NCBI GenBank assembly: GCA_002269645.1
Contig: NIVC01001846.1
Span: 1 to 64,000, forward strand
Origin: Macrostomum lignano
Lineage: Eukaryota
Direction: 5' to 3'
Length of the DNA stretch: 64,000 nt
Below are positions 1-64,000 of this stretch, one piece after another. The notes beneath the pieces are model-generated. The model had not been told where the DNA came from and did no database searches. It was given only the letters and a program-made list of their open reading frames with translations. The translations under genes and the position numbers were made by a program. How positions within the stretch are numbered: position 1 is the first letter of the stretch; every line of letters starts with the position of its first letter.

Positions 1-788
1 ATTTGGGTGAGTGATAGGGTGGCTAGGGAGAGTCTTAGGGTGGTTTGGGTGAGTGATAGGGTGGCTAGGGAGAGTCTTAGGGTGGTTTGGGTGAGTGATA
101 GGGTGGCTAGGGAGAGTCTTAGGGTGGTTTGGGTGAGTGATAGGGTGGCTAGGGAGAGTCTTAGGATGGTTTGGGTGAGTGATAGGGTGGCTAGGGAGAG
201 TCTTAGGGTGGTTTTGGGTGAGTGATAGGGTGGCTAAGGAGAGGTCTTAGGATGGTTTGGGTGAGTGATAGGGTGGCTAGGGAGAGTCTTAGGGTGGTTT
301 GGGTGAGTGATAGGGTGGCTAGGGAGAGTCTTAGGGTGATTTGGGTGAGTGATAGGGTGGCTAGGGAGAGTCTTAGGGTGGTTTGGGTGAGTGATAGGGT
401 GGCTAGGGAGAGTCTTAGGGTGGTTTGGGTGAGTGATAGGGTGCTAGGGAGAGTCTTAGGGTGGTTTGGGTGATGATAGGGTGGCTAGGGAGAGTCTTAG
501 GGTGGTTTGTGTGAGTGATAGGGTGGCTAGGGAGAGTCTTAGGGTGGGTTGGGTGAGTGATAGGGTGGCTAGGGAGAGTCTTAGGGTGGGTTGGGTGAGT
601 GATAGGGTGGCTAGGGAGAGTCTTAGGTGTGGTTGGGTGAGTGATAGGGTGGCTAGGGAGAGTCTTAGGGTGGGTTGGGTGAGTGATAGGGTGGCTAGGG
701 AGAGTCTTAGGGTGGGTTGGGTGAGTGATAGGGTGGCTAGGGAGAGTCTTAGGGTGGGTTGGGTGAGTGATAGGGTGGCTAGGGAGAG
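1..788. repeat. 42-bp G-rich minisatellite (unit TTTGGGTGAGTGATAGGGTGGCTAGGGAGAGTCTTAGGGTGG), ~18-19 copies, runs off window start
   Basis: Direct reading; 14-aa periodic ORFs (VSDRVARESLRVVW). Four GGG tracts and one TTAGGG per unit. Confidence 0.97.
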
Positions 789-1778
789 GAGACAGCTGCA
801 TTCCACAGTTTACCTGTGACGAAACTGGGGTCGGTCCGGGTGCCCAACCCAAGTACTATAGGAAAAGTAGGAAAAGACGTAAAATAAGGAACTCCTGACA
901 TATCAAGCTATCAAACTCAAACTATTGCTGCTGAAGCAATTGCTCTAAACTATTGTCTTTTATACCACAGAGTCAACTAATTTTACCCGACTTTGATTGG
1001 TGCTTCGGCCAAATCAAAAAAGTTTAGTTTACCTCTGAGAGGCTTTTCATATTGCTTGTTCTGATTCTAGAACCAGAACCAATTTGTAAAGTATAACTTT
1101 TTGTCTCCTTAACTAGAGGGATAAGCAGTAAGCAGTAAGCAACTTAACGGCGTAAGCAGTGTGAGACTCTCCTGCCCTGACAGACCCCCGAGGGCCCATG
1201 CACTACACGTGGTTTGTTAATATTAATATAAAAAATCAACAAATCCAGACAGACATTAAAAAATAACAAGTGAAGATTGCCATGCTGCAAGTGTAATTCG
1301 AAAATACATGAAGAAAAAACAAGTTTTGAGATCAAATTTTAGCTTGGTCTTTACAAAATTCAATCGCGGAGACACTATAATAACAATGATTACAGAAATT
1401 CTTGTAGGAGTAAAATAAGTCAAACGTAAAATATGGGTGCTGAGTAATACAGAAAATAATGAAATAAGAAGCAAACAACAAATTGAAACCTTTGGCAGCA
1501 ACAAGAATTAAACACTGGTCTACCAGTGCAGTCAATGAAGGTGCTTAATTAAAACAGAAAATGCTTCAAACCAATCAGTGGCTACTGACACTGATCAACT
1601 GACCATTGGTTTAGATACGGTATGCATTACTTTTGGACAATTCAAGGATGATCATTAAAATTTACGGACAAAAAGGCTGTTAATGGATTGCCAGTGACTT
1701 AAAAACGCGTGGCGAACACTCAGAACTCTGACCCCGAAGTTCACTTCTGCAGCCACGGAGGGCAAAGTTTAATATTCG

Positions 1779-2798
1779 TTACACAATGTGCCGATTAGCG
1801 TGCGTTTTCTGATGGCTGCCTCGATTAAATCGCTTGCACTCAAATGGCTTTTCTCCTGTGTGAACTCTAGAGTGCATAGTGAGGTTGGAGATTTGAGTAA
1901 ATCGCTTGCCGCACACCTTGCACTCAAATGGTTTTTCTCCTGTGTGAAGCCTAGAGTGCTTAGTGAGGCTGCTACTGACACTAAATCTCTTGCCGCACAC
2001 CTTGCACTCAAATGGTTTTTCTCCTGTGTGCAGCCTTGAGTGAGAAGAGAGGTTGCTGCTGAAACCGAATCTCTTGCCGCACACCTTGCACTCAAATGGC
2101 TTTTCTCCTGTGTGCCGCCTCGAGTATGTAGTGAAGGCGCTGCTGACATGGAATCTCTTGCCGCACACATTGCACTCAAATGGCTTTTCTCCTGTGTGCA
2201 CTCTATAGTGTGTAGTGAGGGCGCTGCTGAAACCGAATCTCTTGCCGCACACCTTGCACTTGTACGGTTTCGCCTTCATGTGCACTGCACTAATGTGAGC
2301 TTTGAGGTGGCATTTTCTGGTGAGCTTCTTCTGGCAAGTGTCGCACTGGAACACCCTCTCGACACCCTGAGCTTGACGTTGCCGTGTTGCAGCACTCTTT
2401 GAAGCTCGGGTGTTCCCGGCTGACTCGCACTCCGGACTCTTCGTCACTGCAGAACTGCCGGCTGCACACGGCTGCATCGCTGACTCATTGCGAGACTCGA
2501 CCTGCTCGACCGCTGCCGCTCTGCCAGCTTCTGAGTTGGTCGCAGCCGCCTCCTCTGGCTCCGAGTCGCAGCCGATTCCGTGTGACCGCACATGACGCAA
2601 GTACTGCGCCGCTGCCGATCGGGTGCGGCAGAACCGCCTGGGACAAAAGGGGCAGGCGACAGAGCCCCGGCGCATCTCTGAGAAACTGTGGGGCTGAGAT
2701 CTGTGCGGAGATGCCGATGCTCGAAGCCCGTCTCTGCCTGAGCTGCAATGCGGAGCGGTAGGGACTTCGTCACTTTGTGATCCGGAATGGAAAGACAT
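1779..2798 (-). CDS. ZF1: C2H2 zinc-finger protein, 339 aa (shared N-terminal region, leader finger, 5 TGEKP-linked fingers, deleted terminal finger)
   Basis: Open ORF from ATG 2798 with CxxC-x12-HxxxH repeats and HTGEKPFEC linkers. One finger has His>Tyr; the last finger lacks VCGK. Confidence 0.9.
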   Translation of the reverse strand: MSFHSGSQSDEVPTAPHCSSGRDGLRASASPHRSQPHSFSEMRRGSVACPFCPRRFCRTRSAAAQYLRHVRSHGIGCDSEPEEAAATNSEAGRAAAVEQVESRNESAMQPCAAGSSAVTKSPECESAGNTRASKSAATRQRQAQGVERVFQCDTCQKKLTRKCHLKAHISAVHMKAKPYKCKVCGKRFGFSSALTTHYRVHTGEKPFECNVCGKRFHVSSAFTTYSRRHTGEKPFECKVCGKRFGFSSNLSSHSRLHTGEKPFECKVCGKRFSVSSSLTKHSRLHTGEKPFECKVCGKRFTQISNLTMHSRVHTGEKPFECKRFNRGSHQKTHANRHIV

Positions 2799-3049
2799 CT
2801 AAAGGAAATGAACATCCCAATATCGAAAACATAAAGACAATTTCTGGGTTATATTGACTAATAAAAAGCATAATTTTGTATTTTATGAAAGTGATAAAAA
2901 TCCCATGCATGCTTTACTTGAATTTAAGACAACCAATTGATGATGAATTTAACCGAGTGAAAATGTTGCTGCTAAACGACATGACGTGCATGGTTAAATT
3001 TACACTGATGAGCAATCCTTGGCTCATGAGAGATAGTGACCCACAGCGG

Positions 3050-3360
3050 GTTTTATCGGGTTTCGATTGGTGTTTTAGCTAAATCAAAATAAACAGATTT
3101 TTATTTATTTATCGCTAGACTGCCTGGCAGGACCCATTAATTTCTGCCACTTGTACTGCAACTTTGCGCGACTGAACAATTTAAGGTGGATGCGCAAACC
3201 CGGAGCGAAATACTAAAAAGCCGTAACAAAAAGGCTGGGTAGGCGGCCCCACCGGCTAAGACGAGCAAAGCTCAAAGGCCAGCCAATCGAAACGGTACAA
3301 GAAGCAGTGTGAGACTCTGCTGCCCTGACAGACCACCAAGGACACATGCACTACACGTGG
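3050..3360 (-). promoter_or_regulatory. Putative core promoter/5' UTR module of ZF1
   Basis: Module recurs upstream of several paralogs. CACGTG at 3354-3359, CCAAT at 3283-3287, initiator-like TCAGTC on the minus strand at 3170-3175. Function is inferred. Confidence 0.35.
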
Positions 3361-3514
3361 ATTGTTAAAATTAATATAGAAAATCAACACAACGAGACAA
3401 ACGTAAAAAACAATAAGTAAAAATTGCAATGCACCAGTGTAATTTAAAAAATACACGAAGAAAAACAGTTTTGAAATCAAATATTTGCCTCGCATTTACA
3501 AAACTGCATTATGC

Positions 3515-4456
3515 TTAAAACATTCTGATTACAGGCTGCGATCTGTGCGGAGATGCCGATGCTCGAAGCCCGTCTTTGTACTCAAATGGCTTTTCACCTG
3601 TGTGCAGCCTTGAGTGGGAAGAGAGGCTGCTTGCTTGATTGAATCTTTTGCCGCAAACCTTGCTCTCGAAAGGCTTTTCTCCTGTGTGAAGCCTAGAGTG
3701 CTTAGTGAGGCTGCTACTGACACTAAATCTCTTGCCGCACACCTTGCACTCAAATGGCTTTTCTCCTGTGTGAAGCCTTGAGTGGGAAGAGAGGCTGCAT
3801 GCTTGATTGAATCTTTTGCCGCAAACCTTGCACTCAAATGGCTTTTCTCCTGTGTGCAGCCTAGAGTGCTTAGTGAGGCTGCTGCTGTCACTAAATCTCT
3901 TGCCGCACACATTGCACTTGTGCGGTTTCGCCTTCATGTGCACTGCACTAATGTGAGCTTTGAGGTGGCTTTTTCTGGTGAACTTCTTCTGGCAAGTGTT
4001 GCACTGGAACGCCCTCTCGACAGCCTGAGCTTGACGTTGCCGTGTTGCAGCACTGTTCAAAGCTCGGGTCTTCCCGGCTGACTCGCACTCGTAACGCTTC
4101 GTCACTGCAGAACTGCCGGCTGCACACGGCTGCATCGCTGACTCATTGCGAGACTCGACCTGCTCGACCGCCGCCGCTCTGCCAGCTTCTGAGTTGGTCG
4201 CAGCCGCCTCCTCTGGCTCCGAGTCGCAGCCGATTCCGTGTGACCGCACATGATGCAAGTACTGCGCCGCTGCCGATCGGGTGCGGCAGAACCGCCTGGG
4301 ACAAAAGGGGCAGGCGACAGAGCCCCGGCGCATCTCTGAGAAACTGTGGGGCTGCGATCTGTGCGGAGATGCCGATGCTCGAAGCGGGTTTCTGCCTGAG
4401 CTGCAATGCGGAGCGGTAGGGACTTCGTCACTTTGTGATCCGGAATGGAAAGACAT
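3515..4456 (-). CDS. ZF2: C2H2 zinc-finger protein, 313 aa, with chimeric truncated C-terminus
   Basis: Open ORF with leader finger plus 4 linked fingers (one Cys>Ser). After PFEYK it reads [14 protein letters not shown], a copy of its own N-terminal sequence (3534-3575). Confidence 0.75.
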   Translation of the reverse strand: MSFHSGSQSDEVPTAPHCSSGRNPLRASASPHRSQPHSFSEMRRGSVACPFCPRRFCRTRSAAAQYLHHVRSHGIGCDSEPEEAAATNSEAGRAAAVEQVESRNESAMQPCAAGSSAVTKRYECESAGKTRALNSAATRQRQAQAVERAFQCNTCQKKFTRKSHLKAHISAVHMKAKPHKCNVCGKRFSDSSSLTKHSRLHTGEKPFECKVCGKRFNQACSLSSHSRLHTGEKPFECKVCGKRFSVSSSLTKHSRLHTGEKPFESKVCGKRFNQASSLSSHSRLHTGEKPFEYKDGLRASASPHRSQPVIRMF

Positions 4457-6799
4457 GCAAAGGAAATGAACATCCCAATATCGAAAACATAGACAATTTC
4501 TGGGTTATATTGACAAATAAAAAGCATAATTTTTTATTTTATGAAAGTGATAAAAATCCCATGCATGCTTTACTTGAATTTAAGACAACCAATTGATGAT
4601 GGATTTAACAGAGTGAAAATGTTGCTGCTAAACGGCATGATGTGCATGGTTAAATTTACACTGATGAGCAATCCTTGGCTCGTGAAAGATAGTGAGCCAA
4701 AGCCTTCCAGGTAAACTTCCTAACATACAAATTTTTCTTGATTTTTGCTCAATTCTTCCATTATCTCATTCAATTTTTTACTGGAGACCAGATACCAACA
4801 ATTTCAACTATTAATGCATGGTCCTCACTTCGGTAAAATAGATTTACAATAAAACAGTTTTTAGTTGCCTTATATATACCTAAACCGCTATCTAAGAGAG
4901 CAAGCTCCGTCCAGCCTCCAAAATCATTATCAAAGGCTTCGAGCTTGTCCGCCTGGATCGCGCGGGCCTGCAACAAAGGAGCTTACAACGTGACTTCCGA
5001 TACTGGTGTGATGATGCTTTGGAAATTATATATACAGGACCCCTGAACCATCAAGCTTCAGGGAAAGAATGACTCAAAAACAGGCTGGTTAATAGAAGTA
5101 AAGCCTGTTGTATATTTGAATATCGTACGCAACGCGACGATGCCGTTAAACAATTGTTTGAACAGTGCACGCTTACAGATCAAACCGAACTCAATCGGTG
5201 CTGTTATCATTTAACACCGCAGTCTCAACCAATTTTACCGGGTTTCGATTGGGGTTTTAGCTAAATCAAAATAAACAGTTTATTTTTATTATCGCTAGAC
5301 TGCCTGGCAGGACCCATTGATTTCTGCCACTTGTACTGCAACTTTGCGCGACTGAACAATTTAAGGTGGATGCGCAAACCGGAGCGAAATACTAAAAAGC
5401 CGTAACAAAAAGGGTGGGTAGGCGGCCTCACCGGCTAAGACGAGCAAAGCCTAAAGGCCAGCCAATCGAAACGAAATTTGGTGTCAGAATTTAAACATTT
5501 CTCAGCTGTCTCAGAGACCGGCTTATTGGAACTTTACTGGGACAGCATTTTTGACGAATGCACGATGTCAAATGCTTCTACAATCTGACGCGCCAACTCG
5601 GAGTTTAAAGGTGCAATTTCTAGATGGTGGTGAAGCTGGTAGCAATTATTCTATTGTAAAATATTTATGTAGCTAGGGATTTTCTCAAGTGCTAATGAAC
5701 TGTACTGTCTTGCGCAATGTGAAAGATAGAGCTTGTAACAGGGACTACTGAGCACTCCCGACTATGCTCTATACTTTCATTTTCGAGCCGTCCTCTTTAA
5801 GTGTTCATGCGAAAAACCGCTAATCGGAGACACAAGCCCATAGATTTGAGATTTCATTACTAACACGACAACAAACAGCATGGTGTCAGAGGAACACAGC
5901 TAACGATTAACTCTTTAGCGCATACATCATTCAGTCGCTATACAGCTAATAATCTAATTCAAAGCCGACGCTTCGATACACATGGCTGGCTGATACAGGA
6001 GAGTTGAAGCCACCAGCATCCATCGTATTCGATGAGAACAAATGAAGAAGTGGAAACATGAATTGCTGGTTTCGCACTCTCCCTCACAGCCGCGAAGCGA
6101 GATAATGAAAGCGACGAGCTGAAGACCGCCATTCTGCTCACAGCACTTGGAAGGTCTTTCAAGGTCAAAACAGCAGAAACAGAAAGATTCCTCGCAAAAC
6201 GCCACGCTAACACCAAACTTGACTCGATTCCCGAAAGCATGCAATTTTTTTCAAAATTCGACAATTAAGACAGCATATGAGCACTATGATTAAAGTGCAT
6301 CGAAACAGGTTACTCGGAGGGCACCAAGTGATTCAGCCACCCAGCCGAAACTCTATATGACGGATTCTGATCAAGTTGTGAAGCTATCGGACAACTACAG
6401 ATCGACCTAACTTTGGCAATTTGTGACTTCGCTAACTCAATAATTAGAAAGCTGACAATCACCGAACTATCAGTCTATAATATTCGTGCCTACTGTGCGC
6501 AGAATTTTATAAGCAAAAATTAAAATAAGTCAAACGAGAAGTAGCATAAGTGCCGAGTACTCGTACAGTACGCAATGTGACTACTGGAAAAAAACTGAAA
6601 ACATTTGGCAGCAACAGCTCATCAGTGCATCAACTTCCTCATGCATCCTAAAGGAAAGATTCAAGACAAAGCATAATTACATAGAAACAAAAAGCTGTTA
6701 AACGATTGCAAGTACTCGTACACTGAAAACGCCTGGAGCACAGAAAAACAAAGATCGTGTGTCCATTTCTACAATCACGGTGCGCAAAGTTAAATATTC

Positions 6800-8215
<1,416 letters not shown>

Positions 8216-9799
8216 GAATTATACTTTCAATTTTTCAGGAAAAATACATTCACCCTACATGAGGACCTAAAAGATTAAAGAACGTAGAGAAAACATTTGG
8301 TGCCATAGTTGAAACATTTCTCAAAAGAGCATTAGGCACTCCTTTCAGGGGTGGCAATTTTGGTCCTACTCGTACTGACAGACCGATTTATTGGGACATT
8401 ACTGCGGCACAATGTGGTCTAAGCTGTGTGCACGGAATAGGTCGATATGAACTGTAGAAGCAAATCTTGAGCCCTGTAACTCTTTGTGGCTGAATTTAAA
8501 TAATCGAAATTTACGCAGGCCCAAGCCTACGAGATCTCACACATCAAATGAGTTTGTGTGTTGGTAAACATGTTGTTTTAGTAAACATGGCCAAGGTACA
8601 ATAGCTGTAATGCCCATGCTTTGCAGTCGTTAATGAAAATATCATTTTCCACAGACGCAAGTTGTCTGGTGCTTCTCCAGTCTGACGCGCAATTTAGAAT
8701 TCCAAGGTGCAAATTAACAGCTGGCTAAGGATATTCTTGGTTATTTTCTTATTCTTATTCTTAGAGCTTGAGTCACACCAGCTGACTGGCGCCAGGGAGC
8801 TAAGTACTCATATAAATGCTTTTGAGAAATGTTTCACACAAAAATTGAAATTCCAACTCCATTACTCCATAGCTTATTTCTCCGTGGAAATATATGAAGA
8901 GGACACTATGAAAACAAATTCATTATCTAATAAGAAGCCATCTAATAATTAAAAAAAGTATATTATAAGGGTATTAACTTGGAAATTAGAGAATGGTAGA
9001 GAAAATGAGATCAGATGAGTTGCCGCACAGTTATCAGGGTGGCTAGGGTGAGTCATGGTGAGGAAGGTCTCGAAGAAGCAACAAAACGGGACAGAGCACC
9101 TGTCTAAAATGAGTAAAAGCAAAAAGAACATTCCTCCAGGTGTTGGCATCTTCCTGTGAAACAGACTGCTGAAGAGCAGTGTGTTCAGACGTCATGCACT
9201 TGCACAAGCAAACTCAAAGGGGCAGTGATTTGGCTTACAACCAGTCGGATGTCATGGCAGGCATGAAGATCTGCATTCAAGCGGCAACACACGTGAAGCA
9301 TTTCATGACAGGCAAAATGCGTTGCGGAGAAGCTCAGTGCGGGAAACACTCCATAAGCGGCTCGTCTGCAGGTCCCCGGACTCTGCGGCAAGTCTTCGGC
9401 CAGCCCTGCGCTTCTCTGGCTCGCTGCCGCTCCGCTACCCGCCTCAATGCGATGCCTCAGCAGAGAACTGCTGCAGCTGAAGCACTGAACCAACTTACTC
9501 AACTGACTGAATACCCGCTGGTGAGGATTTAACTGACTAAATGCCCATGAAAACAGCTGCACTCGACAGTTAACAAGCTACATGGCCTATTATAATCAAA
9601 ACCAAAGAATCAAAACATCAAGACAAAGATTAAAACTAACAAACAGTTAAAATTTGCAATTGCACTAGTGTAACTTATAAATGCAAGAACAACACGTTTT
9701 GGGATTAAATTTCAGTCTAAAGCATTTACAAGTCGCACAATGCAGACAATAATTGATTAGAGACCGGTTAAAAAAAAGACGGTCGCCAAAATGGCTTGC

Positions 9800-10400
9800 G
9801 ACTGTTCATTCCGCGACCGTTGGTCGACCGTATGTCGACCGTTCGTCGACCGTTGCCTGTCACGCGTCGACCGTTGATTTTCGACCGTCGTTTTCGTCGA
9901 CCTTTGCGACTAACAATGCGACCGTTTGGGGACCTACTCCTGCGACCGTTCCTGCGACCGTCCATCGACCGTTCCCACGACCGTCCATCGACCATTCCCG
10001 CGACCGTCCATCGACCGTTCCCACGACCGTCTATCGACCGTTCCCACGACCGTCTATCGACCGTTCCCGCGCCCGTTCCTGCGACCGTCCATCGACCATT
10101 CCTGCGACCGTCCATCGACTGTTCATCGACCGTTCCTGCGACCGTTCATCGACCGTTCCTGCGACCGTTCATCGACCGTTCCTGCGACCGTCCATCGACT
10201 GTTCATCGACCGTTCCTGCGACCGTTCATCGACCGTTCCTGCGACCGTTCATCGACCGTTCCTGCGACCGTCCATCGACTGTTCATCGACCGTTCCTGCG
10301 ACCGTTCCTGCGACCGTTCCTGTGACCCGTCCTGCGACCGTTCGTCCTCCTTTCATCGACCGTTCAGCGACTGTTTGGATTGCTCCGGCGACCCTTCGTC
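9800..10400 (+). repeat. Left subterminal array of CGACCGT-core short repeats
   Basis: Dozens of (T/G)CGACCGT motifs in ~11-22 bp units; mirrored by 12770-13300. Confidence 0.9.
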
Positions 10401-11920
10401 GCCCTAGATCGTATTATGTTCTAAAAGTCTAAAAATGAAAAAAAGCGTGTAAAGACGGAAACTTTCTTTCGCTACTAATTATTACTTTCGACAAATTGAA
10501 GATTTAACGCGTCGAAAATGTAGGAAGCGTAGACAGTGTAGACATTCTTCCCTGTTTATTTTCTACTTTTTGTTATCAATAATACCAAAAAACAAAAACA
10601 TTTGCGTATATAAACGAAGCGCATAAAGGAACAAATGCCAAAGGAGTGACAGAGAAGTGGCCAGACGGAGGGGAGAGATGAAATTGTAAGCTGGGTATTT
10701 TAGGTTAATGCAGTGCTAAATGCTAAACGCCCAGGCGCATGTGTCTCGCATTTTCGGAAACTGCACGTTCAAATTCGTGTGAGCAAGTAATTAATAGCTA
10801 CATACTTCACGCTGCTCGCGAACATTTGTGACACTAATTATAACTACTGCTTTAACTGCTATAACTGCTACTGCTATAACTATAACTATTGCTGCTGCTA
10901 TTTTACCCACCACGGCTGCTCCGTGTTGGGCAAGTAGCATAAATTTTTAAATATCGAGCTGGTGCTAGATTTAATGTAGGTGGAGTAAGGGAAAGAAAAA
11001 ACTGGTGCTCACATTGCCCAAGTAGGAAATTGCCACGAGCAAGTGTTAGTTTAAGTAGTAAAAAAATAATTCATTTTTTCAATAACTTGCCACACACTGA
11101 AGCTGCTGCACTTGTTGCCGTTTCGTTGTTGGTTTATTGTGCTGTTCTAGATGAATAAATACATTCGTCACATATATGGAATTCCATCATCTATGGTAGT
11201 GTCACTGAAAGGTGTGGAATAATGGCCACATCGATTAATTATTGCTTCTGGCTAAAAGTATACATACAATGAGAGAACACAAGCGTCAGGTAAAATGCAC
11301 AGGTTCGTATAATGGAACAACAAATGTAATTAAGTAGTTGGGCTCCGTAGTAGGATGGGATAAAGCTAGGATAGGCTTAGAAAACGAGGCACAGTTTGCC
11401 ATGAATGAAAAATATACGAATATTTTGTTATGAAAGCAGAAAATGGCAGAAAGGCCCCTTAATTAGAGGCACAAAATGCAGAAAATACTTTTATAAGGGA
11501 TATAAGGCTTCAGTAAAAGGGACTTGCAGCATATTGGAAGTTTACCTGGAGCTGATTACACACGTCTATTTTTATAGGATTAGTTTCATTTTCAGGAAGT
11601 ACTTCCAATAGACAGTATGCCTTTCTTAATCCCGTAAATATAAGGTAGCATAAAAAACATATAGTTAAAATCGTGACATGGGTCAGCTGGCGTTCTGCAG
11701 AAACAATTTTCAACGTGTCCCGATCCGATTTCGTAGCTTCCATTGCGAATAGACGACCTGATCATGTGCTTCTTTCCATACGTTGTTGGACATTAAGTCA
11801 CTTGCACTTTTTCATTCTCTAAGTAGCTAAGTAAAGAAAGGGCAAAAACGATGAGTTGGTGAAGCCATCGTGGGGGGGGCTTCTCAAGGCGGATTTTTCT
11901 GCAACTGTTTCCACCTGGCT

Positions 11921-11925
<5 letters not shown>

Positions 11926-12003
<78 letters not shown>

Positions 12004-12044
12004 GACAGAGAGAGAGACAGAGAGGGAGAGAGAGAGATCCAGAG

Positions 12045-12105
<61 letters not shown>

Positions 12106-12120
12106 TAGATAGAGAGAGAT
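11926..12120. repeat. (GA)n/(GACA)n compound microsatellite
   Basis: Direct reading. Confidence 0.95.
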
Positions 12121-12769
12121 CTGTAGAGGGATAGAGGCAGTTCTCCCTCCATCTGGATCTCTCTTTAATGTAGCCAGACTCCGTGACATACGGAGGGATC
12201 TAGAGTGACAGACGGAAAAGAACATGGACGGTTAATTTATTACGAAACGACTGTGGTAACGTATTCCTTGGGTATATTAAAAGGGTCGACCTTTACAAAC
12301 GAGCTCATTACCCTCGTTAGCCTTTTAACCCTCGAGGGTTGTTACTTTTCCACCCATGGTATGTATAACCACGATCAGTTTCTATGATGCGACGAAGACG
12401 AGGGCCCCATAGGCCTTCCCAGTAGAAACTAAGCCGCCCCCTAGGCGGCTTTGCCGCCTTCGCCAGCACCTCCGACGGTGGCTTCTGCGCTGACGCTGGC
12501 CGCCCGCTCGGCGGCGTTGCCGCCTTCGCTGGCCGCCCCCTCGGCAGCGTTGCCGCCTTCGCTGGCCGCCCCCTCGGCAGCGTTGCCGCCTTCGCTGGCC
12601 GCCCCCTCGGCAGCGTTGCCGCCTTCGCTGGCCGCCACCTCGTCAGCGTTGCCTCCCGAGGATGCTTCACTGACATCGTCGCCGTCGTCGCAGGCGTCGA
12701 CGCCTGCTTCAGCAGCTGTGCCATCCGAGGGCTCCGTGGCGGTGGCCTCGGAGCCCTCGGTGGGAAAAA

Positions 12770-13305
12770 CGGTCGAAAGAGTGGTCGATAAAACGGTCGA
12801 CGGACGGTCGACGAAACGGTCGACGGACGGTCGACAGAACAGTGGACAGAACGGTCGACAGATGGTCGCAGAGACGGTCGCCGAGATGGTCGACAAGACG
12901 GTCGACAGAACGGTCGGCAAGCCGGTCGGCAAAACGGTCGACAAAACGGTCGACAGACGGTCGACAGACGGTCGACAGACGGTCGCAGAGACGGTCGCAG
13001 AGACGGTCGCAGACAAGGTCGCAGAGATGGTCGAAGTAACGGTCGCAGAGACGGTCGCAGAGACGGTCGCAGAAGAACGGTCGCAAAAACAGTCGACGGA
13101 ACAGTCGCTACCAACGGTCGCATGCCACGGTCGCAAGAATTAGTCGCACAGTCGCACACATCGACCGTGCAGAATGGTCGACTACTCGGTCGTTCACATG
13201 GTCGCATCCGGCGACCGTGCTTAACGGGCGCTGGAATGGTCGCAATAATAGTCGACGCCGGCCATCACGGTCGCAGGACGGTCGAGGGCCCTGAAATGCG
13301 ACCGT
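12770..13305 (-). repeat. Right subterminal array of ACGGTCG repeats (reverse complement of left array)
   Basis: Direct reading. Confidence 0.9.
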
Positions 13306-13655
13306 TATTTTTTTAACCGGGAATTATAGTTAAATAAATACCTGGGAAGAAACCGAAAACGTTAGTAGCAAAAGTGAAAAACTGGTCTAGCAGTACGTCG
13401 AGAAAGTGCTTGATTGAAAAAATGCTGCAAATCGATGGATTTTGAGACTGACCGCTCAATGGACGATGTAACCAACTGGTAATTGCATCAGCTTTCGTAT
13501 ACATTATTACACGAAAATTCAAGAGGGATCATAAATACGCGTAGATAAAAACGCACTTAAAGGATTGCCAGCAGCTCAAAAACACCTGGCGCACAGTAAG
13601 CACCCAGACGCGGTGGTTCACTTCTGCAGTCACAAGAAGCAAAGTTGAATATTCG

Positions 13656-14687
13656 TTACACAATGTGCAGCCTGAAGTGCCTCTTCAGATGGCTGCCTTG
13701 ATTGAATCTCCTGCCACACACATTGCACTTAAATGGCTTTTCTCCTGTGTGCACCAATGAGTGCGTAGTCAGGTGAACTTTCTGTTTGAATTGCTTGCCG
13801 CACACCTTGCACTCAAATGGCTTTTCTCCTGTGTGCAGACTTGAGTGGGAAGAGAGATTGCTTGCTTGATTGAATCTTTTGCCGCAAACCTTGCACTCGA
13901 AAGGCTTTTCTCCTGTGTGAAGCCTAGAGTGCTTAGTGAGGCTGCTGCTGTCACTAAATCTCTTGCCGCACACCTTGCACTCAAATGGCTTTTCTCCTGT
14001 GTGCAGCCTTGAGTGGGAAGAGAGGCCCCATGCTTGACCGAATCTCTTGCCGCACACCTTGCACTCGAATGGCTTTTCTCCTGTGTGCACTCTAGAGTGT
14101 GTATTGAGGTCGCTGCTGAAACCGAATCTCTTGCCGCACACCTTGCACTTGTGCGGTTTCGCCTTCTTGTGCACTGCACTAATGTGAGCCTTTAAGTAGC
14201 TTTTTCTGGTGAACTTCTTCTGGCAAGTGTTGCACTGGAACGCCCTCTCGACAGCCTGAGCTTGACGTTGCCGTGTTGCAGCATTGTTCAAAGCTCGGGT
14301 CTTCTCGGCTGACTCGCACTCCGGACTCTTCGTCACTGCAGAACTGCCGGCTGCACACGGCTGCATCGCTGACTCATTGCGAGACTCGACCTGCTCGACC
14401 GCCGCCGCTCTGCCAGCTTCTGAGTTGGTCGCAGCCGCCTCCTCTGGCTCCGAGTCGCAGCCGATACCGTGTGACCGCACATGACGCAAGTACTGCGCCG
14501 CTGCCGATCGGGTGCGGCAGAACCGCCTGGGACAAAAGGGGCAGGCGACAGAGCCCGGGCGCATCTCTGAGAAACTGTGGGGCTGCGATCTGTGCGGAGA
14601 TGCCGATGCTCGAAGCCAGTCTCTGCCTGAGCTGCAATGTGGAGCGGTAGGGACTTCGTCACTTTGTGATCCGGAAATGAAAGACAT
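13656..14687 (-). CDS. ZF4: intact C2H2 zinc-finger protein, 343 aa (N-terminal region, leader finger, 6 fingers)
   Basis: Uninterrupted ORF from ATG 14687; all Cys/His ligands present; ends HFRLHIV*. Confidence 0.92.
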   Translation of the reverse strand: MSFISGSQSDEVPTAPHCSSGRDWLRASASPHRSQPHSFSEMRPGSVACPFCPRRFCRTRSAAAQYLRHVRSHGIGCDSEPEEAAATNSEAGRAAAVEQVESRNESAMQPCAAGSSAVTKSPECESAEKTRALNNAATRQRQAQAVERAFQCNTCQKKFTRKSYLKAHISAVHKKAKPHKCKVCGKRFGFSSDLNTHSRVHTGEKPFECKVCGKRFGQAWGLSSHSRLHTGEKPFECKVCGKRFSDSSSLTKHSRLHTGEKPFECKVCGKRFNQASNLSSHSSLHTGEKPFECKVCGKQFKQKVHLTTHSLVHTGEKPFKCNVCGRRFNQGSHLKRHFRLHIV

Positions 14688-14799
14688 CAAAGGAAGTGAA
14701 CTACACTTATAGCTAGCCTTCCTTCAACTGAAAAACAAGGGCGTCACTGTCTTGAGGGAACCTGCGGGAGTCGCCCTTGACTGAAGGAATTTCTGAGGC

Positions 14800-15400
14800 A
14801 TTTAGCGGATTGAAGCCGTCTGCAGAAAATTGGACATGAAAGACGAGAAGGTTGACGTAGTCTTACTCAAGATTGACTTTTTAATCCTCATGGCGGTAGC
14901 CGCGTATGACAAATTAGGGAACTTCTTGGTCACTCCGGTGAAGTTAGAGGTCAACGCATTCGAGAATCTAGAGGATGAAATCAAGTAGTTTGTCACCTCA
15001 CAAAAACTTGTGCCTGAGCGTCACAGGTTTGACGAAGCGAAGCAAGACGAGTACCCATAAGCATATTTTGAGAACCGACTGCGAGACTGCGACAGATATG
15101 GCATTTGAATACATTCTGCAAGAAGCTCTAAGAGACCAGTTTGTAGCCGGACTGTGCAATGCCTCCGTGGTGAAAGAACTGGTTATTAAAGACCCGTTAA
15201 CATTGATACTTGCGGTGGAGACTGCTGCAGCGCAAAAGCAAGTCAGTAAGAGTGCCTTGACATCAAGGAAAGTTGGAAGCAGTCAATTTAACAAAGGACA
15301 AAATGCGACATCAAAGTAGTGCTCAAGGCCAAATGCGCATTTCGGGCAAGGCGTGCAGTTTTTTAATGAAGAAGCATCTGCCAGAGTCATGCCTGGCATG
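14800..15400 (+). pseudogene. Degenerate Ty3/Gypsy gag remnant (copy 1)
   Basis: Fragments ERHRFDEAKQ and EALRDQFVAGL...LTLILAVETA resemble the Gypsy gag consensus; several stops and frameshifts. Confidence 0.6.
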
Positions 15401-15707
15401 TGGAGCCAAGTGTCGAAACTGTGAGAGAATTACTTGAAGGACTTGGGAGCTGAGCATGCATAAGTGCCTCTGAGAAATGTTTTACACAACAGCAATCGCA
15501 TTTACCACTCTATAGTTTACGAGTATTCGGCAGGTGAAATTTAAATAAGAGAATGGCTGTGTTTGGAACACTATCAAAACAATTTCATTTTTTACTAAGT
15601 TATCTAATAATTAAAAATCATCTAAAAAGGTAAATTCTAAAAAAGTTCAATGGTTCAAAGTTCTAAAAAAGTGGCAGGGTGACTGGTAGAGTGGCAGTGG
15701 AGTCCTA

Positions 15708-16058
15708 GGGTGGCTAAGGAGAGTCTTAGGGTGGGTTGGGTGAGTAAAAGGGTGGCTAGGAAGAGTCTTAGGGTGGGTTGGGTGAGTAAAAGGGTGGCTA
15801 GGGAGAGTCTTAGGGTGGGTTTGGTGAGTAAAAGGGTGGCTAGGGAGAGTCTTAGGGTGGGTTGGGTGAATAAAAGGGTGGCTAGGGAGTGTCTTAGGGT
15901 GGGTTTGGTGAGTAAAAGGGTGGCTAGGGAGTGTCTTAGGGTGGGTTGGGTGAGTGATAGGGTGGCTAGGGAGAGTCTTAGGGTGGGTTGGGTGAGTGAT
16001 AGGGTGGCTAGGGAGAGTCTTAGGGTGGTTTGGGTGAGTGATAGGGTGGCTAGGGAGA
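15708..16058. repeat. 42-bp G-rich minisatellite, second locus (~8 copies)
   Basis: Same unit family as 1-788, followed by the same flank GAGACAGCTGCATTCCACAGTTTACCTGTG. Confidence 0.95.
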
Positions 16059-17204
16059 GGAGACAGCTGCATTCCACAGTTTACCTGTGAAGAAACTGGG
16101 GTCGGTCCGGGTGCCCAACCCAAGTACTATAAAAAAAGTAGGAAAAGGCGTAGTGACGCTTTGTGATACAGTAGCTCGATCTGGCGTGAAGAAGTTCAGA
16201 AGTTGCGTTGCTACCATTATTGTTGTGACACTCGCTGGTTCTTATAAAGTGCCTACCGTAAGATATAGTATAGGATATTGGTGAGTAACGAGTATATGAC
16301 TCACGTGTGTACTCTGTACAAGCAACTGGCAAAATATACGGAACTCCTGACATATCAAGCTATCAACCCTAAACTATTGCTGCTGGTATCTTTTATACCG
16401 CAGTGTCAACTAATTTTACCGGACTTTGATCGGTGCTTCGGTCAACTCAAGAAAGTTAAATTTACCTCTAAGATGCGCACAATAAAAGCTGCAAAGCGAG
16501 CCAATCGAAACGGCGCAAGCAGTGTGAGACTCTCCTGCCCTGACAGACCCCGAGGGCCCATGCACTACACGTGGTTTGTTAAAATTAATATAAAAAATCA
16601 ACAAATCCAGGCAAACATTAAAAAATAACAAGTGAAGATTGCAATGCCGCAATTGTAATTCAAAAATACATGAAGAAAAGCAAGTTTTGAGATCAAATTT
16701 TAGCTTGGCGTTTACAAAACTCAATCGCGGAGACACTATAATAACAATCATTACAGAAATTCTTGTAGAAGTTAAAATAAGTCAAACGTAAAATATGGGT
16801 GCTGACTCGCTGAGTAATACAGAAAACAAAGAAATACTCTTAAGATGCAAACAACAAATTGAAACCTTTGGCAGCAACAAGAAAGTGAAACACTTTCCTG
16901 TCTAGAATGTCCTGTGAATGTCATGTGTCCCGTTAATGTCCTGTCTAGCAGTACAGTCAATAAAGGTGCTTAATTAAAAGAGAAGATGCTTCAAACCAAT
17001 CAGTGGCTACTCAGACTGACCAACTGACCATTGGTTCAGCTACGGTATGCATTACTTTTGGACAATTCAAGGATGATCATTAAAATTTACAGACAAAAAA
17101 GGCTGTTAATGGATTGCCAGTGACTTAAAAACGCGTGGCGAACACTCAGAACTCTGACTCGGTAGTTCACTTCTGCAGTCAAGGAGGGCAAAGTTTAATA
17201 TTCG

Positions 17205-18790
17205 TTACACAATGTGCCGATTAGCGTGCGTTTTTAGATGGCTGCCTTGATTAAATCGCTTGCCGCACACCTTGCACTCAAATGGTTTTTTCTCCTGTGT
17301 GCACTCTAGAGTGAGTAGTGAGGTTGGAGATCTGGTTGAATCTCTTGCCGCACACCTTGCACTCAAATGGTTTTTCTCCTGTGTGCACTCTAGAGTGAGT
17401 AGTGAGGTTGGAGATCTGCTTGAATCTCTTGCCGCACACCTTGCACTCAAATGGTTTTTCTCCTGTGTGCACTCTAGAGTGAGTAGTGAGGTTGGAGATC
17501 TGCTTGAATCTCTTGCCGCACACCTTGCACTCGAATGGCTTTTCTCCTGTGTGAAGCCTAGAGTGCTTAGTAAGGCTGCTACTGTCACAAAATCTCTTGC
17601 CGCACACCTTGCACTCAAATGGCTTTTCTCCTGTGTGCAGCCTTGAGTGGGAAGAGAGATTGCTTGTTTGATTGAATCTTTTGCCGCAAACCTTGCACTC
17701 GAAAGGCTTTTCTCCTGTGTGAAGCCTAGAGTGCTTAGTGAGGCTGCTGCTGTCACTAAATCTCTTGCCGCACACCTTGCACTCAAATGGCTTTTCTCCT
17801 GTGTGCAGCCTTGAGTGGGAAGAGAGGCCCCATGCTTGACCGAATCTCTTGCCGCACACCTTGCACTCGAATGGCTTTTCTTCTGTGTGAAGCCTAGAGT
17901 GCTTAGTGAGGCTGCTACTGACACTAAATCTCTTGCCGCACACATTGCACTCAAATGGCTTTTCTCCTGTGTGCAGACTTGAGTGGGAAGAGAGATTGCT
18001 TGCTTGATTGAATCTTTTGCCGCAAACCTTGCACTCGAAAGGCTTTTCTCCTGTGTGAAGCCTAGAGTGCTTAGTGAGGCTGCTGCTGTCACTAAATCTC
18101 TTGCCGCACACCTTGCACTCAAATGGCTTTTCTCCTGTGTGCAGCCTTGAGTGGGAAGAGAGGCCCCATGCTTGACCGAATCTCTTGCCGCACACCTTGC
18201 ACTCGAATGGCTTTTCTCCTGTGTGCACTCTAGAGTGTGTATTGAGGTCGCTGCTGAAACCGAATCTCTTGCCGCACACCTTGCACTTGTGCGGTTTCGC
18301 CTTCTTGTGCACTGCACTAATGTGAGCTTTGAGGTGGCTTTTTCTGGTGAACTTCTTCTGGCAAGTTTTGCACTGGAACGCCCTCTCGACAGCCTGAGCT
18401 TGACGTTGCCGTGTTGCAGCACTGTTCAAAGCTCGGGTCTTCCCGGCTGACTCGCACTCCGGACTCTTCGTCACTGCAGAACTGCCGTCTGCACACGGCT
18501 GCATCGCTGACTCATTGCGAGACTCGACCTGCTCGACCGCCGCCGCTCTGCCAGCTTCTGAGTTGGTCGCAGCCGCCTCCTCTGGCTCCGAGTCGCAGCC
18601 CATTCCGTGTGACCGCACATGACGCAAGTACTGCGCCGCTGCCGATCGGGTGCGGCAGAACCGCCTGGGACAAAAGGGGCAGGCGACAGAGCCCCGGCGC
18701 ATCTCTGAGAAACTGTGGGGCTGCGATCTGTGCGGAGATGCCGATGCTCGAAGCCAGTCTCTGCCGGAGCTGCAATGTGGAGCAGTAGAC
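17205..18790 (-). CDS. ZF5: longest paralog (leader plus 13 fingers); 5' end replaced, 1-nt frameshift before last finger
   Basis: ORF 17278-18702. T6 instead of T5 at 17286-17291 shifts off the terminal finger NQGSHLKTHANRHIV. Homology to paralogs stops at ~18787, so the first ~13 codons are absent. Confidence 0.7.
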
Positions 18791-19965
18791 TATCTTAATC
18801 ACTTGTCGGATCCGTTTGTAATCTGGGATTGAAAACATCAAAAAGAACTAAACTACATGTATGCTTTCTGATTTTGAGAACATAAAGACGATAGCTGGGT
18901 TACATCAACAAATAAATAGCCTAACTTTATATAAACATCTATGAAAGTGATACATGTAAATATAGAATGCATGCTATACTTGAATTTGCGACAGTCAATT
19001 TTCGATGAAGATTCAAGCGTGTGAAAATCTTGCTGCTAATCGAGAATGTGCCCGGGTACATCTGCTGTACCGATAAGAAATCCTTGGCACTCGTCAGGAG
19101 GGCCTGGCATTGCACTCTTACTCCTTTCAGCCGCGTCTACACCAAACTCACCCAGTTACATCCCTTCCCATTCTGTTTGAAGGGTCCCTCTGCTGCATTC
19201 CAAATGCTGTCTACCCGTTTCAGACGGCTCGGGAAATTAAAAAGGAGAACCCACTGCCCTAGACCTGGGAGCTTAGCATGAATGCATTCAAGCAAAGCAA
19301 AAAAGTGAAATTCCAACTCCATAGCTTATTTTACTAATGAAACTAATGAACAAGAGGATTATGAAGGCAAATTCATTCTATAATAATAAGATTGTGCAGT
19401 CATCAGTGTAAGAGGCAACAGTGTGCTGAAGGGCAGTCATGGAAACGGTAATTTGGCTTAACCTGTTGACTGTCTTGGCAGCCATTAAAACCTACATTCT
19501 AGCTGCAACTCAACTCAACTTTTTTCCAAAGGACTCTGCGGCACGGCTCAGAGGTTCTCTCTGTCTCGCTGCCGCTCTGCTGCCCGGCTCGATGCCCTGA
19601 CAGCTGAGCAATCATGCCAATGACAACAGCTGCATTCGACATTTTACGTGGCCTATTAAAATCTCTATATCAAAACAATAATACAAACATCAAGACAAAT
19701 ATTAAAACAAAACAAAGACTTCAATGCCACCGGTATAATTTATAAAAACAGCAAACATCAACTTCCTTTGGCAGCAACAGCTCATCAGTGCAACAACTTC
19801 CTAATGCATTCTTCAGAAAAATTTAACAAAAATCATTAATACAAAGAACAAAAAGTTGTTAAGAGACTGCGAATAAATTGAAAACGCGTGGAGCACAGGA
19901 AGAACAAATATCCGGAGTCTATTTCAGCGATCACATAACACGAAACTGAATATTCTCTACAAAAC

Positions 19966-21156
19966 CTACTGCTTGGAGTGCCTCTTCAGTATGCTGGCTT
20001 TATTTAGTATCTTGCTGCACACCTTGCACTCAAATGGCTTTCCTCCTGTATGCAGTCTTGAGTGAGAAGTGAGGTTGCTGCGGTGACGAAATCTCTTGCC
20101 GCACACCTTGCAATCAAATGGCTTTTCTCCTGTGTGCAGCATTGAGTGCTTAGTGAGGCTGTAACCGTACCTCAATCTCTTGCCGCACACCTTGCACTAA
20201 AATGGCTTTTCTCCTGTGTGCACCCTGCAGTGTGCAGTGAGGTTGCTCCTACGACGAAATCTCTTGCCGCACACTTTTTACTCAAATGGCTTTTCTCCTG
20301 TGTGCACTCTAGAGTGTGTAGTGAGGTTGACGATCTGGTTGAATCTCTTGCCGCACACCTTGCACTCAAATGGCTTTTCTCCTGTGTGCACCCTGCAGTG
20401 TGCAGTGAGGTTGCTCCTACGACGAAATCTCTTGCCGCACACTTTGCACTCAAATGGCTTTTCTCCTGTGTGCAGCATTGAGTGCCTGGAGAGGCTGCAG
20501 TTGTCATTGAATCTCTTGCCGCACACATTGCACTCAAATGGCCTTTCTCCTGTGTGCACTCTAGAGTGAGTAGTGAAGTTGCTGCTGCGACTGAATCTCT
20601 TGCCGCACACCTTGCACTTGTGCGGTTTCACCTTCATGTGCACTGCACTAATGTGAGCCTTTAGGTAGCTTTTTCTGGTGAACTTCTTCTGGCAAGTGTC
20701 GCACTGGAACGCCCTCTTGACACCCTGAGCTTGACGTTGCCGTGTTGCAGCACTCTTTGAAGCCCGGGTGTTCCCGAATGTCTCGAACTCGTGACGCTTC
20801 GTCACTGCAGAACTGCCGTCTGCACACGGCTGCATCGCTGACTCATTGCGAGACTCGACCTGCTCGACCGCCGCCGCTCTGCCAGCTTCTGAGTTGGTCG
20901 CAGCCGCCTCCTCTGGCTCCGAGTCGCAGCCCATTCCGTGTGACCGCACATGACGCAAGTACTGCGCCGCTGCCGATCGGGTGCGGCAGAACCGCCTGGG
21001 ACAAAAGGGGCAGGCGACAGAGCCCCGGCGCATCTCTGAGAAACTGTGGGGCTGAGATCTGTGCGGAGATGCCGATGCTCGAAGCCCGTCTCTGCCTGAG
21101 CTGCAATGCGGAGCGGTAGGGACTTCGTCACTTTGTGATCCGGAATGGAAAGACAT
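19966..21156 (-). pseudogene. ZF6: zinc-finger gene with two premature stops (292-aa product; leader plus 8 fingers if read through)
   Basis: ATG 21156; TAA at 20278-20280 (PFE*K) and TAG at 20197-20199 (PF*CK); fingers continue to 19966. Confidence 0.8.
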
Positions 21157-21720
21157 CTAAAGGAAATGAACATCCCCAATATCGAAAACATAAAGACAAT
21201 TTCTGGGTTATATTGACTAATAAAAAGCATAATTTTCTATTTTATGAAAGTGATGAAAATCCCATGCATGCTTTACTTGAATTTAAGACAACCAATTGAT
21301 GATGGATTTAACCGAGTGAAAATGTTGCTGCTAAACGACATGACGTGCATGGTTAAATTTACACTGAGGAGCAATCCTTGGCTCATGAGAGATAGTGAGC
21401 CAAAGCGGGTTTTACCGGGTTTCGATTGGTGTTTTAGCTAAATCAAAATAAACAGTTTTTTATTTAATTATCGCTAGACTGCCTGGCAGGACCCATTGAT
21501 TTCTGCCACTTGTACTGCAACTTTGCGCGACTGAACAATTTAAGGTGGATGCGCAAACCCGGAGCGAAATACTAAAAAGCCGTAACAAAAAAGGTGGGTA
21601 GGCGGCCCCACCGGCTAAGACGAGCAAAGCTCAAAGGCCAGCCAATCGAAACGGTACAAGAAGCAGTGTGAGACTCTGCTGCCCTGACAGACCCCCAAGG
21701 ACACATGCACTACACGTGGA
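21157..21720 (-). promoter_or_regulatory. Putative ZF6 promoter, non-coding exon 1 and intron 1
   Basis: CCAAT at 21642-21646, TCAGTC at 21529-21534 (minus), donor-like CCG/GTAAAA at 21415, and pyrimidine tract plus TAG directly before ATG 21156. Donor-like motif present in 5 of 6 homologous flanks. Confidence 0.4.
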
Positions 21721-21888
21721 TTGTTAAAATTAATATAGAAAATCAACACAACGAGACAAACGTAAAAAACAATAAGTAAAAATTGCAATGCCACCAGTGT
21801 AATTGAAAAAATACACGAAGAATAGCAGTTTTGAAATCAAATATTTGCCTCGCATTTACAAAACTGCATTATGCTTAAAACATTCTGA

Positions 21889-22828
<940 letters not shown>

Positions 22829-23289
22829 TAGCTGAGTCTTACGTAAAAAAAAAGAGATTAGACAGTAATTTTTAATGGACATTTTACTGGGTGAAAGGTT
22901 ATTGCTAAACGGCAATGTGACCGGGTACATCTGCATTGATGAGCAATCCTTGGCCCCCGGTTAAGAAGGCCGGCAGTGCACTTTTACCTCTCCCCGCCAC
23001 GTCTACCCCAAACTGACCCAGTTGCACCGCCTCATTTTTCTGTCTGTATCATCTTGCTGCGTTCCTAATTCTGCGTGCTTATTTGAGACGGTTTGGGAAA
23101 TTAAACAAAACGGCGCGTTTTAAGCTGCCGAGTGTCAATGTACATCATCATTTAGAATTGCTAGCTGAGCAGCACGATCGTGAAACTTCTGTCTGTTTGG
23201 CTCTGGACGAACTGAAAAAAACAAGGGCGTCACTGTCTTGAGGGAACCTGCGGGAGTCGCCCTGGACTGAAGGAATTTCTGAGGCATTT

Positions 23290-23890
23290 AGCGGATTGAA
23301 GCCGTCTGCAGAAAATTGGACATGAAAGACGAGAAGGTTGACGTAGTCTTACTCAAGATTGACTTTTTAATCCTCATGGCGGTAGCCGCGTATGACAAAT
23401 TAGGGAACTTCTTGGTCACTCCGGTGAAGTTAGAGGTCAACGCATTCGAGAATCTAGAGGATGAAATCAAGTAGTTTGTCACCTCACAAAAACTTGTGCC
23501 TGAGCGTCACAGGTTTGACGAAGCGAAGCAAGACGAGTACCCATAAGCATATTTTGAGAACCGACTGCGAGACTGCGACAGATATGGCATTTGAATACAT
23601 TCTGCAAGAAGCTCTAAGAGACCAGTTTGTAGCCGGACTGTGCAATGCCTCCGTGGTGAAAGAACTGGTTATTAAAGACCCGTTAACATTGATACTTGCG
23701 GTGGAGACTGCTGCAGCGCAAAAGCAAGTCAGTAAGAGTGCCTTGACATCAAGGAAAGTTGGAAGCAGTCAATTTAACAAAGGACAAAATGCGACATCAA
23801 AGTAGTGCTCAAGGCCAAATGCGCATTTCGGGCAAGGCGTGCAGTTTTTTAATGAAGAAGCATCTGCCAGAGTCATGCCTGGCATGTGGA
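23290..23890 (+). pseudogene. Degenerate Ty3/Gypsy gag remnant (copy 2)
   Basis: Identical ORF-track peptides to 14800-15400. Confidence 0.6.
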
Positions 23891-24237
23891 GCCAAGTGTC
23901 GAAACTGTGAGAGAATTACTTGAAGGACTTGGGAGCTGAGCATGCATAAGTGCCTCTGAGAAATGTTTTACACAACAGCAATCGCATTTACCACTCTATA
24001 GTTTACGAGTATTCGGCAGGTGAAATTTAAATAAGAGAATGGCTGTGTTTGGAACACTATCAAAACAATTTCATTTTTTACTAAGTTATCTAATAATTAA
24101 AAATCATCTAAAAAGGTAAATTCTAAAAAAGTTCAATGGCAGAAGAAATGGGTTAAGAGAAGTTGCCGAACAGTTTGCAGGGTAGGTAGGGTGAAAATTG
24201 GAGTGGCAGGGTGACTGGTAGAGTGGCAGTGGAGTCC

Positions 24238-24462
24238 TAGGGTGGCTAAGGAGAGTCTCAGGGTGGGTTGGGTGAGTGATGGGGTGGCTAGGAAGAGTCT
24301 TAGGGTGGGTTTGGTGAGTAAAAGGGTGGCTAGGGAGTGTCTTAGGGTGGGTTGGTGAGTAAAAGGGTGGCTAGGGAGTGTCTTAGGGTGGGTTTGGTGA
24401 GTAAAAGGGTGGCTAGGGAGTGTCTTAGGGTGGGTTGGGTGAGTGATAGGGTGGCTAGGGAG
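24238..24462. repeat. 42-bp G-rich minisatellite, third locus (~5 copies)
   Basis: Same unit and flank as 15708-16058. Confidence 0.95.
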
Positions 24463-26659
24463 AGGAGACAGCTGCATTCCACAGTTTACCTGTGAAGAAA
24501 CTGGGGTCGGTCCGGGTGCCCAACCCAAGTACTATAAAAAAAGTAGGAAAAGGCGTAGTGACGCTTTGTGATACAGTAGCTCGATCTGGCGTGAAGAAGT
24601 TCAGAAGTTGCGTTGCTACCATTATTGTTGTGACACTCGCTGGTTCTTATAAAGTGCCTACCGTAAGATATAGTATAGGATATTGGTGAGTCACGAGTAT
24701 ATGACTCACGTGTGTACTCTGTTCAAGCAACTGGCAAAATATACGGAACTCCTGACATATCAAGCTATCAACCCTAAACTATTGCTGCTGGTATCTTTTA
24801 TACCGCAGTGTCAACTAATTTTACCGGACTTTGATCGGTGGTTCGGTCAACTCAAGAAAGTCAAGTTTACCTCTAAGACGCGCACAATAAAAGCTGCAAA
24901 GCGAGCCAATCGAAACGGCGCAAGCAGTGTGAGACTCTCCTGCCCTGACAGACCCCCGAGGGCCCATGCACTACACGTGGTTTGTTAAAATTAATATAAA
25001 AAATCAACAAATCCAGGCAAACATTAAAAAATAACAAGTGAAGATTGCAATGCCGCAATTGTAATTCAAAAATACATGAAGAAAAGCAAGTTTTGAGATC
25101 AAATTTTAGCTTGGCGTTTACAAAACTCAATCGCGGAGACACTATAATAACAATCATTACAGAAATTCTTGTAGAAGTTAAAATAAGTCAAACGTAAAAT
25201 ATGGGTGCTGACTCGCTGAGTAATACAGAAAACAAAGAAATACTCTTAAGATGCAAACAAAAAATTGAAACCTATAGCAGCAACAAGAAAGTGAAACACT
25301 TTCCTGTCTAGAATGTCCTGTGAATGTCATGTGTCCCGTTAATGTCCTGTCTAGCAGTACAGTCAATAAAGGTGCTTAATTAAAAGAGAAGATGCTTCAA
25401 ACCAATCAGTGGCTACTCAGACTGACCAACTGACCATTGGTTCAGCTACGGTATGCATTACTTTTGGACAATTCAAGGATGATCATTAAAATTTACAGAC
25501 AAAAAAGGCTGTTAATGGATTGCCAGTGACTTAAAAACGCGTGGCGAACACTCAGAACTCTGACTCGGTAGTTCACTTCTGCAGTCAAGGAGGGCAAAGT
25601 TTAATATTCGTTACACAATGTGCCGATTAGCGTGCGTTTTTAGATGGCTGCCTTGATTAAATCGCTTGCCGCACACCGTGCACTCAAATGGTTTTTCTCC
25701 TGTGTGCAGCCTTGAGTGAGAAGAGAGGCTGCTGCTGAAACTGAATCTCATGCCGCACACCTTGCACTCGAAAGGCTTTTCTCCTGTGTGCACCCTGGAG
25801 TGCTTAGTGAGGTTGCTGCTGTCACCAAATCTCTTGCCGCACACCTTGCACTCAAATGGTTTTTCTCCTGTGTGAAGCCTAGAGTGCTTAGTAAGGCTGC
25901 TACTGTCACAAAATCTCTTGCCGCACACCTTGCACTCAAATGGCTTTTCTCCTGTGTGAAGCCTAGAGTGCTTAGTAAGGCTGCCACTGTCACAAAATCT
26001 CTTGCCGCACACCTTGCACTCAAATGGCTTTTCTCCTGTGTGCAGACTTGAGTGGGAAGAGAGATTGCTTGCTTGATTGAATCTTTTGCCGCAAACCTTG
26101 CACTCGAAAGGCTTTTCTCCTGTGTGAAGCCTAGAGTGCTTAGTGAGGCTGCTACTGTCACAAAATCTCTTGCCGCACACCTTGCACTCAAATGGTTTTT
26201 CTCCTGTGTGAAGCCTAGAGTGCTTAGTAAGGCTGCTACTGTCACAAAATCTCTTGCCGCACACCTTGCACTCAAATGGCTTTTCTCCTGTGTGCAGCCT
26301 TGAGTGGGAAGAGAGGTTGCTGCGGCGACTGAATCTCTTGCCGCATACCTTGCACTCAAATGGCTTTTCTCGTGTGTGCAGCCTTGAGTGGGAATAGAGG
26401 CTCCATGCTTGACTGAATCTCTTGCCGCACACCTTGCACTTGTGCGGTTTCGCCTTCTTGTGCACTGCACTAATGTGAGCCTTTAAGTAGCTTTTTCTGG
26501 TGAACTTCTTCTGGCAAGTGTTGCACTGCCCGGGAAAAAAAAACATGCTAAACTTTCCAAGTCAACCATGTACTTGGATGAAATTGTTGACTTACCAAGT
26601 TTGCAAAGTATCATTGTCATGTACTTAAAAAGTATGCAATGTTTTTACCCAACTTCAAT

Positions 26660-27250
26660 CGACTTTCCAAGTTTGCAAAGTACACTTCCGATGTCTACAT
26701 CTAAGTACTTAGAAAGTATCCAAAGTAGAGCCTACTTGGTTCGACTTTCCAAGTTTGCAAAGTACACTTCCGATGTCTACATCCAAGTACTTAGAAAGTA
26801 TCCAAAGTAGAGCCTACTTGGTTCGACTTTCCAAGTTTGCAAAGTACACTTCCGATGTCTACATCCAAGTACTTAGAAAGTATCCAAAGTAGAGCCTACT
26901 TGGTTCGACTTTCCAAGTTTGCAAAGTACACTTCCGATGTCTACATCCAAGTACTTAGAAAGTATCCAAAGTAGAGCCTACTTGGTTCGACTTTCCAAGT
27001 TTGCAAAGTACACTTCCAATGTCTACATCCAAGTACTTAGAAAGTATCCAAAGTAGAGCCTATACTTGGTTCGACTTTACAAGTTTGCAAAGTACACTTC
27101 CGATGTCTACATCCAAGTACTTAGAAAGTATCCAAAGTAGAGCCTACTTGGTTCGACTTTCCAAGTTTGCAAAGTACACTTCCGATGTCTACATCCAAGT
27201 ACTTGGAAAGTATCCAAAGTAGAGCCTACTTGGTTGACTTTCCAAGTTTG
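26660..27250. repeat. 82-bp subterminal tandem repeat (~7 copies)
   Basis: CAAAGTAGAG recurs at 26721, 26803 and 26885. Confidence 0.93.
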
Positions 27251-28790
27251 CAAAATCCGTACATACACCTTTTTTACCAGCAGAATAACAGCTTTTATTT
27301 AGCTGACATCGCTCCCACTCACAAAAAATGATTATATGGCTATTCCTCGGAATTTTTGGATTCCTGAATACAGCTGAATACAGCTACAGCAATACATCCC
27401 GAAGGTGTCTGTATTTTTCTTTGGGAAGATTTATGAGCTTGGCTAGCTGCATCATCAAAGCTAGTTTTCTGTAAAAGGCAAACATTCTTTTGGATTGCAT
27501 AATTTACATGAAAAGACTCTATAAATACATTTACACAATTGCACATTGCAAGACTTTAATACTTTTACTAATCTATTTTGATAAAAATTTTAGGAAGTTT
27601 TGCTAAAATATCAGTATTTACTGATTCTTGAGTGTTTGTTTCACTAACAAATGAAATGAATATTACATCTTATATTGTTTGGGCAAATGATTATTATCTA
27701 ATTTGTTTAAACTGTCAAAATTCGAAATGAAAATTCTAATTTTCGCTTTCGCATAGGTTTGTGTAAAATTGTCCTTTTATCTTTCTTTTCAAAGTTAGGC
27801 TTTAGTTAGATAGGCCTTTTAGCAATTATTTGTTGCCGATTTTATTTCATATAGTAGTTGATATACCTTGTCGCTCAACAATTGGCTGACTATAGTTATT
27901 GTAATTGACATTTTATATGGCCCAGTAGGCCAGCCTACCCACTATGCCCTATACTGGCTATAGGCATAGGCCTGCCTTCTTGGCTTTAACTAGATCTAGA
28001 AGTTTTTTAGGGGGCTAATATTATAGTCATATGGGCTTAGTATAATACTGATACTGACTCAGAATATAAATATAGATAAAATTTTAAAACTGACTTTTGT
28101 GAGTTGTGACTTAAGAATTATTGTCTTGATCTGCATAATGGTTAGTAGGCCTATATTTATAGGAAAAATCATCTGGCCTCCCTTATCTAACCTTGACCTT
28201 GTTTACAGTTTTGCCTTTTAGCTTCTGTTTTTAATCTTCAGTTTCAGATTTAATGTCATTGTAAAAAGTGCAAGAAATGCTTCAGAGTAAAAATACTTTG
28301 TTTTTTTACTTTTAGTTTTAGACAGCTAGACTAGAATTATCCAGGCTATGTTATTAATTTTGATTGCACATTTTTTACTTTTATTATTGATAATAGATTA
28401 GTAATAATAATATTGTTTTATTAAGTCTTAGGATATATGTTGATTAGGCCCTATTGTAATTATAATCATTCTAATAAATTGTCTTTTGCTTATTAGAAAT
28501 ATAATATAAGCCTAGTTAGTTTTTAATTATAAGCCTAGAAGTATTTAAACATAAAATTTTATTTTTAGTTTATAGAATATTTTTATTTTTAGTAATTTGA
28601 TGATTTAGATTTTAAGATCAGAAAATTAAGCAATTTATAATAAAAAAATATTTAAGTATATTTATGAACTATGTAATGTTGTATTATTGGTCTATTAAGG
28701 ACAAGGCCTAAATTAAATTTTTATTTAAAAGCAAAGTAATATTTTTGTTTGGAATATATTTAGATTTCAATACTTTCTACATTTTATAAT

Positions 28791-29527
28791 GGCAGTGCTT
28801 ATCCCCACGGTACCGTAGGAATAATTTCTGTCTTATTCCAACGGTACCGTGCGAATAATTTTCTGCTTATCCACACGGCACACTGAGGAGATAGCTGCCC
28901 TATCTTCTACATATGCCGTGCGAATAATTTTCTGCTTATCCGCACGGCACACTGATGAGATAGCTGCCCTATCTTCTACATATGCCGTGCGAATAATTTT
29001 CTGCTTATCCGCACGGCACACTGACGAGATAGCTGCCCTATCTTCTACATATGCCGTGTGGGAAGTTTAGTACATACGATTTGAGTGCAGTATAACAACT
29101 TTGTTGAATTATTGTTGAATAAGTATACAGAAGGGTATCAGTAAAGCAGAATAACACGCATTTACGCATGCATATACTAGTCTAGAACTGATTCGAGTTT
29201 ATACATCAAGATCAACAGCTTCTTAGTATCCTCAGTTCAAATTCCCTTTCAATAAGCTATAAACTATTCACGCACAGCATATATATGTAGCAGATAAAAA
29301 CCGATAGGGCAGCTAGTAAAGCAGAGGGAATAAAACAGAGGACGTGTAGGGCAGCTATCTCGTCAGTGTGCCGTGCGGATAAGCAGAAAATTATTCCCAC
29401 GGCATATGTAGAAGATAGGGCAGCTATCTCGTCAGTGTGCCGTGCGGATAAGCAGAAAATTATTCGCACGGTACCGTTGGAATAAGACAGAAATTATTCC
29501 TACGGTACCGTGGGGATAAGCACTGCC
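28791..29527. mobile_element. Mutator-like MITE, 737 bp, nested in the CMC-like element
   Basis: Long TIRs (~185 bp) starting GGCAGTGCTTATCCCCACGGTACC; perfect 9-bp TSD TTTTATAAT (28782-28790, 29528-29536); 69-bp internal units (3 left, 2 right). Confidence 0.9.
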
Positions 29528-30269
29528 TTTTATAATATCTATATCTATACATCTATAGATACATCTATACATACATCTATAAAAATATTTTAAAGACTTA
29601 TTTATTACATTCAAAAAAAAGATTGCTATTAGTCTCAAAATAGTAATTATATTATAAAGTGCATTTACTTGGCATTTCTTTAGATTAAGAACTATTACCT
29701 GGGTAAAACTTACATGGTTTAATTTTTTTGTGAAATATCCAATTATTCATATTCACTTAAATTTCCATTTCAGCTACCATCTACAAATGTCATCATCTAT
29801 ATTAAAAAAACCTGCTGAAAACAATGAAGATTTGTTAGCTGTATAATTGTACATTTTTTACTAATTTTGTTCAAAAAAATTGGCACCTGACTAAGCAATT
29901 TATTTTTTATGCTGCTTTTTCTTTGTCTTGCATTTTTCTGCCTGTGATCATCTGAATAATTTGTTAAGTTGCAACTTTTATGTGCATCAATACTTTGAAT
30001 ACAATATAACAGTACACTTAACAATTATTTTGAAGCTCCTATTGCTTGTTGAATTTTTTCTTTAACAAGTGAAATTCTGTATGATGGAATTATTTTTTGT
30101 TCTTTGTAACTTTTGCAAGTCCATGGTATGAGTTATCAACATTTTGCCAAGTGCTCTATAGATAAATTAGATATTTAATACATTCACACTTGGAACCATA
30201 TACTTTCTAGTAAATAAGTCACCTAAATCAATTTGAAATGTGATAAGTATTTATAGCTCTTGTGAACAT

Positions 30270-30760
30270 TGCATACTTGGAAGGTACTTGAAAAGTGATT
30301 TAAGAAAACATTGCATACTTGGAAAGTACTTGAGAAGTGACTTGAGAAAACATAGCATACTTGGAAAGTACTTGAGAAGTGACTGGAGAAAACATAACAT
30401 ATTTGGAAAGTACTTGAGAAGTGACTGGAGAAAACATTGCATACTTGGAAAGTACTTAAGAAGTGACTGGAGAAAACATTACATACTTGGAAAGTACTTG
30501 AGAAGTGACTGGAGAAAACATTGCATACTTGGAAAGTACTTGAGAAGTGACTGGAGAAAACATTGCATACTAGGAAAGTACTTAAGAAGTGACTGGAGAA
30601 AACATTACATACTTGGAAAGTACTTGAGAAGTGACTGGAGAAAACATTGCATACTTGGAAAGTACTTGAGAAGTGACTGGAGAAAACATTGCATACTTGG
30701 AAAGTACTTGAGAAGTGACTGGAGAAAACATTGCATACTTGGAAAGTTTATTGAGTGTAC
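30270..30760. repeat. 42-bp subterminal tandem repeat (~11 copies; ACTTGGAAAGTACTTGAGAAGTGACTGGAGAAAACATTGCAT)
   Basis: Direct reading; 14-aa periodic ORF. Confidence 0.93.
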
Positions 30761-31853
30761 TTGGAAAACTTAGAAAGTACTTAGGCCACGAGGTTGCATT
30801 GTTGACTTACCAAGTACTTAGCAAGTTTGGTTTGTTTTATTTTCTCGGGTGGAACGCCCTCTCGACAGCCTGAGCTTGACGTTGCCGTGTTGCAGCACTG
30901 TTCAAAGCTCGGGTCTTCTCGGCTGACTCGCACTCCGGACTCTTCGTCACTGCAGAACTGCCGGCTGCACACGGCTGCATCGCTGACTCATTGTGAGACG
31001 CGACTTGCTCGACCGCCGCTTTGACAGCTTCTGAGTTGGTCGCAGCCGCCTCCTCTGGCTCCGAGTCGCAGCCCATTCCGTGTGACCGCACATGACGCAA
31101 GTACTGCGCCGCTGCCGATCGGGTGCGGCAGAACCGCCTGGGACAAAAGGGGCAGGCGACAGAGCCCCGGCGCATCTCTGAGAAACTGTGGGGCTGCGAT
31201 CTGTGCGGAGATGCCGATGCTCGAAGCCAGTCTCTGCCTGATCTGCAATGCGGAGCGGTAGGGACTTCGTCACTTTGTGATCCGAAATGGAAAGACATCT
31301 AAAGGAAATGAACATCCCAGATATCGAAAACATAAAGACAATTGCTGGGTTATATTGACAAATTTAAAGCAGAATTTTGTATTTTATGAAAGTGATAAAA
31401 ATCCCATGCATGCTTTACTTGAATTTAAGACAACCAATTGATGATGGATTTAACCGAGTGAAAATGTTGCTGCTAAACGGCATGATGTGCATGGCAAAAT
31501 TCACACTGATGAGCAATTTATCATGATTAAAACATTCTGATTAGAGAATGTTTGTAAAAAGTTAGATGAATTTAAATGAGTACTGAAAATGCGTGAGTAC
31601 TAATACAATAAGTAATGAAGTGAAAAACTGAAAATGCTGGAAACCAATCAGTTACTGAGATACTGAGACTAACAGGTCATTGGATGCTGTAACTAACTGG
31701 CTATTGAATCCGCTTTCATTGACATTTTTGGGACAGTTCTTAATACGTACAGCCAAAAAAGCTGCTGATCTACTGCTAGTGAATTGAAAATGCCTGGCGC
31801 ACAGTAAGGACCCAGACGTAGTGGCAATCACGGAGCGCAAAGTTTAATATTCA

Positions 31854-32589
31854 TTAAACAATGTGCTGCTTGGAGTGCCTTTTCAGATCGCTGCCTTAAC
31901 TGAATCTTTTGCATAACACCTTGCACTCGAATGGCTTTTTCCTGTGTGCACCCTGGAGTGCTTAGTGAGGTTGCTGCTGTCACTAAATATCTTGCCGCAC
32001 AGCTTGCACTCAAACGGCTTTTCTCCTGTGTGCAGTCTTGAGTGAGAAGAGAGGTTGCTGCGGCGACTGAATCTCTTTCTGCACACCTTGCACTCAAATG
32101 GCTTTTCTCCTGTGTGCACCCTGGAGTGCCTAATGTGGCTGCTGCTGACACTAAATCTCTTGCCGCACACCTTGCACTTGTGCGGTTTCGCCTTTATGTG
32201 CACTGCACTAATGTGAGCCTTTAGGTAGCTTTTTCTGGTGAACTTCTTCTGGCAAGTTTTGCACTGGAACGGTCTCTCGATGCCCTGAGCTCGACGGTGT
32301 CGTGTTGCAGCACTCTTTGAAGCTGGGGTCCTCTCGACTGACTCACACTCGTGACGCTTCATCACTGCAGAACTGCCGGCTGCACACGGCTGCATCGCTG
32401 ACTCATTGTGAGACGCGACTTGCTCGACCGCCGCTCTGACAGCTTCTGAGTTGGTCGCAGCCGCCTCCTCTGGCTCCGAGTCGCAGCCCATTCCGTGTGA
32501 CCGCACATGACGTAAGTACTGCGCCGCTGCCGCTAGGGTGCGGCAGAATCGCCTGGGACAAAGGGGGCGGGCGACAGATACCCGGGGCA
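31854..32589 (-). pseudogene. ZF9: 5'-truncated zinc-finger pseudogene (leader plus 4 fingers)
   Basis: Homology starts at ~32589; -1 frameshift at ~31938 and TAA at 31896-31898, both shared with ZF3. Confidence 0.85.
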
Positions 32590-34175
32590 TTATCTGCAGT
32601 TTGCATGGACAGAAGCAAGATAGTACAACAGTTGTAGTGTAGAGATTTAGAAAAGAAAAGAAGGGAAGGAAAGAGCTAGGGGGTGGCTTTTATTTACAAT
32701 AACAATTGTAGCAATAAATCTTTGGCATTGAAATCTACTCCAAGTTATGAGCATATTTTTAGTCCAACTGCAGGGCAATCTTATAGATATTAAATTGTTA
32801 AAAAGCATAAATTATACCTTTTTTCTCTCTATATTTTCACCATATTTTTCTCATAGTCTATCTGTATCTACATCCATAGCTAGTAAACTTTCTATAACTG
32901 TAGGATATACATATATTACACTGAGACCTAAACTATGATAGATGCCTTGAAGAGGCAACTGAATGCTATGCTTGCGACCATGCTGCATGTAGTATTCAGA
33001 GTATGTAGCAATCTAGGTAGCAAGACCAATGCCACACTATACAAGGGTACACTAGATATGGCCTTTTGATCTATTTTTTGGGTGACCTACCTTGCTCTAT
33101 AGACAAATAGACTACTTATGCATATATGTTAGGCTAATATACTATGCATATACACACTATTGTGGCATCAAAAGTCTCTGTTTCCTACGTCTTCAAATCT
33201 TTATAGGGATCTAAGAGCTCTTTAAAAGTGATAAAACATTCCATCTTAACTTTAGCCCTTATCACCTAACTACCAGTATGACCATCAAAAATATAAATAA
33301 TTAATCTAAATATACTAAATCTCTAATATAGTACTAAAAATAGCTTAGACAAAATCAAACAACAAATACCATTTAGATAGAATAAAATTAAGTAAAAAGT
33401 TAGAATTTATATAACAATAAATATGTTGAGTTATTCATATTGTTTTTAGAGTTAAAAACTTCAAATAGGGGCCTATTTTAACCTAATGAGACAAAAGTAG
33501 ACATTGCTTTTAGCAAAGGAAAAAATATATATAAAACACTCATGGCAATAAAGTAAATAATTGTCACTGCAATAGGATAGGATAAAAACTTGTATAGTCA
33601 ATGGTAAATTAAATGAAATAAATAAGATTTTAACAAGATGGCTAGAATCAATCAATGGATAATTTAAAAAGATCATAAAAATATTATAGAAAGTCATTGA
33701 CTACTTTTTCATAATGGTATTAATTAAACTATTCAATTTAATGAAAATAAACTAAATATTTAAGACTTTTCAAATAATTTATTAATTTATTCTTACTTCT
33801 TTATATAGGAGATAGTTGGCTACATGGTATATCAATTTGTCAGTTCAATTTATTGATTGATTTTTCAACTTTGTTGTCTATTCTTATAAACAATTTTAGC
33901 AACTAGTAAACTATAAAATGGCTTTATGGCTATCAAGCGCATAGCTAGGATTCTTGTTAGAGGAGGATAAAAACATAAATCTATCTCCAATAGAAACAAT
34001 AGAAGCCAAACACAAAGGTAGAAAAAAGTTTTCCCTTTAGCAGGTAGTGTTGGGCACTATTAATAAAAATCTTAACTCATGTTAATGGCAAAAATGTTAG
34101 CATTAAAACAAAAAAAATTTTTTTATTTTTATTTGTTTTGTTTGCTAAAAATTAACTGATAATTGTTATTAAGCA

Positions 34176-34368
34176 TAGTAGCACAACCAGAAATTTTTTG
34201 AGGGGGGGGGCAGATTCTGAAGGTAAAGTCCTAGGAAGGGGGGGGGGGCAGTGGAGGGGTGGCTCTGTTTTTGGCAAAAATTTGCTTGGTCCCCCATTTG
34301 ATTTTTTTTGGTCTTCCACCTAAGGGGGGGCAATCGTCCCCCAGCCCCCCCCCCTGGTTGCGCCACTG
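34176..34368. mobile_element. Older MITE with CAGTGGCGCAACCAG-type TIRs
   Basis: Right end CTGGTTGCGCCACTG, left end TAGTAGCACAACCAG (3 mismatches); GC-rich core in AT-rich DNA; TSD not clear. Confidence 0.55.
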
Positions 34369-34845
34369 ATTTTCATTAATCTATTAAAGCTAACATATAT
34401 TATATAAAATATAGAAATCTTACACTTTTTTCCAAAATAGATTTTAAAATGCACTGTTATATACATTGTATTGCTTTTTTAACTTTTTAACAAAACAATA
34501 AACACAGAGGTCATCTAAAAGTAATTTATAAGCTAAAAAGTAATTAATAATAATTAAAATCTTGTGTGCATAATACTACTAAAAATAAGCATAAAGTAAA
34601 GAATTAACTTATTTATTTGAAACTTTAAGCTAATTAGTTATTAATAAAAATGTTCCTATGTTGTATGAATATTAAGATTGTTTCAATAGCATTAGCAGGC
34701 ATAGCAGAAAGTTACAAAACATAGGGAAAGATGGAATAAAAGCAATTAATGCTCACATGCAAGCAATAAAGTTCACAATTTTAATTCATTATTAAAGTTA
34801 ATTAGTAAGAAGCTGCTACATTTGTATAATTATCCTCATAAACAA

Positions 34846-35114
34846 CAGTGGCATAGCCAGGGGGCCAGGGGGGCCGACCCCCCCCCCCCCAACCAATCGC
34901 CAGGGGGATGGGGTTGGGCGCGGGGAATACCAAAAACCATGACGGCATGAGGCAATTGAGTGCCTGACAGTGACTGCCTGCAGCGCCGAAATGAGAGCCT
35001 GCGGCGCCAAAATGAGTGCGCCAAAAGTGGCAATGGCATAAGGCATGGTATACCGTATGGCCAGCTAGGCCAACCCGCCCCCTCCCCAAATTGAAATTCC
35101 TGGCTACGCCACTG
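34846..35114. mobile_element. hAT-type MITE, 269 bp
   Basis: 16-bp TIRs CAGTGGC(A/G)TAGCCAGG; perfect 8-bp TSD ATAAACAA (34838-34845, 35115-35122). Confidence 0.88.
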
Positions 35115-36133
35115 ATAAACAAAGAGATTAATTAGGCATTTAGGTAAATTCGGACTTCTTGAACTTTAGTTAGGTACGTAAAATACTTCCGATTTTCCGA
35201 TTTTTCTAAAACTTTTGCCAGAGTTTTAGAGCCTTCCAAAGTGATAATAAAGCAAAGAAAACTGCAAAACATTACCGTCAGAGTTAACAGGAGCACAATT
35301 TGTTAATCCCCAATGTAATTATCATTTGATGCAAGTAGTTTCGGAGAATTGTATGTTTGAAAATTAAACTTTTTTAGAATCATGGCTCTCAAAGGTAAAT
35401 ATTGTCTGAAATTATGATAAATTCATTGTAAAAAACATTTAGGGCGTTAAATTTTTAACTCTAATAAAAGGAGTGTCTATTCTAATTTATCTTCACTCAG
35501 TTTGTTATAGTGCATCAGGATGCTACGGACCAAATTAGTGTTTTTAAAAAATGCTGACTCACGGTTCCCGCATAGAAAATGGAAGCCATATTCGCTAGTT
35601 TAAAATCACTTATTCTTCCATGTTAGCCAGCCAATCAGGTAAGTCGGAAGACGTTCCTAGTTAAAGTAGGAAGACAGAAGAATTGTTTAATTTAATAAGC
35701 GTCGCGAAAATTTAGGAGTTAATCGGGAATTTCATATTTAGAAGCCCTGACGCCGAATCTCAGCCGTATTTTGCTCGCCGTAGCAACGCTAGCTCTCACA
35801 CTATTAAATTTAACAAAAGTACATAACTCTTATCACGGATACAAGTCTGTTTAATGACAAAAACGTTGAATTTTTTCTTAATTTTTACACGGTCTCCAAT
35901 CTTGATTATTTCTTTATTTAATTTTAACCATAATGTAAGAAAAATGAACAGTGAGCAGTGGAGATGCGCGTGGGAAAGAGCAATGCGTGAATGTATTTAC
36001 GATATGTCTATAAGTAGAAACTGAAGAAAATAAGCAATATAAAAAAGCTGTTTTTTGGGAATCGCATTTATATCCAAATTTTATGTTATAAGATTTTTTG
36101 TAAATGAATGCAGTTAGCTGACACACTTAGCTT

Positions 36134-37302
36134 CTAGGGGGCGAGCAGCTCGTTGAGTATGTCGCCGCGGACAGCTAGCGTCTTCGCCATTTCAAGCTGG
36201 GCCTCAGTACTGGCGGAGGATTGACGATCAATAGCGTACACAGTAGAAACATTGAAAAATCGGCCTCCAATGAAATTTTCACCAATTCTGAGTCTTGCGT
36301 CCTTCTACTTAAGTAGTACTTGTATATAGGAGCCGGAGTCGCATGTAAGAGCATCACGATCTGAAATATGATAATAAACAGCAAATATAAATGTGCCGTT
36401 GAAGTTTAACTTTTATAAATGGCGAACCTTTAGTGCGCTTTTATTATTATAAAATTGCAAAACCTAAAACTTCAAATTATGATAATCATTTCTTTATATT
36501 TGCAAGCAAGTGACAGACATTGTTAATTAAGTTTGAAAAGCCTTCATACCTAATAGTTCGATTAGCAGCTCCTTAGTAACAAAGCTTGGTGGCTGCCGTA
36601 GCATCGATCGCAGCATTAGCCTGAATGGCGATGTCGAGTCGCTGTTTGTTTATTGTTACGGCCGGGAGCTCATCATCCAGATTACATGTACATGCCGCCT
36701 CATCGCCGTCCTGTCCAGTCGCGATGCCATTTTGCTCCTCCATCAACCTGTCCTGTGGTTCAGCCTCAGGCGTGTTTTCTTGTGTAGCCTGTCCAACCGT
36801 CCTACCACCGTGACTCTGGGCGCTGCACAATTCGATCAAATTATCGAGCTTTTTGTTCATCTGCTCCAGTCGCACGGTTGCCGATTGTCGGCGCCACTAA
36901 AAGGTTAGGGAAATTCATTAAAAAAACATAACACAAATACTGTACCGCTAATACCACATTTTCTCATCTATAGTTTTGCAAGCTAGCCGCCTACTGTAAC
37001 AAATAAGTGCCAGGCGCTGTCCAGCATATCATTCTCACCGTCTCTATTCCATGATTGGGAGGCAGTTCCTGATCACCGCAAAGGTAGGCAAAGCAGGGAC
37101 CATCAGAGTCCCGGGTTTTAAACTGCTCGAGGAGCGTCCAGCTACGGCTACATGTACTTTCCTCCCGTAGCATAGACGTAGAGGAGCCTCTTCTTTGCTC
37201 CCTGCAATAATGACGCACAAGTCCTGTTCATTGACGGCTTGCATCGCATTCTGAGCAAAGCGAACTACGAACCATTTGTTTAATTGATGCTCCATGTGCA
37301 AC
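36134..37302 (-). pseudogene. Decayed three-exon gene of unknown function (possibly BEN-domain-like TE accessory protein)
   Basis: Exons 37302-37039, 36896-36550 and 36360-36134 with GT/AG ends and compatible phases. Needs two frameshift corrections and has one internal stop. Domain identity is a weak pattern match only. Confidence 0.45.
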
Positions 37303-38037
37303 CTGAAATAACTGCAAGGACAGTGAAAATAAAATTAGTCATATTTTTCGATGGTACTGCACTATTTTTGTGAAGCACATTTTTTATTAGCCTTTGTGTT
37401 TCTTCTACCAACTTTGGCAGTTTTACAACTTTACAGTTAGTACTTTTTAAACTTTCTACTTGTTCCAGACATATATACCTATGTTATTCAAGAAAACTAT
37501 GATTGCTTTTGATGGCTTCTACATGCCCAACAGCTTATACATTGCTTTTTATCTGACATGATAAAGCTAGAAGTCAATAATCACAATAAAAATATTTTAT
37601 GAAAATAACAAGGACAAAATACTACTGATGATAAAAATCAAACGATGGGAGCTCAAAGTGCAAATGCAAGTGCATGCAAACAGGTTATTTTTGTGATTTA
37701 ATGATTTAAAGTTATTTATTGATTTATAATGATTCAATACTGAATTCTAAATGCCTCGAAAGGAACTTTCATTGATAAGCAGGATTTTGAGTGACTATAA
37801 AACGGTGAACCATTTTAGTTGTTTATTTCAAATATGTATGAAAAATATCTATTTAAAATGAAGCTACCTAAAAGCTGAAATAGTTCTTACATTTTAAAAC
37901 TTTTGGCTGCTAAAATTGAGGATAGAGGAACAAAAAGTAATGCTTTTTTTAGATTTCTAACTATTATTTTTTATTAGAACAATGCAATTAAAATTTGGCT
38001 AATATATATAGATTAGTATAATTATCAAACATAATTC

Positions 38038-39011
38038 GCTTTTGAGAAGCTAAAAGATGTTCTGTCGGACGCTCCTGTGCTAAGGTTGTTTGACGCCGAT
38101 ATGGAAGTTGAGCTTCAAGTTGACAGTTCATCGGTCGGAGTTGGTTGCGTTTTGCTCCAGAATGGACAGCCTGTGGCGTATGGATCGGCTGCGCTGACCA
38201 ACACGCAAAAGAACTATGCTCAGATTGAGAAGGAGACTCTGGCCGTCGTTATTGCTTGCAAGAAATTTCATGACTACATCTATGGCCTACCAGTAGTACG
38301 AGTGACTACAGACCACAAGCCCCTGGAGGTTATTTTTAAGCGTGACTTGCTGCATGTTCCGCCACGCATTGCTCGAATGCTTTACCAACTCAAAAGATAT
38401 AATCTGCGTGTATCCTGGGCACCGGGATCCAAGATGCTGATTGCCGATACGCTTTCAAGAGCTTACCTTCCGGAGGCCGAGGCTGCTCTAGACGACGAAA
38501 TTGAGGTGGAGGTGCATCAAATGAGCCTCCCGATTTCTGCCATTCGTTTGCAAGAAATCCGAGACGAGACCCGCAAAGATTCGGACTTAAGTTCTGTAGC
38601 CCGGTTTGTTCAGACGGGTTGGCCAAGCAACTTTCGGAACATTTGCCACTCTGTCCGTCCGTATTGGAGCTTCAAGGAGGACTTGACCTACAATGATGGC
38701 GTGCTGATGAAGTTGGACCGCGTTATTGTTCCAGCATCGTTGCGGCAAAAGATTCTGCAAATTTTACACGAAGGTCATGGTGGCGCGGGCAAGACGGAGG
38801 CCCGAGCTCGTCAAATTCTGTACTGGCCAGGCATGTCAGCGGACATTAAGAACTTCGTGAAGAACTGCAGCACTTGTCAAACTTTTCAGCCGGCCAACCC
38901 AAAGGAACCGCTGTTGAACCATCAGATTCCGAATGCACCATGGACCAAGGTTGGTTGTGATCTGCTGGACTTCAATGGTGACAAGTGGCTAATCGTTACC
39001 TGTTATTACAG
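38038..39011 (+). CDS. Gypsy pol, 5' part (RNase H, integrase zinc-binding domain, first catalytic D)
   Basis: Open frame ending KWLIVTCYYS at the insertion point. Confidence 0.9.
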
Positions 39012-40873
39012 TGTAGAGAAAATAAGACTAAAAACACTAGAACTAAATTAGATGTTAAATTGAATCTAAGATAAGCCAGTAAGTGGGCGCAGGGCCCAAA
39101 CAAGTATATTTATATGACTAATTTAGAGGGGGGTTGACTCCAGATAATAAGGAGAGGGGTGAAGTGCGCGACTGAAGAGAGAGGCGAGAATGGAGAACCA
39201 ATCAGAAGGCAGCAAGGGAGAGAGAGAGATAAGAATAACAAGATTGAGCTAGACAGAGAGAGAGAAAACGGAGTAAACAGAGACAATTGAAGGTGAACTA
39301 AGAAATGACTAGGAAAGTCGCGACACTCCCCCCAAAAAATGGAACATTTTTTTGAATTTTCGAGTACCATTACCAATTGAAATTAATGAGTTAGAATTAG
39401 GTCGAATTAAATTGAAAAACACATTCACAATAAATGGTGTATAAAACGATTTGAAAAATACATAATGACTAAGAATTTGAATACAAAAACAGTAGAGCGA
39501 ATGCAAAATATTAAGACCGAATTTTAAACTTAGATTTTTATTGAGTAGATTTTGAACCAATGAGAAGACTGAAAAGACTGAATATATCCGCCCTCCCCCC
39601 TAAAAATTAGCAATTTTTAATTGTAAATGGCTAGTACAGTTTAGAGAAAACACTAACATTGTCAGTTGAGTAAGAGAGCTGAGATGAGAGAGATGAGATG
39701 AGATGAGAATCAAGTTGATGAAAAGAACAACTGGAGACGACTAGAGACAACTGGAGACACTGACAAGAGAGGAGGGGACCGAGTGAAGAAAGTTTGACAA
39801 AGACCGGTGAGATTGACTGCCGACACCGACTCCGAAGACGTGACGACGGCCCGAGTTGAATTGTGAATATGCCGCCGGCACCGACTCCGAAGACGAGACC
39901 GACAGCCCGAGTTGAAATGCGAATATGCTGCCGGCACCGACTCCGAAGACGAGACCGACAGCCCGAGTTGAAATGTGAATATGCTGCCGGCACCGACTCC
40001 GAAGACGAGACCGGCAACCAGAGATGAGACGATTGAGAGGCCGGCAGACGAGACGATTGAGAGGCCGGCAACCAGAGACGAGACGATTGAGAGGCCGGCA
40101 ACCAGAGACGAGACGATTGAGGCCGGCAACCAGAGACGAGACGATTGAGAGGCCGGCAACGAGACGATTGAGAGGCCGGCAACGAGACGATTGAGAGGCC
40201 GGCAACGAGACGATTGAGAGGCCGGCAAGCAGAAACGAGACGATTGAGAGGCCGGCAACCAGAGACGAGACGATTGAGAGGCCGACAAGCAGAGACGAGA
40301 TGATTGAGAGGCCGGCAACCAGAGACGAGACGATTGAGAGGCCGGCAACCAGAGACGAGACGATTGAGGCCGGCTGCCAGAGAGGAGACGATTGAGAGGC
40401 CGGTAGACGAGACGATTGAGAAGCCGGCAAGCAGAGACGAGACGATTAGGAGTCGATGACGGGATGACGAGATGACTGGTGTAGGGCTACGACTACGACG
40501 ATGGCATGGCCTTTGCCAGCCTTACTGTATTGACTGAATTATTTTTCATTGGGCGCCATGTAGAGAAAATACTAAAAACACTAAAAACTATTTAATTGGA
40601 TGTTAAATTGAATCTAAGATAAGCCAGTAAGTGGGCGCAGGGCCCAAACAAGTATATTTATATGACTAATTTAGAGGGGGGTTGACTCCAGATAATAAGG
40701 AGAGGGGTGAAGTGCGCGACTGAAGAGAGAGGCGAGAATGGAGAACCAATCAGAAGGCAGCAAGGGAGAGAGAGAGATAAGAATAACAAGATTGAGCTAG
40801 ACAGAGAGAGAGAAAACGGAGTAAACAGAGACAATTGAAGGTGAACTAAGAAATGACTAGGAAAGTCGCGACA
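39012..40873 (-). mobile_element. Non-coding LTR retroelement (TRIM-like), 1,862 bp, nested in the Gypsy integrase
   Basis: LTRs 39012-39325 and 40559-40873 (TG...CA); 5-bp TSD TACAG; minus-strand PBS TGGCGCCCAA next to the right LTR (tRNA-Lys-like); PPT GGGGGGAG next to the left LTR; interior is 56-bp and ~30-bp tandem repeats. Confidence 0.93.
39820..40450. repeat. Internal tandem repeats of the TRIM-like element (56-bp x~3.5; ~30-bp GAGACGAGACGATTGAGAGGCCGGCAACCA x~15)
   Basis: Direct reading. Confidence 0.9.
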
Positions 40874-41674
40874 TACAGCAACTGGATCGAACTGGCAAAG
40901 TTAGGTCAACAGTCTGGAGCTGACTTGGTGATTGCTCGAATTAAGTCGATGTTCGCCAGGTTCGGTATCGTCGAAGAGCTGGTCAGTGACAATGGGCCCC
41001 CATTCAGCTCGTTTAAGTTTCAAGAGTTTGCTGCACAGTTTGGTTTCGTGCACACGCGCTCGTCACCCGGATATCCTCAGTCCAACGGGATGGCTGAAAA
41101 GGCAGTCAAAGTGGCAAAGAGCATCCTGAGGAAAGCTGATCAGCCTGAAATTGCGCTAATGGAATATCGAGCTTCACCAATTAGCGGTACGAGCACCAGC
41201 CCCAGCGAGCTCATGTTCGGTCGGTTGATTCGTACGAAGCTGCCAGCAGGTGAGGAGGCGCTGCTCAAAGACAGAACAACCGGATTCTCTAAAGCCCCGC
41301 TGCAGGCTGCTCAAAAACGGCACTACGACCAGCAAGCCCGACCGCTCTCAACACTGAATCAGGGAGATGCAGTTCGTTTTCGGCACGGTTTCAGATGGGA
41401 GCCAGCCGTTGTGACGCAAGCTAACCCGGAGCACCGCAACTACCGACTGCTGACTCAAAGCGGCAGGGAGCTGATTCGCAATCGCCGGGACCTGCGACCA
41501 GTGCCGCCGCAGCAGTCCACTGCTGAAGCCGAAGACGTCCAGCTGGCGGCCCAGGCGGCTCCGGCCGGCGATGAGTTGGCGGCATCAGATCTTGCGGAGC
41601 CTGAAGAGCCACTCCGCCGCTCTGCCAGGGCCACAAAGGGCATTCCGCCTCTCCGCTACAGACATGACGTGTGA
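40874..41674 (+). CDS. Gypsy pol, 3' part (integrase core and C-terminus)
   Basis: Resumes YSNWIELAKL in frame once the insertion and one TSD are removed; ends PPLRYRHDV*. Confidence 0.9.
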   Translation, partial: YSNWIELAKLGQQSGADLVIARIKSMFARFGIVEELVSDNGPPFSSFKFQEFAAQFGFVHTRSSPGYPQSNGMAEKAVKVAKSILRKADQPEIALMEYRASPISGTSTSPSELMFGRLIRTKLPAGEEALLKDRTTGFSKAPLQAAQKRHYDQQARPLSTLNQGDAVRFRHGFRWEPAVVTQANPEHRNYRLLTQSGRELIRNRRDLRPVPPQQSTAEAEDVQLAAQAAPAGDELAASDLAEPEEPLRRSARATKGIPPLRYRHDV

Positions 41675-41949
41675 GTGATAGGGACAGTGACTTTTGTTTG
41701 TTTTCAAGGACTGTTGCATGGATTTTTTATGCAAAGATTAGGGTTAATCCGCTGACTTTGTTGCTGAGAAAATATTCCAAATATTTTTATTCCTTATCTA
41801 AATCGAATTTCGTTGTTGTTTTTTTTGTCTAAAAATATTTAAAAAAGTATTTTTTTTTCATTTGTTTTAAAAGAAATATTTTTTGAGTTTTCGCACATGT
41901 CTAATGCGCAAATAATGAAATGTTTTGGAAGCGATAATTCCTTCGAGCC

Positions 41950-42378
41950 ATTGATTTTAATTCCTCTCGATTTTTTGCTATTAGAAAGGAGTGATTAGTG
42001 ATAATTCTATGAATAATTGATTTTAATTCCTCTCGATTTTTGCTATTAGAAAGGAGTGATTAGTGATAATTCTATGAATAATTGATTTTAATTCCTCTCG
42101 ATTTTTGCTATTAGAAAGGAGTGATTAGTGATAATTCTATGAATAATTGATTTTAATTCCTCTCGATTTTTGCTATTAGAAAGGAGTGATTAGTGATAAT
42201 TCTATGAATAATTGATTTTAATTCCTCTCGATTTTTGCTATTAGAAAGGAGTGATTAGTGATAATTCTATGAATAATTGATTTTAATTCCTCTCGATTTT
42301 TGCTATTAGAAAGGAGTGATTAGTGATAATTCTATGAATAATTGATTTTAATTCCTCTCGATTTTTGCTATTAGAAGA
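41950..42378. repeat. 65-bp tandem repeat (~6.5 copies) immediately before the 3' LTR
   Basis: ATAATTCTAT recurs at 42001 and 42066; each unit contains AGAAAGGAG followed by TG. Confidence 0.95.
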
Positions 42379-42382
42379 GAGA

Positions 42383-42559
42383 TGTCAGTGATGCACTTGT
42401 AACTATAATTTATTGTACGCACATCTGCGCCCCAGCCGCCCCGTCCCCCAATCATGTACGTTGCTATCGATTGCTCAGCCCCCCTCGCCCCTCTATATAA
42501 TATGCTTTTTGGCACTCTTGAATAATACACGTTTTTCTCTCGGTTGCACGTTCATTACA
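42383..42559 (+). repeat. Gypsy 3' LTR, 177 bp
   Basis: TGTCAGTGA...TCATTACA imperfect inverted ends, TATATAA at ~42494, preceded by a purine tract. No 5' LTR in window to confirm. Confidence 0.65.
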
Positions 42560-43620
42560 AATGTGTCTTTTACTATGAAAGTTTCAAGACAGAATTCAAA
42601 AGATATATTATATAAAAATATCTTTTCTTTATAAATAGCAAGAAACACAAACCAAGGACTAAACAGTAACTAGTAGTATAGTTGCACACCTATCGCTTAG
42701 ATCTTTAATTATTTTGGTTATTAATACCCTTTAAATAGTAGAAATGAACAAACGAAAGCTAATTTCGAGATTGAGGCAAAAACAGAGAATGCGCACTTCC
42801 ATGTTGCTGCCGCGTCTCAGCCGCGTCAAAATTTTAAACTCATGCCCCAGATGCAGCTGTAGTAAAATCTTATAGATTATGGTCTGAAAGTTATGTCCCA
42901 AAAGATTGCGCGCAATAATTCGACAGTTCATAATACAAGTGAATGCGCGCGCTTGTAAAATAAAAACTATCTGAGCAGCGCGCGATAACATTCAAATCTA
43001 TTACTTTTCATGCTGTGTTTTATTTATGTGTGTAACAGAAGTTCAGCCTATATTTTAACTTTAAACTTAAAAATTTATTTACAGTTAGCTAAGTTTAACA
43101 GCCATTTTTCACTTTTTTGACCGTGCTTTGTTAAAGTAATAATAAAATAATAATTGATTACACCTGCCCAATCGGCCGATGTGCAACCGACAGCTCAGCC
43201 GCAACTATTGCGCGGCGCATCTGAAGGCATTGTTAAAGTGCAATTAATTTAAACGTCAGTTTAACTTGGAAGCGATCTTAACTGTCATTCCTAGATAAAC
43301 CTTGAATATTCACAGTTTAACTTGGAATTTAACCAGGAATCGGCTTCAATTTTTTAAGCGGGTTCGCCACCGCCCTCGCCTCCTGCTTTTGATTCGCTTT
43401 GTTCTCTCATGGTTGTGACTAGCTGTACATTCTTTAAATGTTTACGTATACTTAATGTCTACTAATCTGCGTTGTCTTCTCTATTCTGAAAGGTAATTAT
43501 AGCTGCTGATATCAATTACTTTGATAAGATTATAATTTTTCTCGATGGAGGTGTTTGATAACTTGCTGAATGTTTTATTTAAGCTTCATTACATTTCCAC
43601 TCTGGAACCCTCAGTCTCCG

Positions 43621-44270
43621 AATTTATCTACCTAATCTACAATAGACCCCAGCCTCTATTGAAGTTAAGGTAGGTAAAATCAATCCCGATGAAGATTCTC
43701 CCTACCCTAAACCCCCATTCCCTATGTCCTATTGGTTGGTGGTTATTGGCCCACCCCCCTCATCAGACCCCCCTTAGGTTTAGAATTTACCTACCTAATC
43801 TACAATAGACCCCCATGCCTCTATTGAAGTTTAGGTAGGTAAAATCAATCCCGATGAAGATTCTCCCTATCCTAAACCCAAACCCCCATTCCCTATGTCC
43901 TATTGGTTGGTGGTTATTGGCCCACCCCCCCCTCATCAGACCCCCCTTAGGTTTAGAATTTACCTACCTAATCTACAATAGACCCCCATGCCTCTATTGA
44001 AGTTTAGGTAGGTAAAATCAATCCCCATGAAGATTTTCCCCACCCTAAAACCCCCATTCCCCATGTCCCAGTGGTTGGTAGTTATCAGCCCACCCCCCCC
44101 CCTTGTCAGACCCCCCCTCATCAGACCCCCCCCTTGGGTTCAGAATTTACCTATCTAATCTTCAATAGATCCCCATGCCTCTATTGAAGTTTAAGTAGAT
44201 AAAATCAATTCCCACGAAGATTCTCCCCACCCTAAAACCCCCCATTTCCCATGTCCCGGTGGTTGGCTTT
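43621..44270. repeat. ~165-185-bp tandem repeat (~3.7 copies) with C-rich tracts
   Basis: AATTTAcCTACCTAATCT recurs at 43621, 43784, 43957 and 44144. Confidence 0.88.
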
Positions 44271-45904
44271 AAGCTACGAAAAAATTAAGCTCAAATTTGA
44301 AATCAGCACCATAAAAACCCATTTAGTGACAAAATTATGATCCTATCAAAACTGCAACTATTGTATCTACCTAAAGTTCAAGAAGTCCGTAAATTCAAAT
44401 ACATTTGTAATGTTGTAATTTCCATTCAGACTTATATTTTTTATCTTTCTTTGCATCTTTGGTTATTGATATTGCCATATTGCCAATACCGATATTCAGT
44501 ATTGAAAGAAAGAACATTGATGTTCTTACGGTTGATTAGGTTGCTTGTTTTTGTCTCTTTCGATTTGCTTGTGTATACATACATCTCAGGGCTCAGGCCC
44601 ACCTGTAAAAGAAAGTCAATACATTTTAATGTAAAAGGTTTGGAGAAGATACTTTGCCTATATTTAGTGCCTAATTTACTCGTCTTTATCGATTGAAAAA
44701 TATCGATTGAAATAGAATTTGTGGAATGGAAATTTCAACCAGAAAAAAACGATAATGCGCCAACAGGAAAATTTCTACCCCTATTTGACGGATTTGGTTG
44801 TCAATTGTTAGAACTGATTGAATGTTTGTTGGAAAAGTAATGCCAACTGTCGAATCTGCATCGCAGTTTGTCGAAACTGTTTGAAAATCGAAGCTGTCAC
44901 AACCAAAAAGTGTCGGAATTATTGGATTCCAGAAAATTAAAACTGGTTGCTCTTTCGAATGTAGAGCTCGATTGTCAACGCAATCGTTGATCAGTTGAAT
45001 TGAAATTCTGATTAGCTAAAGATTGGCCTGGTTGATGAGATCTTTACTATCTACTTAGTCTACTAGTCTATTAGTCTTATTCCACTCTACCTCTGAATTA
45101 TAATTTGCCTTTTGGAAATAGCTTGACATCTACATATAAATTATAATAGAGCACTCAGCCGACCTCAATACTTACATGTAGCTATAATCTCTGATAAAGA
45201 TGATAACTTTTCGCAATACCATCGCAATACTCCAAAATACAGCAGCCAAAACTCAACTCCGAGAGTGCTTTAATGGTAACAGCGCACCGTGAGTACACAC
45301 TTAAAGTATTGGAAAATATTGAAAGTTGATTTCCGAATTGTAATGTAACGCCAGGTACTTCGATTGAGTGCTTGATATTTCTCTAGCTAGCCGTCTGTAA
45401 TAGAAACTACTGAATTTCCCTAAGAGTAAAGTACGCAATCAGAGTTATTCAAATTAATTGGAGAAGTGAAACGTCTGAATACTAATTTTTTCGCATTTTC
45501 CGATTGAAAAATACTCGGGATACATAAAAGTCTGAAAAGGTACGTAATGCACCTGTTGCTCTATCAATTAAATACTGTATAGATACAACCAGGCATTCGT
45601 ACAGCTGGTCGCCTTGCACGACTTGCACGATTCGTGATTCGTGAGCACGTAATTTGAGACTGTAATACCTTTGTTTTTGCTTGCTTTGATCTACTTTCGT
45701 TTCTTTATTAACTATGTTACTGTATTGAGCAAAATATTGAGCACACATAACTTATACGTAAAAATTAGATATGTGGGGATCTACAAACTACAAAAGTACA
45801 TGTACAGTAATCTTCTACAACTGTCAACAGGTACATGTAATGATTTAATGAAGATTTGTGAATAGCAAAATAAGAATTACTTTTAAGAGAATTAGTTAAG
45901 TTTA

Positions 45905-48900
45905 CTATTTTGCTGCCGCTTGTGAATGCTTCAACAAATCGAGCACCTGCGACAGCTGCTTTTGCTGCTTTTTCTGATTACGTCGCAGTCTGTGAAGCTG
46001 CTCTCTGATGTCCAGAGTTTCTCGCTTCACCATCCTGGCAAGCTCGTCGCGAGTTCCGTCAACAGTTTTCTCCGTGTGCGCTCGCAGCGCCTCGAATGCG
46101 TCTTTGTGCCGCTCAACGCCCTGCCGCAGTCGGGGCGGCACTGGCGGAGCTGCTCAGCTTGGTACACCAGAAACTGCCGATAGTCGTTGGGATAGTCGTG
46201 AAAACTACTGCGTTCCTGCCACCAGGGTGGACTCTGCTTCTAAATTCATTGCGAGAAGATGAAAGCTGTTACCATTTAAGTGTAAGATTCGTCGAAAACT
46301 GTTAAGGTACTTATTTCTATCGATAATCGACAGTAAAATTAACAACACGATACTTCGTCGTCGACATCGACGTTGACGTCGACGTCGAGTTGACGTCGAG
46401 AAAAGTCTAAGGAAAAATATTATTCGGAGAATGGCAGCGCTCAAGAGTACAGGTTGTGTTTTCTAAACAAATATTTGACAAATTTTTACTTCTTTTGCCT
46501 GGCGCTGAATAGGTCTATGGAACGTAGTACCCGCTAATAATCCTAAAGAAGTGCATTAACAGTAGGAAATTTACAACCATTTCCGCCCGTTAATTGAACG
46601 ACCAAAAAAGGGGAACAGTTTTTTTGCTGCGCGCCGGAACGGAGTCACAGCTCTAGCACACGAAATTCAAGAACACCGGGGCTTGACCAGAGACAACAAA
46701 GAAATTCACAATTGGGTGTCCACAGTCGCCTGATAGCTACAGACCGGTAAAGCAGGCGACGGCGTCTGGAAGACGACTGAATGCTTGAGAGAGTGCTTAG
46801 AAATTTGAAGCACTTGAAATTCCAGTGCCTGGTTTGCGTCATTCCAGCGCAACGAAAAATTTGCAAGGGTCCCCTCCTTGGTAGTTCTACCGTTAAAGAG
46901 ACAGGAACAACAGACACTTCGCCAAAAGGAACTTTACATGTTTGCCGGTCTCCCGGTAGTATTTCATGAAAAACGGCTTGATAAATTTATGAGTGCACCT
47001 CAAACGAAACATGTTCATAGTCAGCTTTGCGCCTCATTTGGAATTCGTAAGCCCAGAAGGTGATACATTGGGAATTTAGTGCTAAAAAACTGGAAGCTTC
47101 CTTACCTTTGCATTTGCAGCGGAAAATCAGCCCACAGCAAAATTTGCATGGTCTTTTAAATCATAATTCAAAGTGTTGATTGTACTTGCCTCTTCCGGTT
47201 GAACCGAACGACGGTTCTCCAGACGCCGACACGCGTACCGCCCCAGCTTGCAAATGTAATGAGGAAACGAAAACGGCGGTGGAAACGGGCTGACCTCGGA
47301 AAACTCGACCAGCATCTCGTACAGATTTTTACGCCAAATCACCTCTGCTTTGGTGTCCATCCTGGTGACTGTCAGGTTAAACAGTGCAATTAGCAGGTTC
47401 CACATCACTATGTTCACGATTAGCAAGTAGAGGAACATTAACAGGCCGCTGTACGCCCGGTAGCCGGCATGGTCTGAGCACGCCTCCAGAGTCTGTCTGG
47501 ACCCGTTGCACACTACGCTCTCGGCGCCTTCAAAGAAGCCGAACGCCAGCGAGACCGGCAGGGAGAACACTTGCTTGGCTATTGACTCCGAGTCGCGTAA
47601 AATGCTCGCAGTAGAGAGGGTCACGGGAAATAGCAAGTTCACGTAGAATATGCCAAACGAATAGACCAGCACAAGCATTATGATCAGGAATGGGGCCAAG
47701 TCGCTTAATAGAAGGCTTTTCAGCATCGATATTTTTGGTCCAGTGACCTTGAAGTAGCTAAGCAGGGATACCGACCGAAATCCCCAGAGCAGAAAGGATG
47801 CGCTCAGTACTACTTGGGCATTGTGCAGGCTGGTTGTATCGCCTCCCGTGCTCACTATTTTGAGTATGAGCCCAGCCAACAGCAGTAAGATTGCGGCCAG
47901 ATCAAAATAATTAAATAAATCTGTGAAGTACCTGGGTACTTTCAGATGCCTTCCCCAAGCGTAGGTATCTTTGAGTTCTCCCCTATTAACCATGTCATTT
48001 ATCTCCTGCGTGGCGAATGATAAAGCGAACATCCACATGACTGCATCAACAATGTGCACAGCCGCGGCCTGCGACTTCAACGACTGGCCAAAATCCGTTA
48101 CGTACCAGGAGAAGAAGCACAGAAAGAAGAGGAAGAAGACCATGTGAATCCAGACTCGAAATCGAACTGACAATAAAAAGCTAGGGACTCCGTCAGGTCG
48201 ACTGCCAGGACTGCAACTGCTATTGAAGCTCGGGCAGCACGGTTGACTGCTACTGCTTGTACGCCACGACAGAGGAGGCGGTTTCTTCCACTGTTCGTCG
48301 ATCATGCTGCTGAGGCAGTTGGTTGCAAACAGCTCGTCGCAATCGACTGTGTCGACCAGCTGCATGACCGAGAAGCATTCCGCCGGGCCCGAAAACGGAG
48401 CCACAACTTTGCCCTTTTTATCGACGAATTTTTTTAACGGAGCCTGAAACTTCGGACCGCTCACTTCATCCTTCTTGAAGTCCGCAGTCAAGTAGCGGAA
48501 CAAAAGTTCACGCTCGTTCTGATCGGCTCTGACGTACAACTGCTCGAGAACATTAGTGAGAACGTTCAGGGCTTGCTTCATCATTTCGCTCAATTGTTCA
48601 TGTCTTCCTCTTCGCATCTCAACTTGAGGTGTCATGTTGATTAGCAGCCGCAGTGTCTGAGGTATGATGTCAAACTGTGGCAGAACCATCAAGTCGGATA
48701 GCAGGTTTGCCTTATCAAAGAATATGACGCAATCCAGTAGCGATAATTCTGTCCGAGTAGTAGCTATTAAATCCAGTGTTTCCATATTTGGAAAGTACTT
48801 TTGCTGGCTAGGATTCTTTGACTGATATCGTTTGCGCAACGCCTTGATAAGACGATCATCCGTGTCTCCAGTGACGTAATCCAGCACTACAAGGCTTCGA

Positions 48901-51546
48901 AGCATCTCTGTAGAGTCAAGTTCCAGAGCTCGGATGAGCAGCTTAACGTCGGCAGACTCCGCAGCAGATGCCTGTCCTTCAGCTTCATCCCCAGCTGTGG
49001 GCAATCCTCTGTCTCTCTCAATATCGGATCTCAGTACAGGGTCAGTGAATAGGGACAGCAGATTCCTGGTTTTTGACTGGCTCCTGACTGGTTTTGTCTG
49101 GCAGCTGCAGTGCCTTCTTGACCGGATCGACCAGCAGCAGAATCTCCCTCAGATCGACGCCAGCATCGGCAGCGGCGCTTCTAAGTACGTCCAGCTTTCC
49201 TTTGTTGCACGCAAAGTCAACGCACGTCTGACCGGAAGCTGTCTCGCAACCAAGCCTTGCATCGCAGAGACCTTTGCCAATTAGAAACCTCAGGTTTTCC
49301 TCGTGACCGGCTTCACAGGCAAAGTGCAGACAAGTTGCTCCGCTAAGCGAGCCCGACGACACTCGAATATTTAACAGTTTGTCAGAGCTCAGCGTGAAAA
49401 GCTGCTTCAATGGAGCTTCTAAGAATCTGATGTCGTAACGGCCGGAAAACACGTGAACAACATGCAAGCCGTCGGAGTTTCTCTGCAGCCTACTGAATGC
49501 CTCTTTCAATTCCGGCAGGTGGGAAAGCCTCACCAACACGTCGTATAGCGTCCGCTGACTGAACTCAGCGCTCATCAAACAATTCTTCTTGACATTGTTC
49601 TCCACCTTGGGATCAACGCCTCCATCGATGAGCTTCTTGACCGCTGACACAAACTCGTCCGCGTCAAAGTCCCGGTTAGGGAATGACTCAGAGGTGAGGA
49701 ACAGCGCATGTAGCAGTGTGTTTCCCACCGAATCGATGCACATATGCCGTTTCACGTCGATAAATTCCGCTTTGAAAAAGTTGAAGTTCTTCAACAGACA
49801 GGCCAAAAACAGCGGATTTCTATCGTTCTTGTCAACTGACGCCGCGACCGCATCGGAGGGGTCGTCGAACTGGTGCTGTGGCGCCGATTGAACAAACATC
49901 TGGGCCCCGAAGGCTCTGTTGCGGGCGCACAAATGCAGACAAGTCCTACCGTCGCTATCCTTGCTGGCCAGTTCTTGCTCCTGACTTCCCTTCAGTTGGT
50001 TCATCATCCAGAAGAACACAGATTCATCTTTCTCGTGACGCTCGTTGCCTGTGGCCATGAACAGTGGAGTCCAACCGTGTTTGTCTCTGAGCGTAATGGA
50101 GTCCTTGCCTGCGCAACTAACCAGCGACTGGAATAAAGCGAGGCTTTGATAGGAGGCAGCTAAGTGAATAGCAGTTAGCAGTTCTTCATCTACTTCAGTA
50201 AGAGCTGATGAACCAAGCTTATCAACCAGGACCTTCAAGAACTCTCGTTGAATTGCATTGGCCGCTAGACAGTGAACTGGTTTTCGGCCTTTCGCTCCGG
50301 CGGTGTTCCACACCGGATTTTCTAGTGTCAGATGCTGAGAAAGCAGTTCCATGCATTCGTCGCTCTGCACCTGTGCAGCCAAGTGAATCGCCGTGTCGCC
50401 CTGTGCGTCCCTCAGCTGAAAAATCGCCGGCCGCTTGGCAAGATAGTCCAGAATCCAGTGAAGAGTCAAGACCGACTTCTCATTGAGTGCCGCCCGATGC
50501 ACCGGGGTACGTTTCAAGCCTCCCTCCATCTGCCAGACGTTGTGCTCGGGTGGTAGCCGGGTTGAAAACAATTGCATGCACTCGTCGTCCTGATATTCGG
50601 CAGCGACATGCACAGCCGTGTCTCCGTTGGCGTCCTTAATTAAGAGATGATCGATGCTTCCAATGTTTGTCACGAACCACTCAAGAGCGGCGTAGCCGTT
50701 CTCATTCCTGGCCGCCATGTGCACCGCCGTCTGCAGTTGATAGCCGGGAGTTAAGAAGCAGCTGGCGCCAAGGCGATCTTGCAGCATCTGCATGCACTCG
50801 AATCCCTGGTGTCGAGCGGCCAGGTGAACAGCCGTATTGTTCTCAGCGTCAGGCTTCTTAAATACCTCCAGCTCGAGATTCTCTAGCATCCATTTGAGCG
50901 TGTCACCGCTCTGTTCACCGGTGCAATTAAGCGCAGCCCGGTGCACCGGGGTCCGGCGCAGCGCCCCGCGCGCCTGCCAGACTCTCTGCGGCAGTTTGGC
51001 CTTGAGCAGCCGCATGCACTCGTCAGTCTGGAACTCGGCGGCCAGGTGCACAGCTGTGTCGCCCAACGAGTCCTTCACTGTAAGCGCCTGCTGGCCAAGA
51101 TTGTCGAGGATCCATATCAGCACCTCGTGACCGTTGCTGTTCTTGGCGGCAAAGTGAGCCGCGGTGCTGTTCAGCCCGCTTACAACCGAGAAACAGCCGT
51201 CGCCCAGAGCGTTGCGCAGCGTCTGCATCGTCTCCGCGGCCAGCTCGCGGTCTTGGATGAGCGCGGCGAGGTGTACAACGTTTAGATTCAGCTCGTTACG
51301 CACCTGGCCGATGGCTTCGCCGCCCAACCTGCGCAGAAGGAACTTCAACACGGACAGATCCGAGATGTCTTCCACCGCTTCGAAAAGAACGTCCACGCCG
51401 AAGTCGTTGAGGTTGCGACCATCGTTGCTAACCAAGGCCCGCAGGATTTCCTCTTGGCCAGCTTGGACGCTCGATTCAATGGCTCGTTTTAGCCGCTCGT
51501 AGTCTGAGACTGGGCAGTACTCGAGTACTAGTCTGAGCTCGGCCAT
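45905..51546 (-). CDS. Ankyrin-repeat TRP-family cation channel (~17-19 ANK repeats, 6-TM, TRP domain, coiled-coil tail); exons 51546-47190 and 46239-45905
   Basis: Repeated TAVHxAA motifs; TRP-like S1-S6 (YFTDLFNYFDL, TGPKISML, NLLIALF), TRP box IWRKNLY and PFPPPF. ANK and TM frames overlap at 49042-49148 (+1 shift). Second -1 shift at a G4 run, 46132-46135. GC-AG intron 47189-46240 is inferred. Confidence 0.85.
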
Positions 51547-51594
51547 GGCTGGAGAATAAAAAAAGTGCTGGAGTCACTGGGTGCTTAGGGATAC

Positions 51595-52743
51595 ACCCCT
51601 GAGTTTAATACCGACACTCCGAGTTTGATACCGACACGCCTGAGTTTGATACCGATAACCCCTGAGTTTGATACCGACACCCCTGAGTTTGATACCGACA
51701 TCCCTGAGTTTGATACCGACACTCCGAGTTTGATACCGACACGCCTGAGTTTGATACCGACATCCCTGAGTTTGATACCGACACACCTGAGTTTGATACC
51801 GACACACCTGAGTTTGATACCGACACTCCTGAGTTTGATACCGACACCCAAGAGTTTGATACCGACACACCTGAGTTTGATACCGACATCCCTGAGTTTG
51901 ATACCGACACACCTGAGTTTGATACCGATAACCCCTGAGTTTGATACCGACACCCCTGAGTTTGATACCGACATCCCTGAGTTTGATACCGACACTCCGA
52001 GTTTGATACCGACACCCCTGAGTTTGATACCGACACACCTGAGTTTGATACCGACACACCTGAGTTTGATACCGACACACCTGAGTTTGATACCGACACT
52101 CCTGAGTTTGATACCGACACCCAAGAGTTTGATACCGACACACCTGAGTTTGATACCGACATCCCTGAGTTTGATACCGACATCCCTGAGTTTGATACCG
52201 ACACACCTGAGTTTGATACCGACACACCTGAGTTTGATACCGACATCCCTGAGTTTGATACCGACACACCTGAGTTTGATACCGACACTCCGAGTTTGAT
52301 ACCGACACGCCTGAGTTTGATACCGACATCCCTGAGTTTGATACCGACACACCTGAGTTTGATACCGACACACCTGAGTTTGATACCGACACTCCGAGTT
52401 TGATACCGACACGCCTGAGTTTGATACCGACATCCCTGAGTTTGATACCGACACACCTGAGTTTGATACCGACACACCTGAGTTTGATACCGACACTCCG
52501 AGTTTGATACCGACACGCCTGAGTTTGATACCGACATCCCTGAGTTTGATACCGACACACCTGAGTTTGATACCGACACCCCTGAGTTTGATACCGACAC
52601 ACCTGAGTTTGATACCGACACCCCTGAGTTTGATACCGACACACCTGAGTTTGATACCGACACCCCTGAGTTTGATGCCGACACCCCTGAGTTTGATACC
52701 GACACCTCTGAGTTTGATACCGACACCCCTGAGTTTGATACTG
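51595..52743. repeat. 21/20-bp minisatellite (CTGAGTTTGATACCGACACAC), ~55 copies
   Basis: Direct reading; 7-aa periodic ORFs in several frames. Confidence 0.97.
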
Positions 52744-53280
52744 ATAAACAATATAGCAATAACTTACGAATTGAACCTTGCAGGTTAATTGTCCTTTAAA
52801 ATAATGCTGAAGCAACAAGGCTTATTAGATTTATCTCTTGCAAATAGCTTTCTTCGTAACAATAAAAACAAGCAAGTTTACTTTTTAAAAACTGAGATGA
52901 GGTCTGTAGCTAAAAATGACATTGCCTCTCATCCATCGCCGAAAACGATACAGTACACTTTTTACACTATACTTTTTATGGTGTACAATTTTTGGAATAG
53001 AGCTGAGACTCAAGCTATAGCACTGTACTCAGTGGGTGAAGCTATTATATCTTCATTCCATTGTACAATATTTGCTAATACACACACAGGTACAGAGCTA
53101 TAGAAATTATTCAATTTCATTCAAACTCGGCAAGCTTAAACTATGCATTTTTTCGAGATAAAAAACTTGTGTCGAATTTTACTACTTAGAGTAACAATAT
53201 CGAAAATTATTGTTGGTATAATTTCAATCAATAAGCTAGAGAACGTTTAAAAGCTAAAAGATCAGAGTTTTATGCACAGA

Positions 53281-53580
53281 GGTTAGAGAGGAGGGTTAGA
53301 GAGGAGGGTTAGAGAGGAGGGTTAGAGAAGAGGGTTAGAGAGGAGGGTTAGAGAGGAGAGTTTAGAGAGGAGGGTTAGAGAGGAGGGTTAGAGAGGAGGG
53401 TTAGAGAGGAGGGTTAGAGAGGAGAGTTTAGAGAGGAGGGTTAGAGAGGAGGGTTAGAGAGGAGGAGTTAGAGAGGAAAATTAGCGAGGAGGTTAGAGAG
53501 GAGGGGTTCGAGAGGAGGGGTTCGAGAGGAGGGGTTAGAGAGGAGGGGTTAGGAAGGAGGGGTTAGAGAGGATAGTTTAG
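53281..53580. repeat. 14/15-bp purine-rich minisatellite (GAGGGTTAGAGAGG), ~20 copies
   Basis: Direct reading. Confidence 0.95.
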
Positions 53581-54242
53581 CTTGTACGGAAGCGAAGCTA
53601 ATGAAAGATGTACTTTGTGAAGAGAAATGGAGAGAGTGGAAATCGAGTATCCGATATCAAGTGTGACATTTCGTAGAAGACTGGGTCAGACTGTTAGTCA
53701 GTCAGTTAGACAATTAGTCAAGCCAATCTGTCTTTGCAGACTCAAAGACTCTCCGGACAAGAAAACAGCAGACACATGCGAGCACATCTGTGGTCAAGCC
53801 TGACAGTTTCTTCTCAAAGATCAAAATAGATTTCAACGATTGACCATGCTCGAACTCAATAGACTCTATACAGATTTAGGCTATGTATGATGGTGCAAAC
53901 ACTTCATTTCCCCCATGTTCTGCGTGCAGTCTCCCTCCATCTCCCTCCATCTGTTGAGTTCAAAGTTGAACAGTCTGCCCGCTTTATCTGACAGGTAAAT
54001 CAGGGATGGGATCTCTGAAAATTGCACTTCGCGCAACCCCTGAAGATCTGAGATAGGGAAACTGCGACTGAGATGGAGCTACATAGCGGTGAGTTTGAGC
54101 CCGATGGATTGCATCATTTTCCGCTCTTTTATCGATTGCGTTACGCCAAATGTTTGCGGACACAGCAGTTGCTTAATGGAGTCTAGAAAGTTTAAAACTA
54201 CGAGCTAAATTCTCTTGCACCGCAGTCCGAATTCTTCAATTT

Positions 54243-55048
54243 TTCAATGGCGCAAAAACTCAATGGCGCCAAAACCAAAACTGTTTAAATGGCGCCAAAA
54301 CCAAAAATGTTTTAATGGCGCCAAAAATGTTTCAATGGCGCCAAAACTGTTTCAATTGCGCCAAAACCAAAAATGTTTTAATGGCGCCAAAAATGTTTCA
54401 ATGGCGCCAAAACTGTTTCAATGGCGCCAAAACTGTTTAAATGGCGCCAAAACCAAAACTGTTTCAATGGCGCCAAAACTGTTTCAATGGCGCCAAAACT
54501 GTTTTAATGGCGCCAAAAATGTTTCAATGGCGCCAAAATTGTTTCAATTGCGCCAAAACCAAAAATGTTTTAATGGCGCCAAAAATGTTTCAATGGCGCC
54601 AAAACTGTTTCAATGGCGCCAAAACTGTTTAAATGGCGCCAAAACCAAAACTGTTTCAATGGCGCCAAAACTGTTTCAATGGCGCCAAAACTGTTTTAAT
54701 GGCGCCAAAAAAAACTGTTTCAATGGCGCCAAAACTGTTTAAATGGCGCCAAAACAAAAACTGTTTCAATGGCGCCAAAACTGTTTCAATGGCGCCAAAA
54801 CTGTTTAAATAGCGCCAAAACTGTTTCAATGGCGCCAAAACAAAAACTGTTTCAATGGGGCCAAAACTGTTTCAATGGCGCCAAAGCCGAAACTGTTTCA
54901 ATGGCGCCAAAACTGTTTCAATGGCGCCAAAACTGTTTAAATGGCGCCAAAACAAAAACTGTTTCAATCGCGCCAAAACCAAAAATGTTTCAATGGCGCC
55001 AAAACCGTTTAAATGGCGCCAAATCAAAAATGTTTTAATGGCGCCAAT
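54243..55048. repeat. 20/30-bp minisatellite with palindromic TGGCGCCA core (CAATGGCGCCAAAACTGTTT), ~35 cores
   Basis: Direct reading. Confidence 0.95.
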
Positions 55049-55904
55049 CCAAAAAACGGTTAACCTGTTTTAGAGTGACAGATAACTCCTCTGGGAAGAC
55101 AGCAGTTGCCAGGAGCACTGTAAATCACCCCGTCTCGTTGTAGGAAATCCACTCCCACTTTCTTTGCCTTCATTTCTTAGAATAGCCAGTAGCCCAGGTA
55201 CATCATGTACGTGATTTCTCGCAGACAGACAAAGTTGACAAACTTCCCTTTATTGAAGCACCAGCCAGGCAACAAAACTTTAACAAAAGATTCCATGTTT
55301 TCTTTTCGTTTCTTTAATATCTTCTTTATTGAGGTTGACGTGATGAAAAAATTTTTAAAGCGAAATTGCGTCTGGCGATGGCGACCCTCAACTTCACCTT
55401 TAGGTATATGCGGGCCCGGGAGGCTGAGACCTATTGGCTATTGATTTGAATATGTTCAAACAGACACAGCGTGAATCAGAGGCAGTGGCAATTGTCTGTG
55501 GGAGATTTCAGATGGCGATTGGGGGAAAGTGATTTTTCCCCATCCCTGTCAGTCTCCGTTCGCCCTGAGTTGCAACCCTGCAGGTTCTCAAAATTATATT
55601 TTCATTTTATATAACAATGGCCCACAGCAACACAAAGTGTGGGATGCCGGACCGAATTCCATTTTTTACATCATTTTTTTCTTCTTTGATACTATTTTGT
55701 TCCTAGACTTGCTATTACTGTTGTTGTTGCAGACATTGCTTGTGGACAACATAATTTTGATTTTTCAATAACTCTGAGACACCTTACAGTTATAGGTGTT
55801 GAATTTTTCGCACGTTTTTTTTCTATAAATAAACGAGTTGGTTTGTTCAATATACGACCTTAGGAACCTTTGATTTATTTGGTATCTGTTTTGATAGACA
55901 GAAT

Positions 55905-56716
55905 CCTAGATTCGGTGGATAGATTAATAGATTCTGTAGACAAATTGATAAATTCGGTAGACAGTTTGATAGATTCGGTAGACAGTTGATAGATTCGGTA
56001 GACAGATTGATAGATTCGGTAGACAGTTGGATAGATTCGGTAGACAGTTTGATAGATTCGGTAGGCAGTTGGATAGATTCGGTAGACAGTTGATAGATTC
56101 GGTAGACAGTTGTATAGATTCGGTAGACAGTTGGATAGATTCGGTAGACAGTTGGATAGATTCGGTAGACAGTTGTATAGATTCAGTAGACAAATTGATA
56201 GATTCGGTAGACAGATTAATAGATTCGGTAGACAGTTTGATAGATTCGGTAGACAGATTAATAGATTCGGTAGACAGTTTGATAGATTCGGTAGACAAAT
56301 TGATAGATTCGGTAGACAGTTTGATAGATTCGGTAGACAGATTGATAGATTCGGTAGACAGTTGTATAGATTCGGTAGACAGTTAGGTAGATTCGGTAGA
56401 CAGTTAGGTAGATTCGGTAGACAAATTGATAGATTCGGTAGACAGTTGGATAGATTCGGTACACAGTTAGGTAGATTCTGTAGACAGTTTGATAGATTCG
56501 GTAGACAGATTAATAGATTCGGTAGACAGATTGATAGATTCGGTAGACAGATTGATAGATTCGGTAGACAGTTGTATAGATTCGGTAGACAGTTGTATGG
56601 ATTCGGTAGACAGTTGTATAGATTCGGTAGACAGTTGTATGGATTCGGTAGACAGTTGTATAGATTCGGTAGACAGTTGTATAGATTCGGTAGACAGTTG
56701 TATAGATTCGGTAGAT
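55905..56716. repeat. 21-bp minisatellite (GATAGATTCGGTAGACAGTTT), ~38 copies
   Basis: Direct reading. Confidence 0.97.
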
Positions 56717-57464
56717 AGACTAACAGATCATGTATATATACGCAAAAATACAAAAATATTATAAATAAGTGCATGAGGGCAGGACTCAATGTTTATCTGA
56801 CTGTATAGAAAGCATTTTATGATGCTGAGACAATTTATTCTCTGACTAATAAATTATACTTAATTTTCGATCGATCGTTTTGGAGCATGGTGTAGAAAAT
56901 TAGCTTCACAAATGGTCCACCCTGGCAACGAAAGGCTGCATTTTAAAAAGTCATCACCAAACCTTAACAGGTGTGCTGCTGTATTGATGAGGCCTTTAAT
57001 AACCGTTGCATCCCCTGACCGGCAATTATAAACAACAGGTCAAATTCTGATAGATTCAATTTGCTCGAATCGCTTCTCTATACCTAAGGCGGTTGCCACG
57101 CGGGTCAAAGATTGAAATAATTAGCAATTAAAGGGGTTTAATTAACCCTCTTCTTATATAACCTTACTAGCCAATCTTCAATATATTTGTGTATATTATA
57201 ACACTACACAAACTGAAATACTGATAATTCCATGCATTTAACCAACCATGTCTCGTGTGACAGACCTACTGAGGAGGCTGGGACGACTTGATGACGGAAA
57301 GGAGCCCAGGATGGAGGAACCGACGGACCTGCGCGTGCTTAACAAGCGACACCTGCATAATGTGGGGTCCAACCAATACCTGCGCAGCAGGGAGCCTGCT
57401 TTGAGAATCTTATTGATATCTCAGTTCGATTCTAAGTTGGATTCTTTGAAAAAAGAATCTCACA

Positions 57465-57895
57465 CCTGAGATTTGGACTCTTTTGTTCATCTCAAACCTG
57501 AGATTTTAAATATTTTATTATCTCACACCTGAGATTTGGACTACTTTGATCATCTCACACCTCAGATTTGGACTATTTTGATAATCTCACACACACCTGA
57601 GATTTGGAATCTTTTGATATCTCACACCTGAGATTGGACTATTTTGAGAATCTCACACCTGAGATAAGGAATCTTATGATAATCTCACACCTGAGATTGG
57701 GACTTTTTGATAATCTCACACCTGTGATTTGGACTATTTTGATAATCTCACACCTGAGATTTGGACTATTTTGATAATCTGACACCTGAGATTTTCAATC
57801 TTTTGATAATCTCAAAACCGAGATTTGGACTCTTTTGATAATCTCGACCTGAGATTGGACTCTTTTTTGATAATCTCACACCTGAGATTTGAAAT
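57465..57895. repeat. ~32-bp degenerate minisatellite (TCTCACACCTGAGATTTGGACTATTTTGATAA), ~13 copies
   Basis: Direct reading. Confidence 0.9.
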
Positions 57896-58487
57896 CTTAC
57901 GAATCAGAATCTCATCCTTCGACAATCTGAATGTAAATCCCGCACTGGTTAACTCTGCTCGGCTCACACGTACTGTACGAGAGTGCACTGCCCAACAGAA
58001 TGCACATTCCTATTCAGTACAGCACTGTACTCAAAATCCTTCTACTGCTTGCCTGCTAGCGGGCGTGTTTCTCACGTATCCCCTGGCAACCAGCAGGCGG
58101 GCTGCAGGCAAAAGAGGAGAGAAGAGAGAAGAGAGAAGGCAACCGCGGGTCATGAGTACAGGTGAGAGCGGGCTCGATTGTCATTGGTTGAGCCGTTAGC
58201 CCAATTACAAGGCGAGGCGGGGTTGTTTGAGATCTGGGAGGGCTCACCGCACCACCCCACCTCCACCCCGAAACCTTCAAAGCCAGGGCCAAACGACTCT
58301 TCTGGCTTAAGTCCCTCATCTATCTAATACCCAACACTCCCTCTTGAGCGACGAAAGAAGCAGAAGAGAAACTGCAAAATCAAATGCATCAGTGCATCGT
58401 TTAGCAAGCAATTTACATTTAATAATTCTCATAATTCCCCTTCTTTTATTTTGACCCCGCCCGATCCAATTATACGTCAGAGTTGAA

Positions 58488-61400
58488 ATGTCCGACTGTG
58501 GAGAAAAGTCTGAGTTCAACTGCGACCAGCTCGGACTGGCTGCCGAGGACTACGAATTCGGTAGTCACCTTGGCGATGGCGGTTTCGGTAGAGTCTACCA
58601 GGCCACCTGCAAGCGGACTGGCAAGCCTGTGGCGATCAAAGTGGTGAGAACTTTTTTAGTTTATACTTTTTCATTTGGAGAGAGTCAGACTGGTCAGACG
58701 GAGAGTCAGACTGGTCAGACGGAGAGTCAGAATGGTCAGACGGAGAGTCATATTGGTCAGGCGGAGAGTCATATTGGTCAGACGGAGAGTCATATTGGTC
58801 AGACGGAGAGTCAGACTGGTCAGACGCAGAGAGTCAGACTGGACAGATAGAGAGTTAGACTAGTCAGACGGAGAGTCAAACTGGTCAGACGGAGAGAGAG
58901 TCCGACTGGTCAATCAGAGAGAGTCAGACTAGTAACGGGAAGAGAATCACATTAGTCAGACGGAGAGTTAGATTGGTCAGAGAGATTAGTGAGGCAGGAT
59001 TACACACTGGAAATATCATGTAGGCGGAGCCCAATCAACTCCTATATGGTAGTGCAGGGAAACAACCGGACCCCGCCCCTGCATCCCCAACCTCCCTGTC
59101 CTACTCTTATCAAGATGGTAACCACCCAGAGATCCTGTCACAGCCTTGAGCATCGCGGAGACTCCGCAGTATTGGTGCAGGCTGGGAGGCCGATTCTGCG
59201 GTATATCCCTAACCCACACTGTAATCTCCCGACCCATCTAATCACCTGGCACCCGCAAGGATGGGACTAGTGACAGACTCACTGACTGACCACAGAAAGC
59301 TTCATAAATCTATATACGGGATTCTTCAAATTCCAAAAATCGAATCCTAAAATAGAAATTTGTTTTAAGTTGAGCAAACAATTGAAAATTTGACTGGAAT
59401 TTTAAACTTTTAGAGACCGTCGATCAAGGTTTGACACTGAGACAACAAAGTGTGACATGCATAAACTAACAAATTATATCTATTGAAAATTTTCATGCCT
59501 ATAATTTGAAAGTTGAAAGAGTTAGGTATAGAATAAACATATATTAGTGTGCATGGTGCGACTCTATAGCATTGACAATATATGAAAGTTACGAGTGACA
59601 AAACAGACGTGAGAACGCTGACCACTGGGCGATTATTAAAAAGTCAACATTTACGAGGGATACTCTAAAAGTTTTGCAATTCAACTATTTAAAGTTAATT
59701 TTGCCAAACTTTTCTATTACAATCCTTCAAAGTAGGCTCCCCGGAACTGCAAACACTTGTGCGCTCGTCCGAGCCACTTGTTCATCAAGCCCTGGAAGTC
59801 TTCAATTGGGATGCCGTCAATCGCCTCCTTCGCCGCCTGCTCCAGCTCCTCGTCGGACTGAAACCTGTGCCCCCTAAGCGACTTTTTGATTTCTGGAAAG
59901 AGCCAGAAGTCGCAGGGGGCGAGGTCTGGTGAGTAGGGCGGGTGTGGTAGTGTTGAAATGCCCTCTTGGTCCAGGAACGCTCGAGTTGCAGCAGCCGTGT
60001 GGGCGGGGGCGTTGTCATGGTGAAGTTTCTGCCCTCGCATTCCCGTCCTTGGCGCCCTCTGGGTCACGCTGTCGATCACGACTGGCAAGCACTCTTCAGT
60101 GTACCATCGAGCAGTGACTGTAGCTTGACCCTCCAGCTTCACCATCGCCACCACGCCTTGTGAGTCGAAGAAGATGGCAAACATCCGCTTGCCCTGGGAC
60201 CGGGACCGCCTTGCTTTCAGGGGTCGTTGACCACCTTTCGGCACCCACTCTGCACTGCTGCGCTTTGTCTCGACGTCAAAATGATAGAGAAACGTCTCAT
60301 CACCAGTGATGACCTCAGAGCGGCGCTGATGGCTCCCGTGCTCATATCGATCGATGAGAAACTGACAGAACTCCCTGCGGGCCTGTTTCTGAGCATCTGT
60401 CAGGATGTGGGGTATCCATCGGGCACAAAGCTTCCTGACTCTCAGGTGATCGTGTAGAATCGTATCGACCGCTGCCGATCCAATGCCGACATTCATAGCT
60501 AGCATGTCCGTGGTGATTCGCGGATCCTGATGAATCGGCTCCTGCACTGCAGCGATGTTTTCCTCCGTCGCTGCTGTCGGAGGTCTCCCGGGCCGGGGGT
60601 CGTCAGAAAAGCTGGTCCTGCCGGCCTGGAACTCGCGGTACCAGCGTGTAACCGTAGCATATGACGGCGCTTGAGCCTCCAATGTTGCTAGTAGCTCGGC
60701 ATGAGTCTCAAGCGCCGTGAGCTTTCGCTTGTGGCAGTACCAAATTAGTAGCCGATTCTGCTCACGATTCAATTCCATGGCTGCAGCTGTACAGTTAAGG
60801 AGTCTCTGACTTTGACTGGGGGCTGAGCAGGCGTATATGTATGAATTCACTTGAAAATTGAGGTGGGGACTATGTACATGTTTATTGTACAGAGAGTTGG
60901 TTTTGAAGATTGTGCGACTTGCGCAAGTGGTTGAATTGCAAAACTTTTGGAGTATCCCTCGTAGATTCAACAAAAGTTGAATTGGATTTCCAATTCTGTC
61001 TCGCAATAACCTACAATGCCACGTCTCCTATTCACAACAATCCCGCATTGTACAGTTGGACAAACGGAAGGTCCACCAACGCAATATGACGAGCCGCGTG
61101 ATCAGCGAGATCAGCATTCACCAACGGCTCAGGCATCAGTTTGTGCTGCAGGTGAGCAAAATTTGAACTCAAACTAATCTAACACTGCTGGAACTCGGTG
61201 CTTTGTGCCAGATTTCAATAGAACTACGAGTATAGCACAGGCAGGAAAGATACTGCGCATGAATAGCCCAGTGCGCTCTTGCTTAGTCAGTCAGACAGAC
61301 AGACAGCAGTAGCAGGAGATGAGGTGGACGGGTGAGGCAGAGAGAGAGAGCCAGCCTGCTTGCAGGTGAGTAGACAGAGAGAGGCACACTGTACAGCAAG

Positions 61401-64000
61401 TGTACATCCAATGCGCAGCAGAGTGCAGTGAAACGTTGAAGAGAAGGAAAGAGAGAAAATGGCAGGAGAGTTGAAACGAAGGATTGTGTACACACTGAGT
61501 GACCTCGAGTAAGCAAAAGCTTCTAACAGAAAAATGCATGCAGCATTCCCGCCTCACAGTCCCTTGGTACCCATGGCCTATGCAGGTGTGTCTTTACCCT
61601 ACCGATTCGTTAAAAAGAGATTTTCAAGTGGTAGACTCAGGTAGACTGAATAGTATGGGGGGTAGGGGTGTTGAGCCAATTCTTTAAATAATTAAATTAA
61701 TCAACAGTTCAGTGACACCTCGATTACTCTCGGCAGCTGGTCAGTGAAGACAGATAGCGCGTTGATGTTGGCTTTTGCTTGGAATGCTCTTCAAGTGGAG
61801 CGCAATGGCGCTTCTTTAATCAGCCAGTGGGTGGTCAAGCGGTTTTTAAAGAGTCTGTGATGACAGTTTTGCTATCCCGTATACTCCATCACATGTTCTA
61901 TCGCCGGTAACTAAAAACTCCACCCCACACACATGCGCCACACACTGCAGCTCTACTCATACTTTGAGGACACCGCCAATGTCTACATTGTGCTGGAACT
62001 GTGCCAGGGCGGAAATCTGCACGACTATGTACGACGCAATGGCTGCCTCAGCGAAGACAAAGGTTGGTCCGAGCGAAAGTCCCAACAGTTTAGAAGAGTA
62101 AATCAAGGAATCTATCAATCAATAATTAAAAAACACATCACCCCAAAACCATTCTTTTGTAGTTCGCTACTTTCTTAAGCAGATCGTTGCTGGCCTGTGC
62201 TATTTGCATCGGAGCGGAATCATTCACAGGGATCTCACCCTGGCAAACCTGCTGCTCACTGAAGACTGCAAAGTGGTGAGTTGCATTGGGTATGAATTGG
62301 TGTTTGGTGTGTAGGAAAGAGTGTTGTAATTAGCGACCTTAGAAAAACGGCGCTCCCAGAACGACGCCCTCAAAACGGCGCTCCCTAAACGGCGCCCCCA
62401 AAACGGCGCCCCCAAAACGGCGCCCCCAAAACGGCATTCCCTAAACGGCGCCCCCAAAACGGCGCTCCCTAAACGGCGCCCCCAAAACGACACTCCCTAA
62501 ACGGCGCCCCCAAAACGGCGCTCCCTAAACGGCGCCCCCAAAACGGCGCTCCCTAAACGGCGCTCCCTAAACGGCGCTCCCTAAACGGCGCCCCCAAAAC
62601 GGCGCTCCCTAAACGGCGCCCCCAAAACGGCGCTCCCTAAACGGCGCCCCCAAAACGGCACTCCTTAAACGGCGCCCCCAAAACGGCGCTCCCTAAACGG
62701 CGCTCCCTAAACGGCGCTCCCTAAACGGCGCCCCCAAAACGGCGCTCCCTAAACGGCGCCCCCAAAACGGCACTCCTTAAACGGCGCCCCCAAAACGGCG
62801 CTCCCTAAACGGCGCTCCCTAAACGGCGCTCCCTAAACGGCGCCCCCAAAACGGCGCTTCCTAAACGGCGCTTCCAAAACGTTCAAAAGAAATGACAATT
62901 TTTTTCTTTCTGTCTTTTTTCCTGCAGAAGATCTCGGACTTCGGGCTAGCCGCTGAACTGTCGGAGGACCGGACCAACAAGACCATGTGCGGCACTCCAA
63001 ACTACATCTCACCGTGAGTTCTCACACCGACATTACACTGTTAATTGAAACACCGACAACACATAGTTGTAAATTGTAAAAATGATAATTTTATGCTAAT
63101 TGATCTGTTAAACCTGACTGTTTTTGCCATCGCTATCTCTCTAAAACCATCCCGTTGAGCAACTGGGATTTCTAATTGATCAGTTTTCTACCTGATTGAG
63201 TCAATGCTTGATTGGCATTTTTTCGTTAGCAATGAATTCGGGCAGAAGAACCTCGGGAATTGCGACTAACAGTCTTGCCAGAGATTGTCAGGTTCCGCCA
63301 ATGAGTTTAGGTGCAAAGTCTGTCAGCTCAAGTCAGTCGAGACGGCAAACCAACAAATTGATTCAAAATAAGATTCCCAAGAACAAATTTGCCCCCGAGG
63401 CTTGAGCGCCGGCTTCAGGATGCGTTGCGAAATCTTCAGACCCCAGCACCTCCAGCTGGACAAGGAGGAAATCTTGCTGTGGTTCCGCAGCTTAGGTGGC
63501 ACGCTCTGGCGCTTCCAAAGTGTGGGGAAAAGTCAGAGTTCAGTTCTGTAGACACTTTGGCTTAAAATCCAGATCAGCCAACATCAGCCAGACAGATCGC
63601 GCTGCATGAGTGAACATGAGCAGTTGTTGAAATTTGAGCAATAAAAACAGTCTATATATTGTTTCAATTTTACTATGCGCAATTTGATTTTTATGATATC
63701 ATATTTTCAAACAATCAAACATTGAACCTTGCATGCCACTGCAGGGAGGTCAGCAGTCAGGGAGTGCAAGGTCCAGAAGTGGACGTCTGGTCGTTGGGCG
63801 TGATGTTGTACACCATGCTGGTTGGCAAGGCGCCGTTCGACACCAAGGACCCGAAGTCGACCATAGACAACGCTAGGCGGCTGAAGTACGACATCCCGGG
63901 CAGCCTGCACCCCGAGGCCATCGACCTGATTGCTAAACTGCTGCGGGAGAGACCGAAAGAGCGACTGACTCTGGCTCAAGTTCTGCAGCACCCGTTCATG
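58488..64000 (+). CDS. PLK4: Polo-like kinase 4-like kinase domain; exons 58488-58643, 61056-61151, 61951-62062, 62163-62275, 62928-63013, 63745->64000 (continues beyond window)
   Basis: All introns GT-AG with matching phases. Spliced product has [15 protein letters not shown] (PLK4-type catalytic loop), [23 protein letters not shown] and VLQHPFM. Polo boxes lie outside the window. Confidence 0.85.
58680..58985. repeat. 21-bp minisatellite (CAGACGGAGAGTCAGACTGGT), ~14 copies, PLK4 intron 1
   Basis: Direct reading. Confidence 0.92.
59654..60961 (-). mobile_element. Full-length mariner transposon, 1,308 bp, in PLK4 intron 1
   Basis: 32-bp TIRs CGAGGGATACTC(T/C)AAAAGTTTTGCAATTCAAC with 1 mismatch; TA on both flanks. 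Confidence 0.97.
59717..60778 (-). CDS. Mariner DD34D transposase, 353 aa, intact
   Basis: MELNREQ start; WIPHIL, TGDET, HDNAPAH and [13 protein letters not shown] motifs; 34 residues between second and third Asp. Confidence 0.96.
   Translation of the reverse strand: MELNREQNRLLIWYCHKRKLTALETHAELLATLEAQAPSYATVTRWYREFQAGRTSFSDDPRPGRPPTAATEENIAAVQEPIHQDPRITTDMLAMNVGIGSAAVDTILHDHLRVRKLCARWIPHILTDAQKQARREFCQFLIDRYEHGSHQRRSEVITGDETFLYHFDVETKRSSAEWVPKGGQRPLKARRSRSQGKRMFAIFFDSQGVVAMVKLEGQATVTARWYTEECLPVVIDSVTQRAPRTGMRGQKLHHDNAPAHTAAATRAFLDQEGISTLPHPPYSPDLAPCDFWLFPEIKKSLRGHRFQSDEELEQAAKEAIDGIPIEDFQGLMNKWLGRAHKCLQFRGAYFEGL
62345..62880. repeat. 14/15-bp minisatellite (AAACGGCGCTCCCT / AAACGGCGCCCCCAA), ~36 copies, PLK4 intron 4
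   Basis: Direct reading. Confidence 0.95.

Follow-up and report, generated by a model that had tools for sequence, protein, structure and literature searches.

Lineage-specific tandem zinc-finger (ZNF) families under contact-residue diversification are said to have been described by Emerson and Thomas in 2009, and functional tests of the link between ZNFs and transposons are, to our knowledge, confined to tetrapod KRAB-ZFPs and zebrafish FiNZ-ZNFs. The FiNZ-ZNF family is restricted to cyprinids, carries a 28-aa N-terminal sequence, numbers ~700 copies, and has been shown to repress transposable elements (TEs) (Wells et al. 2023, PMC10547256). Across animals, lineage-specific tandem ZNF expansions are thought to follow transposon load.

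The cluster described here lies on contig NIVC01001846.1 of the flatworm Macrostomum lignano, within the 64-kb stretch of DNA that was analysed (the window), and spans 1779–32590 in head-to-tail order. Its paralogs are taxon-restricted, clustered and young (nine copies in 31 kb, N-terminal pS ~0.05). As with FiNZ-ZNFs, they form a lineage-restricted tandem poly-C2H2 family with a short, orphan, Glu-rich N-terminal sequence and helix-focused variation; by contrast, on present evidence the family numbers only tens of copies, and its N-terminal region is without constraint. The N-terminal regions of the two families are likened by description, the FiNZ consensus being absent from Pfam, and an exhaustive search with the M. 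lignano region returned no fish ZNF family members among its matches. Tetrapod KRAB-ZFP clusters share the head-to-tail layout, segmental duplication, one-exon arrays that gain and lose fingers, a birth-and-death turnover that leaves many pseudogenes, and TGEKP[FY] as a conserved linker, whereas the M. lignano copies have no KRAB, encode the whole CDS including the N-terminus in one ORF, and belong to a flatworm; we know of no KAP1-type partner for them. Insect ZAD-ZNFs likewise form lineage-specific clusters in which the array is preceded by an N-terminal module that binds zinc, although the motif here is C-x2-C-x16-H-x3-H, unlike the four-Cys ZAD, and gave no ZAD match. The PRDM9 minisatellite also consists of 84-bp tandem fingers that vary in number and order from a limited vocabulary; the M. 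lignano family differs in being multicopy and without PR/SET, with much more diverged units that form distinct lineages. Module swapping and helix-focused variation are shared with many animal zinc-finger families, and the cluster is an undescribed family of an already known kind, the lineage-specific tandem ZNF families.

Our main reading, to which we give a probability of about 0.75, is that of an M. lignano-specific family of single-exon poly-C2H2 genes, clustered head to tail and evolving by birth and death. A regex scan of the window found 69 minus-strand C2H2 fingers between 1860 and 32263, besides one plus-strand finger in an inverted piece (22655–22717) and, elsewhere, a single match by chance. 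When the 5' region was used as a BLAST query, nine loci in ten pieces were recovered, all on the minus strand, bearing out the nine same-strand paralogs of an earlier note on this DNA, with one of them being a single gene split in two (G9 and G8). The zinc-finger cluster seen in that note is thereby confirmed as real. The copies encode C2H2 zinc-finger proteins, with C-x2-C-x12-H-x3-H units and TGEKP-type linkers that exceed the Pfam gathering score; in G4, zf-C2H2 (PF00096) matched over seven stretches (E=5.5e-36) and zf-H2C2_2 (PF13465) with E=2.1e-48. Rfam and tRNA scans of the window gave no match. Typically, a copy consists of an orphan N-terminal region of ~110 aa, a first finger of odd form (F0) and 3–13 tandem 84-bp fingers, a range slightly wider than the 4–13 first claimed. 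Tandem Repeats Finder (TRF) detected 84-bp arrays at every locus, with super-periods of 168, 252 and 336 bp scoring better. The nine paralogs are mutually 80–96% alike, and array and flanks differ in each. The pieces are as follows:

1779–2798, minus strand: G1, an ORF of 339 aa with N-terminal region, F0, five fingers and a truncated terminal finger
3515–4456, minus strand: G2, an ORF of 313 aa with N-terminal region, F0 and four fingers
6830–8218, minus strand: G3, a pseudogene with ten fingers
13656–14687, minus strand: G4, 343 aa from the first ATG, the sole fully intact copy
17205–18788, minus strand: G5, the longest array, with F0, 12 fingers and a terminal finger
19969–21156, minus strand: G6, with N-terminal region, F0, seven fingers and a degenerate terminal finger
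21889–22857, minus strand: G7, a rearranged fragment without N-terminal region or F0
22607–22717, plus strand: inverted end of F0 and first finger inside G7, with the helix SRSSNFTT of G6 finger 1
25611–26527, minus strand: G8, with F0, nine fingers and a terminal finger, frame intact
26528–30850, no strand assigned: AT-rich insertion of 4,323 bp that parts G9 from G8
30851–31298, minus strand: G9, the N-terminal region alone, reading into a stop within the insertion
31883–32590, minus strand: G10, 5'-truncated at Met42, with F0 and three fingers

Damage in the form of frameshifts, stops, broken zinc ligands, the 4.3-kb insertion or rearrangements affects seven or eight of the nine copies. In G1, G2, G4, G5 and G6, an uninterrupted ORF covers N-terminal region and array. 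G4 comprises the N-terminal region, F0 (CNTCQKKFTRKSYLKAHISAVH), five internal fingers and the terminal finger NQGSHLKR; a TTGCAG ending at 14632 is likely a trans- or cis-splice acceptor, and the true start Met is probably at 14564. It is without annotation, an exact-product look-up having given no match. G1 has lost the first His of finger 2 (to Tyr) and 12 bp of its terminal finger, including the second Cys. The first Cys of the fourth finger of G2 is replaced by Ser, and its array has no terminal finger and ends in a fusion with a 42-bp copy of 5'-exon sequence (3534–3575). G7, whose 3' end is likewise fused to a 5'-exon fragment, runs from the start of the 5' exon through the inverted finger piece to seven fingers. 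The lesions of G3 are a 7-nt deletion at the start, deletions of 24 and 2 nt in the N-terminal region, and 1-nt deletions in finger 8 and in the last linker. In G5, the long ORF has lost its initial 40 bp while retaining Met42, and there is a 1-nt insertion in an A6 run ahead of the terminal finger that may be real or an assembly error. Two in-frame stops interrupt G6, at 20278–20280 (TGC to TAA) and 20197–20199 (GAG to TAG). In G10, the N-terminal CPFC motif lacks its first Cys, the shared 1-nt linker deletion is present, and the terminal finger is dead.

G8 and G9 are the 3' and 5' parts of one gene, separated exactly between the codons of ...ERAF and QCNTC. The interruption was considered as an intron and rejected, because the upstream exon reaches a TAA ahead of its first GT donor and a 98.5%-identical contig lacks the sequence; NIVC01002369.1 has no insertion at the matching site. 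The ends of the insertion form an imperfect 17-bp inverted repeat (CCCGAGAAAATAAAAC / CCCGGGAAAAAAAAAAC), its sole terminal inverted repeat, and the interior holds tandem repeats of 82, 69 and 42 bp and a 190-bp inverted repeat. No second copy was found in the DNA examined.

Three copies (G1, G6 and G8) have RNA-seq-derived NCBI gene models, each beginning directly behind a TTGCAG acceptor (for the annotation method, see PMC5730564). The G1 model (BOX15_Mlig015862g1, 2741–1779) passes over finger 2 with an 84-nt gap, the G6 model (21099–20278) encodes 273 aa with four fingers, and the G8 model (26546–25611) encodes 171 aa with fingers skipped. Models of this kind in a multicopy family may be based on multi-mapping reads, and because two of the three skip fingers, they suggest transcripts from other copies. 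The mRNA would start at the splice acceptor just upstream of 'SGRD', with translation from Met42 (MRRGSVACPFC...). No literature on the zinc-finger family or its gene IDs was found.

Comparisons within and between contigs revealed how copies had been gained and exchanged. Identity is 93.6% between the G1–G2 pair and G6–G7 and ~95% between the G5 and G8 regions, and G5 carries an internal 336-bp duplication of four fingers. On another contig of the same assembly (L005), positions 7648–10395 correspond to window 33586–30850 at 98.5%, and positions 10482–15935 to window 7376–1917 at 97%; on L005, therefore, a 5' end of G9 type leads into an array tail of G3 type, and ~23.5 kb and the insertion are missing. 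This chimeric gene, together with the 23.5-kb copy-number difference, is direct evidence of unequal recombination and, along with the duplication in G5, upholds the earlier description of the repertoire as recombining. Other contigs use an identical finger vocabulary in a different order, for example in a G1 counterpart without finger 2. NIVC01003345.1 carries a 99.3%-identical copy of G3 whose finger array shows frameshifts in the same pattern.

The fingers themselves fall into ~six whole-unit lineages, in which synonymous scaffold markers travel with helix type (Mantel r=0.54, with none of 2000 permutations as high); the repertoire therefore arose largely by duplicating and shuffling modules. 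This runs counter to the PRDM9-style homogenised arrays previously proposed. Units said to be nearly identical outside the helix are so as protein, where amino-acid entropy is 1.2–2.5 bits at helix positions -2 to +6 and at most 0.65 in the scaffold, save for +10 (L/V, 0.99), but not as DNA, adjacent units being 78–87% alike by TRF and scaffold pS across fingers ~0.30. Helices are indeed reused in other orders; the eight words named account for 31 of the 61 internal fingers, and 33 distinct words occur, chiefly variants by one or two residues.

The N-terminal region contains the C-x2-C-x16-H-x3-H motif, followed by an acidic stretch predicted to be largely disordered, and includes a Glu-rich stretch. 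As the earlier note had it, no KRAB, ZAD, BTB or SET domain is visible: Pfam models above threshold were all C2H2-type, with no match in the cluster copies to KRAB (PF01352), ZAD (PF07776), BTB (PF00651), SET or SCAN (PF02023), and a search of the N-terminal region to E 10 gave sub-threshold C2H2-like matches alone and none of these five. PR/SET had no match in any copy, N-terminal region and array being one ORF with no space for it. Searching PDB sequences with the region returned single generic zinc-finger peptides alone (E >0.3), and AlphaFold2 modelling of the region with F0 from a 13-sequence family alignment gave a mean pLDDT of 48.9. The N-terminal finger is atypical and possibly BED-like, as suggested by a weak phmmer match to an anchovy BED-repeat protein and an hhalign probability of 67% over 36 columns between SFSEM..VACPFC..x16..YLRHVRSH and BED units; however, this motif lacks the Trp/Phe pair that BED fingers conserve. 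The weak sub-threshold match to zf-BED (PF02892, E=0.042) fell on F0, with none on the N-terminal motif. Matches to the N-terminal query were M. lignano proteins alone, and HMMER did not find the region outside M. lignano among 1.84 billion representative proteins, consistent with the lineage specificity claimed before.

Omega was estimated over all finger pairs, within finger families, and from event counts on a minimum spanning tree. Across all pairs, dN/dS was 0.09 for the scaffold and 1.09 for the helix; within families, changes numbered 27 N : 5 S in the helix as against 18 N : 24 S in the scaffold (p=3e-4); and tree events gave an omega of 1.2–1.9 for the helix and 0.22–0.28 for the core scaffold, the latter even on the shortest edges (<=3 nt). 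Variation is thus concentrated in the recognition helix, as had been noticed (helix versus scaffold N:S, Fisher p ~6e-4 down to 3e-9). The proposed comparison of dN/dS places the helix above the scaffold; the canonical contact positions -1, 2, 3 and 6, with an omega of 0.8–1.7, do not exceed -2, +1 and +5 in variability. Helix positions -2 to +6 show relaxed or diversifying evolution that is not contact-specific. Because helix omega (~1–1.9) is not significantly above 1 (binomial p 0.2–0.4 versus neutrality), it is explained by relaxed constraint just as well as by adaptation. The N-terminal region (pS ~0.05, omega ~1–1.4, different from the scaffold at p=8e-7) evolves neutrally, giving no sign of a selected effector domain, and F0 omega is also ~1.

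These estimates bear on the possible, if doubtful, alternative that the cluster is a genome-defence repertoire resembling KRAB-ZFPs or FiNZ-ZNFs, with positively selected helices, an arms race against TEs or satellites, and an orphan N-terminal repressor domain. The nonsynonymous excess in the helix, the fast turnover of copies and fingers, and the TE fragments in and around the cluster are consistent with it. So are the Glu-rich N-terminal stretch, noted for KRAB and FiNZ (PMC10547256), a genome of more than half repeats with 21% LTR elements (PMC5730564), and ZNF numbers that follow retroelement load across metazoans (PMC10547256). However, helix omega does not significantly exceed 1, canonical contacts are not enriched over adjoining helix positions, most copies are broken, and the N-terminal region, with its omega of ~1 and predicted disorder, is unlike a conserved effector domain. 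Targeting of TEs or satellites by the cluster proteins may be proposed by analogy only, and it seems unlikely that they are a flatworm counterpart of KRAB-ZFPs and FiNZ-ZNFs. Such a counterpart would defend the genome with new DNA specificities, gained as clustered paralogs recombine a small finger-module set, and would recruit silencing machinery without KRAB/KAP1 through an N-terminal module not described before, namely an atypical, possibly BED-derived finger with an acidic tail.

Those broken copies would instead be expected of a decaying pseudogene cluster, in which a once-functional ZNF multiplied through segmental duplication amid repeat-rich DNA and its copies now drift without present function. 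The damage to seven or eight of the nine, and omega of ~1 in N-terminal region, F0 and helix, fit such decay, as do lesions that must be old and real because they are common to several contigs. We nevertheless regard it as improbable, given the low core-scaffold omega on even the shortest tree edges, the fully intact G4, the long and open arrays of G5 and G8, and the transcript-based models for three copies, although the purifying signal on scaffolds may be older than the current copies.

It is very improbable that collapsed or duplicated haplotigs mimic the cluster: Mlig_3_7 is a redundant assembly in which 180 Mb fall into blocks of >=95% identity (PMC5730564), and one frameshift lies in a homopolymer run, but the nine copies share one contig and are 80–96% alike, each with its own array and flanks, and lesions are found again on independent contigs. 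Errors of long-read assembly could account for some single-base indels, that in G5 for example. A PRDM9-like specifier of recombination hotspots, to which the variable tandem array and reused finger vocabulary lend a superficial likeness alone, is scarcely credible for a many-copy family, as opposed to a single locus, without SET or KRAB, whose units are 78–87% alike rather than near-identical and vary beyond positions -1, 3 and 6.

In the preferred reading of a species-specific family evolving by birth and death, the cluster grew by tandem segmental duplication (the G1–G2/G6–G7 and G5/G8 regions), and unequal, non-allelic exchange among paralogs produced chimeric genes as well as haplotypes or duplicated chromosomes that differ in copy number. 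Array length and order change as modules of 84, 168 and 336 bp, drawn from the ~six finger lineages, are gained or lost in register. Zinc-ligand and scaffold codons have been under purifying selection, and codons -2 to +6 of the helix are free of constraint or diversifying; the 5' half, with just ~5% synonymous divergence, evolves neutrally, and most copies in the window are disabled. As judged from sequence, those copies that are intact or nearly so (G4, perhaps G5, G1, and the annotated products of G6 and G8) may encode nuclear, sequence-specific DNA-binding proteins of differing specificities, with the N-terminal region (the atypical finger and acidic disordered stretch) as their presumptive non-DNA-binding part.

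The structure of the cluster displays the mechanisms that generate such families, namely segmental duplication, chimeric genes via unequal recombination, and module shuffling. M. lignano is a transformable, RNAi-amenable flatworm. If some copies are functional, one RNAi trigger on the shared N-terminal sequence could silence the whole family, and the idea of TE repression would become addressable outside vertebrates; if they are not, the locus would offer a clear example of the fast decay of such clusters. Should the genome-defence reading prove true, the family would make it possible to test directly, in an invertebrate, the link between ZNFs and TEs that has been proposed for metazoans as a whole, because RNAi and transgenesis are both available in M. 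lignano.

A regular-expression scan of the window recovered 69 minus-strand C2H2 fingers (1860-32263), a single plus-strand finger and, elsewhere, one match due to chance. When the best copy's 5' region was used as a BLAST query, nine loci in ten pieces (G1-G10) were identified, every one on the minus strand, and Tandem Repeats Finder reported 84-bp arrays at each locus, with super-periods of 168, 252 or 336 bp often fitting better. The state of each copy was read from three-frame translation, as follows (F0, the odd first finger preceding the tandem array).

Zinc-finger copies in the window
2798-1779, minus strand: G1, open 339-aa ORF; first His of finger 2 changed to Tyr, terminal finger lacking 12 bp
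4456-3515, minus strand: G2, ORF open; Cys changed to Ser in the fourth finger
8218-6830, minus strand: G3, deletions of 7, 24 and 2 nt and two of 1 nt
14687-13656, minus strand: G4, fully intact, with N-terminal region, F0 and six fingers
18788-17205, minus strand: G5, thirteen fingers after F0; an additional A within the A6 run that precedes the final finger
21156-19969, minus strand: G6, two in-frame stops
22857-21889, minus strand: G7, rearranged fragment; a finger-derived piece lies inverted within it, on the plus strand (22607-22717)
26527-25611, minus strand: G8, 3' part of the gene whose other part is G9
31298-30851, minus strand: G9, 5' part of the gene whose other part is G8
32590-31883, minus strand: G10, 5'-truncated and frameshifted

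The cluster of paralogous arrays described in the earlier note was thus recovered, with the qualification that three-frame translation revealed damage in most copies; its range of 4-13 fingers per array was right at the upper bound and too high at the lower (3-13 found). The extra A in G5 could be an assembly error. G8 and G9 form a single gene; a 4,323-bp insertion parts them precisely at the boundary of ...ERAF and QCNTC. A 1-nt linker deletion with the same protein tail is common to G3, G10 and P0002, an annotated gene on contig NIVC01002369.1. The ends of the G2 and G7 arrays (3534-3575 and 21894-21938) are fused mid-finger to 42-46 bp duplicated from the 5' exon of this same family, a copy that begins a few bases past the inferred mRNA 5' end.

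Self-comparison of the window showed that 1833-3918 matches 20191-22277 (93.6%) and that 14726-18035 matches 23210-26440 (~95%). A 42-bp satellite (GGGTGAGTGATAGGGTGGCTAGGGAGAGTCTTAGGGTGG-like, 91-96% matches; 2-788, 15707-16059 and 24239-24464) lies ~1 kb downstream of G1, G5 and G8 and belongs to the duplicated unit. Since the contig, and hence the window, begins within this satellite at 2-788, the cluster may continue past the assembly edge. Contig NIVC01001846.1 extends to 84,572 nt (window, 1-64000) in GCA_002269645.1 (Mlig_3_7), an assembly of the DV1 line of the free-living flatworm M. lignano. Repeats make up more than half of this genome, and the assembly is redundant because the DV1 line has extra chromosome copies (PMC5730564). 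Four other contigs of the assembly held additional copies at a density of four to six per 21 kb, using the same helix words in other orders. Window 9762-4572, G3 included, was 99.3% identical to NIVC01003345.1, where G3 has the same frameshift pattern along the finger array; the lesions in this array are therefore real. On NIVC01002369.1, a 98.5% match to 33586-30850 was followed directly by a 97% match to 7376-1917, so that the 4.3-kb insertion is absent there, together with ~23.5 kb holding G8, G7, G6, G5, G4 and the 5' part of G3. P0002 combines a G9-type 5' end with a G3-type array tail, and this junction is the footprint of unequal recombination between paralogs, whichever state is ancestral. 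Members of the family occur beyond the main cluster type as well: NIVC01000647.1 (346954-367928) carries more divergent copies (N-terminal regions 62-78% identical); these use other helix words, e.g. SVSSHLTT and SDVSSFTR, and adjoin an Npa1/NopRA1 gene.

The insertion (26528-30850) is AT-rich (33% GC) and contains tandem repeats (82-bp x7, 69-bp x3, 42-bp x11.5) and an inverted repeat of 190 bp; its ends form 17-bp terminal inverted repeats that match imperfectly. It has no coding capacity, and no second copy was found in the window or the other M. lignano contig stretches compared. Further features of the window were as follows.

Other features of the window
14975-15319 and 23461-23805, plus strand: 114-aa ORF (…ALRDQFVAGLCNASVVKELV…) in two identical copies, located in the duplicated spacer separating zinc-finger genes
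38077-39051 and 40853-41674, plus strand: Ty3/gypsy-type pol fragments (RNase H, integrase zinc-binding domain, integrase core)
47127-51546, minus strand: a pair of neighbouring long ORFs, one of 834 aa containing many ankyrin repeats, the other of 625 aa carrying an Ion_trans domain
59717-61006, minus strand: 429-aa open ORF with HTH_48 and DDE_3/Transposase_1 domains
9753-10432, 12317-13207, 51574-52818, 54215-55061, 55875-56789 and 62344-62881: minisatellites, periods 12-80 bp

The 114-aa ORFs, which may resemble a retrotransposon Gag fragment, had no Pfam match. Between the pol fragments lies a repeat-rich block (39631-40430), and a 315-bp direct repeat flanks them (39012-39325 and 40559-40873, 97% identical). 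The 834-aa and 625-aa ORFs look like one TRP-type channel gene with a short intron or frameshift near 49004-49042, and the 429-aa ORF is a mariner/Tc1-type transposase, apparently intact. The minisatellites give long spurious ORFs in several frames, and ORF calls there should not be read as genes.

Across 61 internal fingers, amino-acid entropy was 1.2-2.5 bits at helix positions -2 to +6 and at most 0.65 bits elsewhere, except for L/V at +10. Nei-Gojobori comparison of all finger pairs gave a dN/dS of 0.09 for the scaffold (pN 0.034, pS 0.295) and 1.09 for the helix (pN 0.43, pS 0.41), with 0.73-0.77 for the four canonical contacts (-1, 2, 3 and 6) alone. Within six finger families, variants numbered 27 nonsynonymous and 5 synonymous in the helix versus 18 and 24 in the scaffold (Fisher p=3e-4). 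Five other M. lignano loci contributed 74 further canonical units, giving 135 in all, 74 of them distinct; changes were counted on a minimum spanning tree of the distinct units, with the linker left out of the core scaffold because extraction had required it. Helix omega was 1.2-1.9 versus 0.22-0.28 for the core scaffold (Fisher p 6e-4 to 3e-9), and its excess over neutrality was not significant (binomial p 0.2-0.4). Variability was greatest at -2 and -1, and on the tree the canonical contacts showed no enrichment of change relative to -2, +1 and +5. These data demonstrate that the recognition helix carries excess diversity and that the finger fold has clearly been under purifying selection, while positive selection on the helix is not demonstrated. 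The helix-over-scaffold excess anticipated by the earlier note was therefore observed, though not at the contact residues in particular, and the rapid diversification that it proposed is supported as excess diversity and not as an omega significantly above 1.

Clustering on scaffold nucleotides alone recovered the helix types, since each of three finger groups (xDSSSLTK/xVSSSLTK, NQASNLSS and NQISNLTT/GFSSDLNT) has synonymous scaffold markers of its own; scaffold and helix covaried (Mantel r=0.54, as high in 0 of 2000 permutations). Adjacent units were only 78-87% alike, and two- or four-finger periods fitted better. About six whole-finger lineages therefore make up the vocabulary, having been duplicated, lost and re-ordered as units, and G5 contains a recent internal four-finger duplication. 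Unlike these arrays, PRDM9 has near-identical repeats differing at three codons; the defining features of PRDM9 are absent here, and the proposed PRDM9-style homogenised array can be set aside. Units described by the earlier note as nearly identical except in the helix do concentrate their variation there, but differ too much between neighbours at the DNA level; the eight words that it named for the small reused vocabulary account for 31 of the 61 internal fingers, out of 33 distinct words. One scaffold haplotype is common to several helix families, and finger pairs with identical scaffolds differ at 26% of helix sites, synonymous and nonsynonymous alike, so some scaffold homogenisation, or helix segments of deeper age, is likely. 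G1 and G6, members of a duplicated two-gene unit, diverge least in the 5' region (3.6%), more in scaffolds (8.7%) and most in helices (40.8%), a pattern best explained by similar 5' halves joined to arrays of different ancestry.

The ~110 aa before F0 comprise a C-x2-C-x16-H-x3-H motif, a stretch rich in Glu and Ala, and a variable linker. A query of 180 aa taken from the best copy's N-terminal part matched ten protein clusters, only from M. lignano, and an exhaustive HMMER search, run against 1.84 billion representative proteins, found the region in no other species. No Pfam family exceeded threshold for this region and PDB sequences gave no meaningful match; as the earlier note had it, KRAB, ZAD, BTB and SET were not visible, nor was SCAN, Pfam finding C2H2-type models only. 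Mean AlphaFold2 pLDDT was 49, and weak similarity to BED fingers (hhalign probability 67%) is a lead, not a result. Among 17 paralogs (pS 0.047, pN 0.051), 65 nonsynonymous and 14 synonymous variants gave an omega of ~1.4, which cannot be told from 1 yet lies far from that of the finger scaffold (p=8e-7); within the region, the linker (aa 71-110) reached 2.5 (p=0.08). The 5' halves are thus alike through youth or homogenisation and not through measurable constraint.

RNA-seq-derived NCBI models exist for G1, G6 and G8; two of the three skip fingers, which suggests reads from other copies. In the G1 model (BOX15_Mlig015862g1, CDS 1779-2741), an 84-nt 'intron' removes exactly the finger with His changed to Tyr. 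Because the G1 counterpart on NIVC01002369.1 lacks this finger, the gap is probably another copy's transcript mapped onto G1 rather than splicing. All transcript-based NCBI proteins start 'SGRD...', codons that directly follow a TTGCAG acceptor in the DNA (about 14631 in the window for G4), and during annotation transcripts had been cut wherever spliced-leader sites mapped (PMC5730564). We infer that the mature mRNA begins after this acceptor, at 'SGRD', and that translation would begin at Met42 (MRRGSVACPFC...).

Lineage-specific zinc-finger families with orphan N-terminal sequences and a proposed link to transposable elements are established (Wells et al. 2023, PMC10547256), in a study whose main text does not mention flatworms; no paper on this M. 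lignano family or its gene IDs was found. The analogy to KRAB zinc-finger proteins and PRDM9 is apt for the style of evolution; extended to function, with putative targeting of transposable elements or satellites, it goes past the evidence, as helix omega is not significantly above 1 and the N-terminal region looks unconstrained. A purely decaying cluster is a serious alternative, with most copies damaged on one side and a finger fold kept by purifying selection on the other. Taken together, the best-supported reading is a Macrostomum-specific tandem poly-zinc-finger family shaped by birth-and-death and module shuffling, in which the intact minority of copies probably encodes DNA-binding proteins.

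Follow-up and report, generated by a model that had tools for sequence, protein, structure and literature searches.

Clusters of poly-zinc-finger genes evolve fast by exchange between finger repeats, which is well documented in mammals and fish. In PRDM9 the finger repeat is 84 bp long, and finger number and order change by register-shifted recombination. Tetrapod genes with a KRAB domain carry this domain and the fingers in separate exons. Paralogs of the tetrapod KRAB clusters differ by drift and by shifts of finger units, and their duplication has been put down to unequal crossing-over or gene conversion (PMC5363842; PMC2443715). The cyprinid FiNZ genes, found on zebrafish chromosome 4, have a lineage-restricted N-terminal region and diversifying finger arrays in large tandem clusters, and the FiNZ motif of these cyprinid fish is acidic and 28 aa long (PMC10547256).

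Here we analysed the first 64 kb (64,000 nucleotides, called the window below) of contig NIVC01001846.1 in the Mlig_3_7 assembly of the flatworm Macrostomum lignano, which contains about 10 C2H2 zinc-finger genes; all of these are intronless and encoded on the minus strand. The pattern C-X2-C-X12-H-X3-H detected about 75 fingers in the window, of which 74 lie on the minus strand, and a Pfam scan of ZF4 returned zf-C2H2 (E = 5e-36) and zf-H2C2_2 (E = 2e-48). The gene plan of the family is an N-terminal region of ~150 aa with a CxxC...HxxxH-like motif, followed by 4–14 fingers of 84 bp. The coding units are arranged head-to-tail with a period of 84 in every array (TRF), and the H/C linker TGEKPFE (codons 22–28) is kept in 53–56 of 57 finger units. 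The dN/dS of the finger units was 0.15 in the framework and 1.1–1.35 in the helix. Unique finger units had a framework pS of 0.30 and dS of 0.38 and are old types common to several genes, while distinct types have at most ~45 nt of invariant framework in common. The N-terminal coding regions are 94–98% identical across the whole family and thus hold no lineage information. That ZF5 and ZF4 are 98% identical in this region was discarded as a sign of special relationship, since the value falls in the family-wide range and ZF5 reaches 98.1% identity with L004:7114. The loci used for comparison (L001, L003, L004 and L005) all come from the same PacBio data set and assembly as the window. The features discussed below are listed in Table 1.

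Table 1. Positions of the features in the window, with strand and description.
Feature	Position	Strand	Description
ZF3 array, T2 type	6872..7797	-	ZF5 units 11-13 have unit 8 (NQISNLTT) as source type; same array in L003 copy
ZF4, 344-aa ORF	13656..14690	-	7 fingers; T3-type terminal finger NQGSHLKRHFRLHIV; directly downstream of S_A; without canonical upstream segment X
S_A distal junction	14715..14725	-	11 nt GAAGGAAGGCT (minus strand) in place of the 376-nt X; homology resumes at 14714, ZF4 5' end
S_A, ZF5 3' flank block	14726..17204	-	Near-identical copy of S_B; 42-bp minisatellite 15707-16059, 8.4 copies
ZF5 terminal finger, T1 type	17205..17276	-	NQGSHLKTHANRHIV plus stop; +1 out of frame relative to the rest of ZF5
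Putative crossover interval, ZF3-type/T1-type joint	17258..17303	-	Both parents share the same ~45 nt of framework and linker sequence; includes the A-run with the extra A
ZF5 long ORF	17278..18702	-	474 aa; family N-terminal region and 13 in-frame fingers; ends TGEKTI*
Single-unit (84-bp) register-shift duplications	17336..17532	-	KQISNLTT, KQISNLTT, NQISNLTT; 113-nt exact run at offset 84
Internal duplication, 4-finger offset	17668..18217	-	18004-18217 = 17668-17881 (18217->18004 = 17881->17668), 214 nt, 0 mismatches, offset 336 bp
383-nt tract, end of finger 1 through finger 5 of ZF5	17945..18327	-	Exactly identical to ZF4 13807-14189
ZF5 upstream non-coding DNA, T2 lineage	18800..20198	-	Identity to T2 upstream DNA of L001, L004, L005: 97.0% and 95.4%
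X, upstream/promoter-type segment	22834..23209	-	376 nt; after S in B, L001, L003, L004; missing after S_A
S_B, ZF8 3' flank block	23210..25610	-	Minisatellite 24239-24464, 5.4 copies
ZF8 finger array	25611..26528	-	11 fingers; last three are the ancestral T1 ending; internal 132-nt exact run at offset 336
AT-rich insertion, 4.3 kb	26529..30849		Imperfect terminal inverted repeats; splits ZF8 array from ZF8 N-terminal region
ZF8 N-terminal coding region	30850..31298	-	ORF ends ...ERAFHPRK* at the insertion

The long ORF of ZF5 stops before the terminal finger because the last linker has one extra A, the A-run being 6 A in ZF5 and 5 A in ZF8 and ZF3. The original prediction gave ZF5 and ZF8 the same terminal finger helix; this is correct for the sequence, in which 1 nt in 84 differs, but the ZF5 copy lies out of frame, past the stop of the long ORF. 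Compared with the T1 genes of L001, L003 and L005, the ZF5 terminal finger has 0 mismatches. From the next finger on the two arrays were said to differ, and their finger order is indeed unrelated upstream of the terminal finger. Relative to T1 genes of three further contigs, the last three fingers of ZF8 have 0, 0 and 1 mismatches. Finger 1 is identical in ZF4 and ZF8. The first four fingers of ZF5 had been equated with those of ZF4, which holds for fingers 2–5, where the DNA is exactly identical, and fails for finger 1, where 5 nt and 2 residues differ. The chance of a 383-nt exact run is ~2e-5, given the divergence of 2.8% between ZF5 and ZF4 over the adjoining 461 nt.

The ZF5 array also contains perfect internal repeats. 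The three-finger block GQAWGLSS-SDSSSLTK-NQxSNLSS occurs twice, as first noticed, and TRF detected a higher-order period of 336 bp. Unit 13 of ZF5 equals unit 8 of ZF3 except for the extra A, and the adjacency of NQISNLTT and NQGSHLKT was found only in ZF5. When the frame-corrected peptide of ZF5 fingers 9–14 was searched for a second copy of this 3' arrangement, the best match was 71%. All joints of ZF5 fall in invariant framework or linker, and the duplications are at exact 84-bp multiples with 0 mismatches, so that exchange through the 84-bp repeat, as first proposed, is the visible mechanism. In-register duplication extends beyond ZF5, with exact runs of 319 nt in L001 and 132 nt in ZF8.

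Downstream of the arrays, copy A (14726-17300) and copy B (23210-25706), 8,484 bp apart, align end to end. The near-identical 3' flank of ZF5 and ZF8 was therefore correctly noticed, while its length is ~2.5 kb by alignment and not ~1.1 kb. The shared block comprises the terminal finger, 3' flank, a 42-bp minisatellite and further flank, and outside the minisatellite S_A and S_B are 99.2–99.9% identical, with 10 substitutions and 1 indel in the proximal 1.2 kb and 1 substitution and one 2-nt T-run indel in the distal 0.93 kb (925 nt). Polarised with the other copies, at least 5 substitutions are private to S_B and at least 2 to S_A. In the proximal 700 nt S_A, S_B and L003 are mutually equally close (99.6–99.7%), which makes the donor ambiguous. 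The usual order in L001, L003 and L004 is S, X and a ZF gene, and copy A is without X. Past X, the short ZF 5' ends of the two copies differ at 4 of ~100 sites, a small sample. The high-identity patch is thus bounded on both sides by lower identity, namely unrelated finger order on the array side and, with this small distal sample, 4/~100 nt against 1/925 nt on the distal side. The sharp end at 14726 had suggested S_A as a non-homologous insertion beside ZF4, which was rejected because the alignment of L001, L003 and L004 shows that copy A merely lacks the 376-nt X. The plus-strand ORF at 14975-15319 in the distal S block and its neighbours, considered as a possible gene, had no Pfam match.

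With ZF3 and ZF8 taken as parents, the informative sites of ZF5 switch once, with 16 in a row of ZF3 type and then 39 in a row of ZF8 type (Fisher P = 3e-14). Upstream of the gene, 1.4 kb of ZF5 DNA matches the ZF8 upstream DNA at ~73% at most, over 173 nt. The claim that ZF5 and ZF8 are near-identical duplicate genes was thus not borne out: their identity is confined to the terminal finger and the 3' block, and the sequences upstream are of different subfamilies. Since the ZF5 upstream DNA is T2-like and the ZF8 ending is ancestral T1, ZF5 appears to be chimeric and its array to differ from that of ZF8 by descent. Different subfamily ancestry and one recombinant joint would then explain the difference, and not turnover after whole-gene duplication. 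Taken as a whole, the likely explanation is that the window belongs to a large tandem cluster in which Macrostomum-specific poly-C2H2 genes without introns evolve by non-allelic homologous recombination, and that ZF5 is a T2/T1 chimera, pieced together by recombination through the 84-bp finger repeat. Such patchwork through finger-repeat recombination is the ordinary evolution of these gene clusters.

An unlikely alternative is that ZF5 and ZF8, each with its flank, are recent duplicates whose arrays were later reshaped through unequal exchange, at a far higher rate than the flanks gained substitutions. The near-identical 2.5-kb blocks and the perfect in-register duplications agree with this, and so do several other gene pairs. 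T2 paralogs with 700-nt 3' flanks of 96.3–98.5% identity have arrays 5–9 finger edits apart, proximal flanks are 99.6% identical between ZF8, with 11 fingers, and the L003 T1 gene, with 6, and the ZF5 5' flank is 97% identical to that of L001 gene b despite strongly different arrays. However, the near-identity of ZF5 and ZF8 breaks off at one clean joint within the last linker, their upstream DNA comes from different subfamilies, and the ancestral T1 ending is kept in ZF8 while ZF5 has ZF3-type units. Arrays are also unchanged in comparably diverged pairs: ZF3 and its L003 counterpart, with 0.4% flank divergence, have the same 10 fingers and 1 array substitution, and the window differs from L005 at 13 positions in 6.5 kb with the arrays kept. 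Between L001 and L003 the T1 arrays are even identical, with flanks of only 92.9% identity. The evidence for a general rule of fast arrays is therefore mixed, as some arrays restructure with 96–99% identical flanks and others stay identical with a 7% flank difference. The original proposal that arrays turn over faster than the neighbouring non-coding DNA holds for the T2 pairs and for ZF8 and the L003 T1 gene, but not for the contrast of ZF5 and ZF8 from which it was drawn, for ZF3 and L003, or for the T1 genes of L001 and L003. Flank identity is itself patchy, so flanks are a poor clock here; because the flanks themselves are patchworks, a near-identical flank is not evidence for recent whole-gene duplicates in such clusters.

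For the chimeric origin of ZF5, we propose the following steps. The upstream DNA and the array backbone would derive from the T2 subfamily (ZF3-like genes), and register-shifted exchange within the array may have added the 4-finger and 1-finger duplications. One exchange in the ~45 nt of shared linker would have joined a ZF3-type unit to a T1-type terminal finger with its 2.5-kb 3' block. This block was probably copied or gene-converted recently from a ZF8-like T1 gene, which would account for the near-identity of the ZF5 and ZF8 blocks, and the event would have ended in the finger linker at one side and near the deleted X segment at the other. More than one order and number of events would fit: a single template-switch copy whose distal joint is non-homologous, or an older fusion of T2 and T1 with later flank homogenisation. 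A recent larger duplication with the neighbours then overwritten may be an alternative history. Simple unequal crossing-over of ZF8 with a ZF3-like gene, with duplication of everything in between, was rejected, as ZF3 and ZF5 have only short upstream matches of ~72–75% and their N-terminal regions are ~94% identical (88% with gaps by BLAST). Near-identity to ZF8 is limited to the terminal finger and S, and the remainder of the interval that a simple ZF8 crossover predicts is not duplicated at such identity.

The assembly itself was considered as a source of this arrangement, in that S_A or its junctions could come from a chimeric join, from homeologous or haplotypic copies that were collapsed or expanded, or from polishing with multi-mapping reads, and the near-identity and the ZF5 3' end would be absent from the animal. 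Mlig_3_7 was assembled from PacBio reads with Canu and polished by Pilon with Illumina and RNA-seq reads (PMC5730564). The M. lignano genome has three subgenomes with ~1.4–2.4% SNP divergence, 93% of read pairs multi-map, and scaffolds classed as chimeric make up 36% of the assembly length (PMC10733133), all of which favours such an artefact. In addition, contig NIVC01001846.1 begins within a minisatellite, both junctions defining S_A are seen in the assembly sequence of this contig only, and the ZF5 frameshift is a 1-nt homopolymer difference. Nevertheless, we regard an artefact as quite improbable, given the private substitutions in each block and the different copy number of the minisatellite in S_A and S_B (8.4 and 5.4). 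Both S_A junctions lie within 2.6 kb, which is probably shorter than the PacBio reads, and the joints are clean and in register. The adjoining parts of the window recur on other contigs at 99.3–99.8% identity with the same arrays. Allelic haplotypes A and B stitched in tandem were likewise rejected as the main reading, because homology of at least 99% covers only 2.5 kb with sharp ends, and stitched alleles would make both sides of S allelic, while the sequence on both sides is non-allelic. The Mlig_3_7 gene models ZF1, ZF5 and ZF8 are flagged for read-level checking.

Literature searches found no description of this M. lignano zinc-finger family, and no paper describing its lineage-specific N-terminal region. 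A 152-aa N-terminal query against a library of 1.84 billion proteins returned 7 representative proteins, 6 from M. lignano and 1 weak repetitive match from an anchovy. We tentatively suggest, as a possibility with considerable doubt, a previously undescribed Macrostomum-restricted poly-zinc-finger family with its own ~150-aa N-terminal region, whose T1, T2 and T3 genes would make up a higher-order tandem array on the window and at least 4 other contigs, and which could have a KRAB- or FiNZ-like role, such as repressing transposable elements in a genome of which more than half is repeats. If so, chimeras such as ZF5 would be raw material for an arms race of binding specificity.

Compared with the described systems, the M. 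lignano genes resemble the tetrapod KRAB clusters (human chromosome 19, mouse) as lineage-specific tandem poly-C2H2 genes with a conserved N-terminal region, a conserved framework and variable helix residues. They differ in being intronless, in their flatworm host and in an N-terminal region related only to M. lignano proteins, save the one weak fish match; the KRAB domain (PF01352) was absent from ZF4 in a Pfam scan, in which only zinc-finger families were found. As in the cyprinid FiNZ genes, an independently evolved lineage-restricted N-terminal region is combined with rapidly diversifying finger arrays, but the M. lignano region is ~150 aa long with a CxxC...HxxxH-like motif, compared with 28 aa for FiNZ. 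No cyprinid relative was among the 7 matches of the N-terminal query, and FiNZ was compared indirectly, by this search. The 84-bp finger repeat and the register-shifted recombination changing finger number and order are shared with PRDM9. Unlike PRDM9, a single locus with a near-homogeneous minisatellite, M. lignano has a many-gene cluster whose units are old, diverged types (framework dS 0.38), and the Pfam scan of ZF4 gave no SET hit for a PR/SET domain. ZF5 is also similar to chimeras of tandem paralogs formed by NAHR or gene conversion, as its joint lies inside a short identical stretch that is flanked by parental-type sequence on each side, and as the high-identity patch S_A is bounded by lower identity. 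No reciprocal product of the proposed ZF5 exchange was identifiable. The distal end of S_A, where 376 nt are deleted and 11 nt have no match, differs from such chimeras, so that a template-switch or non-homologous joint fits as well as a simple conversion tract. Finding this cluster anatomy in a flatworm adds Platyhelminthes to the groups that show the pattern, and here the joints are narrowed down to ~45 nt.

The window opens an 84.6-kb contig of M. lignano assembly Mlig_3_7 (GCA_002269645.1), a Canu assembly of PacBio reads with Pilon polishing (PMC5730564). The first 33 kb of the window contain about 75 C2H2 fingers, all except one on the minus strand. Every gene of the cluster lacks introns and consists of a family-specific N-terminal region (~150 aa) followed by 84-bp finger units. 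Pfam matches of ZF4 were limited to zinc-finger families, with no match for KRAB or SET domains, and the proteins nearest to it were BOX15_Mlig* models.

Positions of the zinc-finger genes of the cluster (window coordinates)
Gene	Position	Strand	Remark
ZF1	1779-2798	-	
ZF2	3515-4456	-	
ZF3	6872-8187	-	
ZF4	13656-14690	-	
ZF5	17205-18702	-	
ZF6	20029-21156	-	
ZF7	21889-22833	-	N-terminal region reduced to 5' remnant
ZF8	array 25611-26528; N-terminal region 30850-31298	-	parts separated by 4.3-kb insertion
ZF10	31883-32590	-	

The 3' sides of ZF5 and ZF8 were compared by global alignment of window 14560-17300 with 22990-25710. Copy A (14726-17300, S_A) and copy B (23210-25706, S_B), which lie 8,484 bp apart, aligned from the terminal finger through the entire intergenic block S. 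The proximal 1.2 kb differed by 10 substitutions and 1 indel and the distal 0.93 kb by 1 substitution and one T-run indel, while the 42-bp minisatellite between them had 8.4 copies in A and 5.4 in B. When polarised by the other copies, private differences numbered at least five in B and at least two in A. S_A, S_B and the block of L003, another locus of the assembly, were mutually 99.6-99.7% identical in the first 700 nt, and identity dropped to 97.0-98.4% when all of the proximal 1.1-1.2 kb was taken, which means that flank identity is patchy. The minisatellite occurs in the 3' flank of T1-type genes (defined below) at window 2-788 (18.7 copies), 15707-16059 (8.4) and 24239-24464 (5.4); since the contig begins within the first of these arrays, the assembly seems to have broken there. 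Short plus-strand ORFs antisense to the ZF genes (window 14830-15437) occupy distal S, the most conserved part of the block (A vs B 99.9%). They had no Pfam match and may resemble retroelement gag.

At the distal end of S, copies A and B were aligned with L001, L003 and L004, loci of the same assembly. The usual order is S, then the 376-nt upstream-type segment X, then the following ZF gene, starting with its 5' end. In copy A, X is missing and 11 nt (14725-14715) occupy that position; from 14714 on, homology restarts with the 5' end of ZF4. The counterpart in copy B is the ZF 5' remnant at the start of ZF7 (22833-22735), which differs from ZF4 at 4 of ~100 sites; therefore the high identity of A and B is a patch with bounds on both sides.

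Four further loci of the assembly (L001, L003, L004 and L005) were retrieved through annotated proteins, and L002 (NIVC01001846.1:1-12741), when reverse-complemented, was window 1-12741 without differences. L005:1-6465 corresponded to window 6462->1 apart from 13 differences, of which 7 were 1-nt indels, and the ZF1 and ZF2 arrays were the same in both. L003:209-5384 corresponded to window 9762->4572 except for 19 substitutions and 2 indels, and the ten fingers of ZF3 kept their order with one substitution. L001, L004 and the remainder of L005 were 92-95% paralogs. Three gene types recurred across the loci: T1, with an array that ends GDSSNLT-SFSSSLS-NQGSHLKT and leads into the S block, the minisatellite and X; T2, with an array ending HVSSNLTK and a flank unlike that of T1; and T3, ending NQGSHLKRH. 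The order in L003 was T2 (ZF3), flank, T1, S, X, T3. The ending of ZF8 is ancestral, because comparison of its last three fingers with T1 genes (L001, L003 and L005) gave 0, 0 and 1 mismatches. The 1.4 kb of non-coding DNA upstream of ZF5 was 97.0% identical to that of T2 "gene b" (L001:15202-16601, L005:8563-9963) and 95.4% to that of T2 "gene a", and its match to the ZF8 upstream was limited to 73% over 173 nt. N-terminal coding regions, 94-98% identical throughout the family, carry no lineage signal.

Arrays were analyzed by unit-by-unit Hamming distances and register comparisons, with ZF5 units counted from the N-terminal side. ZF5 equals ZF4 over 383 nt (18327->17945), a stretch that begins in the last part of finger 1 and takes in fingers 2 to 5, and the preceding 461 nt contain 13 differing sites, 5 of them within finger 1. 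Internally, ZF5 18217->18004 repeats as 17881->17668 (214 nt, offset 336 bp or four fingers) and 17532->17420 as 17448->17336 (113 nt, offset 84). Unit 13, which precedes the terminal finger, equals ZF3 unit 8 except for an extra A, and the terminal finger differs from that of ZF8 at 1/84 nt. With ZF3 and ZF8 as parents, ZF5 has 16 consecutive ZF3-type sites and then 39 consecutive ZF8-type sites (P = 3e-14); the switch interval of ~45 nt (17303-17258) is the same in both parents and contains the linker A-run (about 17,281-17,286). NQISNLTT directly followed by NQGSHLKT was found in ZF5 alone among the compared loci. The original prediction called ZF5 and ZF8 near-identical duplicates, but they are not duplicates as whole genes: the T2-like upstream of ZF5, the ancestral T1 ending of ZF8 and the adjacency private to ZF5 together show ZF5 to be a T2 gene in which the terminal finger and flank of a T1 gene have taken the place of the 3' end.

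No joint falls outside the invariant stretch of the 84-bp unit, and the duplications keep exact register, which bears out the proposed exchange through this repeat. Non-allelic homologous recombination, by unequal crossing-over or gene conversion, would have built ZF5, and a ZF8-like T1 gene, recently copied or converted, would be the source of the S block. Two histories fit the 3' end of ZF5 equally well. In a single copy event the proximal joint would be homologous and the distal joint non-homologous, and such an event would also account for the missing X and for the 11 nt that have no match. Alternatively, an older T2/T1 fusion, made by recombinational deletion within a T2-flank-T1 unit, may have been followed by homogenisation of S. 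The M. lignano genome has three subgenomes with SNP divergence of about 1.4-2.4%, and chimeric or redundant scaffolds are numerous in the assembly (PMC10733133). The comparison loci all come from one assembly and one data set, in which independent support for the two junctions that define S_A was not found; we consider it improbable that these junctions are an assembly artefact.

The linker before the terminal finger is GGAGAAAAAACC in ZF5 and GGAGAAAAACC in ZF8 and ZF3, and because of this difference the ZF5 frame as assembled ends at TGEKTI*, ahead of the terminal finger, which is lost by the frameshift. The extra A lies within the crossover interval and could be a footprint of the recombination event or a homopolymer error. 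The canonical upstream ATG region of ZF5 is also corrupted in the assembly. Annotated family models all start at SGRD, directly after ...CATTGCAG, and trans-splicing is common in M. lignano (PMC5730564), so an internal methionine (MRRGSV...) may be the true start of ZF5. The SGRD boundary may be a spliced-leader trans-splice acceptor, and if it is, this methionine would be the actual start codon. Paralog conservation climbs sharply at the SGRD start (window ~18760-18790 and equivalents; alignment A1 columns ~553-590).

The N-terminal region (ZF4 14235-14690 and paralogs) contains CPFCPRRFC...HVRSH, matched no Pfam family, and keeps its 94-98% identity among paralogs with non-coding flanks at 85-95%. 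A search of 1.84 billion proteins with the 152-aa region gave 7 representative matches, six of them from M. lignano, and a literature search returned no description of this family.

Other rearrangements were observed in the cluster. An AT-rich 4.3-kb insertion (window 26529-30849) splits ZF8 between the N-terminal region and finger 1. It has imperfect terminal inverted repeats (CCCGGGAAAAAAAAAC... / ...GTTTTATTTTCTCGGG), subterminal tandem repeats of 82 bp x7 (26659-27254) and 42 bp x11.5 (30265-30747), along with what seems to be a 2-bp duplication of TG, and looks like a non-autonomous DNA transposon. In ZF7 (window 22600-22833) the ZF 5' end is reduced to ~100 nt (22833-22735), followed by an inverted ZF6-like finger 1-2 fragment (plus-strand finger 22655-22717) and a 7-finger array; an inversion breakpoint lies within this gene, which is probably a pseudogene. 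An older segmental duplication (window 1833-3918 vs 20191-22277, 93.5% identity over 2.1 kb) matches ZF2-ZF1 to ZF7-ZF6, and the arrays of both ZF2 and ZF7 run into a fragment of the N-terminal region. The annotated ZF1 model P0004 (L002 10001-10963) has 963 nt for 292 aa, and its 84-nt 'intron' (window 2091-2174) excises precisely the single degenerate finger of ZF1 (His -> Tyr), which could reflect a paralog transcript, collapse during transcript assembly or genuine splicing. Outside the cluster (window 47127-51546, 59717-61006, 38077-41674) two adjoining long ORFs encode an ankyrin-repeat protein (834 aa) and a TRP-channel-like ion-transport-domain protein (625 aa); an ORF for a mariner-type transposase and pieces of an LTR retroelement (RNase H/integrase) were also seen.

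Evidence on the general claim that arrays turn over faster than flanks was mixed. Among T2 pairs, array edit distance was 0-1 where the 700-nt flanks were 100% identical. In favor of the claim, pairs with 96.3-98.5% identical flanks were 5-9 finger edits apart, and ZF8 and the L003 T1 gene have 11 and 6 fingers, respectively, with proximal flanks 99.6% identical. Against it, the six-finger T1 arrays of L001 (10397-10903) and L003 (6037-6543) have the same finger types despite 3' flanks just 92.9% identical; this array looks constrained, in contrast to T2 arrays. The patchy flank identity seen in the S block also counts against it. In T2 gene b (L001 17284-17619, L005 10646-10981), four consecutive SDSSSLTK units without mismatches (in L001 a 319-nt exact run at offset 84) and two identical GFSSDLNT units represent very recent in-register unit amplification. 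Finger-unit dN/dS was 0.15 for the framework and 1.1-1.35 for the helix, the usual poly-ZNF signature. Mouse KRAB-ZFP genes, whose finger sequences undergo "drifting and shifting" (PMC5363842), and the FiNZ genes of cyprinids (PMC10547256) have been described as having comparable dynamics.
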